Part shown: positions 1 through 64,000 of the stretch, in pieces
How the letters are laid out: each line of letters begins with the position of its first letter
Numbering within the stretch: position 1 is the stretch's first letter
Source of the DNA: an uncultured Acidobacteriota bacterium
GTDB taxonomy: Bacteria; Acidobacteriota; Blastocatellia; Pyrinomonadales; Pyrinomonadaceae
Length of the DNA stretch: 64,000 bases
Reading direction: 5' to 3'
NCBI GenBank assembly: GCA_963849205.1
Contig: CAWKGP010000005.1
Coordinates: 252,406-316,405, forward strand
Translations under genes and position numbers: made by a program
The notes under the pieces: model-generated
The model's database searches: none
Told to the model about the DNA's origin: nothing
The model's input: only the letters and a program-made list of their open reading frames with translations

Positions 1-1023
1 TACTACCACAACACGCCCAATCTCGACATCGAAATTCGTCGTGATGAGGCCAAAACATACGGTGTGTCTGAAGCACGCATTCTTAACCTCCTTCGTAATG
101 CGTACTCGCAGAATTACACCTACCTGATCAAGAAGCCAGAGGATCAGTACCAGGTGATTCTCGAGATGGACGACACGGTGCGCGAGAAGCCTGAGGACTT
201 GTCGCTGCTGTACATCAAATCCGATGACGGCAGCAAACTCGTGCCGCTCAGTGAATTAATCACGTGGAAATCGACGCTTGGACCACAAACGGTGAACCAC
301 TTGAACCAGTTCACGAGCATGACGCTCTTCTTCAACCTTAAGCCGGGTGTCGCGCTTGGCGATGCGACCAACTACATCACGCAATCGGCCTCTCAGATCG
401 TCCCATCCGGAGTGCGCGCGGAGTTGCAGGGTGAGGCGCTGACGTTCAGTCGTACCGTGACCAGTTTGACGATCCTGATGGCGCTCGCGGTGTTTGTGAT
501 GTACGTGATCCTCGCGATTCTTTACGAGAGTTACGTGCATCCGTTGACAGTGCTTTCAACTCTGCCGACGGCCCTCGTTGGTGGACTTTTGACGCTGATT
601 GTTTTTGGGCAGGAAGCATCGCTGTACGCGTTCGTCGGTATGTTTATGTTGATGGGTATTGTGAAGAAGAACGGCATCATGATCGTTGACTTCGCGCGCC
701 ATCGCGTTGAGAACGGTGAAGCTGCGGACAAGGCGATACACGACGCCAGTATGGATCGCTTCCGACCGATCTTGATGACGACCCTCGCGGCAGTTTTCGG
801 CGCTATACCGATCGCGCTCGGTTACGGTGCGGATGGGTCATCACGCCGGCCGCTCGGTCTCGTGGTTGTGGGCGGTTTGATCGTGTCGCAATTCATCACG
901 CTCTACATCACGCCGGTAATTTATCTCTACCTCGAGCAGTTTCAGGAGAACGTCCTGGATCGCACTTCGTTCTTCCGCTCACGCCGATCGCAGAAGCCGA
1001 GACTCGTGGAAGCGGGCGACTAG
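1..1023 (+). CDS. RND (AcrB/HAE1-type) efflux permease, C-terminal part; the 5' end lies upstream of the window
   Basis: Frame 1 is open from base 1 (YYHNTPNLDIEIRRDEAKTYGVSEA) and runs into listed ORF 64..1023. It carries C-terminal RND motifs ILAILYESYVHPLTVLSTLP, GIVKKNGIMIVDF and DRFRPILMTTLAAVFGAIPIALG. Confidence 0.9.
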   Translation, partial: YYHNTPNLDIEIRRDEAKTYGVSEARILNLLRNAYSQNYTYLIKKPEDQYQVILEMDDTVREKPEDLSLLYIKSDDGSKLVPLSELITWKSTLGPQTVNHLNQFTSMTLFFNLKPGVALGDATNYITQSASQIVPSGVRAELQGEALTFSRTVTSLTILMALAVFVMYVILAILYESYVHPLTVLSTLPTALVGGLLTLIVFGQEASLYAFVGMFMLMGIVKKNGIMIVDFARHRVENGEAADKAIHDASMDRFRPILMTTLAAVFGAIPIALGYGADGSSRRPLGLVVVGGLIVSQFITLYITPVIYLYLEQFQENVLDRTSFFRSRRSQKPRLVEAGD

Positions 1024-1025
1024 TT

Positions 1026-1085
1026 TTAGCCACAGATTCACACGGATAGAAAATCGGATTTTTATCCGCGTTCATCTGTGGCTAA
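1026..1085. repeat. Hairpin repeat, family E (CCACAGAT / CACGGAT / CGCAGAT units, outer ends TTAGCCAC...GTGGCTAA)
   Basis: ttagccacagattcacacggata ... tatccgcgttcatctgtggctaa is an imperfect inverted repeat directly after the RND gene stop. Confidence 0.8.
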
Positions 1086-1094
1086 AATGTCTCC

Positions 1095-1502
1095 ATGTCA
1101 AATGAACCCGAAGAGAATTCCACCGGTATCGCCACGCTCATAGTTGGCCCACAGGACCTCGCGAGCTCGATTTCAAGTGAGACAGGAGATGATTTCCCGC
1201 CCGTGCTGGCTACGGCCCGCATGGTCGCGTTGATGGAGATTGCCGCATCTCGTGTGCTCCTGCCTTTGCTTGGTCCGGGAGAGTTGTCGGTTGGCGTCAC
1301 GGTCGATATAACTCACACCGCGCCGACACCGATGGGCGCAGAAGTCACGGCGACCGCGCGTTATGCCGGTCGCGAAGGAAAGCTCTTTCTTTTTGAAGTC
1401 AGTGCCGCCGATCGCGGCGGGGAAGTTGGTCGAGGATGGCACAAGCGGGCGATTGTCTCGGTTGAACGGCTGCAAAGCGGCGCGGCAAAACGAGTTGGTT
1501 GA
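1095..1502 (+). CDS. Hotdog-fold thioesterase (FlK-like family)
   Basis: 135-aa ORF. The pattern PPVLATARMVALMEIAA...GVTVDITHTAPTPMGAEVTATA...GEVGRGWHKRAIV is typical of small hotdog thioesterases. Confidence 0.7.
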   Translation: MSNEPEENSTGIATLIVGPQDLASSISSETGDDFPPVLATARMVALMEIAASRVLLPLLGPGELSVGVTVDITHTAPTPMGAEVTATARYAGREGKLFLFEVSAADRGGEVGRGWHKRAIVSVERLQSGAAKRVG

Positions 1503-2851
1503 GGTGCCCCATGTCAGTTGCCAGACGAATGACGCGGCGTCTAAAGAAGACCTCCGCGATGGACCATGATTTATTCGAGAAGGAGTTCGCGCTCGAGAGT
1601 CTGAAGAGTGAAAGGCTGCGCGTTTCGATTCTGATTGGAGCGATCGCTAGTGCCCTCGTCTTCGTTCTGGTCCTTGCTCCGATCTTTTTAGATGACTTTC
1701 AGACTGCGTTTCATGGCAACTTTCGCGGGTTCCTTGGCGCCGTCTACCTGATCTTTGGCGCAAATCTCTGCTACCTGTTCGCCGAGCGTATTGTCCTTGG
1801 TCGTCTCATCAAGAAACAGCAGAAGCCGTTTTCGGCACTGAAGTATGTGAGTGCGTTTGTCGAAACGAGTATTCCCACTTTGGGCATGATGGTAGGTTCG
1901 ACATTTCTTGGTCCAATCTACACCTTGTTCACCCCGGCGGCCTTTATCTATCCGTTGTTTATTTCACTCTCGGCTTTGCGTTTGAATGTCAGGCTCTGCA
2001 TTTTTACCGGCGCCGTAGCCGGAGTCGAATACGCGCTACTGGCCATCTACTTTATTCAGACGACGCCGAGTGCTGGCATTGAACCGATCCTTGCTGGTGT
2101 GCCACATCACTTGTTCAAAGGTTTTCTGTTGTTCCTGACCGGTGTCGTAACCGGACTCGTTACACTGCAAATCAGAAAGCGGATCCTCAATTCGTTTTCT
2201 GTGGTGGAGGAACGAAACCGCATTTCCAGGACTTTCGGCGAGTATGTTTCACCTGAGGTGATGGGCAAGCTGATGGATCTGAAACCGGATCTCCGAAGTG
2301 AAAACAAAAATGTGTGCGTGATGTTTCTCGACATCAGAAACTTCACCGGCTTTGCAGAGAAGAGAAGTCCTGAAGAGGTCGTTGAATATCTCGAATCGTT
2401 GTTTGAGTTCATGATCGAAATCGTCAATCGCCATCACGGGATCATCAACAAGTTTCTGGGTGATGGATTCATGGCTGTGTTTGGCGCGCCCCTTTCGGAT
2501 GGCAAGGATTGTGTGAATGCGTTGAAGGCGGCTCAGGAGATTCTCGCGCGTGTGCAGCAGGAGGTTGAGGCCGGCACCATCCTGCCGACGACCGTTGGTA
2601 TTGGTCTGCATGCAGGCCAAGCCGTCACCGGCAGCATCGGTTCGGCGTTGCGACGCGAGTACACAGTGATTGGCGATGTGGTAAATCTCGCGGCAAGGAT
2701 CGAGAAGCTGAACAAACGTTTTGACTCGCAGCTCTTGATATCGGAAATCGTTTGGCAGGCAGTCGATACAGACGCTGAAAAAGCGGTGCCGATGGGCCAG
2801 GTCGAGGTGCGTGGACGAGAGCAGGCGATCCAGATTTACCAGGTAGCTTGA
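1499..2851 (+). CDS. Membrane-anchored class III adenylate/guanylate cyclase
   Basis: N-terminal polytopic hydrophobic region followed by cyclase catalytic motifs VMFLDIRNFTGFAE, FLGDGFMAVFGAP, IGLHAGQAVTGSIGS and EYTVIGDVVNLAARIE. The start could be TTG 1499 or ATG 1511. Confidence 0.9.
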   Translation: MRCPMSVARRMTRRLKKTSAMDHDLFEKEFALESLKSERLRVSILIGAIASALVFVLVLAPIFLDDFQTAFHGNFRGFLGAVYLIFGANLCYLFAERIVLGRLIKKQQKPFSALKYVSAFVETSIPTLGMMVGSTFLGPIYTLFTPAAFIYPLFISLSALRLNVRLCIFTGAVAGVEYALLAIYFIQTTPSAGIEPILAGVPHHLFKGFLLFLTGVVTGLVTLQIRKRILNSFSVVEERNRISRTFGEYVSPEVMGKLMDLKPDLRSENKNVCVMFLDIRNFTGFAEKRSPEEVVEYLESLFEFMIEIVNRHHGIINKFLGDGFMAVFGAPLSDGKDCVNALKAAQEILARVQQEVEAGTILPTTVGIGLHAGQAVTGSIGSALRREYTVIGDVVNLAARIEKLNKRFDSQLLISEIVWQAVDTDAEKAVPMGQVEVRGREQAIQIYQVA

Positions 2852-2854
2852 AGG

Positions 2855-2972
2855 GTTTCACGCAAAGGCGCAAAGGTCACGCAAAGGCGCAAAGTATGCA
2901 AAGAAGATCGTGGATTCACTTCCGTCTTCTTTCTTTGCGCTTTTGCGTGACCTTTGCGCCTTTGCGTGAAAC
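2855..2972. repeat. Hairpin repeat, family A (GTTTCACGCAAAG ends, CGCAAAGG tandem units)
   Basis: The 40-nt left arm gtttcacgcaaaggcgcaaaggtcacgcaaaggcgcaaag (2855-2894) pairs with the right arm (2933-2972) at 39 of 40 positions. It lies between convergent genes. Confidence 0.9.
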
Positions 2973-2978
2973 TAACTT

Positions 2979-5554
2979 TCACAACAATCTAAGCCGCTGT
3001 TCTAACTCGTTTGTAATCTTCGCAGCAGAGTCTTGGTGTGATACGTCGATTGGGTCTCCAAAGGTGATCGAGACCGTTCCGGGTCGAACGAAGTATTGCC
3101 GCCGCTTTTTTACCTCGAACAGACCGTCCAGTTTTATCGGAACAATCTGCACGTTGAGGTCTGAGGCGAGTAGGCCAATGCCGGTTTTGAATGGCTGCAT
3201 ATGGCCGTCTTTTGTTTCCTGACCTTCCGGGAAAATTAGAATACTCCAACCGCGATCAACTGCATCACCCGCATATGCGAAACTTTGTCGAAACCCGCTC
3301 TGCCGCGGAAGCGAGAAGACGTTGAAGAGCCCCGCTCCAAGCGCGTACGCCACTTTCGCTTTTGCACGAGCAAAGAATCCGAGATTCGCAGGCGGATAGC
3401 GCCAGTCGCGCAGATATTCGCCTGACATCGCAATCGCCAAGCGCAGCCGCCAGCGCCACGGCAACGCCGATAAGATCAGCGCCGCGTCGACGTCAGTAAC
3501 GTGATTGGAAATAAATAGGATCGGTTTGGAAGCATTTAGTTTTGCCAGTCGCTCGTCGCCAATCACGCGAACGCGACACATGATCAGCGTCAACGGCAAA
3601 AGAAAGAGGTGATAGACCACTGGCCGGATCCACGTCATCGGAAAGCGCATGGCCCAGCGGGGATACGGATACGGAAGCGATTCAGACTTTCCACGACTAA
3701 CGATCTGTTCGATATCACCTAAAGTCGTAGCTTCGGTGATCGCTGCTTCATCGAGCTCGATTTGATACTGATCCTCGAGAGCACTCAAAAGCTCGACTCT
3801 ACCGAGCGAATCGAGTTTTAGATCGTCAGAAAGATTTGCCGAGAGACTAAGACTACCGGGTTGTACTTTTGCAATCCGGCTGAGCACTGGAACACTCAAC
3901 GGCGCCATTATCTCCTCAGCCGTCGCCGTGGCTTTGGCCGATTGATTGAGCAGCGGTTTTACAGCCTCTGCAACCTGGCCTTTGATCACCTTTCGCGTAC
4001 CCGTAGTCCGCGGGAAATCATTTTTGGGCCATACGACCCAGTGACGAATTCGCTGAAAATCCGCCAGTGAGTCGTTAGCATGTTGCACGGCCGCATTGAG
4101 GTCTGAATGTTCGTCGCGGGGGATGAGCACGGCAAGAGCCTCGGTACCATGTGGAATTACAGCACTCGCTTTTATCTCCGGCTGATGATCGAGAGCCGCT
4201 TCGAGATCCGAGGGATAGATCTTCAGACCCGCCGCAGTGACAATCGTCTCCTTGCTTCTGCCGCGGAAATAGATGTTGCCGTCTGGTCCGATTTCGCCGA
4301 TATCGCCAGTGTGAATCCAACCCTGCTCGTCGGCGAGGGATTGACCGTTGCGATTCCAGTAACCAGGTGACACGTTGGCGCCACGCACCAGAATCTCACC
4401 CTCGTCGGTCAACTTCACCTCCTGACCGCGGACAGGTTTTCCGATCGAGCCCTGCCGTATGCGAAACGGATGCGAAAGACTCGTGAGCGACGCAGTCTCA
4501 GTCATGCCGTAACCCTGGATGATTGCGTAGCCAACGCGTCGCCAGAACGTTTCAGTTTCACTCTCGAGAGTTGCGCCGCCCGAGATGAACGCCCATAAGC
4601 GCCAGCCAAATTGACGATGTACTTTTCGGAAGGTCCACCAGTTGCGCAAGAAGTGTCGCCCTTTAGCGGCGCTGAGTTGCTGGTCTGAAATGTGAGCGTC
4701 ATTCTTGACCTTTTCGCGCAGTGTTTCCAAAACGCGCGGCACCGTGACAACGACGTTGATGCGATCCTTCTTAACTGCTGCCACGATTTCCGACGGCTTG
4801 TACGACTCGCGGAAATAGACTTCAGCGGCAAGAAACTGTGGGATGAAGATTCCCATCAACTGTCCAAAGACGTGGCTCAACGGTAATAAGCAGAGGAAGC
4901 GGACGGGATGAACAACTCGTTCCCAACGTGCGTATATCGTGTGAACTCCTTTTCTATGGGAGCGAGATTGGCGAGGAGATTTCGATGCGTGAGACAGACG
5001 CCTTTGGGTTCGGCGGTCGTTCCCGATGTAAACACGATCTCGACCAGGTCGTTGGGCTTAACTTCGACACATGAATAACGCTGGTTTGAATGTCTCGCGA
5101 TGTGATCTTCAAGAGTGTTGAGTGCGAGGCGAGGGAGCTGAAGTGGCGGCTGTTCATTGTTGGCGAGCAGAAGTTTCGCTGAAACTTGTTGCTGCACTCG
5201 CTCGACAAAGTCAGTTGCCGACTTCAAATCAAGAGGCACAACAACAGCGCCGCGCAGCAAGCAGCCATAAAACGCCGCAATCCACTCAGGGCTGTTCTCG
5301 CTCCAGAAGAGCACGCGGTCACCACGTCCAATTTCGCGTTCTTCGAGTTCGCGAGCAAATTGAAAAGCAACTGAAGCGAGGCGGGTATAGGACCAACTAA
5401 TGGTTCTCAGTCCACGCCAGTGAGCGATCGCAGTCTCGTCGCCATGCGCGATACAGTCGTCCAGAAAGGTTAGCAAACTCTCACGCATACCGGTGGATTG
5501 TAGCCGCCGCTTTGGGGGGATATATTGTGAGGTATACACCTTATCAGGTGCCAC
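2979..5554 (-). CDS. Tri-domain acyl-AMP ligase / acyl carrier (PP-binding) / lysophospholipid acyltransferase (PlsC-like), interrupted by a 1-nt frameshift (ORF fragments 4877..5554 and 2979..4880)
   Basis: Upstream fragment has AMP-binding motif I, VFTSGTTAEPKGVCLTHRNL. Downstream fragment has LPLSHVFGQ, the GYGMTE core, the carrier motif LKLDSLGRVELLSALE, and the acyltransferase motifs NHVTDVD and FPEGQETKDG. In the downstream frame, YARWERVVHPVRFLCLLPLSHVFGQ reads straight through the upstream fragment's stop codon. Confidence 0.8.
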
Positions 5555-5583
5555 AGCGAGAGGAGAGGCAGAAGGGGTTTTTT

Positions 5584-5660
5584 AGACAGGATTACAGGAT
5601 TTACAGGATTTACAGGCTAGAAATCCTGTTCATCCTGAAAACATCTTGTGAATCCTGTCC
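5584..5660. repeat. Hairpin repeat, family C (ACAGGATTT tandem units)
   Basis: agacaggattacaggatttacaggatttacagg ... cctgttcatcctgaaaacatcttgtgaatcctgtcc. It lies after the BON gene stop. Confidence 0.8.
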
Positions 5661-5663
5661 AAA

Positions 5664-6194
5664 TTATCTCGGCTCTTGCCCTTCAATAATCAGTTCATTC
5701 TTCACACTGAAAAGCCCCGGAACTCCGCGTGCGCGAATGTAGGCGAGCTGCGCATCGCCTTTATTCGCGACGACACCTTTGAGTGTTGCGTGTCCGCGAT
5801 TAACGATCAAATGAATCGGCGGTACAGACTGCGTCGCGTAGCGAAATAGCGGAGAGTTGAAGTTGTAGATCGCTCGGTACAAGGCCCGGCGTAGCCGATC
5901 GTCATTTGGAGAAAGCGGCAACACCTCGATCTGGTTATTCACTCGCGATACACCCTCGACGTCTTTCACCCGGCCCTCCGCGTCTGATTTCGTTGTATCT
6001 CTAACGACCTGACCACGCAGGACGACGGTGTTATCGGGCTGTATCTCAAACTCGAGCCAATCAAACACACCGTAGTAAGGCAGCATTCTGAGTTCGTGCC
6101 TGACTTCACGAACAAGCTTAGGATTAACCTGGCTGCGAGCCACAAGCGGCTGCCCCAAAACCGCCAATAGGACCAAAATCGGAAACACTCTCAT
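5664..6194 (-). CDS. Secreted BON-domain protein (two BON domains)
   Basis: Signal peptide MRVFPILVLLAVLGQPLVARS. GGAGG lies 6 nt upstream of ATG 6194, so the longer listed ORF start at 6224 is unlikely. BON-like segments are VVLRGQVVRD and ATLKGVVANKGDAQLA. Confidence 0.75.
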   Translation of the reverse strand: MRVFPILVLLAVLGQPLVARSQVNPKLVREVRHELRMLPYYGVFDWLEFEIQPDNTVVLRGQVVRDTTKSDAEGRVKDVEGVSRVNNQIEVLPLSPNDDRLRRALYRAIYNFNSPLFRYATQSVPPIHLIVNRGHATLKGVVANKGDAQLAYIRARGVPGLFSVKNELIIEGQEPR

Positions 6195-6203
6195 ACTACA
6201 CCT

Positions 6204-6286
6204 CCACAAACGCACAAAAAGCACAAGAAAGAAAACCTAAATCAGTCTCCTCCTTTTTTGTGCTTTTTGTGCTCTTTTGTGGCTAA
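6204..6286. repeat. Hairpin repeat, family B (CACAAAAAG units, end GTGGCTAA)
   Basis: ccacaaacgcacaaaaagcacaag ... ttgtgctttttgtgctcttttgtggctaa, between the pilin-like gene stop and the BON gene start. Confidence 0.8.
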
Positions 6287-6300
6287 CTTTTTGTGACTAA

Positions 6301-6786
6301 CTACTGGCCGATTGGTGGATCGGTGGCCGTAGCTTGTTGCGCCGGATTGACGTGAATGGTGTTTGAGTCAGAGTCGACGTAATAGAAATTCTTGCCAGTG
6401 GCGGAAACGCCTGTCGGTATCTGCGGATCGGCGGTGATCGTGTAGCCTGCCTGTGTGGTAGTTGACTTCGGAATTATCTTCATCGTGTAGACGTAGCCGT
6501 CCACGACTGGAGTGGCACCGTCGAACCGGCTGTCCAGCAGGTTCTCTTTCCGCATCTCTTCAAAGGTTCCAAACGAAGTGCGTTGATGGGCGTTGAAGTA
6601 GAGCATTTGTTGCTCGGCAATAGAGCGCAGGGTCTTAACCGCCGCCGCTTCGTTTGCGGCCCTGACGGCGGCGCGCCAGCCCGCGATTCCGACGCCGATC
6701 AGTATGCCTATGATGGCGATAACGATCATCAACTCGATCAGAGAAAAGCCCCGCTGGTTCTTTTTGGTTTTATTAAGGGGTTTCAT
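6301..6786 (-). CDS. Prepilin-type N-terminal cleavage/methylation domain protein (type IV pilin / pseudopilin-like)
   Basis: MKPLNKTKKNQRGFSLIELMIVIAIIGILIGVGI is the class III signal peptide plus hydrophobic helix. ATG 6786 is preceded by GAGGAG. The listed ORF extends to 6900, but that N-terminus is not pilin-like. Confidence 0.85.
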   Translation of the reverse strand: MKPLNKTKKNQRGFSLIELMIVIAIIGILIGVGIAGWRAAVRAANEAAAVKTLRSIAEQQMLYFNAHQRTSFGTFEEMRKENLLDSRFDGATPVVDGYVYTMKIIPKSTTTQAGYTITADPQIPTGVSATGKNFYYVDSDSNTIHVNPAQQATATDPPIGQ

Positions 6787-6965
6787 ATTCACTCTCCTCG
6801 GGCACTTACACGAAGCGATTAAATTTCCGTTCCGATTTCTGCTGCGCTTGCCCATCCTCCATACGGGCCTTAGTCTACTACAGGAGTATGCCAAGATCAC
6901 ATTGCACGGGCGGCCAACTTTTCCGTGCGGGGCGTGCTCTTAGCATGTAGAATGCAGGCCAATTC

Positions 6966-7949
6966 ATGCGGAACCTCGAACCAATCAGCAGTGGACAGAT
7001 AACCAGCGCCAGCGCCGTCGAACAGATCGAGCGGCTGCAGGGCGCTGTCGAAACTGTCATTAAAGGCAAGCCGGAGGCGATTCGGCTGGCCATTGTGACG
7101 CTGATTGCCGGTGGTCATTTGCTGGTCGAGGACGTTCCTGGTGTCGGCAAAACGACCCTGGCCCACGCGCTCGCGCGTGCACTCGACTGTAATTTCCAGC
7201 GGATCCAATTCACTTCCGACCTGCTGCCGTCAGACGTCATTGGTCTTTCCGTCTACAACCAGCATAGCGGTCTCTTTGAATGGAAGCCCGGACCTGTTTT
7301 TGCAAACGTGGTATTGGCTGACGAGATCAATCGTACCACTCCTAAAACTCAGTCAGCGTTGCTCGAAGCGATGGCTGAGCGGCATGTGACGGCTGAAGGT
7401 GTAACACACGATCTGCCGGCTCCGTTCATAGTGCTGGCGACCCAGAATCCCATCGAGCATCACGGCACTTATCCGTTGCCGGAGTCGCAACTCGATCGTT
7501 TCATGTTGCGGTTGCGGATCGGTTATCCCGCGCCGGTTGATGAACAGAGGATTCTGCGCGATCGCGAGTATTCGGATCCGCTCGACGAGCTTGTCCCGGT
7601 AATGACCGCTCCCGAAGTTGTCGAGCTGCAACAGGCAGTAATGTCCGTTGCGGTCGACGATGCACTTGTTCATTACCTGATGCGGATCGTTGCTGCGACG
7701 CGCAATTCAGAGATGCTGGACCTCGGCGTGAGTCCGAGAGGAACTTTGTCGCTGTTCCGTGCCGCACAGGCTATAGCGTTGGGAGAGGATCGAACGTACT
7801 GTATCCCCGACGACATCAAGCGACTGGTGGTGCCGGTGTTTGCACATCGAATTGTAGTCAGTTCGCGATTCTCATCGTCGCTCCGCCGCAGTGAAGAAGC
7901 CGAAGCCGTCCTCAACGAAATTCTAAAAACTGTCAGTGTCCCGCTGTGA
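6966..7949 (+). CDS. MoxR-family AAA+ ATPase
   Basis: Walker A GVPGVGKTTLAHALA, QFTSDLLPSDVIG, Walker B VVLADEINR, and sensor TQNPIEHHGTYPLPESQLDRF. Confidence 0.92.
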   Translation: MRNLEPISSGQITSASAVEQIERLQGAVETVIKGKPEAIRLAIVTLIAGGHLLVEDVPGVGKTTLAHALARALDCNFQRIQFTSDLLPSDVIGLSVYNQHSGLFEWKPGPVFANVVLADEINRTTPKTQSALLEAMAERHVTAEGVTHDLPAPFIVLATQNPIEHHGTYPLPESQLDRFMLRLRIGYPAPVDEQRILRDREYSDPLDELVPVMTAPEVVELQQAVMSVAVDDALVHYLMRIVAATRNSEMLDLGVSPRGTLSLFRAAQAIALGEDRTYCIPDDIKRLVVPVFAHRIVVSSRFSSSLRRSEEAEAVLNEILKTVSVPL

Positions 7950-9289
7950 AGTCAGAACTCAAGTTTGATCGTGCCGCTTTGGGTTCAAATAAGACGTCGT
8001 GGCTGCGCGTGATTCTGGGAACGTTGCTCGTTCTTGCGGGGTTGACGTCTGCACTCGTGACGGTCCTCGCTCGTCGCGCGGACGAGAGTGGGCTTGCGGG
8101 CGCGGCGGCGATCTTGTCGCTGTTGATTGCTTTGCTGTTGACGATCTTTATTGTTCCGCCTCTCGCGCGTTCCGCCCGGGCTGAAGTAGCCAATATTGAT
8201 TTCCCATTTGAGCCGACGAGTGGTGGTGGCGTCTTTCTGGTGATCATTATCGTGGTCGGATTTGCGGCATGGAACACTGGAAACAATCTGCTGTTCCTCG
8301 TGTTCTCGCTGCTTTGTTCGACGATGTTCATCGGCTGGGTGGCAGCTCGCTCTTCGTTACGCGACCTGACTGTGTCGGCGCGTTTCCCGGATCATATCTT
8401 TGCGGCTGAGCCCGCGCCGGTTATCGTGACGCTGCGAAATACGAAGCACGTTCTGCCATCGTTTTCGATCCTCGTTGAGGCGCGTGGACCAGGGAATGAG
8501 GCAGATGCGAATCCAAAACGACGTCGCCGGCACATTAAACGTTTGCTCGCTTACTTCAGTTACGTGCCGCACAATGCTGCGGCCGAGCAGAGCGTTGAAC
8601 AGCTCTTTCCGAATCGCGGGCATGTGCTGATTGATGGGTTTGAATTGTCGACGCGATATCCGTTTGGTTTCTTTCGGCGCCGGCGTCGTTTGCGCGCGCG
8701 CGATGTTGACATCATCGTGTATCCCAAACCTGAAGCGATCGGCGATGAGTTGCACTTGCTGCCGATGTACGCCGGGCGAGTGCCTGCGACGCGTCGTGGC
8801 GCGGGGCACGATCTGTTTTCGCTGCGTGACTATCAGTCGCAGGACGATCTGCGTCACATCGATTGGAAAGCAACTGCGCGATCGAGACGTCTCACTGTAC
8901 GGGAGTTCACTTCGGAGGATGAGAGACGAATCACGATTGTGCTGGACACGCAACTTCCGCGTGGAGCGGAGCAGGAGTTGTTCGAGCGATTTGAACGTGG
9001 TGTAGTTCAAGCGGCATCATTGATTAAGCACTTCATTGATGAGCGCGCCGAAGTCAGACTCATGCTGGGTAACGACGTTGGGCCATTCGGCTCGGGCGTG
9101 GAGCATCTCTATCGGTGTTTGCGCCGGCTCGCTTTGGTCACCGCGGTTGATACTGATAAGCCGGAGATTGAGTCAGTGAATCTCAGCCGCGGCGTGATGG
9201 AGCATGACTACGCGATTCTGTTGACTGCGGCAGCGCCGGGGTCGATACCTGCGAGCGTCTGGCGCACAAGCCACGTGATTTATTTATAA
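7946..9289 (+). CDS. DUF58 domain protein with N-terminal transmembrane segments (MoxR partner)
   Basis: 4-nt overlap with the moxR stop. Carries the DUF58 signature DYQSQDDLRHIDWKATARSRRLTVREF. Confidence 0.85.
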   Translation: MKSELKFDRAALGSNKTSWLRVILGTLLVLAGLTSALVTVLARRADESGLAGAAAILSLLIALLLTIFIVPPLARSARAEVANIDFPFEPTSGGGVFLVIIIVVGFAAWNTGNNLLFLVFSLLCSTMFIGWVAARSSLRDLTVSARFPDHIFAAEPAPVIVTLRNTKHVLPSFSILVEARGPGNEADANPKRRRRHIKRLLAYFSYVPHNAAAEQSVEQLFPNRGHVLIDGFELSTRYPFGFFRRRRRLRARDVDIIVYPKPEAIGDELHLLPMYAGRVPATRRGAGHDLFSLRDYQSQDDLRHIDWKATARSRRLTVREFTSEDERRITIVLDTQLPRGAEQELFERFERGVVQAASLIKHFIDERAEVRLMLGNDVGPFGSGVEHLYRCLRRLALVTAVDTDKPEIESVNLSRGVMEHDYAILLTAAAPGSIPASVWRTSHVIYL

Positions 9290-9297
9290 GGGAAGGA

Positions 9298-9415
9298 GTT
9301 TCACGCAAAGGCGCAAAGTAAGACGCAAAGTCGCAAAGGCTGGCGGACATTCTAATGGTTTTTCTTTGCGTCTTTGCGTCTTCACTTTGCGCCTTTGCGT
9401 GAAACGCTCTTCTAA
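9298..9415. repeat. Hairpin repeat, family A
   Basis: gtttcacgcaaaggcgcaaagtaagacgcaaagtcgcaaagg ... ctttgcgtctttgcgtcttcactttgcgcctttgcgtgaaac. Confidence 0.9.
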
Positions 9416-9424
9416 GTATCTCGC

Positions 9425-11821
9425 ATGACTGAATCTTCTAAAGCCACATACTCATCGTCCACGATCTTTCTGATCGGTCTATGTTTCGTTCTATCCGGGG
9501 CGACGGGGCTTATTTATGAGGTGCTCTGGGTACGCATGCTGGGCCTTGTGTTTGGGGCCACGACGCTCGCGGTCAGCACTGTGCTTGCGGCATTTATGGG
9601 TGGGCTCGCACTTGGCAGTGCGTTGGCCGCAAGGCTTGCACAAAGGATCAGGAAACCGCTGAGTGTGTATGGGTTGATGGAAATTCTCATCGCCCTGTAT
9701 GCGCTGTTGGTCCCGTTGTTATTTCGCTGGATCGATCACGTGTACGCGTTGATCTGGCAACAACTTCAGCCCGGATACTTCACGTTTAGTCTGTGGCGTT
9801 TCTTTCTTTCAGGCGTCGTACTGCTTGTGCCCACGACGTTGATGGGTGCTACGTTGCCGGTACTCGCAGCAGCTCTCATTCGATCGTCACGGCGCGATTC
9901 AAACTCGGTAACGAGGCTTTATGCGTGCAATCTCGTGGGTGCAATTCTGGGTACGCTTGCGGCCGGGTTTGTGTTGCTGCCGTGGCTTGGTGTTCGAACT
10001 ACGATCGCAGTTGCCGCGGCGCTCAATATCATCGTGGGCGCGATTGCGATCTTTTTACAACGAAAAGCTGAGTCACATACTGAGGTTGCGGAGAAGATTG
10101 AGGTCGAAGAGTTGGTTGTGGCGGACGACAGTCGAGGATTCTGGTTCGTCGCCGCACTTGTTTCTGGTTTTGTCACTATCGGTACGCAGGTTTCATGGAC
10201 GCGCGTCCTCACCATGATCATCGGATCGAGTACTTACGCGTTCAGCATTGTTGTCGCATTGTTTTTGATTGGACTCGCCATCGGCGCGTGGATAGTTGCG
10301 CGCAAGGATCGATCGCATAGATTGCGTTCGACGATTCTGGTAGTCGAAGTGCTAACTGCGCTCAGTTTGCTCTTCAGCCTGTTTGTCCTCAACCAGATAC
10401 CGGCACTGTTGATTAATCTTGGTTTGCGTTTACAGGTGGCCTCATGGATTGGTCTGCTTGCTTTGCAGATCCTTTCTGCTACGTTGCTGATCCTTGTGCC
10501 TGCGGTGTTGATGGGGATGGTGATGCCGTTGGTGCTCATTTGGGCCAGTAGTGAAGGGAAGAAAGCCGTAGCGCGCGTAGGCCGAAGCTACGCGATCAAT
10601 ACCCTCGGCGCGATCGCGGGTGCGTTTCTCACCGGGTTTATTTTTATTCCGAAAGCAAGTACGAGATTCACATTGCTGTTTGCAGCGACGTGTTGTTTAG
10701 TCGTGGCAGGGCTCGCGTACCGTCCCACTACTGGCGACCCGGCCCTGAAACGCAGTCTTGCCATCGGGTTAAGTTTCGTATTCGTCATCGTACTCTTTGT
10801 TGTGGCGCCTCGGATGAATCTCGCCGACCTTTCCATCGGTGCTTATGACAGTCTCGTGCGCGTGATCGCACAAACGCGCGAGGGGGTGCAGGAAGGCGAC
10901 ACCACCGCTGGACCAAATATCCATGAGCTTTTGATGTATCAGGAAGGACCAACTGCGACCGTGTCTGTGCGTCGCGACGCGGATACCGTTTCAATGGCAA
11001 TCAATGGACGCACAAACGCGTCCGACAGTATCTATGACATGCCGACGCAGGTGATGCTCGGGCAGTTGCCGCTGCTGATCGCGCCGAAGATCGAAAACGG
11101 TTTGATAATCGGTTATGCGACCGGCGTGACGGTCGGCGCGATGTTGCAGTCGCCGATTCAGTCTGTAACGTGTGTAGAGCTCGAGCCGGGAACTGTTGCC
11201 GGATCTGAGTTCTTCACTCACATCAACAACCGGCCGCTCGATGATCCGCGCACGAACTTGATCATAGACGATGCGAGAACCTTTCTGCGTGTGACACCGA
11301 ATCGTTACGACATCATCGTGAGTGAGCCGAGTCACCCGTGGGTTCCCGGAGTCGCAAATTTGTTTACGCAGGAGTTCTTTGAATTGGGACGAGCGCGTTT
11401 GAACGACGATGGGATCTGGGTGCAGTGGGTGCAGATCTATCAACTCTCGACCGAGAGTTTGCGGTCAGTGTTGGCGACGTATCACAAAGTTTTTCAGCAC
11501 GTGCTGGTGTTTCGTGTCGGTGGTTTGAATAAGGGGAAGGATCTGTTGTTGATTGGAAGCAACCGGCCGCTGAATCTCGATCGGTTGGCCGAGCGATTTG
11601 CAGATCAGCGAATCTCGACTGAACTGGCGCGAGTTGATTTGAAATCGGAAGCCGATGTGAGAGGGTGGTTTGTTTGTGACGAGTCAAGACTTGGGCCAGC
11701 CGTAGCGGGCGCGAAGATCAATACCGACGACAACATGCACATCGAGATGACTGTGCCGCGCGAGGCGTTTCGACCGTTGATGCAGAGCAATGCGGAGTGG
11801 GTGCAGGCTCTCGCGAAGTAA
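9425..11821 (+). CDS. Fused polytopic membrane / spermidine-synthase-like (class I methyltransferase fold) protein
   Basis: About 14 predicted TM helices followed by a PABS-like domain (GLIIGYATGVTVGA, DIIVSEPSHPWVPGVANLFTQEFF). Confidence 0.8.
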   Translation: MTESSKATYSSSTIFLIGLCFVLSGATGLIYEVLWVRMLGLVFGATTLAVSTVLAAFMGGLALGSALAARLAQRIRKPLSVYGLMEILIALYALLVPLLFRWIDHVYALIWQQLQPGYFTFSLWRFFLSGVVLLVPTTLMGATLPVLAAALIRSSRRDSNSVTRLYACNLVGAILGTLAAGFVLLPWLGVRTTIAVAAALNIIVGAIAIFLQRKAESHTEVAEKIEVEELVVADDSRGFWFVAALVSGFVTIGTQVSWTRVLTMIIGSSTYAFSIVVALFLIGLAIGAWIVARKDRSHRLRSTILVVEVLTALSLLFSLFVLNQIPALLINLGLRLQVASWIGLLALQILSATLLILVPAVLMGMVMPLVLIWASSEGKKAVARVGRSYAINTLGAIAGAFLTGFIFIPKASTRFTLLFAATCCLVVAGLAYRPTTGDPALKRSLAIGLSFVFVIVLFVVAPRMNLADLSIGAYDSLVRVIAQTREGVQEGDTTAGPNIHELLMYQEGPTATVSVRRDADTVSMAINGRTNASDSIYDMPTQVMLGQLPLLIAPKIENGLIIGYATGVTVGAMLQSPIQSVTCVELEPGTVAGSEFFTHINNRPLDDPRTNLIIDDARTFLRVTPNRYDIIVSEPSHPWVPGVANLFTQEFFELGRARLNDDGIWVQWVQIYQLSTESLRSVLATYHKVFQHVLVFRVGGLNKGKDLLLIGSNRPLNLDRLAERFADQRISTELARVDLKSEADVRGWFVCDESRLGPAVAGAKINTDDNMHIEMTVPREAFRPLMQSNAEWVQALAK

Positions 11822-11831
11822 GCAAAGAATA

Positions 11832-11927
11832 TCTCCCGCAAAGGCGCCACGGCGCAACGAATGAATCAGCTGCTCTGACGTAACTCCTTCGTTGCGCCGT
11901 GGCGCCGTTGCGGGAGAAATCCTATCA
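11832..11927. repeat. Hairpin repeat related to family A (CGCAAAGGCGCC units)
   Basis: tctcccgcaaaggcgccacggcgcaacgaa ... ttcgttgcgccgtggcgccgttgcgggaga. It lies between convergent genes and overlaps the last codons of hemY. Confidence 0.85.
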
Positions 11928-13295
11928 ACGCCTCTGAGGCTGCTTCACCGCTACGAATACAATCGGGAATGCCCGCGCCGCGATAGGAGTTACCGGCGAG
12001 TGCCAGTCCGGGAAGTTCTGCGACAAGCCTTTCGATGTCGTTAACCCGATCGAGATGGCCGACTTCATATTGCGGCATCGATCGTTCCCACTTTGCCACT
12101 TCAATAAAACGAGGATCTTCGCGGATTTTTAATAATTCGCGCAGATCAGCTTCCACTCTCTTGGCAATTCCTGCTTCGTCGAGGGCAAAGATTTCCGGTT
12201 GCAACGCGCCACCCGCAAAGGCGCGAAGCAGGACGTGTTCATCCGGCGCTCGACGCGAAAACTTCACGCTGCTGAATGTGCAAGCAATCAAAGATCTCTT
12301 CTCGATGAATGGAACGACAAAGCCGAATCCGTTAAGTGGGTGAGCGATGGCTGAACGCCGGTAAGCGAAGTTGATTGTCGCTGTCGAAGCGTAATTGATC
12401 GCTTTCAGTTTCTGCGCGAGTTGACCATTGGTATCACTTAACAGCGACGCCGCGATGTGTGCGGGGACCGCAAGGCAAACCGCGTCCGTCTGAAGTTGCT
12501 CGCCGGTATGCATTGTGATCGTCCAGCCTTCGCTATCTCGTTTCAGTCTTGTCACACGCGTATTCAATCGAGTTTCGGCGTTGATCTCAGCGAGTGCGTC
12601 CACCAGCACTTGCATGCCGCGATCGAACGAGAGAAACAAACTGTAACGTGCGCCGCTCGTGCCGGTCTTTTGTGCGCGGCCCTGGCGCAACATCGCGAGG
12701 ATCAGACTCCGGTGCTTTTGCTCCATGTCGAGGAACCGCGGCAGGGTTGCGCGCAAGCTGAGCGTTTCGGGATCTGCAGTGTAAATGCCGCCGACCATCG
12801 GTTGGGCCATACGCGCGAGTGCTTCTTCTCCGAGTCTGCGCCGCACAAAGCTCGCCAGACTCTCATCGCCTGCGCCGTTTGTGCTCTTTCGCGGCAGAAA
12901 CAGATCAGCGGCCATACGCGCCTTGCCAGCGAGACTGAAGATGTCGCTCGTAATAAACGCCCACATGCGCGAGGGCGCCAGCAGTTGAAATCCTTCGGGC
13001 ACGGCGCGCAAGCGTCCATTGCGCACGATGAAACTGCGCCGGTACGTTTCGTTTGTCTCGATTATTTGTGAATCGAGGCCGAGACGTTTTGCGAGTGCGA
13101 GCGCTTCTGGTTTTTCAGAGATGAAAGAATCCGGGCCACGTTCGAGGAGGAAACCGTCGCGCTGCGTGGTTTGAATCGTCCCACCAAGCCTCGCGCTAGC
13201 TTCGAGCAGAATGACTTCTACTGACGGATTAATTTCCTGAACACGATGTGCCGCAGCCAGTCCGGTAATCCCACCACCAACTACGACTATCCTGT

Positions 13296-13299
<4 letters not shown>
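11866..13299 (-). CDS. hemY: Protoporphyrinogen/coproporphyrinogen III oxidase (HemY/CgoX type, FAD-dependent)
   Basis: N-terminal dinucleotide fold IVVVGGGITGLAAAH. Length and overall pattern match HemY. It is the last gene of a hemE-hemH-hemY arrangement joined by 4-nt overlaps. Confidence 0.85.
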
Positions 13300-14287
<988 letters not shown>

Positions 14288-14291
<4 letters not shown>

Positions 14292-15325
14292 CCGTGTAAT
14301 CCGTGTACCATTTCAACCAACGCGATCACATTCTCCACCGGTGTCTCAGGTAATATTCCATGCCCCAGATTGAAAATATGCCCCGCACGACCACCCGCCT
14401 GATCCAGAATTCGCTTCGCCTGTTCGCGTAGAACATCCTGCTTCGCAAACAAAGCGATTGGATCGAGATTCCCCATTACGGCAACGTCGTGACCAACGCG
14501 CTGCCATGCTTCATCGAGTCGCACACGCCAATCGAGTCCAATCACATCGCCACCGGCTTCGCGCATCAGCTCCAACAGCGCGGCCGTTCCCGTACCGAAG
14601 TGAATTACCGGAACGCCCTTTTTCACGTTTCGGATTACGCTTTGAGTATGCGGTAGTACAAACTCGCCATAATCGTCCGGGCTCAAACATCCCACCCACG
14701 AGTCAAACAATTGCACTGCCTGCGCGCCCGCTGCGATCTGTGCGTTGAGATATTTCACTAGCGCTCTCGAGATCAACGACATCATCGCGTGCCAGGCGCC
14801 GGGGTCGTCGTACATTAAACGCTTCGTGTGTACGTAATTCTTCGACCCGCCACCTTCCGTCATATATGACGCGAGCGTGAATGGCGCACCACAGAAACCA
14901 ATCAACGGAATATCCGGCTTGAGCGCCCCACGCGTTTTCCTAATTGCCTCATAAACAAATTCAAGCGCGTTCGCATCCTCCAGTTCCCGCAACCCCTCAA
15001 CATCCGACGGCTTACGCACGGGATTGTGAATCACCGGCCCCTCACCCGCCGCAAACTCCAGTTGGATCCCCAGTGGTTCGAGTATCAACAAAATGTCGGC
15101 AAAAATGATCGCCGCATCAACACCCAACCGCTCAACCGCCGTCACCGTCACCTCCGCCGCGAGCTCCGGATTCTTACAAAGCTCCAAAAACGTCGTCCTC
15201 GCGCGCACCTCTCGATACTCGCGCATATACCTTCCCGCCTGCCTCATCAACCAGATCGGCGTATACGGCACCGCCTCCCCCCGGCATGCCCGCATGAATG
15301 GACTGTTTTCGAGTGATTGAGTCAA
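14288..15325 (-). CDS. hemE: Uroporphyrinogen decarboxylase
   Basis: FMRACRGEAVPYTPIWLMRQAGRYMREY is the canonical HemE N-terminus. A TTG at 15325 gives a normal-length protein of about 345 aa. The listed ORF start at 15478 adds a non-homologous extension. Confidence 0.9.
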
Positions 15326-15440
15326 GTAAAAGATTATACGGATATTTAGAAGATCAGCGCAGATCTGATTTATTGTAACGAATGACAGCGCCCTTGTAGA
15401 ATAACCCAGCATTTCTAGTTTCCTTCGAGGGTAAGCCTCC

Positions 15441-18400
15441 GTGCCCAACGTAAAACCCGCCCGCAAAGGCGTCTTCATCTCCTACGCACGCAGCGACGGC
15501 GAAGAGTTTGCCGATCGCCTGCGCCAGCGATTGCAGGCGGAAAATATCCCACTCTGGCAGGATCGCGTAGGCATGGAAGGTGGCCGCGACTGGTGGCTGC
15601 AAATCACCGAAGCCCTCGATCAAGTCGAGTTTATGGCACTGGTGATCACACCGAATGCTTTGAAGTCTGAGACGGTAAGGAAAGAATGGCGCTACGCTCG
15701 CCAGCAAGGTGTTTGCGTTTATCCCATCAAAGGCTTACCTGATCTCGACTTCGATAGTTTGCCACGCTGGATGCGGAGCGCGCATTTTTATGACTTAGAT
15801 CATGAGTGGCAAAAGTTCGTCAACGATCTCAACACCCGCTGTCAGACCAAGCGTGTCCCCTTCATGGTCGAAGATCTACCTGAAGGCTTCGTGCCACGTC
15901 CCGGTGAATTCGATCAGCTTCTGAACCTACTGATTGATGAGCGGCGAGCAGAACCAGTAGCGATCACCGCGGCACTGAGAGGCGCTGGCGGGTATGGCAA
16001 GACAACATTGGCTAGGGCGCTGTGTCATGACGAACGTATTCAGGAGGCATTCGACGACGGCATTCTCTGGATCACGCTTGGAGAAAATCCTGGCGACTTA
16101 ACAGGTCGAGTTGAAGATCTCATCGTTACACTCGGTGACGAGCGACCTGGATTTACAACACAGGATGCAGCGGTCAATCGCTTAAAAGAACTGTTGGCTG
16201 ATCGAGACATTCTGATCGTGATTGACGACGTTTGGGACCGGGCTCATCTCAATCCGTTCATACAGGGTGGCCCGCGTTGCGCTCGCCTGATCACAACACG
16301 GAACTTCGACACGCTGCCGGCTGGCACAGCAAAGGTGCAAGTCGATGCAATGCAGCAGGACGAAGCGACGATGCTGCTTACTGCTGGTTTGGATGAAACT
16401 TCACTTCAGAATGCAGGACTGACCCCGTGAGTTGAAAAAGCTTGCATCACGTTTGGGTGAGTGGCCGCTGTTACTTCGTTTAGTCAATAGTGCTCTACGC
16501 AATCGCATCGAAAATGACAAGCAATCGCCACGCGATGCAGTTACGTGGATCAACACAGCACTTATTAAACGCGGGCTGACTTATTTTGATGCCAGCAATT
16601 CCGAAGCGCGTAATGACGCAGTGGCGAGGACGATTGGTGTCAGTCTTGATCTGTTGAGCGTGAGAGACCGAGAACGTTACGGCGAGCTTGCGATCTTTCC
16701 CGAGGATGTTGTGATTCCCCTCTCTACGTTGGAAAAGCTGTGGGCCAAGACTGGCGGCCTGGATGAATTCGATGCCGAAGATTTATGCAGTCGATTGAAT
16801 CGTTTTTCTCTGTTGTGGAGTTACGACGCAAACCAGCGACGTATCCGCTTGCATGACGTGGTTCGAAATTTCTTAATTGAGCAACAACGAGGCAGGCTAC
16901 CGTCAATCCACGCACAACTTCTCGACGTGCATTTTCCAATAGCTTCATCCGGTTGGGCTGCAATGCCCGCAGACGAGCCGTATTTTTGGGATCATCTCGC
17001 GCATCATCTTGTCGAGGCCGGTCGCGGCAATGAGTTGGTCGCCACCGTCAAGGACTGGCGTTATCTGGTTTCTAAAACACTCATCCGCAAGTCGCTTGCG
17101 GTTGAAGCCGACTTGTTGACTGGTGAGAAGGTTGCAGCAAACGATGACGGACTGCAGTTACTACGGCGCAACTTCGTGAATTCAGGTCATCTCTTGAACC
17201 GATGCGAAAGCAGAGACGACGTCGAAATCACTTTGTTTACGCGCCTGCGACACCTGGATGATTTGAAGCCGCTCACGAGAACTCTCGAACAGCATCTGAA
17301 ACGTCCGTATATTCTACCGCTCCAAACACTGCCTGACTTACCCCATCCGGCGTTGGTGCGAACACTCAGCGGCCATGCCAGTACGGTACTGGGCTGTGCG
17401 GTGAGCGCAGATGGAGCGACGATCGTCTCGGCTTCTTATGATGGAACGCTAAAGATATGGGATAGGCGCAGTGGCGTGGAGCGCTTCACGCTAAGAGGTC
17501 ATTTGGCTCGGGTGCTGAGCTGCGCGGTGAGTGCGGATGGGGCGACGATTGTCTCGGCCTCGGATGATGGAACGCTGAAGGTGTGGGATGGACGCAGTGG
17601 AACAGAGCGCTGCACGCTGAGCGGCCATTTGGGTGGGGTGCAGGGCTGCGCGGTGAGCGCTGATGGAGCGACGATCGTGTCGGCTTCTTTTGATAAGACG
17701 CTGAAGGTGTGGGATGGGCACAGTGGAACAGAGCGCTTTACGCTGAGCGGCCATTCTGGTTGGGTAAATGGCTGTGCGGTGAGCGCGGATGGAGCGACGA
17801 TCGTGTCGGCTTCGGATGATGGGACGCTGAAGGTGTGGGATGGGCGCAGTGGAGGTAATCGCTTGACGCTTAGCCATTCGTTATCAGTGCGGGGCTGCGC
17901 GGTGAGCGCCGATGGGGCGACGATCGTGTCGGCTTCGGGGGATTCAACATTGAAGGTGTGGGATCGGTGCAGTGGAGTCGAGCGATTCACACTGAGGGGC
18001 CATGCGCGTGCAGTGCTGGGCTGCGCGTTGAGCGCGGATGGAGTAACGATCGTGTCGGCTTCGGATGATGGAACGCTGAAGGTGTGGGATGGACGCAGTG
18101 GAGCCGAGCGCTTCACGCTGAGTGGCCATGCTGGGGGCGTGGGTGGCTGCGCAGTAAGTGCGGATGGAGCAACGATTGCCTCGGCTTCGGGGGATAGTAC
18201 ATTGAAGGTGTGGGATGGGCGGAGTGGAGGGAACAGCTTTACGCTGAGCGGCCATTTGGGTGGGGCGCGTAACTGCGCGGTGAGCGCGGATGGAGCGACG
18301 GTCGTGTCGACTTCGGGGGATAGAACGCTGAAGGTGTGGGATGGGCGCAGTGGAGTGGAGCGCTTCACGCTAAGAGGTCATTTGGCTCGGGTGCTGAGCT

Positions 18401-19104
18401 GCGCGGTGAGTGCGGATGGGGCGACGATTGTCTCGGCCTCGGATGATGGAACGCTGAAGGTGTGGGATGGACGCAGTGGAACAGAGCGCTGCACGCTGAG
18501 CGGCCATTTGGGTGGGGTGCAGGGCTGCGCGGTGAGCGCTGATGGAGCGACGATCGTGTCGGCTTCTTTTGATAAGACGCTGAAGGTGTGGGATGGGCAC
18601 AGTGGAACAGAGCGCTTTACGCTGAGCGGCCATTCTGGTTGGGTAAATGGCTGTGCGGTGAGCGCGGATGGAGCGACGATCGTGTCGGCTTCGGATGATG
18701 GGACGCTGAAGGTGTGGGACGGGCGCAATGGCGCGGAACGCTTTACGCTGAGCGGCCAATCTGGTTGGGTAAAGGGCTGTGCGGTGAGTGCGGACGGAGC
18801 GATGATCGTCTCGGCTTCGTCTGATGGAACGCTTAAGGTGTGGGATGGGCGCAATGGCACGGAGCGCTTCACGCTGAGCAACCCAACGGGTTGGGTGCAG
18901 GGCTGCGCGGTGAGTGCGGATGGAGCGACGATTGTCTCGGCTTCGGATGACGGAACGCTGAAGGTGTGGGGCGGGCACACGGGCGAGAGCCTGTCGACGC
19001 TGTATGTCGATGGACCCCTAAATGGCTGTGCTTGCTCTCCCGATGGTGAAATAATCGCGGCAGCTGGTCCTCGCGGAATCTACTTCCTCCGCCTCGTGCG
19101 CTAA
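15441..19104 (+). CDS. TIR - NB-ARC (STAND NTPase) - 14x WD40 protein, split by a 1-nt frameshift into ORFs 15441..16430 and 16432..19104
   Basis: TIR: VFISYARSDGEEFADRL...ALKSETVRKEW. NB-ARC: P-loop GAGGYGKTTLA (15981-16013), Walker B ILIVIDDVWD, ARLITTRN, GEWPLLL, and MHD-like RLHDVV (16849-16857). These are followed by 14 42-aa WD40 units (GHxxxVxxCAVSADGATIVSASxDxTLKVWD). Confidence 0.85.
17350..19100 (+). repeat. In-frame tandem array of 14 x 126-bp WD40-coding units, including an exact 365-bp segmental duplication (17476-17840 = 18355-18719)
   Basis: GGCCAT/GGTCAT of the GH dipeptide recurs at 17371, 17497, 17623 and onward (period 126). The two listed blocks are identical by base-by-base reading, at an offset of 879 bp. 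Confidence 0.9.
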
Positions 19105-19390
19105 ATCGAAACAACCACGGATCAGGATCACGGACCGATCTGCGCAGATCGGTTCCCCAATCCGTAAAATCTGCGTCCGAACTTTCCCACCCGCCCACAC
19201 GTTCAACGCAACGGATCGCCCCCGAACGACACTAACTACCAATAACCGCTCTCAGATCTGTTTTCAGATCTTGGTGTAAAACGGGGTTAACGACTACAAT
19301 ACACCCCAAATACCGCCACGTCCGGCTGCCTTGTAGAAACTTGTCACAAGTCAGTAACTTGCGGTGTTTGCACTGTTGAGAGAGCGGTGA

Positions 19391-19966
19391 TTGATGAACG
19401 GACAAGCTAGAGCTTTGATCGAGTCCATGCCTAACGACATCGGGACTGAAGCGGTAGGTCCGCTCAGTTTCGACGAAGCGTTTACCCTCCATCACCGCGC
19501 CGTTTTTCGGACGGCTAGAGCTGTTGTTCGCGATTCGGCTATCGCCGAAGACGTGACGCAGGAAGTGTTTCTAAGACTTTATCGCAATCTCAACGCTACG
19601 CCAGGCGAGGAATTATTGCGGGCGTGGCTTTTGCGCGTGACTCTTAACGTCGCGCGAAACACCTTGCGGGGTCAAAGCCGCTCGATGGTTCGCGACAACG
19701 AGTATCACAAGACCACGGCAGACGGCTTTTTTGCCGACGCACCGGAAGAAGACTACGAACGCCGCATGGCTATCGAGGAAGCTCGCCGCGCGTTGGAGAA
19801 AATCAAAGAGCCGATGAGAAGTTGCCTGCTTTTGAAACAGCAGGGACTCTCCTACCGCGAAATCGCCACCACGCTGTCTCTAAAAGAGACAAACATTGGC
19901 AGCCTGGTAGCCCGCGGTCGCAAAGAGTTTGCGAGGGTTTACGGTAAGATCGGAGGCAAACGATGA
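19391..19966 (+). CDS. ECF-type RNA polymerase sigma-70 family factor
   Basis: Region 2 is AEDVTQEVFLRLYRN. Region 4 HTH is LSYREIATTLSLKETNIGSLVARGRKEF. Confidence 0.9.
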   Translation: MMNGQARALIESMPNDIGTEAVGPLSFDEAFTLHHRAVFRTARAVVRDSAIAEDVTQEVFLRLYRNLNATPGEELLRAWLLRVTLNVARNTLRGQSRSMVRDNEYHKTTADGFFADAPEEDYERRMAIEEARRALEKIKEPMRSCLLLKQQGLSYREIATTLSLKETNIGSLVARGRKEFARVYGKIGGKR

Positions 19967-20844
19967 CACGGTGTTTGGATGAGGTAAAGCTGCAAAGCTA
20001 TTTCGACGGTGAACTTCCCATCGACATGATGGAAAGCGTCACGTCGCATCTGGCTTCATGCGTAACTTGTGCGGCTGCTGCGCGCGAACTGGAAGAGGAA
20101 TCGGCATTCGTAATGTCGGCTTTGGCCGCGGAATTTGAGACGAGTGTACCAACGGAACGTCTGCGCGAGCGCATCGATGCGGCAGTTTTGGGCGATCGGT
20201 TAGCAGTTGCCGAAGCAACACAGAAAACCTCCGGTGTCGCAGCATTCTTCTCCGGTCTACTTAACTTCGGAAAACAGCGAACTCTCGGTTATGCGAGTTT
20301 GGCAGTCGTAATGGCGTTTGCCGCGATTTTTGCAGTGGTGAACCTGAAGAGCACACCTGATACTACCGCTGTTAACAACACGCAACCACAGCAAGCTGTA
20401 GCAGTCGTAAGTCAACCTGCTGAAACAGGTAGCATCGCTCCCAGTACCGTGTCGACTAAGCCGACTGAGCTTCCCGCGCCGCAAAAAGCTACCAGTGGAA
20501 ATGGAACCAAAGGAAAGTATCAGCAGGTTAAATATACGCAGGCCGCAGCACCGACGCCGGCACCGGTGAAATTGCTTCCTGGTGAACGTTCTTACCTGCA
20601 AACCATCGCCAAACTCGATTCCACCATTAAATCAAACCAAAAGGGTATGAGACCTTCTCTCGAGGTTGAATACCAGCGCAATCTCGCAGTAGTCGATCGC
20701 GCCATTGCTGCTACTCGTAGCGCGGCAAAGAGCAATCCAAATGATCCCGACGCGGCCGATTTCATGTTTGCTGCCTACCAAAGCAAAGTTGATCTCCTCA
20801 ATACCATTGCCGACGCACGACTCGGCGGAGGTCGCGGACACTGA
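19963..20844 (+). CDS. Anti-sigma factor (putative zinc-finger, single TM)
   Basis: ATGA overlap with the sigma gene. zf-HC2-like HLASCVTCAAAARE, then the TM segment LGYASLAVVMAFAAIFAVV. Confidence 0.75.
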   Translation: MTRCLDEVKLQSYFDGELPIDMMESVTSHLASCVTCAAAARELEEESAFVMSALAAEFETSVPTERLRERIDAAVLGDRLAVAEATQKTSGVAAFFSGLLNFGKQRTLGYASLAVVMAFAAIFAVVNLKSTPDTTAVNNTQPQQAVAVVSQPAETGSIAPSTVSTKPTELPAPQKATSGNGTKGKYQQVKYTQAAAPTPAPVKLLPGERSYLQTIAKLDSTIKSNQKGMRPSLEVEYQRNLAVVDRAIAATRSAAKSNPNDPDAADFMFAAYQSKVDLLNTIADARLGGGRGH

Positions 20845-20861
20845 AAGGGCCGGGTTCTAAG

Positions 20862-21971
20862 TTGACAAAGAAGTTGTTCGTAGTCTGTGCAGTAGTCGCC
20901 CTCATACTCTCTCTGGCAGGTTCCACCCTAGCTCACGACGAGAAATCAGATACAAAACCGGGCGAAAAGGTGGAGCGCTCGCTCGTTGTAGACGCCGGGG
21001 CTACGGTCACTCTATGTGTTGCCTCCGGAACACTTCAGGTGCGTGGATGGGAAAAGAGTGAGATACGCGTTCGTTCCCTCGACGCCACGCAGATCGACTT
21101 TCGACGCATCGACAAAATCAAAGATAAGCCGCCCAGTCGAATCGACGTTGTGGTGCTCAATAAAAGTACCGGCGTCCGTCCGAAGTTTGATTGCCAGGCC
21201 ATTGCCGACGTAGAGATGGAAGTTCCTGCGGGCGCAACCGTCCAGGTGCAGACTCGTGACGGTGATATCGTCATCGCGGGTGTGGCAGGCGCTTATGCGG
21301 GATCTCAAAACGGCGACATCGCGATCGAGCGTGCGACTAAACTCGTCGAAGCAGGCAGTGTTGGCGGCAGTATTGTATTGAAGGACTCGACTGGTCGAAT
21401 AAATTTGAGCTCGGCGGGTGGGGGCGTTGAGGCCAGTAACATTCGCGCCGCGAGCGAGGATGACACTTTCGACGTGGGCACCGTGAGTGGTGACATTCAA
21501 CTGGATCGCGTCAGTAATCCCAAAGTAACAGCAAAGACTGTTAACGGAACCATGATTATGACCGGGCCTCTGGCTAAATCAGGCTGGTACGGGTTTACCA
21601 ACATGACGGGAAACATCATTTTGGCAATGCCACACGATGCGTCATTCCAGTTGAATGCTAAAGTTTCTGACAGGCACCACATTGTTTCTGAGTTCAATTT
21701 GAAGTATCTGAGTGATGCGACTCCGCCACCGCCACCCACCGTAATCAGGCCGAGGACTCCTGAAGCCAAAGGCAAGACTCCCGAAATCAAGGGAAAGACG
21801 CCCACTCCGCAGCCAATGCCAAAAGGGGGGCCCATAATCGCGCCGATCGTGGTTCAGAAGCCAACGCCGGCGCCTTACGTGCTCCGGCGTGTCAGTGCGG
21901 TCTGTGGATCCGGAGACGCCACGATATCCATCGCCTCTTTCGGCGGCACAGTCCGCCTCAAGAAAATTTAG
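20862..21971 (+). CDS. DUF4097-like beta-strand repeat protein (putative adhesin), secreted, Pro-rich C-terminal region
   Basis: Signal peptide, repeated GDI-x-I/L strand motifs (RDGDIVIAGV, QNGDIAIERA, VSGDIQLDRV, MTGNIILAM), and PPPPPTVIRPRTPEAKGKTPEIKGKTP. Confidence 0.65.
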   Translation: MTKKLFVVCAVVALILSLAGSTLAHDEKSDTKPGEKVERSLVVDAGATVTLCVASGTLQVRGWEKSEIRVRSLDATQIDFRRIDKIKDKPPSRIDVVVLNKSTGVRPKFDCQAIADVEMEVPAGATVQVQTRDGDIVIAGVAGAYAGSQNGDIAIERATKLVEAGSVGGSIVLKDSTGRINLSSAGGGVEASNIRAASEDDTFDVGTVSGDIQLDRVSNPKVTAKTVNGTMIMTGPLAKSGWYGFTNMTGNIILAMPHDASFQLNAKVSDRHHIVSEFNLKYLSDATPPPPPTVIRPRTPEAKGKTPEIKGKTPTPQPMPKGGPIIAPIVVQKPTPAPYVLRRVSAVCGSGDATISIASFGGTVRLKKI

Positions 21972-22042
21972 CCACAAAAAGGCACAAAAACACAAAATCA
22001 GAAATGCCCATTTTTGTGCTTTTTGTGCCTTTTTGTGGCCAA
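21968..22042. repeat. Hairpin repeat, family B
   Basis: ttagccacaaaaaggcacaaaaacacaaaa ... ttttgtgctttttgtgcctttttgtggccaa. Confidence 0.9.
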
Positions 22043-22171
22043 ATTATTTATGTCACAACGTGGCCAGGGTCGGTGTTCTGACTATAGAGCAACGCAGAAG
22101 GGCCGGGGGTGGTTGGAACTAGTAATTCAGAACTGATTGCTCTCGGTCCTAAAAAAAGAGGTCTTAGGGAA

Positions 22172-22759
22172 ATGAACAGTACGGGACGAAATAAAACGGG
22201 ATACCTGGTGGCGCTACTTTTAGTGGTCGGCCTGGCAGCGTTTTCGAACTCAATGAGAGAGCTGGCCGAAATTCAACGGTTTACGCTCGATACCAGCCGG
22301 CTGATTGCTCAGTACGTGGCTCCCGCTGAACTCCCGCAGATCCCACAAGCCCCACAAGTTATCGTCGCGAAGCTCGATAGTTGTGATAGTCGTCAGGCAC
22401 CATCGGTTGAAGTCGAGTGGCTCGAAGATGTGGAAGGAATAACGGAGCCTGGGGTTCAAGCGAGGGTTCCTGCTCCGCCTGTTCGGATTGCCCCGCGTGT
22501 ACGAGTTAAACCTACCGACATTCAATTAGCCAAGGTCGATAAGTTCAGACAGTTAGAGTTCCACGCGCCGCCGTTCGGGTTCAAGATCGATACCGATGGC
22601 GACGACGAAGCAGATGCACCTGTACCGGTGCAATTGCCGTTGACGATGTTCAAGGCGAAGAATCGTAAAAACAACAATGTAATCAGACTCAACACTCGCG
22701 AGCGTGAAATGATTTTGAGGACGTTGAACAGAAGTATTAATCTACGCACAGCCAGTTAA
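22172..22759 (+). CDS. Hypothetical membrane-anchored protein
   Basis: ATG 22172 gives MNSTGRNKTGYLVALLLVVGLAAF (N-terminal TM). I recognise no family. It sits inside the ECF/DUF4097 cluster on the same strand. Confidence 0.45.
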   Translation: MNSTGRNKTGYLVALLLVVGLAAFSNSMRELAEIQRFTLDTSRLIAQYVAPAELPQIPQAPQVIVAKLDSCDSRQAPSVEVEWLEDVEGITEPGVQARVPAPPVRIAPRVRVKPTDIQLAKVDKFRQLEFHAPPFGFKIDTDGDDEADAPVPVQLPLTMFKAKNRKNNNVIRLNTREREMILRTLNRSINLRTAS

Positions 22760-22789
22760 TTATTCTTTAATACGGAAACGAGAGAAAAG

Positions 22790-24670
22790 ATGTTAATGAA
22801 ACCCCTCATCAGCGCAGTATTGTTGAGTGTTGCTTTGACCAGTAATGGTGCTGGTTCACTAGCCGCAAACAGCCCTCAGGATTTGCGGCCGGTTCCGCAA
22901 GTCCCATCAGATTCCACCTCCGCTGTCGGCGAATCCGGTGAGTCCGGTGAAGAGGTCCGCGAGGAGTTTCATCAAACTTATCCACTATCGCCAACGGGTC
23001 GCGTGAGTCTCGAAAACATCAATGGCGACGTTCAGATCAAGGTTTGGGATCGCGCGGCAGTGCAGGTCGACGCAGTTAAGAAAGCTTATCGAAAAGAGCG
23101 TTTAGCAGAAGCTACAATAGAAGTTAACGCGACTGAAGAAAACATCAGAATCAAAACCGAATATCCAGACGGGCCGCAAAACTTCCGCAGCGGCCAGGGC
23201 CGTTGGGACAATCCTGCCACTGTCGAATACACATTAACTGTTCCACGCAAAGCCATGCTCGAATCCATCGAGCTCATAAATGGCGCATGTGATATCGACG
23301 GCGTCGAAGGCAATGTCAAAGCGTCGTCGATCAATGGTCGTCTCAATGCACGTGGTCTTCAGGGTGAAGCGAGACTGTCAACCATCAATGGCCCGCTTAA
23401 TGCGACTTTCAATCATCTCGATGAGTCGAAACCGATCTCGCTGGGGTCAGTCAACGGAAGCGTGACACTCGTGATTCCATCGAATGCAAATGCTTCAGTT
23501 CGCGCCGGCACGGTTCATGGCGGTATCTCGAGCGACTTCACTTTGAAGGTCAAACATGGTGAGTATGTCGGACACAGTATGGACGGTCAGATCGGTACTG
23601 GTGGTCCAAAGGTCAAACTCGGAAATGTCAACGGGAGTATCAGGGTATCACGGGCGCAGGATGGACTTCCGCTGAGCCCCGCAGTATCGCTTCAGGGTGA
23701 TGCCGCACAGGACGCTGACCGAGATGTTGATGTGGATGTAAATGTTTCAGTAGGCGAGAGTGTCCGAGTTAAGGTTGACCATGCACGCATTGCTTTGGAA
23801 GCACAGCGGGACGCGCAACGTAAGGTTGATGCCGCGATGCGCCAGGCACAGCGCGAGATCGAGCGTGCGCAGCGTGAAATGATTCGCGAACAGGCGCGCG
23901 CGCAACGAATTGAGGTCATCAACAAAGCCCGTGGCGCCGTAGATTACAGTCGAAAGTTCACGGCAAAAGAATCGCGTACGTTTGCAGTTAGCGGATCTCC
24001 GCGCATCACGCTCAACACTTTCGACGGTCAGGTAACAGTGCGTGGGTGGGACAAACAAGAAGTCAGTTTCACCGCTACCAAGTTTGCGCACGATGAAGAA
24101 ATTCTAAAAAACATTTCAATCCAGTCCCAACAACAAGGAGAGGCGGTCTCCATCACCGCTACCAACAACGAACACAGCGGCGAAAGCGGCAGCGTAAACT
24201 TCGACGTTTATGTGCCACGACAATCAACTCTTCACGTTTCATCCGGCGATGGTGCTTTGAACCTCGAAGGAGTCAAAGGCCAAATCACGCTTCGTTCGGG
24301 CGATGGTCCAATCGAAGTCGCGAACGGCGGCGGACAGCTTCAGGTCAATACCGGCGACGGTGTTATTCGCGTCATCAAGTTTGATGGTCAAGTCGACGCG
24401 CGCACTGGCGACGGTGAAATAGCTTTGGATGGAACCTTCAACGCAGTTACAGCAAGAACCGGCGACGGTCAGATTTCTTTGAGCGTACCAGCCGGCTCCA
24501 GCTTCACGATTGAAACCAACGCTCCGGATGAAATCAGCAATGAGGGTTTCATTGTTGCAGAGGACATAACTCCTTCTCCACGCGTCAAGCGCTGGAGAAT
24601 CGGCAACGGCGGAAAGGTCTTCATTCTTAAAACCGGCGACGGGAAAATTCTTCTTCGCCCGCGGCAGTAA
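22790..24670 (+). CDS. DUF4097-like beta-strand repeat protein with central coiled-coil, secreted
   Basis: Signal peptide; repeats INGDVQIKVWD, VNGSVTLVIP, FDGQVTVRGWD, SGDGALNLEGV, TGDGVIRVIK and TGDGEIALDG; charged helical segment QRDAQRKVDAAMRQAQREIERAQREMIREQARAQR. Confidence 0.65.
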   Translation: MLMKPLISAVLLSVALTSNGAGSLAANSPQDLRPVPQVPSDSTSAVGESGESGEEVREEFHQTYPLSPTGRVSLENINGDVQIKVWDRAAVQVDAVKKAYRKERLAEATIEVNATEENIRIKTEYPDGPQNFRSGQGRWDNPATVEYTLTVPRKAMLESIELINGACDIDGVEGNVKASSINGRLNARGLQGEARLSTINGPLNATFNHLDESKPISLGSVNGSVTLVIPSNANASVRAGTVHGGISSDFTLKVKHGEYVGHSMDGQIGTGGPKVKLGNVNGSIRVSRAQDGLPLSPAVSLQGDAAQDADRDVDVDVNVSVGESVRVKVDHARIALEAQRDAQRKVDAAMRQAQREIERAQREMIREQARAQRIEVINKARGAVDYSRKFTAKESRTFAVSGSPRITLNTFDGQVTVRGWDKQEVSFTATKFAHDEEILKNISIQSQQQGEAVSITATNNEHSGESGSVNFDVYVPRQSTLHVSSGDGALNLEGVKGQITLRSGDGPIEVANGGGQLQVNTGDGVIRVIKFDGQVDARTGDGEIALDGTFNAVTARTGDGQISLSVPAGSSFTIETNAPDEISNEGFIVAEDITPSPRVKRWRIGNGGKVFILKTGDGKILLRPRQ

Positions 24671-24673
24671 GTA

Positions 24674-24773
24674 TTTCTCTGTGCAACCTCTGTGTTCTCT
24701 GTGTCTCTGTGGTTGATTGTTGTAAGAGGCTTTAACCACAGAGACACAGAGAACACAGAGTTGCACAGAGAAA
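24674..24773. repeat. Hairpin repeat, family D (CTCTGTG / CACAGAG units)
   Basis: tttctctgtgcaacctctgtgttctctgtgtctctgtggtt ... aaccacagagacacagagaacacagagttgcacagagaaa. The pairing is near perfect, with one bulge. Confidence 0.9.
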
Positions 24774-24907
24774 CTAATCATTAATTAGCCTGCGCTCTGG
24801 AAGATTCTTTGGACCGCGTGCGTCCAAATGAGCGGGAACCTTTCGAGCAGCTTTCGGAAACAACAAGACCGTATTAGTTTCTAAACTGCGACTAGGGAAA
24901 CGTCTTC

Positions 24908-27490
24908 ATGAAGGCCGCATTGCTCAGCACTGCTCTGATCTTACTCTGCTGTGCCGTGGTCCATTCACAGACTCCAACCCAAACACCAACTCCACAACCA
25001 TCACCCGTCGCATTTACCAGCGAAAAAGTCACCGAAAAGACAACGCCAACGGAAACTGCACCACTCAAGACCGGCAAAGCTGCGCTTGTCTTGCCGCCTG
25101 AAAAGGCGAATCCCGTAAAAGCTGTTTTGTTTGCAAAGCCACCCGTAATCGACGGAAAGCTTGACGACGAAGTGTGGAAAACGGCGGTGGTGCTGAAAGA
25201 CTTCTATCAGATCCAGCCCGGCGACAATCTGATTCCGGAAAATCGCACCGAAGTCATGCTCGGTTACGATTCGCGGTATCTCTATATCGCTTTCCACTGT
25301 TACGACGATCCCTCGAAGGTTCGCGCCAACATTCCCAAACGCGATCAAATCTGGGACGACGACTACGTCGGTATTCTCTTTGACACCTTCAACGATCAGC
25401 GACGTGCTTACGAGTTTGACTTCAATCCGCTCGGTGTTCAGGCAGATGGGATCTGGACAGAAGGACAAGGCGAAGACTTCAGTCTCGACCTGGTTATGGA
25501 GTCGAAGGGAATGGTCACGAGCGATGGCTACACGATCGAAGTCGCGATCCCGTTCAAGTCGCTGCGTTATGTTGCGGGTAAAGACAAGTTGTGGGGAATC
25601 CATTTCTGGCGCCGCACCAAGCGTCTGAATAATTCGCTCGACATGTGGATTCCGATGGACCGCGACAAAAACAGTTGGCTGGCCCAGGCGGGCCATCTGA
25701 CCGGTCTCGAAGGTATATCGACCGAACGAACTCTCGAACTGATCCCGAGTTTGACTATCTCAGAAACCGGCAAGCGAAAGAGTGCGCTCCCATTCAATGC
25801 GAGAGCCGGCACTCCCGATCTCGGACGCTTTGTGAACGAGCCGATAGATCTCGATCCGGGCTTGACCGGCAAATACACGCTCACGCCGACAGTCACGCTC
25901 GACTTCACTCTGAATCCGGATTTCGCGCAGGTCGAGTCGGACCAGTTAGTAGTCACCGCGAACCAGCGCTTCCCAATCTTCTTTGAAGAGAAGCGACCGT
26001 TCTTCCTTGAAGGCAACGACATCTTTACCACGCAGATCGCCGCGGTTCACACACGCGCGATCGTCGATCCGGACTACGCCGTGAAACTCACTGGCAAACT
26101 GAATCGAAACACGTTTGGAGTGTTGCTGGCGTCCGACAATGCTCCCGGAAATTTCAATGAAGACGATCGAACCAATCCAAATGTGTTTCCCGGGATTCAG
26201 AGACTAGTCGATAAGAACGCCGCGGTTGGTATTCTGCGATTGAAGCGCGACATCGGAAAGTCTGACTCGTTCATTGGATTTCTGGCGACTTACCGTCGGT
26301 TTGTTGATGAGTACAACGAGCTGGGAGGATTTGACGGTCGCTTCCGCATCGACAAGCAAACCACCTTTAGTTGGCAAGTGCTCGGCACTCACAGTCGCCA
26401 TCGATTCTTCTTTCCTGAAGAAGGCCAGGTTCGCGACGCCAAGCAGAACGGTTTTATCTACGCGATCGATTACAACCAAAGCGGCCGCCACTTTGGCCAG
26501 CAGTTTTCAATGGTCGGCCGCACGCGTTACTACACCGCGGATGTCGGTTTCAATCGACGGCCCAATACCAACAATCCCAACTGGTTCATCCGCTACAACT
26601 CGGAGCCCAACGCGAAAGCCAAACTGATCTCGTGGCGCGTTTACACAGACTTCAACGCTAACTTCGATTGGCAGGGCCGTTCCCAAAACTTCAATAACGA
26701 AACACAGCTCCAAATACAACTGCGCCGGCAGACTTATCTGGGCGTCGGCGTTGACAAAGGTTATGACCGCGTTTTCGAAAGCGAGTTTGGACCAAAGCGA
26801 CAACCGGGTTCGAATTGTGTGGTCGAAAATACTTGTACGTTTGCAGGAGACGACAACGAACGATCGGCGCCGACGACGGGTCTCTATTTCTTCGGCGGTT
26901 CGACTCCCAGCAAGAAGTACAACTTCAATTTCTTCTTGAACCACGTTTGGGGCGCGATGGATTTCGATTTCGGCGCCGGACCGAAATTTCCGCGTGTGAG
27001 TCAGCCGGCGCTGGCTGCACGTCAGGCTGCTGATGCCGGACTTTGCAATACGATCCCGGAGCCCGCTGTTTGTCGTTCACCGCAGGATCCTGGACCAGGT
27101 GATTTCTGGCATTTTGATGGTGGCATCACCTATCAACCGACAAGCGCACTCAATGCGCGATTGAGTTATATCAAAGAGCGACTTACACGTTACGACACCG
27201 GCCGGCTCGCATTCGACCAGAACATTGTTTCGCTCCGCACTACGTACCAATTCACACGCTTCATGTTTGCGCGTGGTCGCGTCGATTACGACACGATAGC
27301 GTCGAATGTCAAAGGACAGTTTCTGTTGGGTTGGACTCCCAATCCGGGCACGGCGTTTTACGTTGGCTATAACGATGATCTGAATCGGAATGGATTCAGT
27401 CCATTTACGGGGCAACTTGAACCGGGCTTCCGTCGTAATGGAAGAACGTTCTTCATAAAGATGTCTTATTTATTCCGTCGCAGTTTTTAG
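24908..27490 (+). CDS. Secreted CBM9-like / DUF5916-type large beta-barrel-like protein
   Basis: Signal peptide. N-terminal module PPVIDGKLDDEVWKTAVVLKDFYQIQPGDN...YLYIAFHCYD. The long C-terminal part is rich in aromatic-terminated strands and ends in ...FIKMSYLFRRSF. Confidence 0.75.
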   Translation: MKAALLSTALILLCCAVVHSQTPTQTPTPQPSPVAFTSEKVTEKTTPTETAPLKTGKAALVLPPEKANPVKAVLFAKPPVIDGKLDDEVWKTAVVLKDFYQIQPGDNLIPENRTEVMLGYDSRYLYIAFHCYDDPSKVRANIPKRDQIWDDDYVGILFDTFNDQRRAYEFDFNPLGVQADGIWTEGQGEDFSLDLVMESKGMVTSDGYTIEVAIPFKSLRYVAGKDKLWGIHFWRRTKRLNNSLDMWIPMDRDKNSWLAQAGHLTGLEGISTERTLELIPSLTISETGKRKSALPFNARAGTPDLGRFVNEPIDLDPGLTGKYTLTPTVTLDFTLNPDFAQVESDQLVVTANQRFPIFFEEKRPFFLEGNDIFTTQIAAVHTRAIVDPDYAVKLTGKLNRNTFGVLLASDNAPGNFNEDDRTNPNVFPGIQRLVDKNAAVGILRLKRDIGKSDSFIGFLATYRRFVDEYNELGGFDGRFRIDKQTTFSWQVLGTHSRHRFFFPEEGQVRDAKQNGFIYAIDYNQSGRHFGQQFSMVGRTRYYTADVGFNRRPNTNNPNWFIRYNSEPNAKAKLISWRVYTDFNANFDWQGRSQNFNNETQLQIQLRRQTYLGVGVDKGYDRVFESEFGPKRQPGSNCVVENTCTFAGDDNERSAPTTGLYFFGGSTPSKKYNFNFFLNHVWGAMDFDFGAGPKFPRVSQPALAARQAADAGLCNTIPEPAVCRSPQDPGPGDFWHFDGGITYQPTSALNARLSYIKERLTRYDTGRLAFDQNIVSLRTTYQFTRFMFARGRVDYDTIASNVKGQFLLGWTPNPGTAFYVGYNDDLNRNGFSPFTGQLEPGFRRNGRTFFIKMSYLFRRSF

Positions 27491-27503
27491 TTCGAAGTCA
27501 GTT

Positions 27504-27573
27504 TTAGACAAGATTTACAAGATTAGACAAGATTCACAAGTTCATCCTGAAACATCTTGTAAATCCTGTCTAA
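27504..27573. repeat. Hairpin repeat, family C
   Basis: ttagacaagatttacaagattagacaagattcacaag ... cttgtaaatcctgtctaa. Confidence 0.85.
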
Positions 27574-27598
27574 GTTGACTTCGTGCACAACGCACTCT

Positions 27599-30080
27599 AT
27601 GCGAATTAACAATTTCTCGCTGGTCATAACGCTGATCCTGTGCGCTATGGTGACTGCGACCGCGCAGACAGCATCGACACCCACGGCCGCTATCGTCGTT
27701 CCGGAAGAAAAATCAAAACCCGTCACTATCCCGAAATTCGATAAACCGCCAACGATCGATGGCAAGCTCGATGAAGAAGTCTGGCAGAACGCCGCAGTGC
27801 TGAAAGACTTCTATCAGATTCAACCCGGCGACAACACTCCTCCTTCAAAACCAACGGAAGTTCTCATCGGGTTCGATCCGAAGTTTCTCTACATCGCATT
27901 CAAAGCCACAGACGAACCCGACAAAGTCCGCGCCACAGTCGCGAAGCGCGACAATATTTTTCAGGACGACTACGTCGGCTTCATGCTCGATACCTTCAAC
28001 GACAAACGTAAAGCCTTCGAAGTTTTCTTCAATCCCCTTGGGATTCAGGGCGACGGTATCATCACTGAGGGACGTGGTGAAGACTTCAGCGTCGACTTGT
28101 TGATGGAATCCAAAGGCATCATTCACGAAACCGGCTTCAATGTTGAGATCGCAATTCCGTTCAAGTCACTGCGATTCGAAGCAGGCAAAGGAAAAATGTG
28201 GGGCGCGCATTTCTTTCGACGCATCAAGCGCTTCGAGAACGAGCTCGATTCGTGGATGCCTGTTTCTCGTAGCATCGACAGCAATCTCAGCCAGGCAGGA
28301 CATCTGACTGGACTCGAAGGAATCCCGGTGGAACGGACGATCGAACTGATTCCGAGTGTGACCGTTTCGCAGAACAGTCGCTTCGTTCCGTCTTTCGGTG
28401 GCGTTCCGCGCGTAAATGATCCGGGCCGCATTGTTAATGAGCCCGTCGGTCTTGATCTTGGATTGACTGCCAAATTCATTCCGAGTTCGGCTGTCACAGT
28501 AGATCTCGCAATCAATCCTGATTTTGCTCAGGTTGAAGCGGATCAGCTTGTCGTAACTGCGAACCAGCGTTTCCCGATCTTCTTCCCCGAGAAACGACCG
28601 TTCTTTCTCGAGGGCATCGATATCTTTCAAACACCGATCACCGCCGTTCACACGCGCGCGATCGTCGATCCCGACGTAGCTGTGAAGACGACCGGAAAGA
28701 TAGGTCGCAACACGTTTGGATTAATGGTTGCAAGCGACAATGGACCAGGAAATCTCAACGCCGACGATCGAGGCAATTTGAGTGCGTGTATCGATCGTCG
28801 TGCACTCGATCCACGTGTTACCTGTAACAACGAACGTTTCATCGATAAGAACGCATACATCGGCGTCCTGCGACTCAAACGCGACATCGGTAAGGAAAAC
28901 TCCCTCGGCATGATCGCCACGAGTTACAACTTTATCGACAAACACAATCAGGTTTTGGGAATCGACGGTCGCTTTCGGCTCGACAAACAGACCACGCTGA
29001 GTTTTCAGACTCTGGGAACATCGTCGCGCAACTTCTTCTTTGATCCGAACGACGGAGAAACCCGCTATCGGACAGGAAATGGCTTTGGCTACACCACCAG
29101 TTACAACGTCTCGGGTCGTAACTGGGGTTGGGAACTCTACGGCGAAGGTTTCACGCAGGATTTTCGTGCCGACGTTGGCTTCTTCCAGCGCACCAATTCA
29201 AACTTCAACTACGGCTTTCTTCGTTACAACTCGGATCCTAATCCAAAGAAGAAGATCATTTCCTATCACGTTCATACCCTTACTCATTTGGATTACGACT
29301 GGCAGGGCCGGATGTACACGTGGGAATCGGAGAACCTGGTCGAGTTGCAGTTGCCGCGCAATAGTTGGGTAGGCATGTGGTGGGAACCGGGATATGAGCG
29401 GCTATTTGATCATGAGTTTGGTGCGACGCGTGAAGCCAAGCCGTGCAATCCTTTCTCGGTCACAAACAAATGTACCTTCTACGGCGAGAGTAACGAGCGT
29501 TCTTCAAACAAGCAGCATTTATCGTTTTATGCGGGCTCGAGCTATAGCAAGAAGATTCAGTTCAATGGTCAGGTGACTCAACGTTGGGGGCACTTTGATC
29601 TCGACTTTGGCAACGGCGACAAGTATCCGCGAGTAAGCCCTGCGGCTTTGGCTCTTGGGTCAGTTGGCGCCTTTGGATCCGGGTCGTGGCAGTCTGCTTC
29701 AGTTCAACGGCAGTATCACTTATCAGCCAACGAATGAGCTGCGTACGTCGTTCAGTATCAACTCGCAACGTCTGCGACGTTACGACACCGGCCGCGTCGC
29801 CTATCGGATTAACATCCTGACTCTTCGCGGCACGTATCAGTTCACGAAAGCGACCTTCGCGCGACTGATCCTCGACTACAACACACTCAATTCTAGATTA
29901 CGGTCGCAGGCGTTGTTGGGCTGGACGCCGAGTCCGGGCACCGCGTTCTACGCCGGTTACAACGACGATCTGAACTACGCCAGCCCGCATCCGTTCACAA
30001 CCCAGCTCGTCCCCGGCTTCCGTCGCAACTCGCGCACCTTCTTTATCAAGGCGTCGTACCTGATCCGTAAGGGCTTTTAA
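27599..30080 (+). CDS. Paralogue of the preceding CBM9/DUF5916 protein, interrupted by a 1-nt frameshift (ORFs 27575..29737 and 29655..30080)
   Basis: Collinear similarity to 24908..27490 (PPTIDGKLDEEVWQNAAVLKDFYQIQPGDN, NPDFAQVEADQLVVTANQRFPIFF). The C-terminal strands GSITYQPTNEL...FIKASYLIRKGF continue in the +1 frame. ATG 27599 gives a signal peptide. Confidence 0.8.
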
Positions 30081-30101
30081 CGCTCTCGTAGTTGTAGGCT
30101 T

Positions 30102-30179
30102 GTTTCACGCAAAGACGCAAAGGTAGCAAAGAAGAGCGCCTTTGCGTCTCTTACCCCACTTTGCGCCTTTGCGTGAAAC
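30102..30179. repeat. Hairpin repeat, family A (more degenerate copy)
   Basis: gtttcacgcaaagacgcaaagg ... ctttgcgcctttgcgtgaaac. Confidence 0.8.
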
Positions 30180-30282
30180 GTCTCGTGAAAGCACAAATGC
30201 TTTACGTATCTTTACATAACTTTACACAGATCGTTTGGGTCCTTGGTGTCCTCTATGTGTGGCGCGTGATAAACTGCACAGG

Positions 30283-31491
30283 ATGTTTCAGAGTCGGATT
30301 CTTTTACTTGGAGTGTCGCTGTTACTGGCGGCGCTTTTTTTGACTTCGTGTAAGAGTGATTACCAGGCGTCGCAACGACAAGGCCGTCCCGACGCGAAAA
30401 CTCCTCGGAAAGTCAAAACTACTGCTGTTGCAGAAACCCCTTTCGGCGAAACAGTAACCGCCAACGGCACACTCGCCGCATACGATCAAACAACAGTTAG
30501 CGTTAAGGTTCCCGGACGCGTGCGTACGATCTCCGTCGATCTCGGTAGCGTCGTTTCGCGTGGACAAACGATCGCTGTGGTTGACTCTGAAGATTATCGT
30601 TTGCGAGTGCAGCAAGCAGAAGCTTCACTGGCCCAGGCACGCGCACGTTTAGGCCTCGCGCCGGACGGAACCGATGATCGTGTCGATCCTGAAAAGACTG
30701 CGACTGTGCGACAGGCTCGCGCTGTTCTCGATGAAGCCCGTTACGCCCGCGACCGCGCGGCGCGGCTGGTTGAACAGGGAGTAATTGCGAAAGCGGAGTT
30801 CGATACTGCGACCGCAACTTTCAAAGTTGCCGAAGGACGGTATCAGGACGCATACGAAGAGATTCGCAACCGGCAGGGCATATTGGCGCAGCGACGATCT
30901 GAGGTGTCGCTTGCCCGCCAGCAATTGAAAGACACAGCAGTCGTAGCGCCGCTCGATGGGATTGTTCAGGAAAAGAAGGTAAGTGTCGGTGAATACCTCG
31001 CGGCTGGAGCGCCCGTTGTGGATATCGTCAAAATGGATCCGCTGCGATTACAAGCACAGATACCGGAGCGCGAATCGCACACCGTTCGCACTGGTCAGGA
31101 TGTCCGTGTGACCGTTGAGGGTGATCAGACAGTCTATCTCGGCAAGATAATGCGACTCAGTCCCGTGATCGCGGAACAGAACCGCGTACTGATGGTTGAA
31201 GCTGACGTGCGAAATAATGGAAAGCTTCGTCCCGGTTCATTTGCACATGCGGAAATCGTCACGAACGACGCGAAGATGGCAGTGACTGTTCCAAACAATG
31301 CGATCGTGACTTTTGCCGGCATCGAAAAAGTGATTGTGGTTCAGAATGGAAAAGCGTTGGAGAAGCCGATCACTACTGGGCGTCGCAATGCTGAATTCAC
31401 AGAGATTGTGTCCGGAATTAGTGTCGGTGAGAAAGTCGTGGTCGATCCGGGCAACCTGCAATCCGGACAGCCTGTCGAAGTAGAAGAATAG
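30283..31491 (+). CDS. RND efflux periplasmic adaptor (membrane fusion protein, HlyD family), lipoprotein
   Basis: ATG 30283 gives MFQSRILLLGVSLLLAALFLTSC (lipobox). Coiled-coil hairpin and beta-barrel motifs follow (TIAVVDSEDYRLRVQQAEA, VVAPLDGIVQEKKVSVGEY). Confidence 0.9.
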   Translation: MFQSRILLLGVSLLLAALFLTSCKSDYQASQRQGRPDAKTPRKVKTTAVAETPFGETVTANGTLAAYDQTTVSVKVPGRVRTISVDLGSVVSRGQTIAVVDSEDYRLRVQQAEASLAQARARLGLAPDGTDDRVDPEKTATVRQARAVLDEARYARDRAARLVEQGVIAKAEFDTATATFKVAEGRYQDAYEEIRNRQGILAQRRSEVSLARQQLKDTAVVAPLDGIVQEKKVSVGEYLAAGAPVVDIVKMDPLRLQAQIPERESHTVRTGQDVRVTVEGDQTVYLGKIMRLSPVIAEQNRVLMVEADVRNNGKLRPGSFAHAEIVTNDAKMAVTVPNNAIVTFAGIEKVIVVQNGKALEKPITTGRRNAEFTEIVSGISVGEKVVVDPGNLQSGQPVEVEE

Positions 31492-31515
31492 CGCCACAAG
31501 GCACAGAAGACACAA

Positions 31516-34770
<3,255 letters not shown>

Positions 34771-34778
34771 AATATTTT

Positions 34779-34839
34779 TAACCGCGGATTTTCGCGGATG
34801 AACGCAGATGTGCGTTTATCCGCGTAAATCCGCGGCTTA
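34779..34839. repeat. Hairpin repeat, family E (CGCGGAT / CGCAGAT units)
   Basis: taaccgcggattttcgcggatgaacgcaga tg tgcgtttatccgcgtaaatccgcggctta. It lies between convergent genes and overlaps the aldolase stop codon. Confidence 0.85.
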
Positions 34840-35613
34840 TTCCTTGTAGTTCGCGCCCATTCGATCGAGCTTTCTCAACAGCCCCGGCCAAACCAATCGC
34901 CCACCACCACCCTGCGTGACCACCGCTTCCTGCGCTTTAATCTGCCCGAAGATCTTCGGATCAATCGGTACCAGTTTCACGCCGCCTGACTGCGCCATTA
35001 TCTGAATACGGCACGCGCGCTGTAGCAGAAACATCGAGAGGAACGCGTCTGCGACCGTTCTCCCAACAGTCAACAATCCATGGTTTCTTAAAATCAAGAA
35101 AGTCTTCTTGCCAAGGTCTGCGACCAGGCGCGGTTTTTCTTCATCGTTCAACGCGAGACCTTCGTAGTCGTGATAACCAAGCGACGCCAAAACAAAGAGC
35201 GACTGTTGCGAAATCGGCAGCAAACCATCCTGTTGTGCTGACACAGCGATACCGTGCTCCGTGTGCAGGTGCATAACACAAAGCGCATCCTCGCGCGCCG
35301 CATGCACCGCGCTGTGAATCGTGAACCCGGCCGGATTGATGCTGTACTCGGAATCCATCACGATCTTCCCGTCGAGATCAACTTTCACCAGACTCGACGC
35401 AGTGATCTCTTCAAACATCATCCCGTAAGGATTGATCAGAAAGTGATGTTCCGGACCAGGCACGCGCGCGGAGATGTGCGTGAAGACGAGATCGTCCCAG
35501 CCGTAGTCCGCAACCAGACGATATGCAGCGGCAAGATCAACGCGGACTTGCCACTCTTCCGGAGAAACCAGCTCACGAACATTCGCTCGCTTTACTTGTT
35601 CAGGGGCGCTCAT
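34837..35613 (-). CDS. Class II aldolase/adducin family protein
   Basis: ATG 35613 follows the TAA of the upstream gene by 2 nt and has AAAGGA upstream. The 258-aa product has WQVRVDLAAAYRLVADYGWDDLVFTHISARVP and CVMHLHTEHGIAVSAQ (metal-binding His pattern). Confidence 0.85.
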   Translation of the reverse strand: MSAPEQVKRANVRELVSPEEWQVRVDLAAAYRLVADYGWDDLVFTHISARVPGPEHHFLINPYGMMFEEITASSLVKVDLDGKIVMDSEYSINPAGFTIHSAVHAAREDALCVMHLHTEHGIAVSAQQDGLLPISQQSLFVLASLGYHDYEGLALNDEEKPRLVADLGKKTFLILRNHGLLTVGRTVADAFLSMFLLQRACRIQIMAQSGGVKLVPIDPKIFGQIKAQEAVVTQGGGGRLVWPGLLRKLDRMGANYKE

Positions 35614-35615
35614 AT

Positions 35616-37077
35616 TTATCCTTTCATCTCCTGCTGAAGGTCTGCCGGTTCCGGCATGCTCAGAACCTCTTCCCATCCAGACACATCGACGCGCATGCGT
35701 TGGACCAGATCGTCTCGAAGTGTCCGCAGCGACGCACTCAGTTGCCGTGGATAATTCTCGATGTCGGCGAAGCGCTGGCGTTGTTCTTCCACAAAAACCT
35801 TTTGCTTCTCGATCGACGGGATCGACGAGTGTTGTCCGTTTTCCCAGAAGGGAACCAGCAGTCGATCGACTTGAACAGCGCCCGGAATCTCGACTTTCAT
35901 CAATGTCGAGCCCGATGACGTCGCCGACGTACATTCCACGTTCGTCCGTGCCGCGAAACAACTGCAGCATTCCCGGCAGCGTAATCTTATCTTCTGAGTT
36001 CGATGCTTTGAGTGTCGGCAGCCCCCTCATAACGCATTGTTTGAAGATCACTCCGGCAACTGCCGGAATCTCGCTCGACAATTTCGTTCCGATGCCAAAG
36101 CCGGCGACTTCAGGAAATTCGGCCACGATCTTTTTGACTTTCTCAACCGTGAGATCGCCGGTGAGATTCGCTCGCAGGCCCGTCAATCCGTTGGCGGCAA
36201 AGAACCGCAAACACCACTCGCCGAGTTCAGCGAGATTTCCGGAGTCCACGCGGAACCCTTTGAACGCGCGACGCCTCGCTGCAGTTGAAGTCGCCGCCAT
36301 GGCCGCGTGAACCGCGCCCGTGTAAACGTCAATCGTGTCGAGCAGGAGCGTTGTGCCGTTCGGATTCGCGTCGAGCCAGCGCTCGAAAGCCACTTGTTCG
36401 AAGTGTTTTGGTTTGCCCGTGCGCGGCTCGATCTCCGGCTGGTCCATGTACTCGATGTAGGCCTGTTGCCAGTAGTGAGCTTCGGTGCCGACGGCGGGAA
36501 TGTCGAGCCGGTGTGCCGCTTCGAGATTCGAAGTGTCGTTGAAGCCACCAATGAATGCGTAAACAGCAATATCGACGGCACGCTCGATGTCGCCATTGCG
36601 ACGTAGAGAGAAATCGGACAGCCAGCGTTTCTCTCCGGCGGCCATGCGAAACTGCATTGCCGTACTCGCAGTCGTCATCGGCAGATCGAACGCGTGCTCA
36701 AACTTGATTTCCTGCGCCTGCGTCAGTCCGAATGCACCAGTGATGTCAGCAAATGGCTCGTGCGCAAAAACGATCGTTCCGGGGCGCACGGCTCTGATTT
36801 TGCCGACGAACTGAATGTCTTCAATTGCTTCCGCGAAGAGTTGCAGACCACCGCGATCCTGTTCGAGGAAACGAAGACGCGGACGGTCGATCTGGCTGTC
36901 GACAAGCAGGCGGACCAGTCGTTCATGGCCCAGACACGGGGCGAATGGGATCTTGCGTTGTGTTACGTAGAAGGTGGCTTCCGCATCGCTGAGTCGTTGA
37001 TCGTGCAGGCGTGTGCAATCCTTGAACGACGCATCGCCCATCGCGGCGTGGTAGCGATCGATATTCAGCGTTCCCAT
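35616..37077 (-). CDS. pncB: Nicotinate phosphoribosyltransferase-like protein, interrupted by a 1-nt frameshift near 35895 (N-terminal part in the frame of listed ORF 34837..37077, C-terminal part is ORF 35616..35939)
   Basis: N-terminal part has LSDFSLRRNGD, GGFNDTSNLEAA and IPAVGTEAHYW (NAPRT-type pattern). After GDVIGLDIDE the long ORF becomes low-complexity R/S-rich, while the +1 frame gives VEIPGAVQVDRLLVPFWENGQ...IEKQKVFVEEQRQRF up to TAA 35616. Confidence 0.7.
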
Positions 37078-37080
37078 TGT

Positions 37081-37680
37081 TTACGGTTTGTGTGACGCAG
37101 CTTTCGCAGACTTATCTGTGTAATCTGTGGTTACGATTTCGGCGCCGGCCTCGCGCATTTCTTCAATCGCGCGTTCGCCGTCGCCGGGTTGCACATCGAC
37201 TGCTCGCATTGCGTTCGTTAACGCTTTCACTCTGAATCCATTCTTGATCGCATCGAGCACGGTTGACTTGACGCAGTAGTCAGTGGCAAGTCCACCGACG
37301 ACGACCTCTTCGACGTTTTGTTGTCGAAGTTGGGCCAGGAGGTCCGTCTCGTCGAACGCAGAGTAACAGTCTGTGTCGCCCAGGCCTTTTGAAATCACGG
37401 TGATGCGCGGATCGTTGCGCAGGGCAGGATGAAACTCCGCGCCTTTTGTGTTTTGCACGCAGTGTACGGGCCAAACGCCGCCGTACGCTTTGAAATGTTT
37501 CGTTGTTGGCGGATGCCAGTCGCGACTCTTGTAGACAGGTTCGCCGCGCTCAAGAAACTCGTCGATGACGTGATTCAAAGGCTCGACAACTTCATCGCCG
37601 TGAGGCACCGCGAGTGTGCCGCCGGGACAGAAATCGTTCTGGACGTCAACAACGATCAGGGCTCGCTTTGGAGTGGTCAT
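37081..37680 (-). CDS. pncA: Nicotinamidase/pyrazinamidase (isochorismatase family)
   Basis: MTTPKRALIVVDVQNDFCPGGTLAV, WPVHCVQNT and VVVGGLATDYCV (catalytic Cys). Confidence 0.88.
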   Translation of the reverse strand: MTTPKRALIVVDVQNDFCPGGTLAVPHGDEVVEPLNHVIDEFLERGEPVYKSRDWHPPTTKHFKAYGGVWPVHCVQNTKGAEFHPALRNDPRITVISKGLGDTDCYSAFDETDLLAQLRQQNVEEVVVGGLATDYCVKSTVLDAIKNGFRVKALTNAMRAVDVQPGDGERAIEEMREAGAEIVTTDYTDKSAKAASHKP

Positions 37681-37713
37681 CGGTCTACAGGTCAATGTTA
37701 CACTGCTTGCATC

Positions 37714-39312
37714 ATGAATTCTATTGATCTCGCCAAACGCATCTGGCAGAAAGATGCGTCGTTGTGGAAGTCTGACGACGATAGCGTCAAAAACATCAAG
37801 AACTCGCTGGGTTGGTTAACTGTCGCTGACGAAATGATCGGCGTCGTTGACGATCTCGACGCCTTTGCCAAATCGGTTCGCGATCGCGGTTTTCAACACG
37901 TGATGGTTTGCGGCATGGGTGGTTCATCTCTCTGTCCGGAAGTGCTCGCAAGAACATTCGGTCGACAACCTGGATTCCCGGAGCTGCTCGTACTTGATTC
38001 GACCGATCCGGACGTTATCGCTGCGTTCATGGAACGGATTGACGTCGAGCGTTGTCTTTTCGTTATTGCTTCAAAATCCGGTAGCACGACTGAGCCGAAC
38101 GTTTTCTACAAATTCTGGTACGAAGAGGTCAGCAAACGTAGAGATAACCCGGGCGACAACTTCGTCGCGATTACCGATCCGGGTTCGCCATTGATTGGTA
38201 CCGCACAAGAACTCAAATTTTATCGCACGTTTCTTAACCAGGCTGACATCGGTGGACGCTATTCAGCACTCTCTTACTTCGGCATGGTCCCTGCAGCATT
38301 GATGGGGCTTGACGTTCGCGACCTTCTCGACGCCGCGCGTCTCGCCGCAAAGGCAGTTATTCCCGCCGTGGAATTAGGAACAGCGATTGGCGATTACGCG
38401 AATGAAGGACGCGACAAACTCACGCTCGTAATCGATCAAAAACTCGAGACACTCGGTTTGTGGATTGAACAACTGATCGCCGAGAGCACCGGAAAGGAAG
38501 GTAAGGGAATTCTTCCGGTGAATGGCGAGCCGCTCGGCACTCCGGACGTTTACGGTAACGACCGTGTTTTTGTTTCGATCTCGCTGGGTGCGGTTTCTGA
38601 AGACACACAGGCAAAACTCGACGCGCTTCGAGCCGCCGGGCATCCGGTCATCAATCGTAAACTTGATGACGTCTACGATCTCGGAGCGGAATTCTTTGCG
38701 TGGGAGTTTGCGACCGCATGTGCTGGCTGGCGCCTCGGGATCAATCCATTCGATCAACCAAATGTACAGGAAGCGAAAGACGCAACGAAGGAATTGCTGA
38801 GTTCATTTGTGCGGCGTGGTCACCTTGATGAGCGGAATAAGATTGCCGCGGATGATCTGATGACGATCTATGGTGCTGACGATGCAGCGGAAGCTGAGTC
38901 TGTTTCCGAAGTCCTGCGACGGCATCTTGCCGGTGTAAAGCCTGGTGATTACATCGCCTTCCTGAACTACATCGAAGAGACTGATGAAGTCGATCGAGAG
39001 TTTCAGAATCTTCGTGTGCAACTGCGCAATAAGACCAACTGCGCGGTAACGATCGGGTATGGTCCACGTTTTCTGCACTCGACCGGACAACTTCATAAAG
39101 GTGGTCCTGATACCGGTGTGTTCTTTCAGATCATCGCTAACGACCAGGTAGACTTCGCAATTCCAGGCGAGCCTTACACCTTCACGATTCTGAAACAAGC
39201 CCAAGCCCTCGGTGACTTCCGCGCGCTTGTGAAACGCGGCCGCCGCGTCATAGGTCTGGACCTCGGAAACAACACGCCAGGAGGGTTACAGCGGCTTCGG
39301 AACGTACTGTAG
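37714..39312 (+). CDS. pgi: Glucose-6-phosphate isomerase
   Basis: ATG 37714 (MNSIDLAKRIWQKDASLWK). Motifs VCGMGGSSLCPEV, FVIASKSGSTTEP and DIGGRYSALS. The listed ORF start at 37429 would overlap pncA. Confidence 0.88.
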   Translation: MNSIDLAKRIWQKDASLWKSDDDSVKNIKNSLGWLTVADEMIGVVDDLDAFAKSVRDRGFQHVMVCGMGGSSLCPEVLARTFGRQPGFPELLVLDSTDPDVIAAFMERIDVERCLFVIASKSGSTTEPNVFYKFWYEEVSKRRDNPGDNFVAITDPGSPLIGTAQELKFYRTFLNQADIGGRYSALSYFGMVPAALMGLDVRDLLDAARLAAKAVIPAVELGTAIGDYANEGRDKLTLVIDQKLETLGLWIEQLIAESTGKEGKGILPVNGEPLGTPDVYGNDRVFVSISLGAVSEDTQAKLDALRAAGHPVINRKLDDVYDLGAEFFAWEFATACAGWRLGINPFDQPNVQEAKDATKELLSSFVRRGHLDERNKIAADDLMTIYGADDAAEAESVSEVLRRHLAGVKPGDYIAFLNYIEETDEVDREFQNLRVQLRNKTNCAVTIGYGPRFLHSTGQLHKGGPDTGVFFQIIANDQVDFAIPGEPYTFTILKQAQALGDFRALVKRGRRVIGLDLGNNTPGGLQRLRNVL

Positions 39313-39388
39313 GGGCGGCCCTCCGTGGCCGCCCCTGCGCGGGAATTCAACACAGGACGGCCACGCAGGGCCGGCCCCTACAGTACGT
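39302..39388. repeat. GC-rich inverted repeat (REP-like) with nested local hairpin
   Basis: acgtactgtaggggcggccctccgtggccg ... cggccacgcagggccggcccctacagtacgt. The left arm contains the perfect stem ggggcggcc/ggccgcccc and overlaps the pgi stop codon. Confidence 0.85.
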
Positions 39389-39613
39389 CCCCTGACCTTA
39401 CATCATACTGACCGCGTTGAAGTCGTACGGTTTGTGCCCTTACCGCACAGATGTCGTACGGCGCTGGAAATCTCCTGTTAATAGTTGTTTGTTGATTTCA
39501 AAGGACATCCCCCACGAGACAATCGCTCTAAGTTCAGGCATACGAGTTGCCGATTTGGAAGTGCTTACTCGCTTCCATGGAACCTGCCAATATGGAGGAG
39601 GACCGTCGCCGTG

Positions 39614-40690
39614 ATGTTTATTGAGAAGTTTTTCAAAAATGAACTTGCTATCGATCTGGGCACCGTCAACACACTCATCTATCAACCTGGCAAAGGAATC
39701 CTCCTAAACGAACCTTCTGTCGTGGCGATCGATCGCTACGACGGTGAGGTTGTTTCTGTGGGTCACAAGGCACTCAAGCTTTTGGGCCGCGAGCCACGCG
39801 GGATCGAAGTGCACCGTCCAATTCATTCAGGCACCATCTTCAATTTTGAAGTTTCACGCAAGATGTTGCGGTCCTTCATCGCGAAAGTGACTGAGGGCCA
39901 CGGTGGATACCGGCGGGGCCATTTTGTCGTCGGCATTCCCGGCTCTGCGACTGCAGTCGAGCAACGTTCAGTTCGCGATGCCGCGCACGATGCAGGTGGT
40001 CGTCGTATCGATCTGGTTGACGAAGGACTCGCTGCGGGAATCGGTTCCGGCCTCGCTTTTGACGATGAGCGCGCACATCTCGTGGTCGATATCGGTGGCG
40101 GAACTACAAACATCGCCATTGTCGCTTCTGGTGGTGTTGTTAACTCAATGAGTTTGACGGCAGCCGGAAATGCGATGGACGAAAGCATTCGCGATTACGT
40201 TCGTTCCAACTACTGCATACAGATCGGCGAATACACCGCGGAAGCTTTGAAGCGCGAACTAGGCGCGCTTAACGACGAAGACATTCCATCGGACGAGCGC
40301 AAACTGCAAGTTGTTGGTAAGCAGCTGAGCGATGGCTATATGTGCGCAGTTCATATCACTGCGGAAGAAGTGCGCGGCGCTTTGGAGCCTGTGATCAATG
40401 AGGTCGTTGCCGGCATCCGGCGAGTGATTGAAGATGCGCAACCCGAAGCAGTCGCCGACATCTATTACTCGGGAATGATTCTTACGGGTGGCGGTTCATT
40501 GTTGAAAGGATTGAAGAACCGTCTACAAAGTGAATTGAAACTGAGTGCGACGATGCCCGAAGATCCGATCAGCACGGTGGCGATCGGCGCCGGTCTCCTG
40601 CTCAGCGAGCCCGAGCAGTTGTATCGCTGCGCGATCCGGCAGAACCTTCCTGTTTGGGAAGAATCGGAAGAGCTCGTCGTCAGTTATTAG
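39614..40690 (+). CDS. mreB: MreB/Mbl-family actin-like ATPase (divergent, no mreCD alongside)
   Basis: MFIEKFFKNELAIDLGTVNTLIY, LNEPSVVAI, HLVVDIGGGTTNIAIV and MILTGGGSLLKGL. Confidence 0.85.
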   Translation: MFIEKFFKNELAIDLGTVNTLIYQPGKGILLNEPSVVAIDRYDGEVVSVGHKALKLLGREPRGIEVHRPIHSGTIFNFEVSRKMLRSFIAKVTEGHGGYRRGHFVVGIPGSATAVEQRSVRDAAHDAGGRRIDLVDEGLAAGIGSGLAFDDERAHLVVDIGGGTTNIAIVASGGVVNSMSLTAAGNAMDESIRDYVRSNYCIQIGEYTAEALKRELGALNDEDIPSDERKLQVVGKQLSDGYMCAVHITAEEVRGALEPVINEVVAGIRRVIEDAQPEAVADIYYSGMILTGGGSLLKGLKNRLQSELKLSATMPEDPISTVAIGAGLLLSEPEQLYRCAIRQNLPVWEESEELVVSY

Positions 40691-40769
40691 ATTTTCCGGA
40701 TTGCTAATACAGGATTTCAAACGGATCGATCCGCGCAAATCCTGTATTAAATGATCCGTAGAATCTGTG

Positions 40770-40892
40770 TTAACAGTTAACGTAACCCAACGCCCAAAAC
40801 ACAACAATAAAGATCAAAATGGTGGAGATGCATCCTCCGCCAAACTTCCACGCCGCAGCGCCTGCGAGTATTCCTCTTAATGGAACTTCCAT
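40770..40892 (-). CDS. Unlisted 40-aa small membrane protein (hypothetical)
   Basis: GGAGGT lies 5 nt upstream of ATG 40892. Product: MEVPLRGILAGAAAWKFGGGCISTILIFIVVFWALGYVNC, stop TAA 40770-40772. It is below the ORF-track length cut-off. Confidence 0.45.
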   Translation of the reverse strand: MEVPLRGILAGAAAWKFGGGCISTILIFIVVFWALGYVNC

Positions 40893-40964
40893 TGATTACC
40901 TCCGCTTGATATCGAGACACTAAGATCAACCTCTCGTCCTTCGGCAAACTGAGTGCCAATGGGC

Positions 40965-41978
40965 CTATCCTCGGCCACCCTTCAGAAATCTGAGCAATGA
41001 TCGTTCGGCATCGTGCAATCCTCGACCACGATATGAAATCAGATCCTCGAGCTTGCCCGAACAGTTATCGATCACTAGCCCTTTCTCAAACGAATTGATT
41101 ATCTCCGGACAAACATACGAACTGCGGCAAACGGCGGGCGTATTTCCCAACACCTCGGCCGTCTCCTTGATTGCCGCGACGACTTTTTTCTTCCGTGCCG
41201 TCTTCTTGTCCAGAACTTCATCGCCGTTTCGTGCGAGGGCACACGCGCAAACAAGCGTGCCGGCCCACGTGCGAAAGTCTTTCGCACTGAAATTGGATCC
41301 CATCACTTCCTTTATGTACTCGTTAATATGGCGTCGTGTTATACGAGTCGGTTTGCCGTCACCATTTTGATACTTGAAGACATTGAAACCCGGCAGTTTC
41401 ATCGTGTCGCGAATCACGCGAGCCACTTGTCGATCTCGTAACTGGCGCTGCTGTCGAACGCCGGATTTTCCCGGAAAGTCAAACTCGATTACCTCGCCCT
41501 TCACGTTCACGTGTTTTCGCCGGAGCGTAGCGATCCCGTAGCTTCCATTCTCATTCGCATAAACCTCGCTGCCCGGTCTCATGTAACAAGTCGACAGAAT
41601 GCGCAGCACTGCAGCCAGCACTCGCTCACGAGTCAGCCCCGGCTGCTTTAAATGACGCGCTACTGTTTTCCGCATCTGCGGGATCGCCTGCGCAAATTTT
41701 GTGATTCGTTTGAATTTCCGCAGTTCCTGTGCGCGCGTGTGATTAGAGTGATAGAGATACTGCCAGCGTCCCGCTGCATCTTTACCGATAACCTGCACCC
41801 TCCCATTCGCCGCGGGATTGATCGCGACTTCAGTCCACGCCGGCGGAATCTTGAGATCCTGGATGCGATCCAGGTCGGCTTTTGTGAGCCGCCCGCTGAC
41901 GGGTTTATAACGAAATCCTCTTTTCGGATTTCCGAGTCGACGTATGCCGATGTTCTGCAGACGTTCGATATTTGTCAT
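40965..41978 (-). CDS. DNA topoisomerase IB (poxvirus-like bacterial type)
   Basis: RPGSEVYANENGSYGIATLRRKHV, FPGKSG, SAKDFRTWAGT, and the catalytic-Tyr region NTPAVCRSSYVCP. Confidence 0.88.
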   Translation of the reverse strand: MTNIERLQNIGIRRLGNPKRGFRYKPVSGRLTKADLDRIQDLKIPPAWTEVAINPAANGRVQVIGKDAAGRWQYLYHSNHTRAQELRKFKRITKFAQAIPQMRKTVARHLKQPGLTRERVLAAVLRILSTCYMRPGSEVYANENGSYGIATLRRKHVNVKGEVIEFDFPGKSGVRQQRQLRDRQVARVIRDTMKLPGFNVFKYQNGDGKPTRITRRHINEYIKEVMGSNFSAKDFRTWAGTLVCACALARNGDEVLDKKTARKKKVVAAIKETAEVLGNTPAVCRSSYVCPEIINSFEKGLVIDNCSGKLEDLISYRGRGLHDAERSLLRFLKGGRG

Positions 41979-42240
41979 CGCTGTTGGAAAGTATTCCTGG
42001 TTCGGAACGGAATTTGAATATGCATTAGGCGTCTAATTAAGGGTCGAATTAAGGTCAGTCAGGGAAGGTCGAATTGAATAAGCAGATCAATCCTCAAAAT
42101 CGTAGTGTTGAGAACATTAGGTACGACATCGTTTGTTCGTGGTGTGGCGCCTTGATCAGGTCGGCTACCTGGAATTGCCGGAACAGATGTGTTTGATTTG
42201 TCATGCTCGAATGCTCAATGATTATTTTCAACGATTGAGA

Positions 42241-42280
42241 AAAACGAGCGGCGAAAGGCGAACCACTCGCCGCTCGTTTT
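42241..42280. terminator. Bidirectional intrinsic terminator hairpin
   Basis: aaaacgagcggcga - 12-nt loop - tcgccgctcgtttt, with T-runs on both strands. It lies 28 nt downstream of the stop of the minus-strand gene 42308..42502. Confidence 0.6.
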
Positions 42281-42307
42281 GAAAAACAGGTCATATAGAA
42301 CCTGGTC

Positions 42308-42502
42308 TCACTTTTCCTGGTCGCCACGATCACCCTGCCCCGGTGGAACTTTCGTCTTCGCCTCTTGCTGTCGATCGCGTGCGAGCGAACGTCCAACGTC
42401 CGCAACGTCTTCAAACTGTCCCTTCTCATCTCGTCTGACAAAACGCTTGTCTGTCCCGGTATCAATTAATTCACGATGACTCTTTGTCGACTTCTTCGCC
42501 AT
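42308..42502 (-). CDS. Small highly charged hydrophilic protein (64 aa), hypothetical
   Basis: Listed ORF MAKKSTKSHRELIDTGTDKRFVRRDEKGQFEDVADVGRSLARDRQQEAK..., followed by a clean terminator and preceded by GGGAGG (revcomp of cctccc at 42510-42515). Confidence 0.55.
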   Translation of the reverse strand: MAKKSTKSHRELIDTGTDKRFVRRDEKGQFEDVADVGRSLARDRQQEAKTKVPPGQGDRGDQEK

Positions 42503-42698
42503 CTATCAACCTCCCGTTAAAGTGTAGGCTTCCTGTACAGCATAGCCCCGCAGTTGTTTAATTCCGGGGCACTTGAAACCTTAATTCCCAGCCAATTAAG
42601 TCACTGCGCAAGCACGATGCCAGCACAAAATCGACGCAGAATCGCGCCGATTTAAAGCAAACTCCGGCCTGGGATCGTGATTTGCACAATGACCCGGC

Positions 42699-43622
42699 AT
42701 GGCTAGCAGGAATGGAACGAAGGCGCGGACGTCGGCTCGACGTACTGAAGTAAAGAAAATTGAACAGCCGAAATCGCCGATGCCGGCACAGCATCAACGC
42801 AAGCCGGGCGTCGAAGCGAAACTGGAACCGCGGCCACGTTACAAAGCGCCGCACTATACAGGTGCGGGGAAACTAAAAGAGAAGGTTGCGCTGATCACCG
42901 GCGGTGATTCCGGTATTGGTCGGGCCGTGGCAGTGCTTTTCGCTCGTGAAGGAGCAGACATCGCCTTCACTTATTTGAAGCCCGAAAAGCAAGACGCCGA
43001 AGAGACAAAGCGTGCGATTGAGGCTGAGGGCCAACGTGCTTATCCACTTACAGGTGATGTGCGTGATCCAAAAGTCTGCAAGAAGATGGTTGAGAAAACA
43101 GTTGAAGAGTTTGGAAAGCTCGACATCCTGGTCAACAACGCTGCTTTTCAACAGCATCAGGAAACTCTCGAAGACGTGACCGAAGAGCAGTGGGACCGAA
43201 CATTCAAAACAAACATCTACGCTTACTTCTATATGACCAAAGCGGCCCTCCCACACCTCGAAGAGGGAAGCGCAATTGTAAATACAGGATCGATCACGGG
43301 TCTCGAAGGAAGCAAAGAATTACTCGACTACGCTTCGACGAAAGGCGCCATTCACGCGTTTACAAAATCGTTGGCGCAGAATCTGGTCGAACGTGGAATT
43401 AGAGTGAACTGTGTGGCGCCTGGACCAGTCTGGACGCCATTGAATCCCGCGGATAAGAAACCGGAAGACGTGGCCCAATTCGGCGCCGACACGCCGATGA
43501 AGCGTCCCGCTCAACCGGAAGAGATCGCGCCGGCTTATGTCTATTTCGCATCGGAAGCTGATTCTAGTTATGTAACTGGAGAAGTTCTAACTTTACTTGG
43601 AGGCGAAACAACCGCGGCTTAA
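42699..43622 (+). CDS. SDR-family oxidoreductase (YdaD/YhxC general-stress-protein-39-like)
   Basis: KVALITGGDSGIGRAVAVLFAREGADIAFTYL, NNAA, and the Y-x3-K site YASTKGAIHAFTK. Confidence 0.9.
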   Translation: MASRNGTKARTSARRTEVKKIEQPKSPMPAQHQRKPGVEAKLEPRPRYKAPHYTGAGKLKEKVALITGGDSGIGRAVAVLFAREGADIAFTYLKPEKQDAEETKRAIEAEGQRAYPLTGDVRDPKVCKKMVEKTVEEFGKLDILVNNAAFQQHQETLEDVTEEQWDRTFKTNIYAYFYMTKAALPHLEEGSAIVNTGSITGLEGSKELLDYASTKGAIHAFTKSLAQNLVERGIRVNCVAPGPVWTPLNPADKKPEDVAQFGADTPMKRPAQPEEIAPAYVYFASEADSSYVTGEVLTLLGGETTAA

Positions 43623-43676
43623 GTGCGGTATGACCGCAGTGCGGTTATGGGCCGCTAATCATCAGGAGGAGAAAAC

Positions 43677-43832
43677 ATGGCAGACGATAGCAGCAGTGCA
43701 GCGAGCACCGGAATCATCGCAATTCTCGTGATCTTCGTGATCCTTGTGGTAGGCGCGTTGTTTGTGTTTGGAGGCCGGTGGTTTGGCGGCAATAAGAAGA
43801 TCGACGTAAATATCGGAACGCCTGCGAAGTAG
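43677..43832 (+). CDS. Unlisted 51-aa small membrane protein (hypothetical)
   Basis: AGGAGGAG lies 6 nt upstream of ATG 43677. Product: MADDSSSAASTGIIAILVIFVILVVGALFVFGGRWFGGNKKIDVNIGTPAK, stop TAG 43830-43832. Confidence 0.5.
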   Translation: MADDSSSAASTGIIAILVIFVILVVGALFVFGGRWFGGNKKIDVNIGTPAK

Positions 43833-43839
43833 TTGTGTC

Positions 43840-45363
43840 ATGCGAGACGATTCACAGGCAACAACATCCATTTGGATGGCGACGGCAAACACGCCATCTC
43901 AATCACCATTAAAGGAAAGCATCCGCACCGATATCTGCATTATCGGTGCGGGGATTGCCGGGTTGACGACGGCTTTCCTGCTGGGAAGAGAAGGACGTTC
44001 AGTCGTTGTGCTGGACGATGGAGGGATTGGCGGTGGTATGACTGGTCGCACCACCGCCCATCTAACTAATGCTTTTGACGATCGGTACGTGGAGATGGAG
44101 AGGCTGCATGGTGCAGAAGCGTCGCGCTTAACAGCCGAAAGTCACACGGCAGCGATCGATAAGATCGCTGAGATCGTTTCTTCAGAGAAGATCGATTGTG
44201 GTTTCGAGTGGGTTGATGGATTTTTATTCGGAGCAACACCCGACGAAGTTGAGTTGCTCAACGACGAGCTGGCTGCGGCGCATCGTGCGGGGCTGACTGA
44301 AGTTGAGAAAGTCACCCGCGCACCGATCGAATCTTTCGACACGGGCGTAGCGTTGCGTTTTCCGCGCCAGGCGCAGTTTCATCCGCTCGAGTATCTCAAC
44401 GGTCTCACACGTGCGTTCGTGCGTGATGGTGGCCGTATTTTTGGACAAACACATGCGACGAAGATCGAAGGCGGAACCGAGGCTCGCATTGAAACCAGCC
44501 ATGGTCCGGTTGTGACCAGCGAAGTTGTCGTTGTGGCCACGAATACGCCTGTAAACGATCTGGTTGCGATTCACACGAAGCAGGCACCTTACGTCACCTA
44601 CGCGATCGGCGTGAGAGTTCCAAAAGGCTCTGTGACGCGCGCGCTTTACTGGGACTCCGGAGATCCGTATCACTACGTGCGACTTCAATCTGAGAATTCT
44701 TCAGACGTTCTCATCGTCGGCGGTGAAGATCACAAGACCGGACAAGCCAACGATGGCGATGAGCGATTCGCGAAGCTCGAGCAATGGACGCGTGAACGTT
44801 TCCCGCAAATGATCGAAGTTGAATATCGCTGGTCAGGACAAGTCATGGAACCGGTCGACGGTCTCGCCTTCATCGGGCGAAATCCGCTCGACGACGACAA
44901 CGTTTACATTGCGACGGGTGATTCCGGACAAGGCATGACTCACGGCACTATCGCCGGAATGTTACTGACTGATTTGATTCAGGGACGCGAGAACAAGTGG
45001 GAAGATCTTTACAATCCTTCACGAATCCGGCTGAAGTCGCTTCCTGAATATGCGTCGGAGAATATCAACGTTGCTGGACAGTATGCTGATTACGTCACGG
45101 CGGGTGATATCAAATCGGAAGCAGAGTTGAAACCAGGCGAGGGAGCGATCATGCGCGAAGGCGTTTCGAAGATCGCCGTATACCGTGACGAAGCCGGCAC
45201 AATACACAAACTCTCAGCGGCGTGCCCGCACCTTGGCTGCGTCGTGGCTTGGAACTCAACCGAGCAAACCTGGGATTGTCCTTGCCACGGTTCGCGGTTC
45301 GGCGCGAACGGCCACGTTTATCAGGGACCCGCTAATAGTAATTTGGCTGAAGTTGAAGAATAA
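43840..45363 (+). CDS. FAD-dependent oxidoreductase fused to a C-terminal Rieske [2Fe-2S] domain
   Basis: DICIIGAGIAGLTTAFLL (dinucleotide fold) and the Rieske box CPHLGCVVAWNSTEQTWDCPCHGSRF. Confidence 0.88.
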   Translation: MRDDSQATTSIWMATANTPSQSPLKESIRTDICIIGAGIAGLTTAFLLGREGRSVVVLDDGGIGGGMTGRTTAHLTNAFDDRYVEMERLHGAEASRLTAESHTAAIDKIAEIVSSEKIDCGFEWVDGFLFGATPDEVELLNDELAAAHRAGLTEVEKVTRAPIESFDTGVALRFPRQAQFHPLEYLNGLTRAFVRDGGRIFGQTHATKIEGGTEARIETSHGPVVTSEVVVVATNTPVNDLVAIHTKQAPYVTYAIGVRVPKGSVTRALYWDSGDPYHYVRLQSENSSDVLIVGGEDHKTGQANDGDERFAKLEQWTRERFPQMIEVEYRWSGQVMEPVDGLAFIGRNPLDDDNVYIATGDSGQGMTHGTIAGMLLTDLIQGRENKWEDLYNPSRIRLKSLPEYASENINVAGQYADYVTAGDIKSEAELKPGEGAIMREGVSKIAVYRDEAGTIHKLSAACPHLGCVVAWNSTEQTWDCPCHGSRFGANGHVYQGPANSNLAEVEE

Positions 45364-45423
45364 TCCGTTCATCCGTGTTACCTGTAGTTAGAAAGCCACA
45401 GATAACACGGATTTTTTGCGGAT
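45364..45423. repeat. Hairpin repeat, family E
   Basis: atccgtgttacctgtag ... ccacagataacacggat, with flanking ccgttcatccgtg / cacggattttttgcggatt. It lies between convergent genes. Confidence 0.75.
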
Positions 45424-45569
45424 TAAACAGCTCGACGACCACTTACGAGGTTGATTACCAGAACCACCACTGCAACGACGAGCAGCAGGTGGATGAGACC
45501 TCCACCGACGTTTGACAGCAATCCAATCAGCCACAAGACCAACAGAATCACTAGAATTGTCCACAGCAT
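45423..45569 (-). CDS. Unlisted 48-aa lmo0937-family small membrane protein
   Basis: GAAGGAG lies upstream of ATG 45569. Product: MLWTILVILLVLWLIGLLSNVGGGLIHLLLVVAVVVLVINLVSGRRAV, which matches the widespread MLWTI...GGLIH...GRR family pattern. Confidence 0.7.
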   Translation of the reverse strand: MLWTILVILLVLWLIGLLSNVGGGLIHLLLVVAVVVLVINLVSGRRAV

Positions 45570-45746
45570 GATCGAAATCTCCTTCTTGAAACTTCCTTAA
45601 AAACCGTTGACCGGAGTAACTCAAGTGCAACGGTCATGCCAACGTGGAACTCTGCATTATGGCCCGATCAACCCAGGTGCCTGCATTACAATCATCCGCT
45701 TTTTAAAGCTCCGGTTGAGTTATGTGTCGAATCCGTTCGCTAGGGC

Positions 45747-45776
45747 TTGAACAGATCCGGTTAAACTGATTATGAT
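45747..45776 (+). promoter_or_regulatory. Candidate sigma-70-type promoter for the gas-vesicle cluster
   Basis: TTGAAC (45747-45752), 18-nt spacer, TATGAT (45771-45776), about 75 nt upstream of the first gvp start. This is a pattern match only. Confidence 0.25.
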
Positions 45777-45851
45777 TCATAGCGTAGTCAATCCCATCAC
45801 TCTGTAGCGCCCGAATCGAGCGGCAACGGGGCGCAAAATTCGGATAACAAA

Positions 45852-46670
45852 ATGAATCGAGAAGCAGAACCAGCTCCTGTCGAACAAGTTTCTGAAGGCA
45901 AGTACGTCTACTGCATTATCGAGACCGCCGAACCTCGTTCGTTCGGTCCGATGGGCATCGGCGGCCGCGGCGACGACGTTTACACCGTTCATCACAAGGG
46001 ACTCGCCGCCGTCGTTTCGCATACACCACTCGTGGTTTACGATCCGACACGCGAGAACGTGTTCGCACACGAACAGGTGAACGAAACGGTGATGCGCGAG
46101 TTTACGGTGTTGCCGATGGCGTTCGGCGCGTTGTTCCGGACGGAAGACGACATTGTCGAGTTAATTCGTGGCACCTACGACGCCTTGCGCGATGTGTTGG
46201 CAAAGATGGAAGGCAAGGTGGAGTTTGGTCTCAAGGTCAACTGGGATCGCGACAAGGTAACTGCCGAACTGGAAGAAAAAGACGACGAAATCCGGCACCT
46301 CAAAGAACAGATCGTTTCACGCACCACGGGTTCGACGTATTTTGCTCGTATGCAGCTGGGCCGGTTGATCGAGACGGCGTTGACCGATCAGGCTGATGCT
46401 TACATCCGTGAAGTTTATTCACAGTTACGCGACACCGCAGTTGCTTCGCGTGCGAATAAACCGATCGGCGACCGCATGATCATGAATGCGGCATTTCTGA
46501 TCGAACGCGATCGAGAGGCGGAGTTTGACCAGAAAGTAAAAGAGATTGCGTCGAAGTACGAAGGCAAGCTCTCGTTCAAGTACACCGGACCCTGGCCGCC
46601 GTATAATTTCGTTCACATTCGTCTCAAGCTCGAACGAGGCGAGGGTGGTGCCGAGGCTGTAGCAAGCTAA
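45852..46670 (+). CDS. Gas vesicle protein, GvpF/GvpL family (copy 1)
   Basis: YVYCIIETAEPRSFGPMGIGGRGDDVYTVHHKGLAAVVS, VLPMAFGALF, and C-terminal KYTGPWPPYNF. Confidence 0.88.
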   Translation: MNREAEPAPVEQVSEGKYVYCIIETAEPRSFGPMGIGGRGDDVYTVHHKGLAAVVSHTPLVVYDPTRENVFAHEQVNETVMREFTVLPMAFGALFRTEDDIVELIRGTYDALRDVLAKMEGKVEFGLKVNWDRDKVTAELEEKDDEIRHLKEQIVSRTTGSTYFARMQLGRLIETALTDQADAYIREVYSQLRDTAVASRANKPIGDRMIMNAAFLIERDREAEFDQKVKEIASKYEGKLSFKYTGPWPPYNFVHIRLKLERGEGGAEAVAS

Positions 46671-46686
46671 TCCACAGATTACGCAG

Positions 46687-47022
46687 ATGTTTTTGATTGA
46701 CGACTTATTACTGGCGCCCGTCAACGGGTTCAAGTTCATTCTTGGTCAGATCCAGAAGATGGCCGATCAGGAACTGAACGACGATACTGTCATCAAGGAA
46801 CAGTTACTCGAACTGCAGATGCGTTACGAGTTGGAGGAGATCTCCGACGAAGAATTCAAGGAGCGCGAAGCAGAGTTGTTCGCGCGCTTGCGAGTGATCA
46901 AGATGCGGCAACTTGATCTGATGCACGAAGCGACGGCGCACACGGCCGACTCTTCGAGTTTCGTCATCGAAGTCGGCGGCGACGACCAGGGCGGGTTTGA
47001 CGAACCGCGCGACAAAGGTTGA
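46687..47022 (+). CDS. gvpG: Gas vesicle protein G
   Basis: MFLIDDLLLAPVNGFKFILGQIQKMADQEL...LLELQMRYELEEISDEEFKEREAELFARL. Confidence 0.8.
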   Translation: MFLIDDLLLAPVNGFKFILGQIQKMADQELNDDTVIKEQLLELQMRYELEEISDEEFKEREAELFARLRVIKMRQLDLMHEATAHTADSSSFVIEVGGDDQGGFDEPRDKG

Positions 47023-48974
47023 AAGCGCGTTATCTTTTCTTTGGCGGCAAGGGTGGCGTCGGCAAGACGACTGCCGCGTCTGCAACAGCTCTCTTTCTCC
47101 TCAATCAGCTCAAGCGAACCGAATCCATTCTCCTGTTCTCGACTGATCCCGCGCACTCTCTTTCTGACAGTCTCGACGTCAAAATCGGTAATCGACTGGT
47201 CGAGGTAAAACAACTTCGTGGTGCGCGACTGTTTGCTTACGAGATGGACGCGAGTCTTGCGCTCGAGAGGTTTCGTGCCGCGCATGGCAAGGTGCTGGCC
47301 GAGATTGCAGAGCGAGGAACCTTGCTCGACGAGGAAGACATAAACGAGTTGTTGAGTCTTTCTCTCCCCGGACTCGATGAAGTGATGTCGCTTTTCGAAT
47401 TGAGCGAGTTGGATCGCGAGGGAAAGTACGCTCATATCGTCGTAGATACTGCGCCGTCTGGTCACACGACGCGCTTGCTGCGTTTACCGGAAGTTTTCGA
47501 TCGTGCAGTGAGAGCGATGGATCTGATGGGTGAGAAGCATCGTTACATGGTCGCCCACTTTGCGCGGCGCCGTGTGGTTGCCGATGAGGTCGATATCTTT
47601 CTGCGCGATCTGAGTAAGAGAATCGAAGGCGTGCGCACATTGCTTCACGATCGAGAGCAGACGAGTTTTACGCTTGTATCGATTCCGGAGGCGATGAGTG
47701 TTCTTGAAACGCAGAGATATTTTGAGCTTCTTACTGAGCAGGGTGTGCCGGTCACGGATTTGATCGTCAATCGCGTCGAGCAGGAGCATGACGGTTGTGC
47801 GTACTGTCATGCGCGCGTCAGGACCCAGCGACCATGGATTAAGCAAATTGCCTCGACGTTTCACGATCTGAAAATTCATTATCTTCCGTTGCAGTCGAAG
47901 GAAGTGCGCGGTATTGACGATTTGAAAAAAATCGGCAAGCTGATTTGGACAGACGAATTTGGGCCACAGATGACACGGATAAAAAATCCGGATTTAAAAT
48001 CCGTGTCATCCGTGCCCCAGTCTTCCTTCAGCTTGGACGCGCGTAAGATAGTGCTTTTTGGTGGGAAGGGAGGTGTTGGCAAGACGACTGCTGCGGCTGC
48101 ATACGCGATCGCGTTGGCTCGCAAAAATCCTGAACAGAAGTTACTGGTATTCTCAACCGATCCGGCCCACTCGCTGTCAGACAGTTTTGACGAAGGAAGT
48201 CTGCCGAATCTCGATGTAATGGAGATCGATCCGGGAAAGTGGTTTGAGGAGTTGAAGGAGCGCTACAGATCCTGGACTGATGAGTTGTTTGCGTCGTTAT
48301 CAGGTGGATCGCGGATGGAGATCAAGTTTGATCGCGAAGCGATGCGTGAGCTTGTGGAACTCACGCCGCCGGGTATTGATGAGATTGCGGCGCTCGGGAC
48401 GATCAGCGATCTGCTGGATCTCGAACGTTACCAGACGCTCATTCTTGATACTGCGCCCACAGGCCACCTGGTACGGTTTCTGGAGTTGCCGCAGGTTGCG
48501 CTTTCCTGGATCAGGACGTTCATCAAGTTGCTGTTAAAGTACAAGGACGTAATGCGCGCCGATCAGGTGGCTGAAGAGCTGGTGGCATTATCGAAGAGTA
48601 TAAAGAAAGTGATTGCGTTGTTGACTGACCCGGAGCGTTGCGAGTTTGTGGGTGTCGCGATTCCTGAGCGGATGAGTCTGGAAGAGACTGCGGATCTGGC
48701 GAAGTCACTTGAAAAGCTGAATGTGCCGTTGAAGAGACTATTAATTAACGGCCTCGTTCCCGAGAATGATTGTAAGTTTTGCGGGTCGAGACGAAAAATG
48801 CAAAACGAAGTCGTTGCGGAGTTTCAGAAAAAGTTTCGGCGGCGATCGGTGGAGATCTTTGTGGCCCCGCAGCAACCGCAAGAGATCAGAGGCGCAAAAG
48901 CTTTGCTAGAGCATTTTCAGGCCTGGGAGAAGGTTTCACGCAAAGACGCAAAGGCAGCGAAGGCGCAAAGGTAA
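47019..48974 (+). CDS. Tandem (pseudo-dimeric) Get3/TRC40/ArsA-family P-loop ATPase embedded in the gvp cluster
   Basis: Two complete halves. Each has GGKGGVGKTTAA, STDPAHSLSDS and DTAP(S/T)GH, plus one CxxC (CAYC in half 1, CKFC in half 2). TTG 47019 overlaps the gvpG stop by 4 nt. Confidence 0.9.
   Translation: MKARYLFFGGKGGVGKTTAASATALFLLNQLKRTESILLFSTDPAHSLSDSLDVKIGNRLVEVKQLRGARLFAYEMDASLALERFRAAHGKVLAEIAERGTLLDEEDINELLSLSLPGLDEVMSLFELSELDREGKYAHIVVDTAPSGHTTRLLRLPEVFDRAVRAMDLMGEKHRYMVAHFARRRVVADEVDIFLRDLSKRIEGVRTLLHDREQTSFTLVSIPEAMSVLETQRYFELLTEQGVPVTDLIVNRVEQEHDGCAYCHARVRTQRPWIKQIASTFHDLKIHYLPLQSKEVRGIDDLKKIGKLIWTDEFGPQMTRIKNPDLKSVSSVPQSSFSLDARKIVLFGGKGGVGKTTAAAAYAIALARKNPEQKLLVFSTDPAHSLSDSFDEGSLPNLDVMEIDPGKWFEELKERYRSWTDELFASLSGGSRMEIKFDREAMRELVELTPPGIDEIAALGTISDLLDLERYQTLILDTAPTGHLVRFLELPQVALSWIRTFIKLLLKYKDVMRADQVAEELVALSKSIKKVIALLTDPERCEFVGVAIPERMSLEETADLAKSLEKLNVPLKRLLINGLVPENDCKFCGSRRKMQNEVVAEFQKKFRRRSVEIFVAPQQPQEIRGAKALLEHFQAWEKVSRKDAKAAKAQR
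47964..48016. repeat. Family-E hairpin repeat located in frame inside the Get3-like ORF (inter-half linker)
   Basis: ccacagatgacacggataaaaaatccggatttaaaatccgtgtcatccgtg aligns along its length with the intergenic copy at 1026-1085. It is translated as GPQMTRIKNPDLKSVSSVP. Confidence 0.85.
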
Positions 48975-49011
48975 GCGATTAACTTTGCTCCCTTTGCGTC
49001 TTTGCGTGAAA
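48933..49011. repeat. Hairpin repeat, family A, inside the gvp cluster
   Basis: gtttcacgcaaagacgcaaaggcagcgaaggcgcaaagg ... ctttgctccctttgcgtctttgcgtgaaa. It encodes the last 13 codons of the ATPase (VSRKDAKAAKAQR) and ends 15 nt before the next start. Confidence 0.9.
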
Positions 49012-49025
49012 ATAAGCCGAAGAGA

Positions 49026-49838
49026 ATGAACGAGCATATCTACTACGTCTATTGTATCGCCGAGAGCGCGGCCGTTGCGCAACTACCTGCCGATTCACTT
49101 CCGGCCGCTATCGAGGAGGACGCAAAGCTCGAATGGATCTCGGTTAATACGCTTGCGGCGCTCACTAGCCGCGTTCCCGAGAGCAGTTACAGCGAAGAAC
49201 AACTATCCGAGCATCTGACCGACGCCACCTGGACCGCTATTCGCGCAATGCGTCATGAGACCGTAGTCGAGCACGTCGCCAAACGCGTGACTGCCATTCC
49301 TTTGCGTTTCGGAACGATTTATCTGGAACGTGAAGGTATCGAACAAATGCTCACCGAGAAGGGCCGCGAGCTCGAATTGATCATCGAGCAGTTGCGTGGA
49401 CGTGAAGAGTGGGGCGTCAACGTTTACTCCGATCGCGCGGTGTTGCTATCGAGCATCACGTCGGTTAGTCCTGTCCTGCGCGAGATGGTCGAACGTGCTG
49501 AGAAGGCGTCGCCAGGTCAGTCGTATCTCATGCAGAAGAAGATCGATGCGTTGAAGGTTGATGAAGCACGCGCGGCTGTCAATCGCATCGTCGATCAGAT
49601 TGAAGAGAAGCTCAAAGAGCAAAGCGACGACGGTCTGCGTTTGCGAATTCTAAAAGTTGAAACCACCGAACACGGTGAGCTGAAAGCAAAGTTTGCCTTT
49701 CTCGTGAAGCGATCGGGCTTTGAAGAGTTTCGTGACGCAGCGGAGCGTCTCGCGCAGGAGCATCAAGCCGCTGGGATACGTTTGGAGCTAACTGGCCCCT
49801 GGCCGGTATACAACTTCGTGACAGGATTCACAGGATGA
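49026..49838 (+). CDS. Gas vesicle protein, GvpF/GvpL family (copy 2)
   Basis: MNEHIYYVYCIAES, AIPLRFGTIY, and C-terminal LTGPWPVYNF. ATG 49026 is preferred over the listed 49002, which lies inside the hairpin. Confidence 0.85.
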   Translation: MNEHIYYVYCIAESAAVAQLPADSLPAAIEEDAKLEWISVNTLAALTSRVPESSYSEEQLSEHLTDATWTAIRAMRHETVVEHVAKRVTAIPLRFGTIYLEREGIEQMLTEKGRELELIIEQLRGREEWGVNVYSDRAVLLSSITSVSPVLREMVERAEKASPGQSYLMQKKIDALKVDEARAAVNRIVDQIEEKLKEQSDDGLRLRILKVETTEHGELKAKFAFLVKRSGFEEFRDAAERLAQEHQAAGIRLELTGPWPVYNFVTGFTG

Positions 49839-50053
49839 ACGATGTCGATCAGCTAATCATTACTGAAGAGTTTGAGAGCACCGATGTATCGCTTCTCGAA
49901 ACGCTGGATCACGTTCTCAATCGCGGAATGGTAATCGCGGGTGAGATAACGATCTCGGTTGCAGACATCGATCTAATCTTCGTCGGATTGAATGTTCTGG
50001 TTAGCTCGGTCGAGACGGCAAACGAAGTGGTGCGCAAGCGTGAAACGGAATGA
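49835..50053 (+). CDS. Small GvpA-family accessory gas vesicle protein (GvpM/GvpS/GvpJ-like, 72 aa)
   Basis: SLLETLDHVLNRGMVIAGEITISVADIDLIFVGLNVLVSSVETA is the GvpA-fold core. ATGA overlap with the upstream gene. Confidence 0.8.
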   Translation: MNDVDQLIITEEFESTDVSLLETLDHVLNRGMVIAGEITISVADIDLIFVGLNVLVSSVETANEVVRKRETE

Positions 50054-50760
50054 AGCTCTACGCCTACTGTCTTTGTGCTGACCTCGACACATTTGACAAC
50101 TCCGTCTCCGGCGTTTCTGAAGCAGCCGTGCGAGTGCTGAAGATCGGAGATGTTTCCGCGCTGGTCAGCGATTGCGAGTCGGTGCCAGTGACTCAGGAGA
50201 ATATGCTCGCTCATGCTGCCGTGGTCCGTAGTGTTTTAACTCGAACAACGCCAATGCCATTTCGGTTCGGAACACTTGCCACGGAACAACAACTCCAAAG
50301 TTTCATAACGACTAACAAGCTCGCGATTGCGAACAAACTCGCACACCTGCGCGGTTGTGTAGAAATGGACCTGAAAACAACCTGGCAACCTTCGCACAAA
50401 GCTCCCGCAAAGCCGGAACCTGCTCCGGGTCCCGGAACCGCATTTCTCAGGGAAAAGCGACGGGAATTCCTGGGCGATGAACAAGCCGCCGCTCAGCGTA
50501 ACGAATTATCGGAGTTCTTACGTACAGGGCTTGGTAGCCTGATAAAAGATGAAAAAATCGATGTCCTTCCGTCCGGAAAGCCGGTGTTGACCAAGGTATT
50601 TCACCTCGTCGAAAGCTCGAAAATAAAGGCGTATCGAGAAAGTGTGCAGAAACTGCGCGAGAAACGGCCTGAGCTGCAACTGGAAGTCAGCGGACCCTGG
50701 CCGCCGTATAGTTTTGCAAACATTGAGCTTGAGTTTCCATCTCAGTTCGGAGTAAGCTGA
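50050..50760 (+). CDS. Gas vesicle protein, GvpF/GvpL family (copy 3, shorter)
   Basis: MKLYAYCLC, TPMPFRFGTLA, and C-terminal VSGPWPPYSF. ATGA overlap upstream. Confidence 0.8.
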   Translation: MKLYAYCLCADLDTFDNSVSGVSEAAVRVLKIGDVSALVSDCESVPVTQENMLAHAAVVRSVLTRTTPMPFRFGTLATEQQLQSFITTNKLAIANKLAHLRGCVEMDLKTTWQPSHKAPAKPEPAPGPGTAFLREKRREFLGDEQAAAQRNELSEFLRTGLGSLIKDEKIDVLPSGKPVLTKVFHLVESSKIKAYRESVQKLREKRPELQLEVSGPWPPYSFANIELEFPSQFGVS

Positions 50761-51125
50761 TGACGTTTTCCCCCGAAAACCCCCAATCAGTTGAGCCGGA
50801 GACCGACACTGCGCACGTGGAGAAGGTCGTCGAAGAGTTGCGTTGTGTCACAGACACTTTGCCGTCGAGAATCAATATCGATGCGGAGAGTGTCGAGCAG
50901 GGCTTGGCGAAGCTGGTACTAACTCTGATCGAGTTCATCCGCCGTCTGTTGGAAAAACAGGCGGTCCGTCGCATGGAGGGCGGGGATCTCTCACCTGAAC
51001 AGATCGAAGAGCTAGGCCTGGCGCTTATGAAGTTGGAGGCGAAACTCCAGGAATTGAAATCTCAGTTCGGATTAGCTGATGAAGATCTCAATCTCGATCT
51101 CGGTCCAATCGGTCGTCTGATTTAG
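50760..51125 (+). CDS. gvpK: Gas vesicle protein K
   Basis: RINIDAESVEQGLAKLVLTLIEFIRRLLEKQAVRRMEGGDLSPEQIEELGLALMKLE. Its start overlaps the upstream stop (TGATG). Confidence 0.88.
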   Translation: MTFSPENPQSVEPETDTAHVEKVVEELRCVTDTLPSRINIDAESVEQGLAKLVLTLIEFIRRLLEKQAVRRMEGGDLSPEQIEELGLALMKLEAKLQELKSQFGLADEDLNLDLGPIGRLI

Positions 51126-51220
51126 CAGTACGCATTCGTGCTCGGCAAAGAGAGTCGTGTGATGGTGGCGGCCATCTAAGCTTTTTGAGTAAAGCCGCCC
51201 CCTGATATTGGAGGGCGAAA

Positions 51221-51619
51221 GTGTCCAGCGAGCGGTCTACCCTTATTACGGCCCGTCCCCCGGGCCTGGTTGATGTTCTCGACCGTATTCTTGACAAAGG
51301 ACTGGTGATTGCCGGTGACATCAAAGTGTCGTTGGCAAACGTAGAGCTACTTACGTTACAGATACGGCTTCTGGTGTGCTCAATCGATAAGGCTGAGCAG
51401 ATCGGCTTGAACTGGTGGCGCTACGATACAAATCTGACAACACGTGCCGAACGCGCAGAGGCTGAAAACGTAGAACTGCGTGAGCGGCTTTCGGAACTTG
51501 AACTGGAAATCAGAAAGCTCGCAACAGCCAATGTGGCTGCAGTTGTTCGCGAGCAGAATAGTCGCGTTGTACGCAAAGGCAAGGGAAAGCGTCGCAATAC
51601 GAGTCTTGATATGAAGTAG
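51221..51619 (+). CDS. gvpJ: Gas vesicle protein J-like (GvpA-family core plus charged coiled C-terminal tail)
   Basis: GLVDVLDRILDKGLVIAGDIKVSLANVELLTLQIRLLVCSIDKAEQIGLNWW. GTG start preceded by GGAGGG. Confidence 0.85.
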   Translation: MSSERSTLITARPPGLVDVLDRILDKGLVIAGDIKVSLANVELLTLQIRLLVCSIDKAEQIGLNWWRYDTNLTTRAERAEAENVELRERLSELELEIRKLATANVAAVVREQNSRVVRKGKGKRRNTSLDMK

Positions 51620-51706
51620 AAAGGTTTTTAAGAAGAGCAGTAAGCGCCGTCAATCCTCGCGCAGTATGCTCGTTTTTTCGAAACTAATAAAAAGGAACCG
51701 AAGCAA

Positions 51707-51991
51707 ATGGCTGTCGAAAGAGCACCAGGCGGAACCAGTTTAATTGACGTCCTCGATCGTGTGCTCGACAAGGGCATCGTAATCGACGCTTGGGTGAGAA
51801 TCTCACTCGTTGGTATTGACTTGATTACGATCGAAGCCCGTGTTGTGGTTGCCTCAATCGATACTTATTTGAAATACGCTGAGGCGGTAGGGTTGACGCC
51901 TGCAGTATCCCGACCAGCACTGACACCCGGTGGGGAAGTAGTAGAAACCGAAACGCGGCGTCGAGTCAGTGTTGAAGTAGAGAAGAAGTAA
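51707..51991 (+). CDS. gvpA: Major gas vesicle structural protein GvpA (94 aa, with C-terminal extension)
   Basis: [52 protein letters not shown] is the canonical GvpA sequence pattern. Confidence 0.92.
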
Positions 51992-51995
51992 AGAC

Positions 51996-52080
51996 ATTGC
52001 CGATTGCCGATTTCCAATTGCCGATTTTCTGAGCTGACAGCCGCTTATAAATCGGCAATTGGAAATTGGCAATCGGCAAT
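51996..52080. repeat. Hairpin repeat, family F (ATTGCCG units)
   Basis: attgccgattgccgatttccaattgccgattt ... aaatcggcaattggaaattggcaatcggcaat, with one mismatch. It starts 5 nt after the gvpA stop. Confidence 0.9.
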
Positions 52081-52095
52081 CATAAACAAAGGGCT

Positions 52096-54258
52096 ATGGG
52101 AGAGGTTCCCACAGAACTAGGTTATCGCAACGCCCCATCAATCTCGGATTCTGATCGGGCAAGCCCGCGCCTGCGGCAATTTGACGTCTTTATCGAGACG
52201 ACGACGCAGATGCTGGCGACGCCCAAGCTGCACGAGCGTCTGCTTCTCGCGCTCGAAGCTATCGCCACCAACTTCGGTTACCGGCAGGCAGCGATCGCCA
52301 TCATCAATGAACGTGACGCTGAATTGCGTATGCGTGCCGCAATCGGTTTCGACGGCGATACGCGCGTCGAGATGCCGCTCGACTCAAGCGCAGCGTGTGT
52401 CCGCGTAATCCACGATGCGCAACCGCTGTGGGTTTCAATCGAGGATGACGAGTCGTCGCGCAGTCTCTTCGCAAACATGCAGTGGCAGTCCGATGTCCTT
52501 GCCATACCGCTCTTTGGCATTTCGGAAATCGCTTCCAAGTCCGGAGAGTTGAGATCCTCAAGCCAGTACTGGACCTTTGAACCTGGCGCGCGGTTGGGTG
52601 TGCTGTACATCGGCGTTAACCAGGATGCCGCCGATTCCGAATCAGTAACACTCATCAAGCGTTTCGCCGAGCGCATTGGCATTGTTGCCTCTCTGGCAAC
52701 ACATCAGGAACGACTCGTCAGCACTGTTACCAAACTCCAGCGCGAACGACAGTGGATTGAGTCGATCATGAAGTCGGTCGCGGATCCGATCGTCCTTACG
52801 GATCTCGACAACGAAATACTTCTGCAAAACCGCCGCGCTGAAGAACTGTTCAGCGGTTCTGCCAACGCAGGCGAAGGAAAACGGCGCGCGTTGAAGATGA
52901 ACGACCTGCTGTTTTCTGCGTACCTCTCGAGCGCCACGGTTTCGTCGTCGGAAGTCATACAGCGAGACATCACCCTGGTCGATCCAATTGAAGGATCTGA
53001 CATTCACTTCGAAGTCATCTCAACACCTGCCGCGAATGCGCGCGGCGAACCACTCGGCCTTGTTTCGATCTTTCGCGACGTTACTGATTTGCGTGAAGCC
53101 AACGAGGAGCTGGCGCGTAACTTCGTCAAACTACAACAGGCTGAAGCAGAGTCGCGTCGCGAGCGCGATCGTCTCGACTTGATCATTGAGAACGTCGGTC
53201 ATCCGATTGTGGTTTGTGATTCGGCGGGAAATTTCATCCTCTTCAACCGGCGCGCGGAGTTGTTGTTTCAGGAGAACGCATCGTTCAAGTCATCAGCCTC
53301 TGCGGCAGTGCGCACGAATGCAGTCAAACTCACTTCGTTTATTTCCACACTTGCATCAGCGTCGGAGACGGGTCGCCAGGCAGAAATCGAGCTGATCGAT
53401 CCGGAAGATATTCGCTCATTGCCGATGGAGATAACGGCTCGTGAAGTTCTTGACGCGACTGGTCAGGTGACCGCCGTCGTCTCGATTCTTCACGACTTGA
53501 CTGAGATTCGCGAACTCGAACGCCGGCGAGTCGAACAGCAGTTATTTGAATCAGAAAAACTTGCGGCGGTGGGACGTCTCGCAGCATCAATCGCGCATGA
53601 AGTGAACAACCCGCTTGAAGCGATCAAGAACGCGCTCTACTTGATGCAATCAAGCGGCGACGGTAAAAACTCGCGCTTTCTGGAGATCGCCAGAAAAGAG
53701 ACCGAGAGAGTTTCACACATCATTCGCCAAATGCTTGGTTTTGCGCGCCGGCCGGGTGAAGTCGATTGGGTCGAGATAAACCAGTTGCTCGAAGAAACGC
53801 TCGTGTTGATGGAAAAGAAAATGCGCCAGTTGCGGATTCGCATCACGCGCGAATTCGACGAGCAACTGCCGCCTATCAGAGCTCGTGCCGATCAATTGCG
53901 GCAGGTTTTTCTCAACCTGATTATCAACGCGCAGCAGGCAATCGAGGGCGACGGTGAGATCGTGATTTCCACCTCGCGCTACGAGCAGGCGTTGCAACCA
54001 TCGATTGTTGTTCAACTGAGCGATAGTGGCATCGGTATCGCAGAAGACGATCTCGCGCGCATCTTCGATCCGTTCTTTTCAACCGGAAAGAAAGGCACGG
54101 GGTTGGGATTGTGGGTAACACAAGACATCGTCAGACAGCACGGTGGCCGCATCGAAGTGAGTAGTGAAGTTGGTCGTGGAACCGTTTTCAGCATTGTGCT
54201 TCAGATTGAATCGCCCATCCTTGAAGAACGGATAAGCGAATCTAAGGTGGCGACATAA
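52096..54258 (+). CDS. Cytoplasmic GAF-PAS-PAS sensor histidine kinase
   Basis: H-box AASIAHEVNNPLEAI, N-box FLNLIINAQQAI, G-boxes DSGIGI and GTGLGLWV. ATG 52096 is preferred because the listed start 52066 lies in the hairpin. Confidence 0.85.
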   Translation: MGEVPTELGYRNAPSISDSDRASPRLRQFDVFIETTTQMLATPKLHERLLLALEAIATNFGYRQAAIAIINERDAELRMRAAIGFDGDTRVEMPLDSSAACVRVIHDAQPLWVSIEDDESSRSLFANMQWQSDVLAIPLFGISEIASKSGELRSSSQYWTFEPGARLGVLYIGVNQDAADSESVTLIKRFAERIGIVASLATHQERLVSTVTKLQRERQWIESIMKSVADPIVLTDLDNEILLQNRRAEELFSGSANAGEGKRRALKMNDLLFSAYLSSATVSSSEVIQRDITLVDPIEGSDIHFEVISTPAANARGEPLGLVSIFRDVTDLREANEELARNFVKLQQAEAESRRERDRLDLIIENVGHPIVVCDSAGNFILFNRRAELLFQENASFKSSASAAVRTNAVKLTSFISTLASASETGRQAEIELIDPEDIRSLPMEITAREVLDATGQVTAVVSILHDLTEIRELERRRVEQQLFESEKLAAVGRLAASIAHEVNNPLEAIKNALYLMQSSGDGKNSRFLEIARKETERVSHIIRQMLGFARRPGEVDWVEINQLLEETLVLMEKKMRQLRIRITREFDEQLPPIRARADQLRQVFLNLIINAQQAIEGDGEIVISTSRYEQALQPSIVVQLSDSGIGIAEDDLARIFDPFFSTGKKGTGLGLWVTQDIVRQHGGRIEVSSEVGRGTVFSIVLQIESPILEERISESKVAT

Positions 54259-55922
54259 TGAGTCAATCATTCGATCAATCAGGAAATGATGCTCCCATGG
54301 ACGAGCCCGGGACTTTTGTTCCGCTTTTCCAGGAACCGAGACTGCTTGTCGTGGACGACGAAGAGAGTCTGCGTATCACTACTGCTGCGATCTTTGAGAA
54401 TGAAGGCTACATTGTCGACACTGCCTCGAGCGGTGACGAAGCGATTGAGTTGCTCAATAAGAAAGACTACGACCTCGTGCTTACTGACCTTCACATGGAA
54501 GGAGGCGACGGTCTTTCAGTCCTCAACAGCATCCGGCGCCAGGCTCCACTCACGATTTCAGTTGTGCTGACAGGTTTTGCGTCAGTCGAATCTGCGATCG
54601 CTGCGTTGCAGGAAGGTGCATACGACTATCTCGTGAAGCCCTGCGACATCGAAAGCATGAAGCATACGATTCGCAGAGGCGTCGAACACCGGCGACTAAT
54701 GCTGGCGGAGCAGAAAGCACGCGCGGATCTGCGACAGTTGAATGCGGATTTGGAACAAAGGATTGAAGAGCGCACTGCGGAACTCACACGCTTGAATGCG
54801 GAGCTTGCGGACGCAAACCGCGCAAAAGACGTCTTCCTCGCGACGCTCTCTCACGAGTTGCGAACCCCTCTGACGCCTGTGGTCGGCTGGATAAAACTCC
54901 TGCGCAGCGGAACACTCGATGAGAAGAGCGTGTTACAGGCACTCGATGCGATCGAGCGTAACGCCTGGCTGCAATCAAGGTTGATCGACGATCTGCTCGA
55001 CACGTCTCGCATCGCCACTGGAAAGCTTCACTTCGAACCAAAGGCAATTGATTTCAATTCGGCTGTGAAAGCTGCAGTTGATACTGTGCGTACCTCGGCC
55101 GCCGCGCGAAACATCGAGTTGAACGTATCGTTGTGGCCGGCAAGTTTGATAGTGATGGGCGAACCGGTCCGGCTGCAGCAGATAGCCTGGAACCTCATTT
55201 CAAATGCGATCAAGTTCACTGATCCTGGTGGCAAGGTCAGCATTACCACCCGACTCGAGGGCGCGCAGGCAGAACTCGAGGTGATCGATACGGGTGTCGG
55301 AATTGAACCGGAGTTTCTGCCGCACGTGTTCGATCGTTTTCGTCAGGCAGACGGCTCGACGTCAAGACGGCATGGAGGTTTGGGGCTCGGGCTGGCGATT
55401 GCCGATGCGCTCGCGAAGCTGCACAGCGGACGACTGCAAGCGCAGTCTGACGGAGTCGGGTCTGGAGCAACCTTCATTTTCAAACTCGACCTAGCGCCGA
55501 CCGGTAAAGTTGCAACAGAAACGGTGGACAATAAGCGTCATTCGCTACAGGGACTCGACGTTCTAATCGTCGAAGATTCACCGGATACACTAACGCTGCT
55601 GAGTACGATCTTCCGGCGTGAAGGTGCGAATGTAACGACCGCAGCCTCAGCCGGCGAAGCACTTACGCGTGCTGTCGATAAGCGCCCGCACATCATCGTC
55701 TCGGATATCGGTATGCCGGAGGTTGACGGCTATCAACTCCTCGAACAACTTCGTATCCTTCCCGGTCTCGCCGACGTCCCAGCGATCGCCATCTCAGGCT
55801 ATGCGAGCGAAGAAGACCGCGAGCGCGCCCTCGCCGCCGGTTACCTCGCCCTCGTCCCCAAACCGATCGACGTCGAAGCCCTCTTCGCCCTCATCCACGA
55901 CCTTAAAGCGCCGGCTGTTTGA
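54258..55922 (+). CDS. Hybrid receiver - histidine kinase - receiver protein
   Basis: REC1 LLVVDDEESL...LVLTDLHMEGGDG; H-box LATLSHELRTPLTPV; HATPase DTGVGIEPEF and GGLGLGLAIA; REC2 VLIVEDSPD...IIVSDIGMPEVDG. Start overlaps the upstream stop (TAATG). Confidence 0.9.
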   Translation: MSQSFDQSGNDAPMDEPGTFVPLFQEPRLLVVDDEESLRITTAAIFENEGYIVDTASSGDEAIELLNKKDYDLVLTDLHMEGGDGLSVLNSIRRQAPLTISVVLTGFASVESAIAALQEGAYDYLVKPCDIESMKHTIRRGVEHRRLMLAEQKARADLRQLNADLEQRIEERTAELTRLNAELADANRAKDVFLATLSHELRTPLTPVVGWIKLLRSGTLDEKSVLQALDAIERNAWLQSRLIDDLLDTSRIATGKLHFEPKAIDFNSAVKAAVDTVRTSAAARNIELNVSLWPASLIVMGEPVRLQQIAWNLISNAIKFTDPGGKVSITTRLEGAQAELEVIDTGVGIEPEFLPHVFDRFRQADGSTSRRHGGLGLGLAIADALAKLHSGRLQAQSDGVGSGATFIFKLDLAPTGKVATETVDNKRHSLQGLDVLIVEDSPDTLTLLSTIFRREGANVTTAASAGEALTRAVDKRPHIIVSDIGMPEVDGYQLLEQLRILPGLADVPAIAISGYASEEDRERALAAGYLALVPKPIDVEALFALIHDLKAPAV

Positions 55923-55926
55923 TCCC

Positions 55927-55950
55927 GAATCCGTGTTCATCCGTGGCTAA
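55927..55950. repeat. Family-E half element (right-arm type only)
   Basis: gaatccgtgttcatccgtggctaa. I found no matching left arm upstream. Confidence 0.6.
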
Positions 55951-55969
55951 ATACCGCTCTGTATTACAG

Positions 55970-55997
55970 TTGACAAAATCGCAATTGTAACTATAAT
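55970..55997 (+). promoter_or_regulatory. Consensus sigma-70 promoter upstream of the Rrf2 gene
   Basis: TTGACA (55970-55975), 16-nt spacer, TATAAT (55992-55997), 43 nt before ATG 56040. Confidence 0.55.
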
Positions 55998-56005
55998 GGT
56001 TACAA
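55985..56005. promoter_or_regulatory. Palindromic candidate operator overlapping the -10 box
   Basis: TTGTAAC-tataatg-GTTACAA (7-nt arms, 7-nt spacer) is centred on the -10 hexamer. This would fit Rrf2 autoregulation. Confidence 0.4.
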
Positions 56006-56039
56006 AAACGGCGGCCCGAGTTCCCCGAATAGATTTGAT

Positions 56040-56588
56040 ATGTCGACAAACAGCAGGTTTGCGGTGGCGGTTCATGTTTTGAGTTTGATGGCCTGGTCAG
56101 GCGAAGAACCCCTTAAATCAGAACAGGTTGCAGAAAGCGTCAACACAAATCCGGTCGTCATCCGGCGCATTTTGAAGGAATTGGCCGAAGCGGGCTTGGT
56201 TGTGTCTCAAACTGGTTCGCTCGGCGGTTCGAGGTTGGCAACTGACCCCGCCAAAACGACCTTGTTGGACGTGTACCAGGCACTCGAATACGGAGGTGTC
56301 TTTTCGTTGCACAGGCAACCTCCCAGCCGAGATTGTCCCGTTGGCGTGAATATCGAGACCGTTCTCGGAGATGTATTGTTGGAAGTTGATTCTGCGGTTG
56401 AGAGAGTGTTGCAAAACATAACCATTCACGATGTCGTACGCCGATTGAAACCCTGCAGCGGCGCGACGGCATCGAAGACGTTAGTAGAGAGGAATGGAAG
56501 GAAGAAGCACTACGACCAGAAGCAGATAAATTTGCCGCCATTGCGAGCAAAGAATCGGGGTAACGGGTCCTCGGAATTGCGTAAATAA
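56040..56588 (+). CDS. Rrf2-family transcriptional regulator (with C-terminal extension)
   Basis: [19 protein letters not shown]...[41 protein letters not shown] (winged HTH). Confidence 0.85.
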
Positions 56589-56610
56589 ACCGCGAGAAAG
56601 GAATATCAAT

Positions 56611-58317
<1,707 letters not shown>

Positions 58318-58350
58318 CTTTAAAGATTAGGAATCTAGGAGCGACTAATA

Positions 58351-58689
58351 ATGAGTGAACATGTGAAGGAAGTGAGCGATAGCTCGTTTGAGAAAGACGT
58401 ACTGACATCCGGCAAGCCGGTGCTGGTTGATTTCTGGGCGGAATGGTGTGCCCCTTGTCGTATGCTGGCGCCGACTGTTGCGGCTGTTGCGGAACACTAT
58501 GGCGACAACGCGAGCGTGGTGAAATTGAATGTGGACGACAACCCTTCAACTGCACAACGTTACGGCATCAAAGGCATTCCCACTCTGATTCTTTTCCGCG
58601 ACGGCAAGGAAGTCGAACGCGTGGTTGGTGCGACCAGTAAAGAATCGATCACGAGAATGATCGAGAAGTACGTGGCCATCAGAGCTTAA
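58351..58689 (+). CDS. trxA: Thioredoxin
   Basis: VLVDFWAEWCAPCRMLAP and GIKGIPTLILF. Confidence 0.95.
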   Translation: MSEHVKEVSDSSFEKDVLTSGKPVLVDFWAEWCAPCRMLAPTVAAVAEHYGDNASVVKLNVDDNPSTAQRYGIKGIPTLILFRDGKEVERVVGATSKESITRMIEKYVAIRA

Positions 58690-58713
58690 GAGTTCAGATT
58701 AGTGATTTAGAGG

Positions 58714-58747
58714 AGGCCGGATCCATCGGGTCCGGCCTTGTTGTTTG
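58714..58747 (+). terminator. Intrinsic terminator after trxA
   Basis: aggccgga-tccatcggg-tccggcct followed by tgttgtttgt. Confidence 0.55.
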
Positions 58748-58880
58748 TCAGATGGCTTAGCCCAAACATCAAAATCCCGCCCACGGCAGTGGGCGGGATT
58801 TGTGCAAGGCTGCATTGACGGCCGATCCCTCCTAGTTGCCACGGAGCTAAATTCTTTCAATTCAACCCGCGAGCGAGTAA

Positions 58881-58906
58881 GTGCTTTTTGTGCCTCTTGT
58901 GGCTAA
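58881..58906. repeat. Family-B half element (right-arm type)
   Basis: gtgctttttgtgcctcttgtggctaa directly upstream of ubiX. I saw no left arm. Confidence 0.6.
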
Positions 58907-58917
58907 AATGAAGCGGC

Positions 58918-59526
58918 ATGGAACAGACGAAGCCCGCACGTCTTATCGTCGGTATTACCGGTGCGACTGGAACCATCTTTGGTGTGCGACTACTGCAGAT
59001 GCTGCATGGCTCCGGAGTTGAGACTCACCTTGTAGTAAGCAAGTGGGCCGCACGCACGCTTACTCATGAAACTCCGCATTCATTGCAATATGTACAGAGC
59101 CTCGCGACGCAGAGCTATGGCATCGGTGCGCAGGGAGCTCCGATCTCGAGCGGTTCGTTTGTGACGATGGGAATGGTGATCGCGCCTTGCAGCATGCGCA
59201 CGCTTGCGGCGATCGCGCATGGTCTCGGCGACAATCTCATACATCGCGCTGCCGACGTGGTTTTGAAAGAGCGTCGTAAGCTGGTGCTGGTTGTACGCGA
59301 GTCGCCCTTCAGTGAGATCCATCTGGAAAACATGTTGAAATTGGCGCGCATGGGCGTCGTGATTCTTCCGCCAGTGCCGGCGTTCTACAACAACCCCCAA
59401 AACCTCGACGACATGATCAATCACATCACTATGCGCGTGATCGATCAGTTTGATATTCATCTCGACGTCATGAATCGTTGGGACGGCGTCCTGTTGGATC
59501 GAAACAGATCGACGGAAACAGAGTAG
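58918..59526 (+). CDS. ubiX: UbiX-family flavin prenyltransferase
   Basis: RLIVGITGATGTIFGVRLL, MVIAPCSMRTLAAIAHG and VLKERRKLVLVVRESP. Confidence 0.92.
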   Translation: MEQTKPARLIVGITGATGTIFGVRLLQMLHGSGVETHLVVSKWAARTLTHETPHSLQYVQSLATQSYGIGAQGAPISSGSFVTMGMVIAPCSMRTLAAIAHGLGDNLIHRAADVVLKERRKLVLVVRESPFSEIHLENMLKLARMGVVILPPVPAFYNNPQNLDDMINHITMRVIDQFDIHLDVMNRWDGVLLDRNRSTETE

Positions 59527-59536
59527 GAGCAGAGCA

Positions 59537-60214
59537 ATGGCTGAAATGGTTGAATTCCCGTTTGATGGCGGAAACACTGGGGGATATCTCGCGACACCAA
59601 AGCAGGGAACTGGTCCGGGTGTGATCGTAATTCAGGAGTGGTGGGGACTGGTGGATCACATCAAAGACGTTTGCGACAGGTTTGCAGACGAAGGATTCGT
59701 TGCGCTTGCGCCGGATATGTATCACGGCAAAACCACGAAGTCGCCGGATGAAGCGGGAAAGCTCATGATGGCCCTCAACATCGATCAGGCTGAAAAAGAT
59801 CTCCGCGCGGCTGTTCAATACTTAGTGACACAGGATTCGATGACCAGCAAGAAAATCGGTGTCGTAGGATTTTGCATGGGTGGTGCTCTGGCTCTGTTCG
59901 CGGCGACTAAGAATCAGAACATCGGCGCTTGCGTCGTGTTCTACGGGATACATCCGAAGGTCAAGCCGGACCTGCCGAACCTGAACGCGCCAGTGCTCGG
60001 TATCTTTGGAGAAAAGGACGGCTCTGTTCCGCCTGCTGCGGTTCACAATCTGGAACGTCAGATAAAAGATCTCGGCAAGCAAGTCGAAGTGAAGATATAT
60101 CCCGGCGCGGATCATGCGTTCTTCAACGACACGCGGCCGGAAGTCTATAAAGCGGAAGCTTCGGCTGATGCCTGGCAGCTTACAATCAAGTTCTTTCGCG
60201 AACACTTACACTGA
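59537..60214 (+). CDS. Dienelactone hydrolase family protein
   Basis: GPGVIVIQEWWGL, nucleophile motif GVVGFCMGG, and ADHAFFND. Confidence 0.9.
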   Translation: MAEMVEFPFDGGNTGGYLATPKQGTGPGVIVIQEWWGLVDHIKDVCDRFADEGFVALAPDMYHGKTTKSPDEAGKLMMALNIDQAEKDLRAAVQYLVTQDSMTSKKIGVVGFCMGGALALFAATKNQNIGACVVFYGIHPKVKPDLPNLNAPVLGIFGEKDGSVPPAAVHNLERQIKDLGKQVEVKIYPGADHAFFNDTRPEVYKAEASADAWQLTIKFFREHLH

Positions 60215-60299
60215 CAGTTAGTTTTTACAGGATTTACAAGATTTTTCAGGATGAACATGTAAATCATGTCTAATCTTGTAAATCCTGTAAAAAACTGAC
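60215..60299. repeat. Hairpin repeat, family C
   Basis: cagttagtttttacaggatttacaagattt ... atcttgtaaatcctgtaaaaaactgac. Confidence 0.85.
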
Positions 60300-60387
60300 T
60301 CCGGTGCCAGATCGCTAAGACTCGTGTTAATCTGAAAGTCCGTTCTCTACAAGCTCCATCTCTATTACATTCAAGAGGAATCAGTGT

Positions 60388-63300
60388 ATGAAACTGTCTT
60401 CGTGCGCATTGACCGTGATCTCGCTGTTCGTGTTACTGCCGCTTCACGTAGTTGCTCAGGAACCACCACGACCACCGGCATCGCCGTCGCCAACACCGGC
60501 GGCAAGTCCGAGTCCAACGCCCACGCCCGAAGCATCACCGACGCCACGCGATCCGATGTCGACACCGACATTCAACGGGCTCCGAATGCGGTCGATTGGG
60601 CCAGCGTTTACGTCCGGACGTATCAGTGGCTTTGCTGTCGATCCGGCGAATCCGGCGCGTTACTACGTCGCAGTCGCGTCCGGTGGTGTGTGGAAGACGG
60701 TCAATGCGGGCATCACCTGGACGCCGATTTTTGACAACGAGGGCTCTTACTCGATCGGCGCCATCGCGCTCGATCCGAAGAATCCTCTTACGGTTTGGGT
60801 CGGCACCGGCGAGAACAACAGCCAGCGAAGTGTTTCGTACGGAAACGGCCTCTATAAATCCGAAGATGGCGGCAGGAGCTGGCGCAACGTTGGTCTCAGA
60901 ACCTCCGAACATATCGGACGGATTGCGCTCGATCCGAAAGACTCAAACATCGTCTACGTCGCATCGCAGGGTCCGCTATGGGGGCCGGGCGGCGAGCGTG
61001 GTCTATTCAAAACAACCGACGGTGGCAAGACCTGGAAGAACATTCTCAACATCAGCGAGAACACAGGCGTGACCGATGTCGTGATCGATCCAAACGATCC
61101 AAACACGATTTACTGTGCCTCGTATCAACGCCGGCGTCACATGTGGACCCTTATCAACGGTGGTCCGGAGAGTGCGATCTACAAATCGACAGACGCTGGC
61201 GCCACGTGGAACAAGTTGCGGGCCGGTTTGCCGACCGTCGAACTCGGACGAGTCGGTCTCGCTATCTCTCCAGTTGATTCGAACGTGATCTACGCCACGG
61301 TGGAAGCTGCCGATCGCCGCGGTGGAATCTTCCGCTCTGGAGATCGCGGTGGCAGTTGGGAACGGCGCAATGAATTCGATACCACTGCGATGTACTACTC
61401 GCGCATCGTTGCCGATCCAAAAGACGTCGATCGCATTTACGTGATGAACGTCTTCCTGATGGTTTCAGACGATGGTGGTCGCACTCTCCGCCGGCTCGGC
61501 GAGAAGAACAAGCACGTTGACAATCACGATATCTGGATCGATCCGTCGAACACGGATCACTATCTCGTTGGCTGTGACGGTGGTATCTACGAGAGTTACG
61601 ATCGTGGACAGAATTGGGACTTCAAACAGAACCTGCCGATTCCACAGTTCTACGACATCACGACTGACAACGCGAAACCTTTCTACAACATTTACGGCGG
61701 CACACAGGACAACTTCAGTTTTGGTGGTCCATCACGGACACGCAGCGCTTCGGGTATCGTCAATTCCGACTGGTTCGTCACGAACGGCGGCGACGGTTTT
61801 CGTTCCCAGGTCGATCCGGAAGATCCAAACACAATCTACGCGACGCTCCAACACGGTGTAATCGTTCGTTTTGACAAACGCACCGGCGAACGCATCGGCA
61901 TTCAGCCACAACCCGGTCGCGATGAAGATCCGCCGCGTTGGAACTGGGACACACCATTCATCATCAGTCCTCATTTACGCACGCGACTCTACATCGCTTC
62001 CGATAAGCTTTATCGCAGTGACGATCGCGGCGACACGTGGCAGGTGATCAGTGGACAACTTTCGCGCGCTCTCGACCGGGATAAGCTGCCGGTGATGGGC
62101 AAAGTCTGGGGCATCGACGCCGTCGCGAAGAATGCATCGACCGCGTTCTTCGGCAATGCTTCCGCACTCGCTGAGTCGCAAAAGAAAGACGGTTTGATTT
62201 ACGTCGGCACTGATGATGGTCTGCTGCAAATCACGGAAGACGGCGGCAAAAACTGGCGCAAGATTGAGAAGTTTCCGGGCGTTGCCGACATGCCGTATGT
62301 CAGCCGCATAATCACTTCGAATCACGATGCGAACACGGCCTATGTAGCTTTCGAGAATCACCAGAACAACGACTTCAAGCCGTATCTTTTGAAAACGACT
62401 GACGCGGGACGAACCTGGACTTCGTTGAGCTCGAACCTGCCGAAGAATGGACCGGTGTGGGCCATCGCGGAAGATCACGTGAATCCGAATCTGCTTTTTA
62501 CGGGCACGGAGTTTGGCTTGTACTTCTCCGTCGATGGTGGCCAGAAGTGGGTCCAACTCAAAGGCGGCTTGCCAACGATCCAGGTGCGCGATCTGAACAT
62601 CCAGAAACGCGAGAACGATCTGGTAGTCGCCACTTTTGGTCGGGGAATTTACATCCTTGATAACTATGCGCCGCTGCGTTTGATCAAACCTGAAATGCTA
62701 CGTCAGGATGCAGCCGTGTTTCCAGTGAAGGACGCGCTGATGTACATTCAGTCGCAACCTCTGGGTGGACGCGGCAAGAGTTTTCAGGGCGAACGTTACT
62801 ACACTGCGGACAATCCTCCATTCGGTGCAACTGTCACGTGGTATCTCAAGGAAGCACTCAAGACAAAGAAAGAGAAGCGTCAGGAAGCCGAGCGTGAGGC
62901 CGACAGAAAGGGTGCGCCGGTCGGCTGGCCCACTCGAGCTGAACTACGGGCTGAAGAGGAAGAAGAAGCGCCCGCAATTATCGTCACCATTACAGACTCT
63001 TCGGATAACGTCGTACGACGGCTGACTGGTCCAGTGAGTGGGGGAGTTCAGCGTCTCACCTGGGATCTGCGATATCCGGCGGCAAATCTCTCCGCGCCGC
63101 CACCGCCGGATGCTGATCCGGATTTCGAACCACCTTCAGGTCCGCTCGTCATGCCCGGCACGTACAAAGCCGTGGTTGCGAAAAGAGTTGATGGCGTCTT
63201 TACACAGCTTGGTCCACCACAGCAGTTTCAGATAACAGTGGAAGGCCAGGAGAACATGTCGAGTGCGGATCATGCGGCACTCGTCGAGTTCCAGACGAAA

Positions 63301-63744
63301 GCTGTGCGCCTTCAGCGTGCAGCAAGTGGTGCGACAGCGGCAGCTAATCAACTCAGGCCACGTCTCGCAGCGATCAAGCGCGCCATCTCTGAAACGCCTT
63401 CACTGCCACAAAAATTGCAGGAAGACGCAACGGCATTGGATCGACGAACAACTGAAATCCTGCGTGCCTTGAGTGGTGACAGCGCCGCGCGACAGCGAAA
63501 CATTAACACGCCGCCCTCGATCAACGATCGCATCGGCTACGTTGTGGGCGCGCAACGAATGTCCATCTCGCGTCCCACGCAAACGCAGATCGCTCAGTAC
63601 AACGCTGCTGCCCAGGACTTCGAAACTGTGCTCAGCCAGTTGCGCCAATTGATCGAAACAGATCTCGCGCGCCTCGAGAAACAACTCGAAGCCGCCGGCG
63701 CCCCATGGACACCAGGCCGCATTCCGGAGTGGCGAAACCAGTAA
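60388..63744 (+). CDS. Secreted BNR/Asp-box repeat, sortilin(VPS10)/GH74-like double-propeller protein
   Basis: Signal peptide and a Pro/Ser/Thr-rich linker, followed by many Asp-box motifs (YKSEDGGRSWRN, FKTTDGGKTWKN, YKSTDAGATWNK, FRSGDRGGSWER, YRSDDRGDTWQV, TEDGGKNWRK, KTTDAGRTWTS, SVDGGQKWVQ). Confidence 0.85.
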   Translation: MKLSSCALTVISLFVLLPLHVVAQEPPRPPASPSPTPAASPSPTPTPEASPTPRDPMSTPTFNGLRMRSIGPAFTSGRISGFAVDPANPARYYVAVASGGVWKTVNAGITWTPIFDNEGSYSIGAIALDPKNPLTVWVGTGENNSQRSVSYGNGLYKSEDGGRSWRNVGLRTSEHIGRIALDPKDSNIVYVASQGPLWGPGGERGLFKTTDGGKTWKNILNISENTGVTDVVIDPNDPNTIYCASYQRRRHMWTLINGGPESAIYKSTDAGATWNKLRAGLPTVELGRVGLAISPVDSNVIYATVEAADRRGGIFRSGDRGGSWERRNEFDTTAMYYSRIVADPKDVDRIYVMNVFLMVSDDGGRTLRRLGEKNKHVDNHDIWIDPSNTDHYLVGCDGGIYESYDRGQNWDFKQNLPIPQFYDITTDNAKPFYNIYGGTQDNFSFGGPSRTRSASGIVNSDWFVTNGGDGFRSQVDPEDPNTIYATLQHGVIVRFDKRTGERIGIQPQPGRDEDPPRWNWDTPFIISPHLRTRLYIASDKLYRSDDRGDTWQVISGQLSRALDRDKLPVMGKVWGIDAVAKNASTAFFGNASALAESQKKDGLIYVGTDDGLLQITEDGGKNWRKIEKFPGVADMPYVSRIITSNHDANTAYVAFENHQNNDFKPYLLKTTDAGRTWTSLSSNLPKNGPVWAIAEDHVNPNLLFTGTEFGLYFSVDGGQKWVQLKGGLPTIQVRDLNIQKRENDLVVATFGRGIYILDNYAPLRLIKPEMLRQDAAVFPVKDALMYIQSQPLGGRGKSFQGERYYTADNPPFGATVTWYLKEALKTKKEKRQEAEREADRKGAPVGWPTRAELRAEEEEEAPAIIVTITDSSDNVVRRLTGPVSGGVQRLTWDLRYPAANLSAPPPPDADPDFEPPSGPLVMPGTYKAVVAKRVDGVFTQLGPPQQFQITVEGQENMSSADHAALVEFQTKAVRLQRAASGATAAANQLRPRLAAIKRAISETPSLPQKLQEDATALDRRTTEILRALSGDSAARQRNINTPPSINDRIGYVVGAQRMSISRPTQTQIAQYNAAAQDFETVLSQLRQLIETDLARLEKQLEAAGAPWTPGRIPEWRNQ

Positions 63745-63750
63745 GAATTG

Positions 63751-63810
63751 TAGCCGCGGATTGACGCGGATAAACGCAGATCTGCGTTCATCTGCGTTCA
63801 TCCGCGGCTA
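63751..63810. repeat. Hairpin repeat, family E
   Basis: tagccgcggattgacgcggataaacgcagatctgcgttcatctgcgttcatccgcggcta. Confidence 0.9.
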
Positions 63811-63824
63811 AATAGGAGATAAGC

Positions 63825-64000
63825 ATGAAGCGTTGTGCGGTTTTGTTGTTGCTGTTTTGCTGTTTCACGATCCATGCCCAGAAACCACAAACACTCACTG
63901 AAAAGGTCGCGGGCATGGAAAAGTTCCCCGGCTTCTTCCCGTTCTACTGGGACGCGAAAGCAGGAAAGATTTGGCTCGAGATCGACAAGTGGAACACCGA
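63825..64000 (+). CDS. 5' end of a secreted protein, probably a zinc metalloprotease of the DUF5117/DUF4953 type (runs off the window)
   Basis: AGGAG lies upstream of ATG 63825. Product MKRCAVLLLLFCCFTIHAQKPQTLTEKVAGMEKFPGFFPFYWDAKAGKIWLEIDKWNT is open to the window end. The family assignment comes from recalling the FPGFF.FYWD..GK.WLEI N-terminal pattern. Confidence 0.55.
   Translation, partial: MKRCAVLLLLFCCFTIHAQKPQTLTEKVAGMEKFPGFFPFYWDAKAGKIWLEIDKWNT

Follow-up and report, generated by a model that had tools for sequence, protein, structure and literature searches.

Palindromic arrays of seven-nucleotide words near stop codons in a soil acidobacterium: probable families of REP/MITE-type repeats

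Correia/nemis elements of Neisseria and ERIC/IRU elements of enterobacteria are MITE-type palindromic repeats of 60–150 nt, which have terminal inverted repeats, lie adjacent to genes and are co-transcribed into long RNA hairpins that act as RNase III substrates or mRNA stabilizers; Correia elements duplicate TA. The Rickettsia palindromic elements (RPE) are tolerated in frame within protein-coding genes. RPE are mentioned in PMC3733652, and the REP/REPIN repeats of Proteobacteria, with their RAYT transposases and including SMAG and the GTAG/CGTC-tagged REPs, are described in PMC3116915 and PMC3733652. Lastly, arrays of the heptamer GGGAATC form inverted pairs in Xanthomonas, and heptamer repeats (STRR-type) occur in Nostoc/Anabaena (Rehm et al., 2015, PMC4692102). 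[quoted passage not shown]

Here, we describe palindromic elements in a 64,000-nt stretch of DNA (the window) from a soil acidobacterium of the Pyrinomonadaceae (Acidobacteriota). The copies of three of their families (B, C and E) are mostly flanked by TA, the dinucleotide that Correia elements duplicate, but TA is itself palindromic, so that a duplication is not demonstrable; unlike in Correia and ERIC elements, the arms are word arrays, and the families are far more numerous. From RPE they differ in their unrelated sequences, their word-array structure and the lineage in which they are found. With intrinsic (Rho-independent) terminators they share a stable stem-loop soon after the stop codon, but their stems span 20–50 bp rather than 5–15 bp, the U-tract is absent, and they form sequence families with copies within ORFs and operons.

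The likeness to REP/REPIN repeats is closer: these, too, are small extragenic palindromes in many copies, with several families per genome (PMC3116915, PMC3733652), which mainly occur as head-to-head inverted pairs forming long hairpins, with singlets as remnants, are found after gene ends, between convergent genes and occasionally within genes, and persist vertically with turnover at orthologous sites. However, each half of the elements described here is an array of 7-nt words and not a short palindrome itself, and the arrays have neither a GTAG or CGTC tag nor a known RAYT; a true GTAG REP doublet in the same window is clearly distinct from them. As in Xanthomonas and Nostoc, tandem heptamers, often as two converging arrays, are found close to stop codons in the spacers of aligned ORFs (PMC4692102). 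Yet the single G-rich word of Xanthomonas has been read as G-quadruplex-forming (PMC4692102), whereas no GGG tract was found in the words CGCAAAG, CACAAAA, CRCRGAT, ACARGAT, CTCTGYG and ATTGCCG, none of which provides the G-quadruplex signature of the Xanthomonas and Nostoc repeats (GGGNATC at least four times), and one genome here harbors at least six word families, with variable spacers and defined non-word termini. Dispersed palindromic repeats of the REP/MITE type are known; one unusual feature here is an arm built of conserved 7-nt words with variable spacers.

Hairpins and solo arrays in the window

The window contains 18 very stable long hairpins, of which 17 have arms of tandem units and one is the GTAG-tagged REP doublet, as well as at least six unpaired ‘solo’ arrays (Table 1). 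About one long hairpin would be expected by chance; an ungapped hairpin finder counted 17 in the window and 0–2 in each of 10 Markov shuffles. According to an inverted-repeat listing of the window, the arms are 20–40 nt long and 83–100% complementary, with a periodicity of 7–10 nt as determined by TRF. Each of the 18 full elements gave a stable fold (dG from -23 to -87 kcal/mol, z-scores from -5 to -16), whereas the three half elements listed in an initial annotation of this DNA gave no fold when treated in the same way.

Each site listed in that annotation was found at its coordinates, and the pairing of 2855–2894 with 2933–2972 at 39 of 40 positions was confirmed (98%). Its tally of 16 full and four half elements, by contrast, does not match its own list, which holds 18 and three; the three halves exist, but the solo arrays at 14277–14307, 37111–37132 and 49821–49838 had been missed. 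Two assignments also had to be revised: the inverted repeat at 39302, counted among the tandem-unit hairpins, is the REP doublet, and the supposedly ordinary family E copy at 45364 has its arms in reversed order.

Table 1. Palindromic elements and solo arrays of the window (dG in kcal/mol; strand ‘.’, no strand assigned)
Position	Strand	Element	Folding	Context
1024..1087	.	Family E hairpin, TTAGCCACAGAT...ATCTGTGGCTAA	dG -33.3, z -10.8	Fills 71-nt spacer between AcrB-type and thioesterase genes
2855..2972	.	Family A hairpin, GTTTCACGCAAAG...CTTTGCGTGAAAC	39/40 paired, dG -87.2, z -15.7	Convergent spacer
5580..5662	.	Family C, ACAGGATTT words, asymmetric centre GTTCATCCTGAAA	z -8.2	3 nt past stop of minus-strand BON-domain gene
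6205..6283	.	Family B hairpin, CACAAAAAG words	z -5.6	Downstream of minus-strand N_methyl-motif (prepilin-type) gene
9298..9405	.	Family A hairpin	dG -69.5, z -13.7	Co-directional spacer between DUF58 and MFS/spermidine-synthase-like genes
11826..11923	.	GC-rich family A2 hairpin, TCTCCCGCAAAGGCGCCACGGCGCAACG	z -9.7	Convergent spacer; 3' arm overlaps last ~17 codons of minus-strand amine-oxidase ORF
14277..14307	-	Solo family E array, minus-strand reading CACGGATTACACGGATGA		Encodes final residues and TGA stop of uroporphyrinogen decarboxylase, at ferrochelatase gene junction
21965..22045	.	Family B hairpin	z -8.5	ORF 20862-21971 uses the TAG in its TTAGCCAC terminus as stop codon
24675..24772	.	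Family D hairpin, CTCTGTG words in 5' arm	dG -74.9, z -13.7	4 nt past a stop codon
27504..27573	.	Family C element, fits ~72-nt full-length consensus		
30102..30179	.	Family A hairpin	z -7.9	
34782..34835	.	Family E hairpin, CGCGGAT words	dG -43.8, z -9.3	Fills convergent spacer
37111..37132	-	Solo family E array		Within C-terminal tail-coding part of minus-strand isochorismatase-family gene 37081-37695
39299..39391	.	Different class: inverted GTAG-tagged REP doublet GTAGGGGCGGCC..GGCCGCCCC, REPIN-like	z -8.9	
45362..45424	.	E-type arrays reversed: ATCCGTG-type, then CACGGAT-type; only reverse-polarity case within the window	z -7.0	
46671..46690	+	Solo E array CCACAGATTACGCAGAT	Does not fold	Overlaps TAA stop of a gvpL/F gene
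47960..48019	.	Family E hairpin	z -6.5	Inside ORF 47019-48974; in-frame, stop-free 20-codon linker joining two ArsA-like halves
48933..49011	.	Family A hairpin	z -8.9	5' arm and loop encode last 14 residues and stop of ArsA-like ORF
49821..49838	+	Solo C/E-like array ACAGGATTCACAGGATGA		Supplies gvpL/F C-terminus and TGA, and ATG of gvpA-like ORF (49835-50053)
51996..52081	.	Family F hairpin, ATTGCCG words, period 7	dG -59.5, z -13.1	4 nt past stop of gas-vesicle protein gene
55927..55950	+	Solo E 3'-type array ATCCGTGTTCATCCGTGGCTAA		4 nt past stop codon, followed by perfectly conserved TTGACA-17-TATAAT promoter
58881..58908	+	Solo B 3'-type array GTGCTTTTTGTGCCTCTTGTGGCTAA		Directly upstream of flavoprotein gene start
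60219..60296	.	Family C element, full-length consensus, orientation opposite to 27504	z -8.4	
63751..63810	.	Family E hairpin, CGCGGAT/CGCAGAT words	dG -43.8, z -8.9	Between stop codon and next gene's ribosome-binding site (AGGAGA)

Words, termini and polarity of the families

The same families recur over 160 related loci, with the words CGCAAAG, CACAAAAAG, CRCRGAT, ACARGAT, CTCTGYG, ATTGCCG and others. Individual elements measure ~55–120 nt, and each arm comprises 2–4 conserved words of 7 nt, with variable spacers of 1–4 nt between them. Such words beside variable spacers are atypical for a standard MITE or REP and hint at a sequence-specific reader. The element boundary is sharp and lies 5–6 nt outside the first word, and the outer stems are conserved or covarying: the outer ends read (T)TTCA-CGCAAAG...CTTTGCG-TGAAA in family A, TTAGCCAC...GTGGCTAA in families E and B, and TTAGACAGG...CCTGTCTAA in family C. 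No GTAG/CGTC tag was found at the word-array termini (T)TTCAC, TTAGCCAC and TTAGACAGG; only 39299–39391 has GTAG together with a short palindrome. Polarity is fixed per family, with 101 X-loop-X' array pairs and none reversed in 2.1 Mb, and 129 of 129 hairpins conform to it. Family C has a full-length consensus of ~72 nt with an asymmetric centre, which is common to non-orthologous copies lying either way round with respect to the upstream gene, and family E has one around the conserved centre AATCCGGATT. In family A no full-length consensus was found and the loops of the compared copies are unrelated to each other, so that nothing points to recent copying of whole elements in this family.

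The initial description of several families with one architecture, exceeding a single REP family, is upheld, as is the covariation between the two arms of one copy; arms within a copy are also more alike than arms of different copies, albeit in a comparison biased by the selection of hairpins. The families are not wholly unrelated in sequence, though: E/C, A/B and D are 1–2 bases per word apart. In place of stems arising de novo from unrelated sequences we find dispersed families whose termini are conserved and whose polarity is fixed, and non-orthologous copies of C and of E share a full-length consensus. Nor are the arms simple mirror copies: the 7-nt words are conserved, and mismatches gather in the spacers between them. 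Arm-to-arm mismatches affect 29% of spacer versus 3.6% of core positions in family E (P = 9e-10) and 14% versus 2% in family A, a contrast that is partly circular because the cores were defined by regular expression. Adjacent spacers are seldom identical (5/31 in E, 0/16 in B and 0/18 in D).

Conserved words with variable spacers suggest sequence-specific recognition by some factor. The words could then be binding sites on DNA or RNA, the paired and solo arrays cis-regulatory platforms and the hairpin secondary; candidates for a DNA-binding factor would be a transposase, an RHH-type heptad binder and a protein of the nucleoid or gyrase type. This would account for cores that stay constant while spacers vary in length and sequence and collect the mismatches, for solo arrays that are conserved between species, such as a B array that directly adjoins the ATG in >15 loci, and for identical words and termini in IMG/VR contigs of 49–68% GC. 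We nevertheless regard it as improbable, as at least 13 distinct words with periods of 7–11 nt would call for many readers or one very tolerant reader, a candidate protein is lacking, and where words extend into coding sequence, as part of them do, no constraint is apparent.

Placement at gene ends and turnover among relatives

Of 17 co-directional spacers, 16 have an element that starts 0–21 nt past the stop codon, and in 15 of 17 it is closer to the stop than to the next start (P about 0.001), while none of 20 elements lies in a divergent spacer (P about 0.01–0.02). Within the window, the elements are associated with stop codons, but the original wording ‘nearly every gene 3' end’ was too strong: an element is carried by 20 of the 44 junctions that contain a 3' end, or by 20 of ~25 if only junctions >33 nt are counted. 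Likewise, not every copy lies downstream of a stop codon, since 47960–48019 is an in-frame part of an ORF, and ORF ends are overlapped by the elements at 48933, 11832, 21968, 45364 and 46671 and by the solo arrays at 14277, 37111 and 49821. Some genes have C-terminal tails and stop codons provided by elements. The in-frame linker copy stays stop-free in five species; in four further species the ArsA linker holds other palindromic element classes at the same place, and the GTAG-tagged REP of 39299–39391 fills it in two loci (L001 and L002). That three element classes reused one very specific in-frame site is hard to reconcile with independent random insertion there. Overall, the copies occupy insertion-tolerant sites, mostly the first few nucleotides past a stop codon, but also last codons and an inter-domain linker.

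Comparison of orthologous spacers revealed whole-element presence and absence, halved elements and replacement by another family. For instance, the spacer at 48933 has an A-type element in eight species, a B-type element in one locus (L012) and none in five species; at 60215 there may be C, E halves, D, an element of a GGTCTTTG family, a large palindrome unrelated to these, or no element; and similar replacement or absence is seen at 9298 and 11832. Even two loci that are 87–90% identical (L009 and L068) carry different families behind the same stop codon. Some insertions fall where relatives have spacers of 2–4 nt or overlapping stop/start codons. Close relatives differ by symmetric central indels and whole-word changes, and in one locus (L121) an arm is enlarged by a 19-nt super-unit. 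The families are multi-copy and common to the bacterial family, and at orthologous sites their copies come and go, shrink to halves or give way to another family.

Their position just past stop codons, the empty divergent spacers and the extreme stability of the stems would also be expected if the hairpins were the terminators or attenuators of this lineage, that is, U-tract-less and perhaps factor-requiring stems selected in place at each gene end, whose similarity in sequence would reflect convergent recourse to readily expandable words. In line with this, the first 20 kb show no enrichment of canonical hairpin-plus-T-run terminators and have none at gene ends, and the array at 55927 sits between a stop codon and a promoter. 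However, the U-tract is indeed mostly missing, as initially stated (at least five T in 8 nt in only 2 of 21 sense-strand tails), a canonical terminator scan gave no excess (31 versus 23 ± 5.5), and the sense strand shows no G·U bias (13 sense versus 19 antisense). Furthermore, a copy is retained within an ORF in five species, insertions between genes that overlap or are 2–4 nt apart in relatives leave no space for a new promoter, solo arrays that do not fold are about as frequent as full elements, unlinked copies share termini, polarity and a whole-element consensus, and the same gene ends are bare in many related species. Copies within ORFs and operons and the occurrence of family C in either orientation argue against a dedicated terminator role. 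We read the elements as neither ordinary nor locally evolved terminators, and consider the terminator explanation quite unlikely.

Probable origin and possible readers

The explanation that we favor, with a probability of roughly 0.6, is that the elements represent several families of small palindromic repeats of the REP/REPIN/MITE kind, dispersed, non-autonomous and native to Pyrinomonadaceae. Dispersed families with conserved termini and fixed polarity, together with the full-length consensus of C and E, point in this direction, as do the sharp boundaries, the turnover at orthologous spacers and the copies within coding sequence. As in MITEs, the copies of a family have terminal inverted repeats in common; dispersed copies with a full-length consensus, which also characterize MITEs, are seen for C and E and not for A. 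Against this explanation, Pfam detected neither a transposase domain nor a RAYT among the ~55 ORFs of the window, and an autonomous partner with the same terminal repeats was found neither in the window nor in the loci inspected. The reused ArsA linker site, the unrelated loops of family A and the conserved words beside variable spacers also speak against it. For the tandem-unit hairpins, no clean pair of empty and filled sites showing a target duplication was recovered: the TA that flanks most E, B and C copies extends the inverted repeat and is uninformative on duplication, family A copies showed no target duplication, and a direct repeat of 9 nt was seen at a single C copy (L097). A clean 9-bp duplication in another locus (L014) belongs to a different MITE (TIR GGCTTTGCC..AAAAGTC) with a D-type hairpin inside.

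Copies of these repeats may have spread by a transposition-like copy process, and the TA-flanked ends of E, B and C would be compatible with an IS630-type mechanism. After insertion, slippage would alter them by whole words and indels would arise symmetrically at the centre, while arm complementarity might be upheld by hairpin-templated correction, selection or both, and solo arrays would be decay products. That the elements are instead functionless by-products of non-B DNA mutagenesis, with template switching making palindromes of short slippage arrays anew at every site, is highly improbable: whole-word changes in unit number, symmetric central indels and the enlarged arm of L121 agree with it, and template-switch correction of quasipalindromes is an established mutational mechanism, but it does not account for a polarity of 101 to 0, for conserved non-word termini or for a whole-element consensus common to unlinked sites and different species, and the differing adjacent spacers indicate that the arrays are not recent slippage products.

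If the repeats are co-transcribed with the upstream gene, very stable RNA hairpins should form. We infer that these could act at RNA 3' ends by blocking 3' exonucleases or by offering RNase III sites, like REP, ERIC and Correia elements; canonical intrinsic terminator activity would not be expected of them.

Finally, the word arrays might constitute an unrecognized kind of cis-element, in which dedicated sequence-specific factors read the conserved, variably spaced 7-nt words, mostly arranged as inverted pairs directly behind stop codons, a view that we judge to be unlikely. Such a reader could be a structure- and word-specific mobilizing enzyme, or a factor in termination, processing or translation termination. 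Were this the case, the many families in Acidobacteriota would represent a new system, beyond another REP or MITE, and the words shared with IMG/VR contigs would mark it as widely distributed.

Hairpin elements and genes of the window

A repeat search recovered inverted repeats at every site listed in the initial annotation, with arms of 20–40 nt that are 83–100% complementary and, according to Tandem Repeats Finder, have periods of 7–10 nt; the pair formed by 2855-2894 and 2933-2972 is complementary at 39 of 40 positions, as claimed. With an ungapped hairpin finder (arm of at least 16 nt, at least 78% complementary, loop of at most 90 nt), we found 17 hairpins in the window versus 0–2 in each of ten composition-preserving shuffles. 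When folded as RNA, each of the 18 full elements reaches a minimum free energy between −23 and −87 kcal/mol, with z-scores of −5 to −16 against dinucleotide shuffles, and the three listed half elements do not fold. The earlier tally of 16 full and four half elements is at odds with its own list, which sums to 18 full elements and three halves. Furthermore, the supposed sixteenth full element at 39302 belongs to another class, an inverted doublet of a tetranucleotide-tagged repeat, the GTAG REP (GTAGGGGCGGCC...GGCCGCCCC), and three solo arrays (i.e. word arrays consisting of one unpaired arm) were absent from the list. The elements occur about once per 3–4 kb and account for a large share of the window's intergenic DNA.

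Coordinates of elements, genes and other features in the window
Feature	Position	Gene or context
Split AMP-binding / PP-binding / acyltransferase protein	2979-5554, minus strand	two ORFs with 4-nt overlap; AMP-binding profile positions 8-195 in one, 214-384 in the other
Solo array	14277-14307	C-terminus of uroporphyrinogen decarboxylase
TIR / NB-ARC ORF, then 890-aa WD40 protein	15441-19104	WD40-protein gene with 12.6 tandem copies of a 126-nt (42-aa) repeat, 80% identity
Long spacer	19105-19390	
Solo array	37111-37132	C-terminus of isochorismatase-family protein
Inverted doublet of GTAG REP	39299-39391	after PGI-like gene
Long spacer	40691-40964	
Sub-threshold Rfam match, CsrC-like	42243-42301	probably chance
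Long spacer	43623-43839	
Element with reverse array order	45362-45424	
Gas-vesicle cluster	45852-51991	three gvpL/F, gvpG, gvpK, three gvpA/J-type genes, two-domain ArsA-like ATPase; four repeat elements
E-type hairpin	47960-48019	inside ORF 47019-48974
Solo array	49821-49838	C-terminus of GvpL/F protein
72-aa gvpA-like ORF	49835-50053	gas-vesicle cluster; below the 120-aa ORF-list length
TTGACA-17-TATAAT promoter	55965-56005	upstream of Rrf2 gene and rpoD
Rrf2 regulator gene	56040-56588	
rpoD	56611-58317	
Sub-threshold Rfam match, BTnc231-like	58688-58802	probably chance

Searched against Rfam at gathering thresholds, the elements gave no match, and at E ≤ 1 only sub-threshold miRNA-precursor models appeared, which denote a generic long hairpin and no family. 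CRISPR-like arrays were ruled out, as a regular repeat-spacer structure is absent. Likewise, we rejected CsrA sites (ACARGGAUG), which the words of families E and C resemble, given that about 40% of the E words read CRCAGAT and lack GGA, as do the families other than E and C; a likeness to DnaA boxes (TTATCCACA) was dropped, being seen in occasional copies only.

By Pfam annotation, which covered about 55 ORFs, the window carries ordinary chromosomal genes, such as those for efflux pumps, haem synthesis, a gas-vesicle cluster, MreB, two-component kinases and an Rrf2 regulator followed by RpoD; none of these ORFs gave a match to a transposase domain. The TIR / NB-ARC and WD40 pair is STAND/NLR-like and possibly of a defence type, and the split of the AMP-binding protein could reflect a frameshift, a pseudogene or a sequencing error. 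The promoter upstream of the Rrf2 gene is a perfect match within TTGACAAAATCGCAATTGTAACTATAATGGTTACAAAA and is near-invariant in about 35 species, in a spacer that otherwise varies. An inverted repeat, TTGTAAC...GTTACAA, overlaps its −10 box and resembles an operator, which might serve the Rrf2 regulator.

Families of elements across related loci

Many MAGs labelled Pyrinomonadaceae (Acidobacteriota, Blastocatellia) encode an RpoD protein 92–98% identical to that of the window, and one match sits in a complete 7.5-Mb chromosome. An RpoD scan provided 80 syntenic loci from different species with 72–85% nucleotide identity (L001-L080), and a metagenome scan with the protein encoded at 9425-11821 provided 80 further loci (L081-L160). 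In these 2.1 Mb, i.e. the window and the 160 loci, we detected 221 hairpins whose arms measure 20 nt or more; among all the hairpins detected, 129 are tandem-unit hairpins, with about 13 word types. A word-array census that is independent of complementarity yielded 101 pairs in which an array is followed by a loop and its inverted partner versus 0 in reversed order, so the polarity is fixed within each family. The census also yielded many solo arrays, a set composed mostly of orthologous copies of few sites; in shuffled sequence, about one array occurs per 0.9 Mb.

With the first and last word as anchors, mini-hairpins show pairing that reaches 5–6 nt past the words and then ends, and these outer stems covary. 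For instance, in family A the pair preceding CGC is A-U 23 times, C-G 7 times and G-C once; at the fourth pair out, 16 copies have U-A and 9 have C-G. The covariation scores are 0.226 for family A (0.118 shuffled) and 0.213 for family E (0.144 shuffled), values reached in 0 of 500 shuffles each. Family C has a full-length consensus of ~72 nt (TTTTAGACAGGATTTACAAGATTTAGACAGGATTTACATGTTCATCCTGAAAAATCTTGTAAATCCTGTCTAA), with an asymmetric centre common to non-orthologous copies in several species, and its copies lie either way round relative to the gene: both orientations occur downstream of plus-strand genes in the window (27504 vs 60219). Family E has a conserved AATCCGGATT centre, and family A copies have only their termini and words in common, their loops being unrelated. 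In a comparison of loops for signs of recent copying, the 10-mers common to different loops are mostly word-derived, and only family C has a genuinely common centre. Polarity, termini and consensus are properties of dispersed repeat families, not of independently arisen stems, and the copies within a family share common descent. The initial annotation had seen unrelated sequences realising one architecture, a description at variance with families that have conserved ends, a fixed polarity and, in the case of C, a full-length consensus.

Within the arms, 7-nt cores are conserved (CGCAAAG in A, CACAAAA in B, CRCRGAT in E and ACARGAT in C), and the spacers between them vary in length (1–4 nt) and sequence. 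Adjacent spacers are rarely identical (5/31 in E, 0/16 in B, 1/17 in C, 0/18 in D and 22/100 in A), and the arrays do not represent fresh microsatellites. When the two arms of an element are compared, 29% of spacer positions are mismatched versus 3.6% of core positions in family E (P = 9e-10), and 14% versus 2% in family A; each arm is therefore a string of conserved words more than a faithful mirror image of its partner. Accordingly, of the proposal that the arms are mirrored within each copy, one part stands, as variable positions within words (CAC vs CGC) still covary, but exact mirroring does not, as mismatches cluster in the spacers. The two arms of one copy resemble each other more than they do the arms of other copies, in a comparison that is itself biased by the selection of hairpins. 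An excess of G·U mismatches on the sense strand is absent (13 sense vs 19 antisense, small numbers of low power), so that selection on the stem at the RNA level gains no support.

Gene ends, coding sequence and orthologous sites

The 48 junctions of a curated gene map fall into three classes: elements are present at 17 of 40 co-directional, 3 of 4 convergent and 0 of 4 divergent junctions. Given the element-free spacer lengths, the absence of all 20 elements from divergent spacers has a P of about 0.01–0.02. In 15 of the 17 co-directional spacers, the element is nearer to the upstream stop than to the next start (binomial P about 0.001), and the distance from the stop is typically 0–13 nt. The association with 3′ ends is real, but the statement that nearly every gene 3′ end is marked goes too far, since only 20 of the 44 junctions with a 3′ end carry an element. 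Such proximity to stop codons needs no functional explanation: ancestral spacers measured only 0–40 nt, and an insertion is not tolerated on the side of a spacer nearest to the promoter, RBS and start. The three long spacers in the table (217–286 nt, one convergent) contain no repeat element or annotated feature.

The elements have inserted into operon spacers, gene 3′ ends and a linker. Contrary to the claim that all intergenic copies lie downstream of a stop codon, many copies overlap ORF ends and one lies inside an ORF. The latter, the E-type hairpin of the gas-vesicle cluster, forms an in-frame, stop-free linker of 20 codons that joins the ArsA-like halves of its ORF. At the orthologous site, four other species have an in-frame E-type element, two have a single in-frame GTAG REP (L001 ~356-426 and L002 ~1102-1166), and another two carry a palindrome of a third kind that also keeps the frame; three species have no linker element, and there the ArsA-like gene is split in two by a stop codon. 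The three element classes at this one site hint at sequence- or structure-specific recognition, as do the conserved words beside free spacers. Other GTAG REP types (GTAGGACAGACTTTCCAGTCTGTCC) occur in more distant loci. At the end of the same ORF, the 5′ arm and loop of the A-type element at 48933 encode the last 14 codons and the stop; in L009, a locus without this element, the stop of the gene overlaps the start codon of the following one (ATGA). A TAG that belongs to a TTAGCCAC terminus serves as the stop codon at 21968, the elements at 45364 and 46671 overlap TAA stops, and the GvpL/F solo array also supplies the TGA stop and the ATG start of the small gvpA-like ORF.

Across species, elements are gained, lost and replaced at orthologous sites. 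The spacer at 48933 holds an A-type element in eight species, among which the termini vary in a paired fashion; L012 has a B-type element there, and in five species the spacer is empty (33–42 nt). The spacer at 60215 contains a C-type element in the window and L006, the 3′ half of an E element in five species and its 5′ half in two, in L014 a D-type hairpin nested within a different MITE, in L041 a GGTCTTTG family, and in L009 and L032 a large unrelated palindrome. The spacer at 63751 carries a complete element in five species and a half element in six, and measures just 2–4 nt in four; the spacers at 9298 and 11832 are likewise variable across 80 metagenome loci. Even L009 and L068, which are 87–90% identical, carry different families directly after the same TAA.

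After insertion, the elements change by slippage and symmetric central indels. In close relatives, solo arrays differ by whole words, and hairpins differ by symmetric central gain or loss, e.g. 1-word versus 2–3-word arms with identical termini. An A-type element in L121 (12340-12518) has four to five perfect copies of a 19-nt super-unit, CTTTGCGCCTTTGCGTAAC, in its 3′ arm and one or two in its 5′ arm, and is a one-sided slippage expansion caught before mirroring.

Pairs of close relatives yielded no clean filled/empty pair with a target-site duplication for any tandem-unit hairpin. The sole clean duplication, of 9 bp (GATCGTCTC), belongs to a separate MITE family, a 169-bp insertion in L014 (4259-4427) relative to L019 (13531). 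Its terminal inverted repeats, (T/G)GCTTTGCCCTAAAAGTC, enclose a D-type tandem-unit hairpin and recur with other contents in L126, L091 and L060. A composite palindromic element of ~270–360 nt, built of nested small hairpins (AACGCCGAAGGCGTT, CCCAGGGTTG..CAACCCTGGG), is found in L009 (13484-13779), L032 (3356-3719), L060 (1150-1424) and L068 (~13480-13700), in spacers that hold tandem-unit hairpins in other species.

In light of these data, the view that the hairpins are transcription terminators is weakened, despite their position at gene ends. As initially noted, most lack a U-tract (at least 5 T in 8 nt in only 2 of 21 sense-strand tails); one copy lies in frame inside an ORF, others are inserted between genes that overlap, many are solo arrays, and the corresponding gene ends of many relatives are free of elements. 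In the first 20 kb, canonical hairpin-plus-T-run sites show no enrichment (31 vs 23 ± 5.5).

In the spacer orthologous to 9290-9424, the ATG of the downstream gene is directly preceded by a solo B-type array (CCACAAAAAGGCACAAAAAGCACA) in L081-L089, L094, L102, L103, L108, L133, L134, L139 and L140. This array is conserved in more than 15 species; instead of a decayed half, it may represent a CA/A-rich leader for translation.

Relation to known repeats and biological meaning

The best-supported reading is that the elements belong to the REP/REPIN/MITE kind: small palindromic repeats, dispersed and non-autonomous, that form several families. They match REP/REPIN sequences (PMC3116915; PMC3733652), for which intragenic units and head-to-head dimers have been noted (PMC3733652), in genomic behaviour, but differ from them in anatomy. 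The nearest published architecture is that of the inverted pairs of GGGAATC heptamer arrays in Xanthomonas, which number 70–75 per genome, lie between aligned ORFs and within 50 bp of a stop codon, are rare between divergent ORFs, and have been interpreted as G-quadruplex repeats (PMC4692102); the words described here, however, contain no G-tracts. In the literature on Acidobacteria and REP/MITE sequences, we found no description of these elements, and a full-text search for diagnostic strings returned no paper.

Exact-pattern scans of IMG/VR gave mostly chance matches. Complete E- and A-type elements with the same words and termini (TCTCACGCAAAG...CTTTGCGTGAGA, TTAACCGCGGATTACGCGGAT...) are nevertheless present in 16 of its viral or proviral contigs (GC 49–68%), including L269, L237, L286, L263, L199, L306, L363, L389, L395 and L397; one contig has four E-type copies, and two have A pairs in reverse order. 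E- and A-type elements had no BLAST match among PLSDB plasmids, a negative result that may be due in part to the low-complexity filter.

Correia/nemis and ERIC elements are functional analogues. As to mechanism, the TA flanks of families E, B and C would fit, and do not prove, IS630-like copying, and hairpin-templated correction would keep the arms paired. By analogy with REP, ERIC and Correia elements, the transcribed hairpins might act as 3′ exonuclease barriers or RNase III sites.

Acidobacteriota are among the most abundant soil bacteria, and their gene-expression signals and mobile DNA are almost unstudied. The elements have altered the ends of genes, which gained stop codons and new C-terminal tails from them, as well as a domain linker. 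They also set apart genes that overlap in relatives, and their turnover between species is rapid. In practice, they will disturb 3′-end gene calling and can break short-read assemblies, and they could serve as lineage markers. If they are transcript-end or processing signals, they define operon punctuation in Acidobacteriota; if they are mobile, they constitute a group of miniature elements that is both new and unusually diverse.

Follow-up and report, generated by a model that had tools for sequence, protein, structure and literature searches.

Relation to described receptors

Several published accounts catalogue bacterial Apaf-1-like WD40 STAND proteins, TIR-AP-ATPases and highly repetitive WD40 sensors (Hu 2017; Dyrka 2020; Kaur 2020; Nature 2026), and an explicit comparison of bacterial NLRs with fungal NACHT-WD40 NLRs has been made by Dyrka et al. 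(Dyrka 2020). Bacterial Apaf-1 orthologues with beta-propeller sensors are listed in the Nature 2026 survey, the accessible text of which reports no testing of them. A literature search for experiments on the TIR-NB-ARC-WD40 architecture returned none, and the searchable literature contains no test of any member from the bacterial branch. The earlier note on this DNA had described such proteins as noted in comparative genomics and as lacking bacterial experiments: the latter holds for this exact architecture, but with relatives catalogued in these sources the ground is less unexplored than was implied. The architecture is already on record, and the locus described here is not a new kind of system.

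The window – the whole stretch of DNA that was analysed, 64,000 nucleotides long – encodes at positions 15441-19104 of the + strand a TIR domain, a complete STAND ATPase of the NB-ARC/Apaf-1 type and 14 WD40 blades. The reading that we favour, at a probability of roughly 0.6 for the whole, is that a single gene here encodes, in one polypeptide, an Apaf-1-like STAND receptor – a TIR enzyme, an NB-ARC switch (NBD-HD1-WHD-HD2) and two seven-bladed WD40 propellers – in which ligand-triggered oligomerisation would activate the TIR NADase, and that the gene was inserted between hemE and the ECF-sigma gene on one occasion, in a Pyrinomonadaceae sub-clade, where it has since been held by purifying selection, with its repeats diversifying at contact positions.

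Apaf-1 and Dark provide the closest likeness. They share with the receptor an NBD-HD1-WHD-HD2 NB-ARC followed by two WD40 propellers, and are its best match in both sequence and fold, the fold matches to 3sfz and 3j2t extending over about 950 columns. The differences are nonetheless plain: Apaf-1 carries an N-terminal CARD where the receptor has a TIR domain; the propellers of the receptor comprise 7+7 blades and those of Apaf-1 7+8; the receptor's repeats are near-identical to one another, its host is a bacterium, and identity is only ~19-23%.

In the plant TIR-NLRs (RPP1, ROQ1) a TIR domain is likewise fused to an NB-ARC with P-loop, Walker B, GxP and MHD-type motifs, and their structures 7dfv, 7crc and 7jlv are among the fold matches; by analogy, the logic of a TIR NADase activated through oligomerisation would be expected here too. 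Their sensor, however, is an LRR with a C-JID rather than WD40 propellers, and the receptor possesses an HD2, as does Apaf-1. To our knowledge, no downstream pathway of the EDS1 type exists in bacteria. With the fungal NACHT-WD40 NLRs (HET-E/HET-D, HNWD) the receptor has in common internally conserved 42-aa units, hypervariable binding-face positions and signs of reshuffling, namely a perfect 365-bp duplicate; it differs in that its ATPase is NB-ARC and not NACHT, its effector TIR and not HET, and the synonymous divergence between its units sizeable (dS about 0.5).

The prokaryotic highly repetitive WD40 proteins (Hu et al. 2017; 2ymu) are matched in unit identity (0.75 against a cut-off of 0.7), in the 14 units forming two propellers and in hotspot variation, although that class is defined by repeats only, whereas here the TIR-NB-ARC context and the genomic history are resolved as well. 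The antiviral STANDs (Avs1-7, bNACHT, CARD-NLR-like) follow the same tripartite effector-STAND-repeat logic in a single-gene system, but the receptor has no PADLOC Avs or bNACHT match, and its sensor is WD40 rather than TPR-like.

TIR-NB-ARC-WD40 proteins thus stand where Apaf-1, the plant TIR-NLRs and the fungal WD40 NLRs meet. For the field this locus is one more case and leaves the picture unchanged; it is a well-defined example, with known insertion boundaries, an intact orthologue (P0001), a predicted pair of seven-bladed propellers, mapped candidate contact positions, and catalytic and switch residues that can be mutated. It could be used to test whether TIR NADases activated by oligomerisation and coupled to propeller sensors already operate in unicellular soil bacteria.

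One gene in two reading frames

As sequenced, the gene comprises the following parts:

15441..16430, + strand: ORF1, 329 aa, with a GTG start and ending in TGA at 16428-16430; TIR domain and NB-ARC nucleotide-binding domain
16423..16427, + strand: frameshift window, the sole stop-free overlap of the two frames, containing the CCCC run at 16423-16426
16432..19104, + strand: ORF2, 890 aa, whose TTG start is merely mechanical; HD1/ARC1 (GEWPLLL), winged helix with LHD, HD2 and 14 WD40 blades

The frames of the two ORFs, both on the + strand, differ by +1, and it is because of this change within 16423-16427 that the gene reads as two ORFs; the window copy is therefore not a single uninterrupted reading frame. 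Deletion of one C from the CCCC run yields a 1220-aa ORF, reading ...NAGLTRELKKLASRLGEWPLLL, that is colinear with intact single-ORF homologues. Of these there are more than 100, for example P0001 (83% identity, 100% coverage), and 83% is also the identity of the closest relative across all collections searched. On the repaired protein the NB-ARC match crosses the junction (residues 158-355, model positions 6-208), as does the Apaf-1 alignment. Since the break falls between the NBD and HD1, the copy as sequenced is unable to make the full receptor: it is either a very recent pseudogene or inactivation, or else a sequencing error in an intact gene. Neither the CCC nor the CCCC form of the junction turned up in a metagenome scan, and look-ups of ORF1 and of the ECF sigma factor by exact protein sequence gave no match. 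No paralogue of the gene was found within the window, and antisense ORFs of 200-289 aa within the repeat array were dismissed as by-products of GC-rich, stop-poor repeats.

The TIR domain

The TIR domain occupies about residues 10-140 of ORF1, and a profile search with Pfam TIR_2 matches residues 11-97 (E 7e-19 to 1e-18, 69 bits against a cut-off of 28). Its candidate catalytic residue is as follows:

15684..15686, + strand: codon of Glu82, within SETVRKEW; candidate catalytic Glu of the TIR NADase site, unchanged across 49 family members

Glu82, which we take to be the catalytic Glu of TIR NADases, aligns with a Glu of SPARTA TIR-APAZ chains and in the modelled secondary structure sits at the start of helix 77-88, just past strand 64-69. 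The closest TIR matches are the NAD+-depleting TIR-SAVED and SPARTA TIR-APAZ proteins; the TIR matches in NCBIfam and PADLOC include Thoeris ThsB/ThcB-type models. PADLOC models match the TIR domain only – the TIR-NLR model at E 0.0016 over model positions 4-75 of 824 – and none of its anti-phage STAND system models (Avs, TIR-NLR, others) gives a full-length match.

The NB-ARC switch

Pfam NB-ARC matches ORF1 at E 8e-17 and the repaired protein at 65.7 bits, against a cut-off of 23.5. The motifs of the switch are these:

residues 181-191 (G181-T189), + strand, ORF1: P-loop, GAGGYGKTTLA
residues 257-266 (D262-D263), + strand, ORF1: Walker B, ILIVIDDVWD
residues 285-287, + strand, ORF1: TTR (sensor-1)
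HD1/ARC1, + strand, ORF2: GxP motif, GEWPLLL
16849-16857, + strand, ORF2 winged helix: LHD (MHD-type)

Among 49 homologues E82, GGxGKT, DD and TTR are invariant and H471/D472 nearly so; all are kept in the window copy. The NACHT profile stays below its cut-off (15.2 bits against 26.7, E 0.02), and Pfam APAF1_C / Dark_WHD gives a weak signal.

Likeness to Apaf-1 runs, in the structure models, from the ATPase through both propellers. A model of residues 1-645 (pLDDT 85.5) finds its best PDB match by Foldseek in the ADP-bound, closed Apaf-1 1z6t (E 6e-18, TM 0.63, 508 columns), with 3sfz at E 1.5e-16 and, ranked lower, Dark, CED-4, and the plant proteins RPP1, ROQ1, NRC and ZAR1; its predicted NBD-HD1-WHD-HD2 fold is like that of Apaf-1. 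In sequence, phmmer matches Apaf-1 at E 2e-16.

The propellers and their variable positions

The C-terminal part of ORF2 is filled by WD40 repeats (Pfam WD40, E 1.5e-122, in 13 stretches plus a closing blade of TEP1-C type): 13 near-identical units of 42 aa, one of them 41 aa, and one divergent closing unit. The arrangement is as follows:

17362..18240, + strand: WD40 units 1-7, predicted first seven-bladed propeller, with a low-confidence linker after unit 7
17476..17840, + strand: first copy of a perfect 365-bp direct repeat, in units 2-4
18241..19101, + strand: WD40 units 8-14, predicted second seven-bladed propeller, unit 14 being the divergent closing blade
18355..18719, + strand: second copy of the 365-bp repeat, in units 9-11, at an offset of 879 bp, or 7 units

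The model of ORF2 (pLDDT 83.4) aligns structurally with full-length Apaf-1 across about 950 columns (TMq 0.56-0.69) and predicts two consecutive propellers C-terminal to HD2, with the low-confidence linker, at ORF2 residues 599-613, falling between units 7 and 8. A further match of the model is 2ymu, a highly repetitive double propeller from Nostoc (49% identity, E 1e-49). Unit 14 ends ...GIYFLRLVR, a tail conserved family-wide, and the relative L086, a long-read contig, likewise spans about 14 units. Short family members carry 2-10 WD units; this variation in number was set aside as evidence, most of these members coming from short-read assemblies, which can collapse such repeats.

From the letters alone the earlier note had read a TIR domain, a full NB-ARC, 14 blades – enough for two seven-bladed propellers – and one gene split into two ORFs. 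All of this is borne out: the TIR, NB-ARC and WD40 profiles exceed their cut-offs, with Glu82 and every quoted motif where the note had placed them, the blades divide after unit 7 in the model, and removal of one C restores a frame across which the alignments continue. The structural comparison that it proposed for the repaired protein brought Apaf-1 1z6t to the top, with plant TIR-NLR folds among the matches.

Mean pairwise identity among the 13 units is 0.751, which places the array among highly repetitive WD40 proteins as defined by an internal identity of at least 0.7 (Hu et al. 2017), though their counting rule is slightly unlike our calculation of unit identity. With the variable positions left aside the units are 0.85 identical, as against 0.25 at those positions. 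Variation within the protein is highest at unit positions 8, 10 and 26, which the rule of Wu et al. 2012 assigns to the top-face hotspots R1-2, R1 and D-1, and positions 7 and 28 vary too, a pattern seen in the window copy and in 24 family members. We predict that the variable positions are top-face contacts for a ligand. Synonymous divergence between units, at dS about 0.5, indicates that most of them are not very young. The dN/dS of 1.18 at the variable codons is not an independent test of selection, the codons having been chosen for varying.

Insertion and distribution

Upstream of the gene lie, divergently, hemE, hemH and hemY; downstream are genes for an ECF sigma factor, an anti-sigma factor and DUF4097. 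The flanking genes are thus of the housekeeping kind. Comparison with empty hemE / ECF junctions in related genomes reveals a clean, gene-sized insertion:

15330..19200, approximate extent: inserted cassette, the sequence before about 15330 and after about 19200 aligning with empty sites

The receptor occurs in four close Pyrinomonadaceae genomes, with HemE identities of 88% or more, and is missing from 16 more distant ones, with HemE identities of 84% or less, which makes the gene accessory rather than housekeeping. Four other family members stand alone, each in an unrelated context, and no neighbour is conserved across the five genomic contexts. Beside the gene there is no partner gene, mobile-element gene or defence island, so the usual support from guilt by association is missing; PADLOC gave, for the 36 other proteins of the window, isolated generic matches far from the receptor gene and no system nearby. 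The window contains no tRNA.

These comparisons uphold the view of the earlier note that the gene is wedged between the hemE/H/Y and ECF sigma operons and stands alone, free of partners and mobile-element scars, and the synteny check that it proposed yielded the pattern of presence and absence just given. It had held that strict conservation as a housekeeping gene would count against an immune role; the gene proves accessory and not housekeeping, with the qualification that within the clade that carries it, it is syntenic and under strong purifying selection (omega 0.08).

Inserts of 2.5-4 kb occupy the same junction in four other genomes (L005, L014, L023, L027). They encode HEAT-repeat, DUF4097, S41 peptidase and unknown secreted proteins and no defence genes, and the junction was rejected as a defence hotspot. 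In L002 a gene for an FAD/BBE oxidase lies between the receptor and hemE.

Mechanism and alternatives

We infer an immune or cell-death function for the receptor. By analogy with Apaf-1 and the plant TIR-NLRs, it would rest in a closed, ADP-bound state; the variable top faces of the propellers would bind a protein ligand, in the likeliest case one of a phage or another invader; binding would allow nucleotide exchange and ATP-dependent oligomerisation; and the TIR domains, thus brought together, would cleave NAD+, so that the infected cell stops growing or dies.

The alternative that weighs most is that the frameshift is real and the gene dead – a recently pseudogenised receptor without current function, both ORFs being relics – which we regard as a serious possibility, if somewhat short of even odds. 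The frame change is present in the sequence, and in an assembly where the other ~36 large ORFs of the window run long without a break, errors are not general; moreover, immune genes that carry costs of autoactivity are often lost. Yet there is one lesion only, every family-invariant residue is kept, and against the L001 ortholog dN/dS is 0.08 on each side of the frameshift, with omega 0.045-0.13 in all four N-terminal segments, on either side of the break. A four-base homopolymer is, in addition, a plausible site of sequencing error: in the long-read contig L086 the receptor gene and hemY are both broken at homopolymers, and such artefacts thus occur in assemblies of this group.

The receptor may instead sense an endogenous or competitor signal – in recognising kin or non-self, in sensing toxins or in stress-triggered dormancy – and would then resemble the fungal HET-E/HET-D WD40 NLRs or Apaf-1 itself. 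The highly repetitive WD40 array with its hotspot variability recalls the fungal NACHT-WD incompatibility genes, and both the want of a defence-island context and the stable vertical inheritance at one chromosomal site in the clade fit this proposal. We think it rather unlikely, given that the bacterial STANDs of demonstrated function in the literature examined all sense phage or GTA proteins.

A related question is the output of the TIR domain. The literature describes both NAD+ depletion and the production of signalling nucleotides by bacterial and plant TIRs, and an activated TIR whose product, of the cyclic ADPR type or another nucleotide, signals to an effector encoded at an unlinked locus, as in Thoeris or the plant TIR-NLR/EDS1 pathway, would accord with the Thoeris-type models among the TIR matches. 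Against it stand the five genomic contexts with no shared neighbour, the TIR-SAVED and SPARTA proteins as best TIR matches, and a window in which no SLOG, SIR2, Macro or ThsA-like match was reported; we rate signalling as an unlikely output.

Very improbable, finally, is a functional split, whether as a two-polypeptide receptor (TIR-NBD plus HD1-WHD-HD2-WD40) or through a programmed +1 frameshift at ACC CCG UGA: the TGA (16428-16430) lies one base from the TTG (16432), making coupled reinitiation formally possible, but the break cuts the nucleotide-binding pocket, between the NBD and the GxP helix, the sequence suggests poor re-pairing of the tRNA from CCG to CGU, and a conserved stimulator element is absent. 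Programmed frameshifting was rejected on two grounds: the site is not slippery, and in the orthologues, which are single ORFs, the sequence here differs.

Returning to the single-polypeptide receptor, a bolder proposal is that the TIR-NB-ARC-WD40 family of Pyrinomonadaceae and Ktedonobacteraceae is what corresponds in bacteria to the fungal HET-E-type receptors. The ligand specificity of its Apaf-1-like double propeller would shift by conversion and reshuffling of units and by diversification of the top-face hotspots, divergent alleles would outlast the surrounding genome, and a TIR NADase would supply the output. Two signs point this way: at synonymous sites the receptor has diverged about 2-3 times as far as eight flanking genes, and it contains the perfect 365-bp conversion tract; we offer the proposal tentatively and consider it doubtful. 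If true, the family would be a natural system for learning how recognition diversity arises and persists in a bacterial NLR encoded by one gene.

Sequences flanking the gene

In the window the gene is flanked to either side by a 16-nt palindromic motif. This motif was considered as the terminal repeats of a mobile cassette and rejected, and is not taken as a scar, because the upstream copy is not conserved in L001, L002 or L086. Promoter and terminator scans gave matches no commoner than in shuffled sequence. One further palindrome lies downstream:

19134..19153, + strand: 20-nt palindrome ACCGATCTGCGCAGATCGGT, 30 nt past the stop codon

Its outer stem is kept in L001, and it may form a hairpin at the end of the transcript.

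A single frameshift in an Apaf-1-like receptor gene

The receptor gene is carried by two adjacent open reading frames, the second of which contains a perfect direct repeat:

15441–16430, +, ORF1, 329 aa, GTG start
16432–19104, +, ORF2, 890 aa, its frame differing from that of ORF1 by +1
17476–17840 and 18355–18719, +, perfect 365-bp direct repeat (WD40 units 2–4 identical to units 9–11)

Three-frame translation places the break precisely. Since the upstream frame stops at the TGA of 16428–16430 and the downstream frame opens no earlier than 16423, the change of frame must lie in 16423–16427, an interval containing the run CCCC; removal of one C gives a protein of 1220 aa that reads ...NAGLTRELKKLASRLGEWPLLL... 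The copy in the window is thus broken as sequenced.

The earlier note's observation of a TIR – NB-ARC – WD40 protein is borne out by Pfam, and each motif that it quoted lies at the position it gave. ORF1 encodes TIR_2 (E 1e-18) followed by the initial two thirds of NB-ARC; in ORF2 the WD40 profile matches 13 repeats (E 1.5e-122), with a TEP1-C-type blade closing the array. Once the frame is repaired, the NB-ARC match spans the junction (residues 158–355, model positions 6–208), and Dark_WHD and APAF1_C give weak signals beyond it. More than 1360 proteins matched residues 1–645 of the repaired protein at E<1e-10, with Pyrinomonadaceae, Blastocatellia and Ktedonobacteraceae among the source names. 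Each of the top 120 is 57% identical or more, and almost all of them combine TIR_2, NB-ARC and WD40 within a single ORF. The closest among the matches listed, the intact ortholog P0001 (83% identity, 100% of the query covered), runs through the junction region without a break. In a 49-sequence alignment TIR Glu82, P-loop G183/G184/G186/K187/T188, Walker B D262/D263 and T285/T286/R287 are invariant, H471 and D472 of the LHD motif are nearly so, and the window copy retains every one of them.

The frameshift could be either a sequencing error or a real mutation. An error is favoured by the retention of all family-invariant residues, by the lesion being single and sited at a homopolymer, and by the occurrence of homopolymer breaks in assemblies of the same group: on the related long-read contig L086, hemY (6093–7483) is split in two and the receptor (10001–13699) lies in at least three ORFs, with breaks at A/T homopolymers that are probably sequencing errors – a caution for anyone reading frameshifts in this group. 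In favour of a real mutation, the remaining large ORFs of the window are uninterrupted. The collections searched held no same-species sequence for comparison.

Selection on the gene bears on its past. Compared with its ortholog in L001, the closest genome (a Pyrinomonadaceae MAG with HemE 96% identical), the N-terminal module has a dN/dS of 0.08 (0.045–0.13 across four segments), alike on both sides of the frameshift; the gene has therefore been functional over essentially its whole history.

An Apaf-1-like switch and a repetitive sensor

The AlphaFold2 model of residues 1–645 (pLDDT 85.5, pTM 0.73) has as its best PDB match 1z6t, the ADP-bound closed form of Apaf-1 (E 6e-18, TM 0.63, 508 columns), followed by full-length Apaf-1, Dark, CED-4 and the plant NLRs RPP1, ROQ1, NRC and ZAR1. 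A sequence search of the PDB agrees, matching Apaf-1 from the NBD through HD2 (E 2e-16), and also finds a plant RPW8-domain NLR, 8zf0 (E 4e-18). Matches to the TIR domain are all weak: TIR-SAVED, SPARTA TIR-APAZ, AbTIR and SARM1. The ORF2 model (pLDDT 83.4) can be superposed on both full-length Apaf-1 and the apoptosome, with about 950 aligned columns and a TMq of 0.56–0.69, and is 49% identical to the Nostoc 'highly repetitive propeller' 2ymu. Its sole low-confidence linker within the array falls between WD40 units 7 and 8, a position that fits two predicted 7-bladed propellers.

The array comprises thirteen 42-aa units (one of 41 aa) and a divergent closing unit; TRF reports a 126-bp period and 12.6 copies. 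Mean unit identity is 79% for DNA and 75% for protein, above the threshold that Hu et al. 2017 set for 'highly repetitive WD40'. Most of the variation falls at unit positions 6–8, 10, 26, 28 and 39, where identity is 0.25 as against 0.85 elsewhere, and within-protein entropy in 24 family members peaks at the same places (7, 8, 10, 26 and 28). The rule of Wu et al. 2012 for reading WD40 sequences assigns positions 8, 10 and 26 to R1-2, R1 and D-1, the three residues of the top face at which WD40 complexes most often show ligand contacts. At the seven variable codons dN/dS is 1.18, compared with 0.19 elsewhere, although these codons were picked for variability and the figure is descriptive only. 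The perfection of the 365-bp repeat, set against the ~79% identity of other unit pairs, points to an intragenic conversion or duplication of very recent date.

Minus-strand ORFs of 200–289 aa also cross the array (17499–18980); we rejected these as genes, regarding them as by-products of a GC-rich (0.62), strongly GC-skewed (+0.37) repeat. Three homologues – P0017 (on contig L085), P0021 and P0015, from contigs of 81 kb to 1.27 Mb – have only 2–3 WD40 units, too few to make a propeller alone, and are either products of assembly repeat collapse or real short forms that would have to oligomerise to close a propeller.

A lone insert at the hemE|ECF junction

Species-representative genomes were scanned with the window HemE and the neighbouring genes mapped by tblastn. 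Gene order in L001 is that of the window: hemY-hemH-hemE and, divergently, the receptor, ECF sigma, anti-sigma and DUF4097 genes. The presence/absence polymorphism that the earlier note had thought worth seeking at this junction is evident: the receptor is at the site only in the window, L001, L002 (HemE 93%; receptor N-terminus at the contig end) and L086 (HemE 88%), and the site is empty in 16 Pyrinomonadaceae/Blastocatellia genomes (HemE 76–84% identical), where hemE and the ECF sigma gene adjoin directly, divergent and 250–500 bp apart. Alignment of the window's intergenic pieces with empty sites shows ~50–70 bp beside hemE, and the ECF side from ~19200 onward, to be common to both; all sequence between is insert.

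The same note's description of a lone gene lacking partners and mobile-element scars also holds. The window contains no transposase, integrase, tRNA or receptor paralogue, the gene has no PADLOC defence system in its vicinity, and four more distant family members each stand alone amid unrelated metabolic genes. Taken together, the presence/absence pattern, the lone contexts and the PADLOC result identify the receptor as an accessory gene, acquired once in a sub-clade, without a partner gene and outside any defence island.

The receptor alleles have diverged further than their surroundings. The N-terminal module (15441–17361 against L001 4459–6393) has a dS of 1.24, some 2–3 times the 0.37–0.63 of eight flanking genes, and DNA identity to L001 is 77.5% in the receptor and 88–91% in the flanks. 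The alleles are thus more divergent than the genomic background, which would fit long-lived or exchanged alleles.

Several further features mark this region. Other lineage-specific inserts occupy the junction in relatives (L002 629–2296; L005 6600–9650; L014; L023 7000–9700; L027 7800–9560), encoding an FAD/BBE oxidase, HEAT-repeat proteins, DUF4097 proteins and an S41 peptidase. Insertion at this site is generally tolerated. A 16-nt palindromic motif, GATCWGCGCAGATCKG, lies at 15352–15367 and 19135–19152, just inside the two ends of the inserted cassette; these are its only mismatch-free copies in 64 kb, where chance would give 0.19, and a weaker copy lies at 63769–63792. L001 keeps the downstream copy as a hairpin; the upstream one is missing in L001, L002 and L086. 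Beginning at the cassette's right-hand edge, 19195–20290 (the ECF sigma gene, 19391–19966, and the start of the anti-sigma gene) is 93–100% identical in DNA to L001 7700–8800, with an ECF dS of 0.038 against 0.37–0.63 in eight surrounding genes, suggesting a recent recombination tract or unusual nucleotide-level constraint. It is followed, mid anti-sigma gene (19963–20844), by a hypervariable stretch (20291–20563; 43–69% identical to L001, flanks 94–100%) corresponding to the anti-sigma factor's Pro/Thr/Ala-rich linker.

Mode of action and relation to known classes

The protein combines a TIR domain bearing a candidate catalytic Glu, a complete NB-ARC switch, modelled in a closed Apaf-1-like form, and two putative propellers in which the variable residues are those predicted to make contacts. 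By analogy with Apaf-1 and plant TIR-NLR resistosomes, ligand binding by the propellers would release autoinhibition, nucleotide exchange would drive assembly of a ring, and the TIR domains thus clustered would become active NADases. With no conserved neighbour, and with NAD+-depleting enzymes as the nearest TIR matches, arrest or death through NAD+ depletion seems likelier than a signal passed to a second protein. Phage proteins would be the default ligand, on the analogy of every bacterial STAND that has been tested; a non-viral cue is possible.

Kaur et al. 2020 discussed bacterial TIR domains fused to AP-ATPases, and Hu et al. 2017 described prokaryotic WD40 proteins that are highly repetitive and vary at hotspot sites. 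Dyrka et al. 2020 found WD and TPR repeats of high internal conservation to be common to bacterial and fungal NLRs, and suggested a similar diversification regime for both. Bacterial Apaf-1 orthologues that carry beta-propellers as sensors are reported in a 2026 Nature survey, whose text describes experiments on a different family, Avs7. Given these catalogues, and given that the receptor falls outside the NACHT-type NLRs and matches none of the PADLOC STAND system models at full length, it is a member of a catalogued, experimentally unexplored class and its novelty is modest. The feature is real and the earlier note's interpretation largely right; what is useful here is a well-resolved natural history together with an intact ortholog for experiments.

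A scan of the window's 36 large ORFs gave other matches. A gas-vesicle gene cluster appears to lie at roughly 52000–60300: the 36 ORFs taken as a set include three proteins of the GvpL/GvpF family, an ArsA-type ATPase and an AAA_3 ATPase. The one match mapped to an ORF there, PADLOC 'MzaA' (E 8e-69) on the C-terminal half of 56611–58314, probably reflects a generic ATPase and not a defence gene. One ORF, not adjoining the receptor, matches PADLOC Pycsar-cyclase (PycC) models (up to E 4e-31) and probably encodes a generic class III nucleotidyl cyclase.

Follow-up and report, generated by a model that had tools for sequence, protein, structure and literature searches.

The gene under study lies on the plus strand of the window, by which we mean the whole 64-kb stretch of DNA that was analysed. 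It comes from a soil bacterium and encodes a receptor that begins with a TIR domain, continues through an NB-ARC ATPase and a helical linker, and ends in 14 WD40 blades; in this copy the gene is divided between two open reading frames (ORF1 and ORF2). The features are listed below.

15373–15402, plus strand: candidate sigma-70-like promoter, TTGTAA, 18-nt spacer, TAGAAT (consensus scan).
15441–16430, plus strand: ORF1 (329 aa), encoding the receptor's N-terminal portion and ending at a TGA made by the frameshift (Pfam, translation).
About 15471–15731, plus strand: TIR domain, aa 11–97 of ORF1 (Pfam TIR_2 PF13676, 68.5 bits, cut-off 28).
About 15912–16385, plus strand: first two thirds of the NB-ARC, aa 158–315 of ORF1 (Pfam PF00931, 61.7 bits, cut-off 23.5).
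16423–16426, plus strand: CCCC run with one extra base, which splits the receptor gene (nucleotide alignment).
16432–17370, plus strand: first 313 codons of ORF2, the remaining NB-ARC/Apaf-1-like module and the helical linker (translation).
17371–19002, plus strand: 13 near-identical 126-bp WD40 units with hypervariable codons 3, 4, 5, 7, 23, 25 and 36 (TRF, translation, Pfam).
17476–17840, plus strand: copy 1 of the 365-nt repeat, from codon 36 of unit 1 to codon 31 of unit 4, in blades 2–4 of propeller 1 (exact identity).
18355–18719, plus strand: copy 2 of the 365-nt repeat, from codon 36 of unit 8 to codon 31 of unit 11, in blades 2–4 of propeller 2 (exact identity).
19003–19104, plus strand: 14th (closing) blade, divergent and truncated, YVDGPLNGCACSPDGEIIAAAGPRGIYFLRLVR (19003–19101), and the stop codon (translation).

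The candidate promoter lies about 40 nt upstream of the start codon, within the divergent hemE/receptor intergenic region; the promoter and terminator scans as a whole did not rise above chance (three promoter sites found versus 2.3 expected), and Rfam and tRNA scans of the window found nothing.

The motifs of the ATPase were read directly from the translation. ORF1 carries Walker A (GAGGYGKTT), Walker B (LIVIDDVWD) and sensor-1 (TTR, RLITTRN) motifs, ORF2 carries a GxP-type motif (GEWPLLL) and an MHD-type motif (RLHDV), and the helical linker finishes in LPDLPHPALVRTLS immediately ahead of the first blade. When the repaired N-terminal 642 aa were compared with solved structures, Apaf-1 chains matched residues 164–548 with E about 1e-16, being among the best sequence matches for the NOD, and plant CNL/RNL NB-ARCs were also matched. 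By its sequence, the NOD is assigned to the NB-ARC / AP-ATPase clade of STAND NTPases. The nearest solved structures of the TIR domain are TIR-SAVED 7QQK, SPARTA TIR-APAZ, AbTIR and SARM1. Residue E82 in its VRKEW motif, conserved in at least 90% of the family alignment, is the putative catalytic glutamate and presumably aligns with E642 of SARM1 (WVHKEI).

In the window copy the NOD is split by a +1-nt frameshift inside the NB-ARC, while all complete orthologues examined are continuous. The extra base of the CCCC run shows as a single-column gap in all three aligned orthologues (L001, L002 and L003), and deleting one C from 16423–16426 gives back ...GLTRELKKLASRLGEWPLLL..., as in the family. 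Either the gene was inactivated very recently or the extra base is an error of sequencing. A programmed +1 frameshift at CCG-TGA-G was rejected: the orthologues are unshifted there, the C run is merely 4 nt long, and re-pairing from CCG to CGU is poor at programmed frameshift sites. The sequence-only reading had taken in a region without the N-terminal half of the gene and so missed the frameshift.

The receptor has at least 1,457 homologues, the best of which are single continuous proteins. At least 12 are syntenic orthologues, located between PPO-hemH-hemE and an ECF sigma operon. The receptor occupies a fixed chromosomal site, between hemE and the ECF sigma gene, in a Pyrinomonadaceae lineage. 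Eleven of the 12 are complete and intact (1,176–1,228 aa, mostly with 14 blades), with ten of these at 1,216–1,228 aa and one at 1,176 aa, and L061 runs off its contig. A comparison of repeat number and order between strains had been suggested earlier; genome and metagenome collections gave no conspecific relatives (the closest show 83–86% amino-acid identity), and the comparison made between species showed that the order is not conserved and that the number is nearly constant. The receptor is flanked by housekeeping genes, and no defence island or mobile element was found beside it. Such positional conservation across species is unusual for anti-phage genes and counts against an immune reading. 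An adjacent partner or effector gene was considered and rejected, the variable inserts of the orthologous loci encoding PEP-CTERM proteins, a CopG-like protein and a FAD-binding protein.

The description of the 3' part of the gene as a WD40 sensor array of high internal conservation with a few hypervariable patches was borne out, and the array proved to be C-terminal to a TIR and NB-ARC STAND module. Tandem Repeats Finder places a 126-bp array at 17385–18970 (12.6 copies, 80% matches, no indels), and Pfam WD40 (PF00400) scores 395 bits across 13 stretches. The units are 42 codons long, except units 4 and 13, which have 41 codons (123 bp). GH...WD repeats and the D-H-S/T-W tetrad are present, and the AlphaFold2 model (mean pLDDT 86.7) predicts two closed seven-blade propellers. 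The earlier statement that all 14 units share one core applies to 13 of them (17371–19002) and not to the divergent, truncated 14th; its C-terminal ...GIYFLRLVR is kept in the orthologues and, in the model, supplies the final strands of the second propeller. Units agree on average at 75% of amino-acid positions; the figure falls to 25% for the seven variable codons and rises to 86% for the remaining 34. Compared with diverged paralogues, the scaffold shows half the variability, and the blades are of the highly internally conserved (HIC) class. Long antisense ORFs within the array (e.g., 17499–18368) were discarded as genes, being a by-product of a repeated unit without antisense stops.

Codon-level entropy showed that the variable positions had been named correctly from sequence. 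In the window array the peaks are at codons 3, 4, 5 and 7 (after GH), 23 and 25 (on either side of the conserved D) and 36, with codons 33, 34, 37 and 39 less variable. Across 153 units from 14 genes, codon 23 is the most variable (3.64 bits), followed by codons 7 (3.31), 5 (3.26) and 25 (2.66), and then by codons 4, 3, 42 (2.13, partly register shifts) and 36. The proposed mapping of these sites onto one face of the propeller holds in the model for six of the seven, namely codons 3–5 in the d–a loop, codon 7 at the start of strand a, and codons 23 and 25 in the b–c turn; codon 36 is variable, yet is placed in the c–d loop on the opposite face. The occurrence of at least six of the seven variable codons within nine top-face positions has P = 1e-4. 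Wu et al. (2012) defined the WD40 top-face hotspots R1-2, R1 and D-1, and these are codons 5, 7 and 23; codons 5, 7, 23 and 25 also correspond to the positively selected codons 7, 9, 25 and 27 of Podospora HET-D/E. At the top-face positions, diversity matches that of fully diverged WD40 proteins.

Top-face positions change faster than scaffold synonymous sites. By a counting method, 7 of 12 arrays have a pN(variable)/pS(scaffold) ratio greater than 1, the lower bootstrap bound included. With the same kind of method, partly pre-selected sites and recombination ignored, dN/dS is 1.2–1.5 at the variable codons versus 0.07–0.2 at the scaffold; L001 and L002 were not used in choosing the variable sites, yet they fall within the 1.2–1.5 result. 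Relaxed constraint could also yield a dN/dS near 1.2–1.5 at sites chosen beforehand. Gene conversion breaks the assumptions of the dN/dS estimator.

The units of one array exchange sequence by gene conversion (concerted evolution), and the scaffold is thereby kept uniform. Lineage-specific synonymous codons fill nearly all units of an array (GAC14, GCC21 and AAA28 in L002; GGG15, TCC22, GAC24 and GGT35 in L063), and the nearest neighbour of a unit lies in the same genome for 56 of the 153 units versus 10 expected. Homogenisation is partial, with a scaffold distance of 0.18 within versus 0.21 between genomes. The scaffold synonymous divergence between units is substantial (dS 0.3–0.5). Positional orthology of units between species was rejected, best matches rarely being at the same position. 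No further WD40 genes that could act as exchange partners were found in the window.

The array consensus also changes slowly, with 11–21 of 126 nt differing between species and a net synonymous divergence of 0.02–0.15, versus pS about 0.6 in the N-terminal half of the gene. Codon bias was rejected as the cause (CAI-like index 0.74 versus 0.69–0.82 in other genes), and pure GC-biased conversion is unlikely, the conserved codons GAT, GGA and GCT having persisted. The scaffold may thus be kept constant in its nucleotides as well as in its protein among species whose single-copy genes approach synonymous saturation. This might reflect second-order selection for repeat homology, by which the array would stay able to recombine, or blade cassettes recurrently exchanged by co-occurring species. 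We regard such readings as distinctly unlikely; if either were true, a core-genome, syntenically fixed receptor would be an evolvability device like fungal HNWD, contained in a single bacterial gene.

The identity of 17476–17840 and 18355–18719, first reported by direct reading, was confirmed as a maximal exact run of 365 nt at an offset of 879 nt (7 × 126 minus 3). The flanks fall at once to ordinary between-unit divergence, leaving sharp edges inside units. At about 20% unit divergence, the chance of such a match is near 0.8^365, about 4e-36. After this one, the longest internal exact repeat of the window measures 42 nt, and the longest in the orthologous arrays are 71 and 107 nt. Both alternatives offered from sequence, recent recombination or conversion on the one side and an artefact on the other, still stand, the former now narrowed to gene conversion. 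In the best reading, which falls short of proof, the repeat is the most recent gene-conversion tract, by which blades 2–4 were copied between propellers with the blade number unchanged; conversion is favoured because that number is the family-typical 14.

The alternatives concern both the state of this copy and the meaning of its array. It is quite possible that the window copy is a pseudogene in decay, with a real frameshift, no protein made and the array pattern a relic: one extra base relative to three orthologues leads to a premature TGA, the receptor is the sole obviously broken gene among about 47 ORFs of the window, and disrupted propeller-STAND genes are reported in the literature to be common. 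However, both halves are open and every motif is intact across about 1,219 codons, so any inactivation must be very recent, and the insertion sits in a homopolymer, a classic error site. Since the intact orthologues show the same array evolution, the pattern itself is independent of the status of the window copy. An assembly or polishing artefact, in which mis-assigned reads homogenised the consensus or the assembler mis-joined units, is an unlikely origin of the exact 365-nt duplicate. Highly conserved WD40 arrays are documented as unreliable in short-read assemblies, homopolymer indels are known in some long-read assemblies, and no exact repeat of the orthologues comes near the tract in length; against this, the array retains 14 blades and an open frame, the edges of the tract are sharp and lie inside units, the remaining 64 kb has clean long ORFs, and exact tracts of lesser length (71 and 107 nt), as well as two blades identical in protein sequence, occur in independent orthologue assemblies.

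We consider it very unlikely that the receptor is a housekeeping or regulatory STAND scaffold (e.g., a signalling hub) whose WD40 faces bind endogenous partners. Its fixed position beside haem biosynthesis and ECF sigma genes in many species, the lack of adjacent defence genes or mobile elements and the nearly constant blade number speak for this, but the binding of an endogenous partner should keep contact residues conserved and not near-random, the N-terminal half evolves at an ordinary rate where these residues are saturated, and the TIR domain is most similar to the NADase TIRs of defence systems (TIR-SAVED, SPARTA TIR-APAZ, AbTIR and SARM1). It would be most improbable for the array to be a newly amplified propeller, as in Nostoc WRAP, with the variable positions simply the least constrained and no diversifying regime. 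In its favour, no solved structure matches better than the WRAP domain 2YMU, propellers of this sort are described in the literature as continuously amplifying and decaying, frameshifted ones included, and diverged paralogues likewise vary most at these positions. However, the scaffold dS between units is 0.3–0.5, whereas WRAP has none; at least 12 orthologues, their single-copy regions close to synonymous saturation, share the same 14-blade array and consensus; synonymous sweeps confined to single lineages show that homogenisation is ongoing and was no single burst; and non-synonymous change at the variable codons exceeds synonymous change in the scaffold.

Our preferred reading, which we hold to be likely, is that the array forms the C-terminal sensor in an Apaf-1-like bacterial STAND (NLR-like) receptor encoded by one gene, with blades exchanging by conversion. 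By analogy with the families involved, such a receptor may serve in immunity: the WD40 top faces would bind a protein ligand, most plausibly of a phage or other invader, ligand binding would lift autoinhibition and let the NB-ARC module oligomerise, and the clustered TIR domains could then switch on NAD+ cleavage, leading to growth arrest, death or signalling. Recombination among blades might create new specificities. The literature notes that some bacterial NLR-like proteins have WD40 or TPR repeats of high internal conservation and speculates about a fungal-like diversification; for Acidobacteriota, concrete evidence that can be compared comes from the locus and its 12 syntenic orthologues, where hypervariability falls on the same contact-face codons, conversion homogenises the scaffold and a fresh 365-nt conversion tract is apparently caught in the act. 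Because the site is fixed and flanked by housekeeping genes, the arrays lend themselves to comparison as true orthologues, a rare opportunity among defence genes. Should the function be confirmed, the receptor would offer a tractable bacterial model for repeat sensors generating new specificities and a further TIR-coupled Apaf-1-like receptor outside cyanobacteria.

Among known systems, the best solved-structure match of the sensor is WRAP of Nostoc punctiforme Npun_R6612 (PDB 2YMU; E = 3.9e-141 by sequence, 49% identity in the fold search), followed by its designed WRAP-T derivatives and Apaf-1; 2YMU and Apaf-1 also lead the fold search. WRAP likewise is the C-terminal part of a bacterial STAND ATPase and folds 14 WD40 blades into two seven-bladed propellers, with a TIR association, and frequent frameshift disruption is described in the literature for its group. 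In contrast to the receptor array, kept across species with its scaffold dS of 0.3–0.5, the WRAP blades are nearly identical and lack synonymous differences, which indicates a very recent amplification of WRAP; and whereas the cyanobacterial STAND/TIR operons consist of two coupled genes, the receptor family carries TIR, NOD and propeller in one polypeptide.

Apaf-1 shares with the receptor an NB-ARC with an HD1/WH/HD2-like helical region followed by tandem WD40 propellers. It differs in its effector (CARD/caspase instead of TIR), in its fully diverged blades and in its propellers, which have 7 + 8 blades whereas those of the receptor have 7 + 7. Bacterial Apaf-1 orthologues with beta-propeller sensors have been reported among defence-associated STANDs in recent surveys. 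With Avs, bNACHT and the PADLOC TIR-NLR the receptor shares the effector–NOD–repeat-sensor logic and a TIR effector resembling defence TIRs; unlike it, these systems have mostly TPR-like sensors, and the receptor lies outside defence islands, in a clade known from sequence alone. In PADLOC-DB no full-length match to a defence-system protein model was found: ORF1 matches at the TIR level only (TIR-NLR model, E = 8e-4, residues 11–85, 75 residues), and ORF2 matches just a WD-like part of HEAT-ARM_XIII.

The likeness to fungal HET-E/NWD arrays drawn from sequence holds for the conserved units and hypervariable patches, but not for the host, the NOD type or the number of units. As in HET-D/HET-E/HNWD of Podospora anserina, 126-bp (42-aa) WD40 units are highly similar within an array and evolve in concert, variation is concentrated at four codons flanking two conserved positions, and their neighbours, on the interaction face, and a STAND NTPase carries an N-terminal death/effector domain. 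The fungal family combines a HET effector with NACHT and WD40; the receptor has TIR and NB-ARC, and both its relatives and its gene context are bacterial (Acidobacteriota/Pyrinomonadaceae). It also differs in being single-locus, without an exchanging paralogue family in the window, in its blade number, almost fixed at 14 where the fungal number is polymorphic, in its unit identity (about 80% at the nucleotide level, against up to 100%) and in lacking RIP. The receptor is thus an analogue of the HET-E/HNWD family, not a member, and it is of a kind already known, to which the locus adds another representative.

The WD40 array makes up the C-terminal portion of the ORF at 16432-19104. Tandem Repeats Finder places a 126-bp array at 17385-18970 (12.6 copies, 80% matches, no indels), and read in frame it comprises 13 units, of which units 4 and 13 have 41 codons. 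The following features of the receptor gene are referred to below.

17371-19002, plus strand: in-frame WD40 array of 13 units
19003-19101, plus strand: divergent and truncated closing blade, directly after unit 13
17476-17840 and 18355-18719, plus strand: exact 365-nt repeat, a maximal exact run at an offset of 879 nt (seven units minus 3 nt)
16423-16426, plus strand: CCCC run with one extra base, from nucleotide alignment against three orthologues

The sequence-only reading had counted 14 units with a shared core; the core is shared by 13, and the fourteenth is the closing blade. The variable positions that it named are correct: numbering codons from the G of GH (codon 1), entropy maxima in this array fall at codons 3, 4, 5, 7, 23, 25 and 36, and the units share 25% identity over those seven positions versus 86% over the other 34. 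The array also has the highest GC content in the window (0.58), with a GC3 of 0.66 versus 0.52-0.56. Minus-strand ORFs of up to 289 aa traverse it (17499-18368, 18370-18978 and 17491-17877), most likely as a by-product of a repeating unit without antisense stop codons.

The AlphaFold2 model of the last 601 residues (mean pLDDT 86.7) predicts two seven-bladed propellers, one at residues 19-306 and the other at 323-600, with a low-confidence linker between them. The closest solved structure is 2YMU, the 14-blade WRAP domain of Nostoc punctiforme (E = 3.9e-141 by sequence, 49% identity in the fold search), followed by designed WRAP-T derivatives and Apaf-1, the last of which is also matched by the NB-ARC module. 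DSSP assigns strands a, b, c and d of the model to unit positions 6-11, 17-22, 26-31 and 37-42, so that codons 3-5 are predicted in the d-a loop, codon 7 as the second residue of strand a, codons 23 and 25 flanking the Asp of the b-c turn, and codon 36 in the c-d loop. By the definitions of Wu et al. (2012), in which R1 is taken from the pattern (V/L/I)-R1-R2-(V/L/I), R1-2 lies two residues before R1 and D-1 precedes the tetrad Asp, codons 7, 5 and 23 are R1, R1-2 and D-1, the three canonical top-face hotspots. The hypergeometric probability that nine top-face positions would take in at least six of the seven variable codons is 1e-4; the expectation that the variable sites map to the predicted top face thus holds for six codons and fails for codon 36, which is on the opposite side.

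In a set of 153 units taken from 14 genes of the clade, codon 23 has the highest entropy (3.64 bits, 18 residue types), followed by codons 7 (3.31), 5 (3.26) and 25 (2.66), and then by codons 4, 3, 42 (2.13 bits, partly register shifts) and 36. Codons 5/7 and 23/25 pair up on either side of the conserved residues V6 and D24, respectively. The Nei-Gojobori dN/dS is 1.2-1.5 at the seven variable codons versus 0.07-0.2 at the remaining, scaffold codons, in arrays that include two (L001 and L002) not used for the choice of sites. In 7 of 12 arrays, the pN of variable codons is higher than the pS of the scaffold, with the ratio's bootstrap lower bound above 1, and the ratio drops under 1 only in arrays whose scaffold synonymous sites are themselves saturated. 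In diverged paralogues used as a control, the same codons are about equally variable (3.1 vs 2.8 bits), whereas the remaining codons show twice the variability (1.49 vs 0.73 bits); the distinctive feature of the clade is therefore its homogeneous scaffold, from which the contact positions escape.

Comparison of the array sequences demonstrates that the units evolve in concert, because particular synonymous codons fill almost every unit of an array in single lineages, the nearest neighbour of a unit comes from the same genome in 56 cases versus 10 expected among the 153 units, and no positional orthology of units is found between species. In orthologous locus L002, GAC at codon 14, GCC at 21 and AAA at 28 occur in nearly all units and in that lineage only, as do GGG at 15, TCC at 22, GAC at 24 and GGT at 35 in L063. 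Homogenisation is partial, with scaffold dS of 0.3-0.5 within arrays, so the window array is not a just-amplified propeller like WRAP, whose blades lack synonymous differences. In L059, L060 and L003 the 14-blade array has more diverged blades and saturated scaffold synonymous sites (pS 0.68-0.69 in L059 and L060). Homogenisation thus appears to have slowed or stopped in some lineages, so that the clade spans homogenised to differentiating arrays.

Between genomes the scaffold diverges slowly. Comparing the window array (17371-19002) and the single-copy half (15441-17370) with loci L001, L002 and L057-L065, we found an array scaffold pS of 0.35-0.45 for eight of ten orthologues and a net divergence of 0.02-0.15, far below the roughly 0.6 that pS reaches in the gene's N-terminal half; the consensus unit differs between species at only 11-21 of 126 nt. 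Codon bias does not account for this pattern, and selection for nucleotide homology between repeats and exchange of cassettes between species are both possible causes.

The 365-nt repeat is exact over precisely the length and offset reported by the sequence-only reading. Its edges are sharp and lie inside units (codon 36 of units 1/8 and codon 31 of units 4/11), and the window's next exact internal repeat by length measures 42 nt, compared with maxima of 71 and 107 nt in orthologous arrays. Of the origins proposed earlier, recombination or conversion and assembly artefact, we favour the former, narrowed to conversion: the array keeps the 14 blades typical of the family, and since no units were added, the most economical explanation is that about 2.9 units were replaced by non-reciprocal gene conversion. 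This would have made blades 2-4 of both propellers identical, with either propeller as the donor. A consensus-polishing artefact is a possible source of the identity. Shorter exact tracts are present in independently assembled orthologues, and in L065 two adjacent blades have identical protein sequences; events of this sort therefore seem common in the clade.

Directly upstream, the ORF at 15441-16430 carries a TIR domain (PF13676, 68.5 bits) together with the initial two thirds of NB-ARC (PF00931, 61.7 bits), the rest of which (GEWPLLL, RLHDV) continues in the +1 frame in the ORF at 16432-19104. Homologues are single continuous proteins, all orthologues read unbroken through this junction, and deletion of one C at 16423-16426 restores ...GLTRELKKLASRLGEWPLLL; given these homologues and the one extra base, the alignments identify a single TIR + NB-ARC + 14 x WD40 STAND protein gene of about 1,219 aa, frameshifted in the window sequence. 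The extra base would be either a sequencing error or a very recent inactivation. It lies in a homopolymer, and homopolymer indels are a known long-read artefact; the other ~46 ORFs in the 64 kb appear intact, coding density is 92% and full-length domain matches are present, and the assembly is therefore not generally error-ridden. Both ORFs of the split gene are open with every motif intact, and it is the sole obviously broken gene in the window.

Bacterial housekeeping genes surround the receptor: on the minus strand those for protoporphyrinogen oxidase, ferrochelatase and uroporphyrinogen decarboxylase, and downstream those for an ECF sigma factor, its neighbouring anti-sigma factor and DUF4097 proteins. 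Three GTDB genomes with Acidobacteriota or Pyrinomonadaceae labels and nine soil-metagenome contigs have an orthologue in the same flanking order, with identities of 75-86% for the receptor N-terminus and 78-96% for flanking proteins; synonymous sites of single-copy genes are near saturation between these genomes (pS 0.5-0.75). The receptor ORF is complete and intact in 11 of the 12 orthologues, at 1,176-1,228 aa (1,216-1,228 aa in ten), the twelfth, L061, running off its contig and being left out of this count. No conserved partner gene accompanies the receptor in the orthologous loci, where the extra DNA encodes PEP-CTERM proteins and other unrelated genes, and no mobile element or defence island is evident at the locus. 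Variable insertions in the intervals that separate hemE, the receptor and the ECF sigma gene (L001:6853-9683, L065:3299-4072 and L065:9724-10491), absent from the window and found in several orthologous loci, encode PEP-CTERM-tailed proteins, a CopG-like antitoxin ORF (L001) and a FAD-binding protein ORF (L065). The ECF sigma factor gene (19391-19966) shows unusually low synonymous divergence between species (pS 0.13-0.29, versus 0.4-0.75 for its neighbours). Elsewhere in the window are a 21-nt tandem repeat of 2.3 copies (21755-21803) inside a DUF4097 gene (20862-21971), a tandem pair of paralogues that both combine CBM9-like with DUF5916 domains (24908-27490 and 27575-29737), and, 16 kb from the TIR gene, a 746-aa minus-strand ORF (34837-37077) with an unusual fusion of nicotinate phosphoribosyltransferase-family (NAD salvage) and class II aldolase domains.

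Reasoning from Apaf-1, from NLRs of plants and animals and from bacterial Avs/bNACHT proteins, we infer that a ligand bound on the top faces of the propellers would lift autoinhibition, the NB-ARC module would then oligomerise, and NAD+ would be cleaved by the clustered TIR domains. The closest resemblance of the TIR is to NADase TIRs from defence systems, and the Glu of its VRKEW motif, conserved in the family, is presumably the equivalent of the SARM1 catalytic Glu.

The likeness to fungal HET-E-type arrays, with conserved units carrying hypervariable patches, extends to codon geometry: the four positively selected codons of Podospora HET-D/E (7, 9, 25 and 27, flanking 8 and 26) show the same two-pair arrangement as codons 5, 7, 23 and 25 here. 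If the inferred numbering offset of 7 holds, the seven positions by which fungal repeats are classified (10, 11, 12, 14, 30, 32 and 39) correspond to codons 3, 4, 5, 7, 23, 25 and 32. The receptor nevertheless falls outside the fungal HET-E family because NB-ARC and TIR replace NACHT and HET, and it departs from the fungal model in having a near-constant number of blades and a single, syntenically fixed locus. Earlier work has described bacterial STAND proteins whose WD40 or TPR repeats are highly conserved internally, as well as WRAP propellers and Apaf-1-like receptors in bacteria, and a fungal-like diversification regime has already been proposed for such bacterial repeat proteins; to the known bacterial STANDs with highly internally conserved repeats, this locus adds an Acidobacteriota example.
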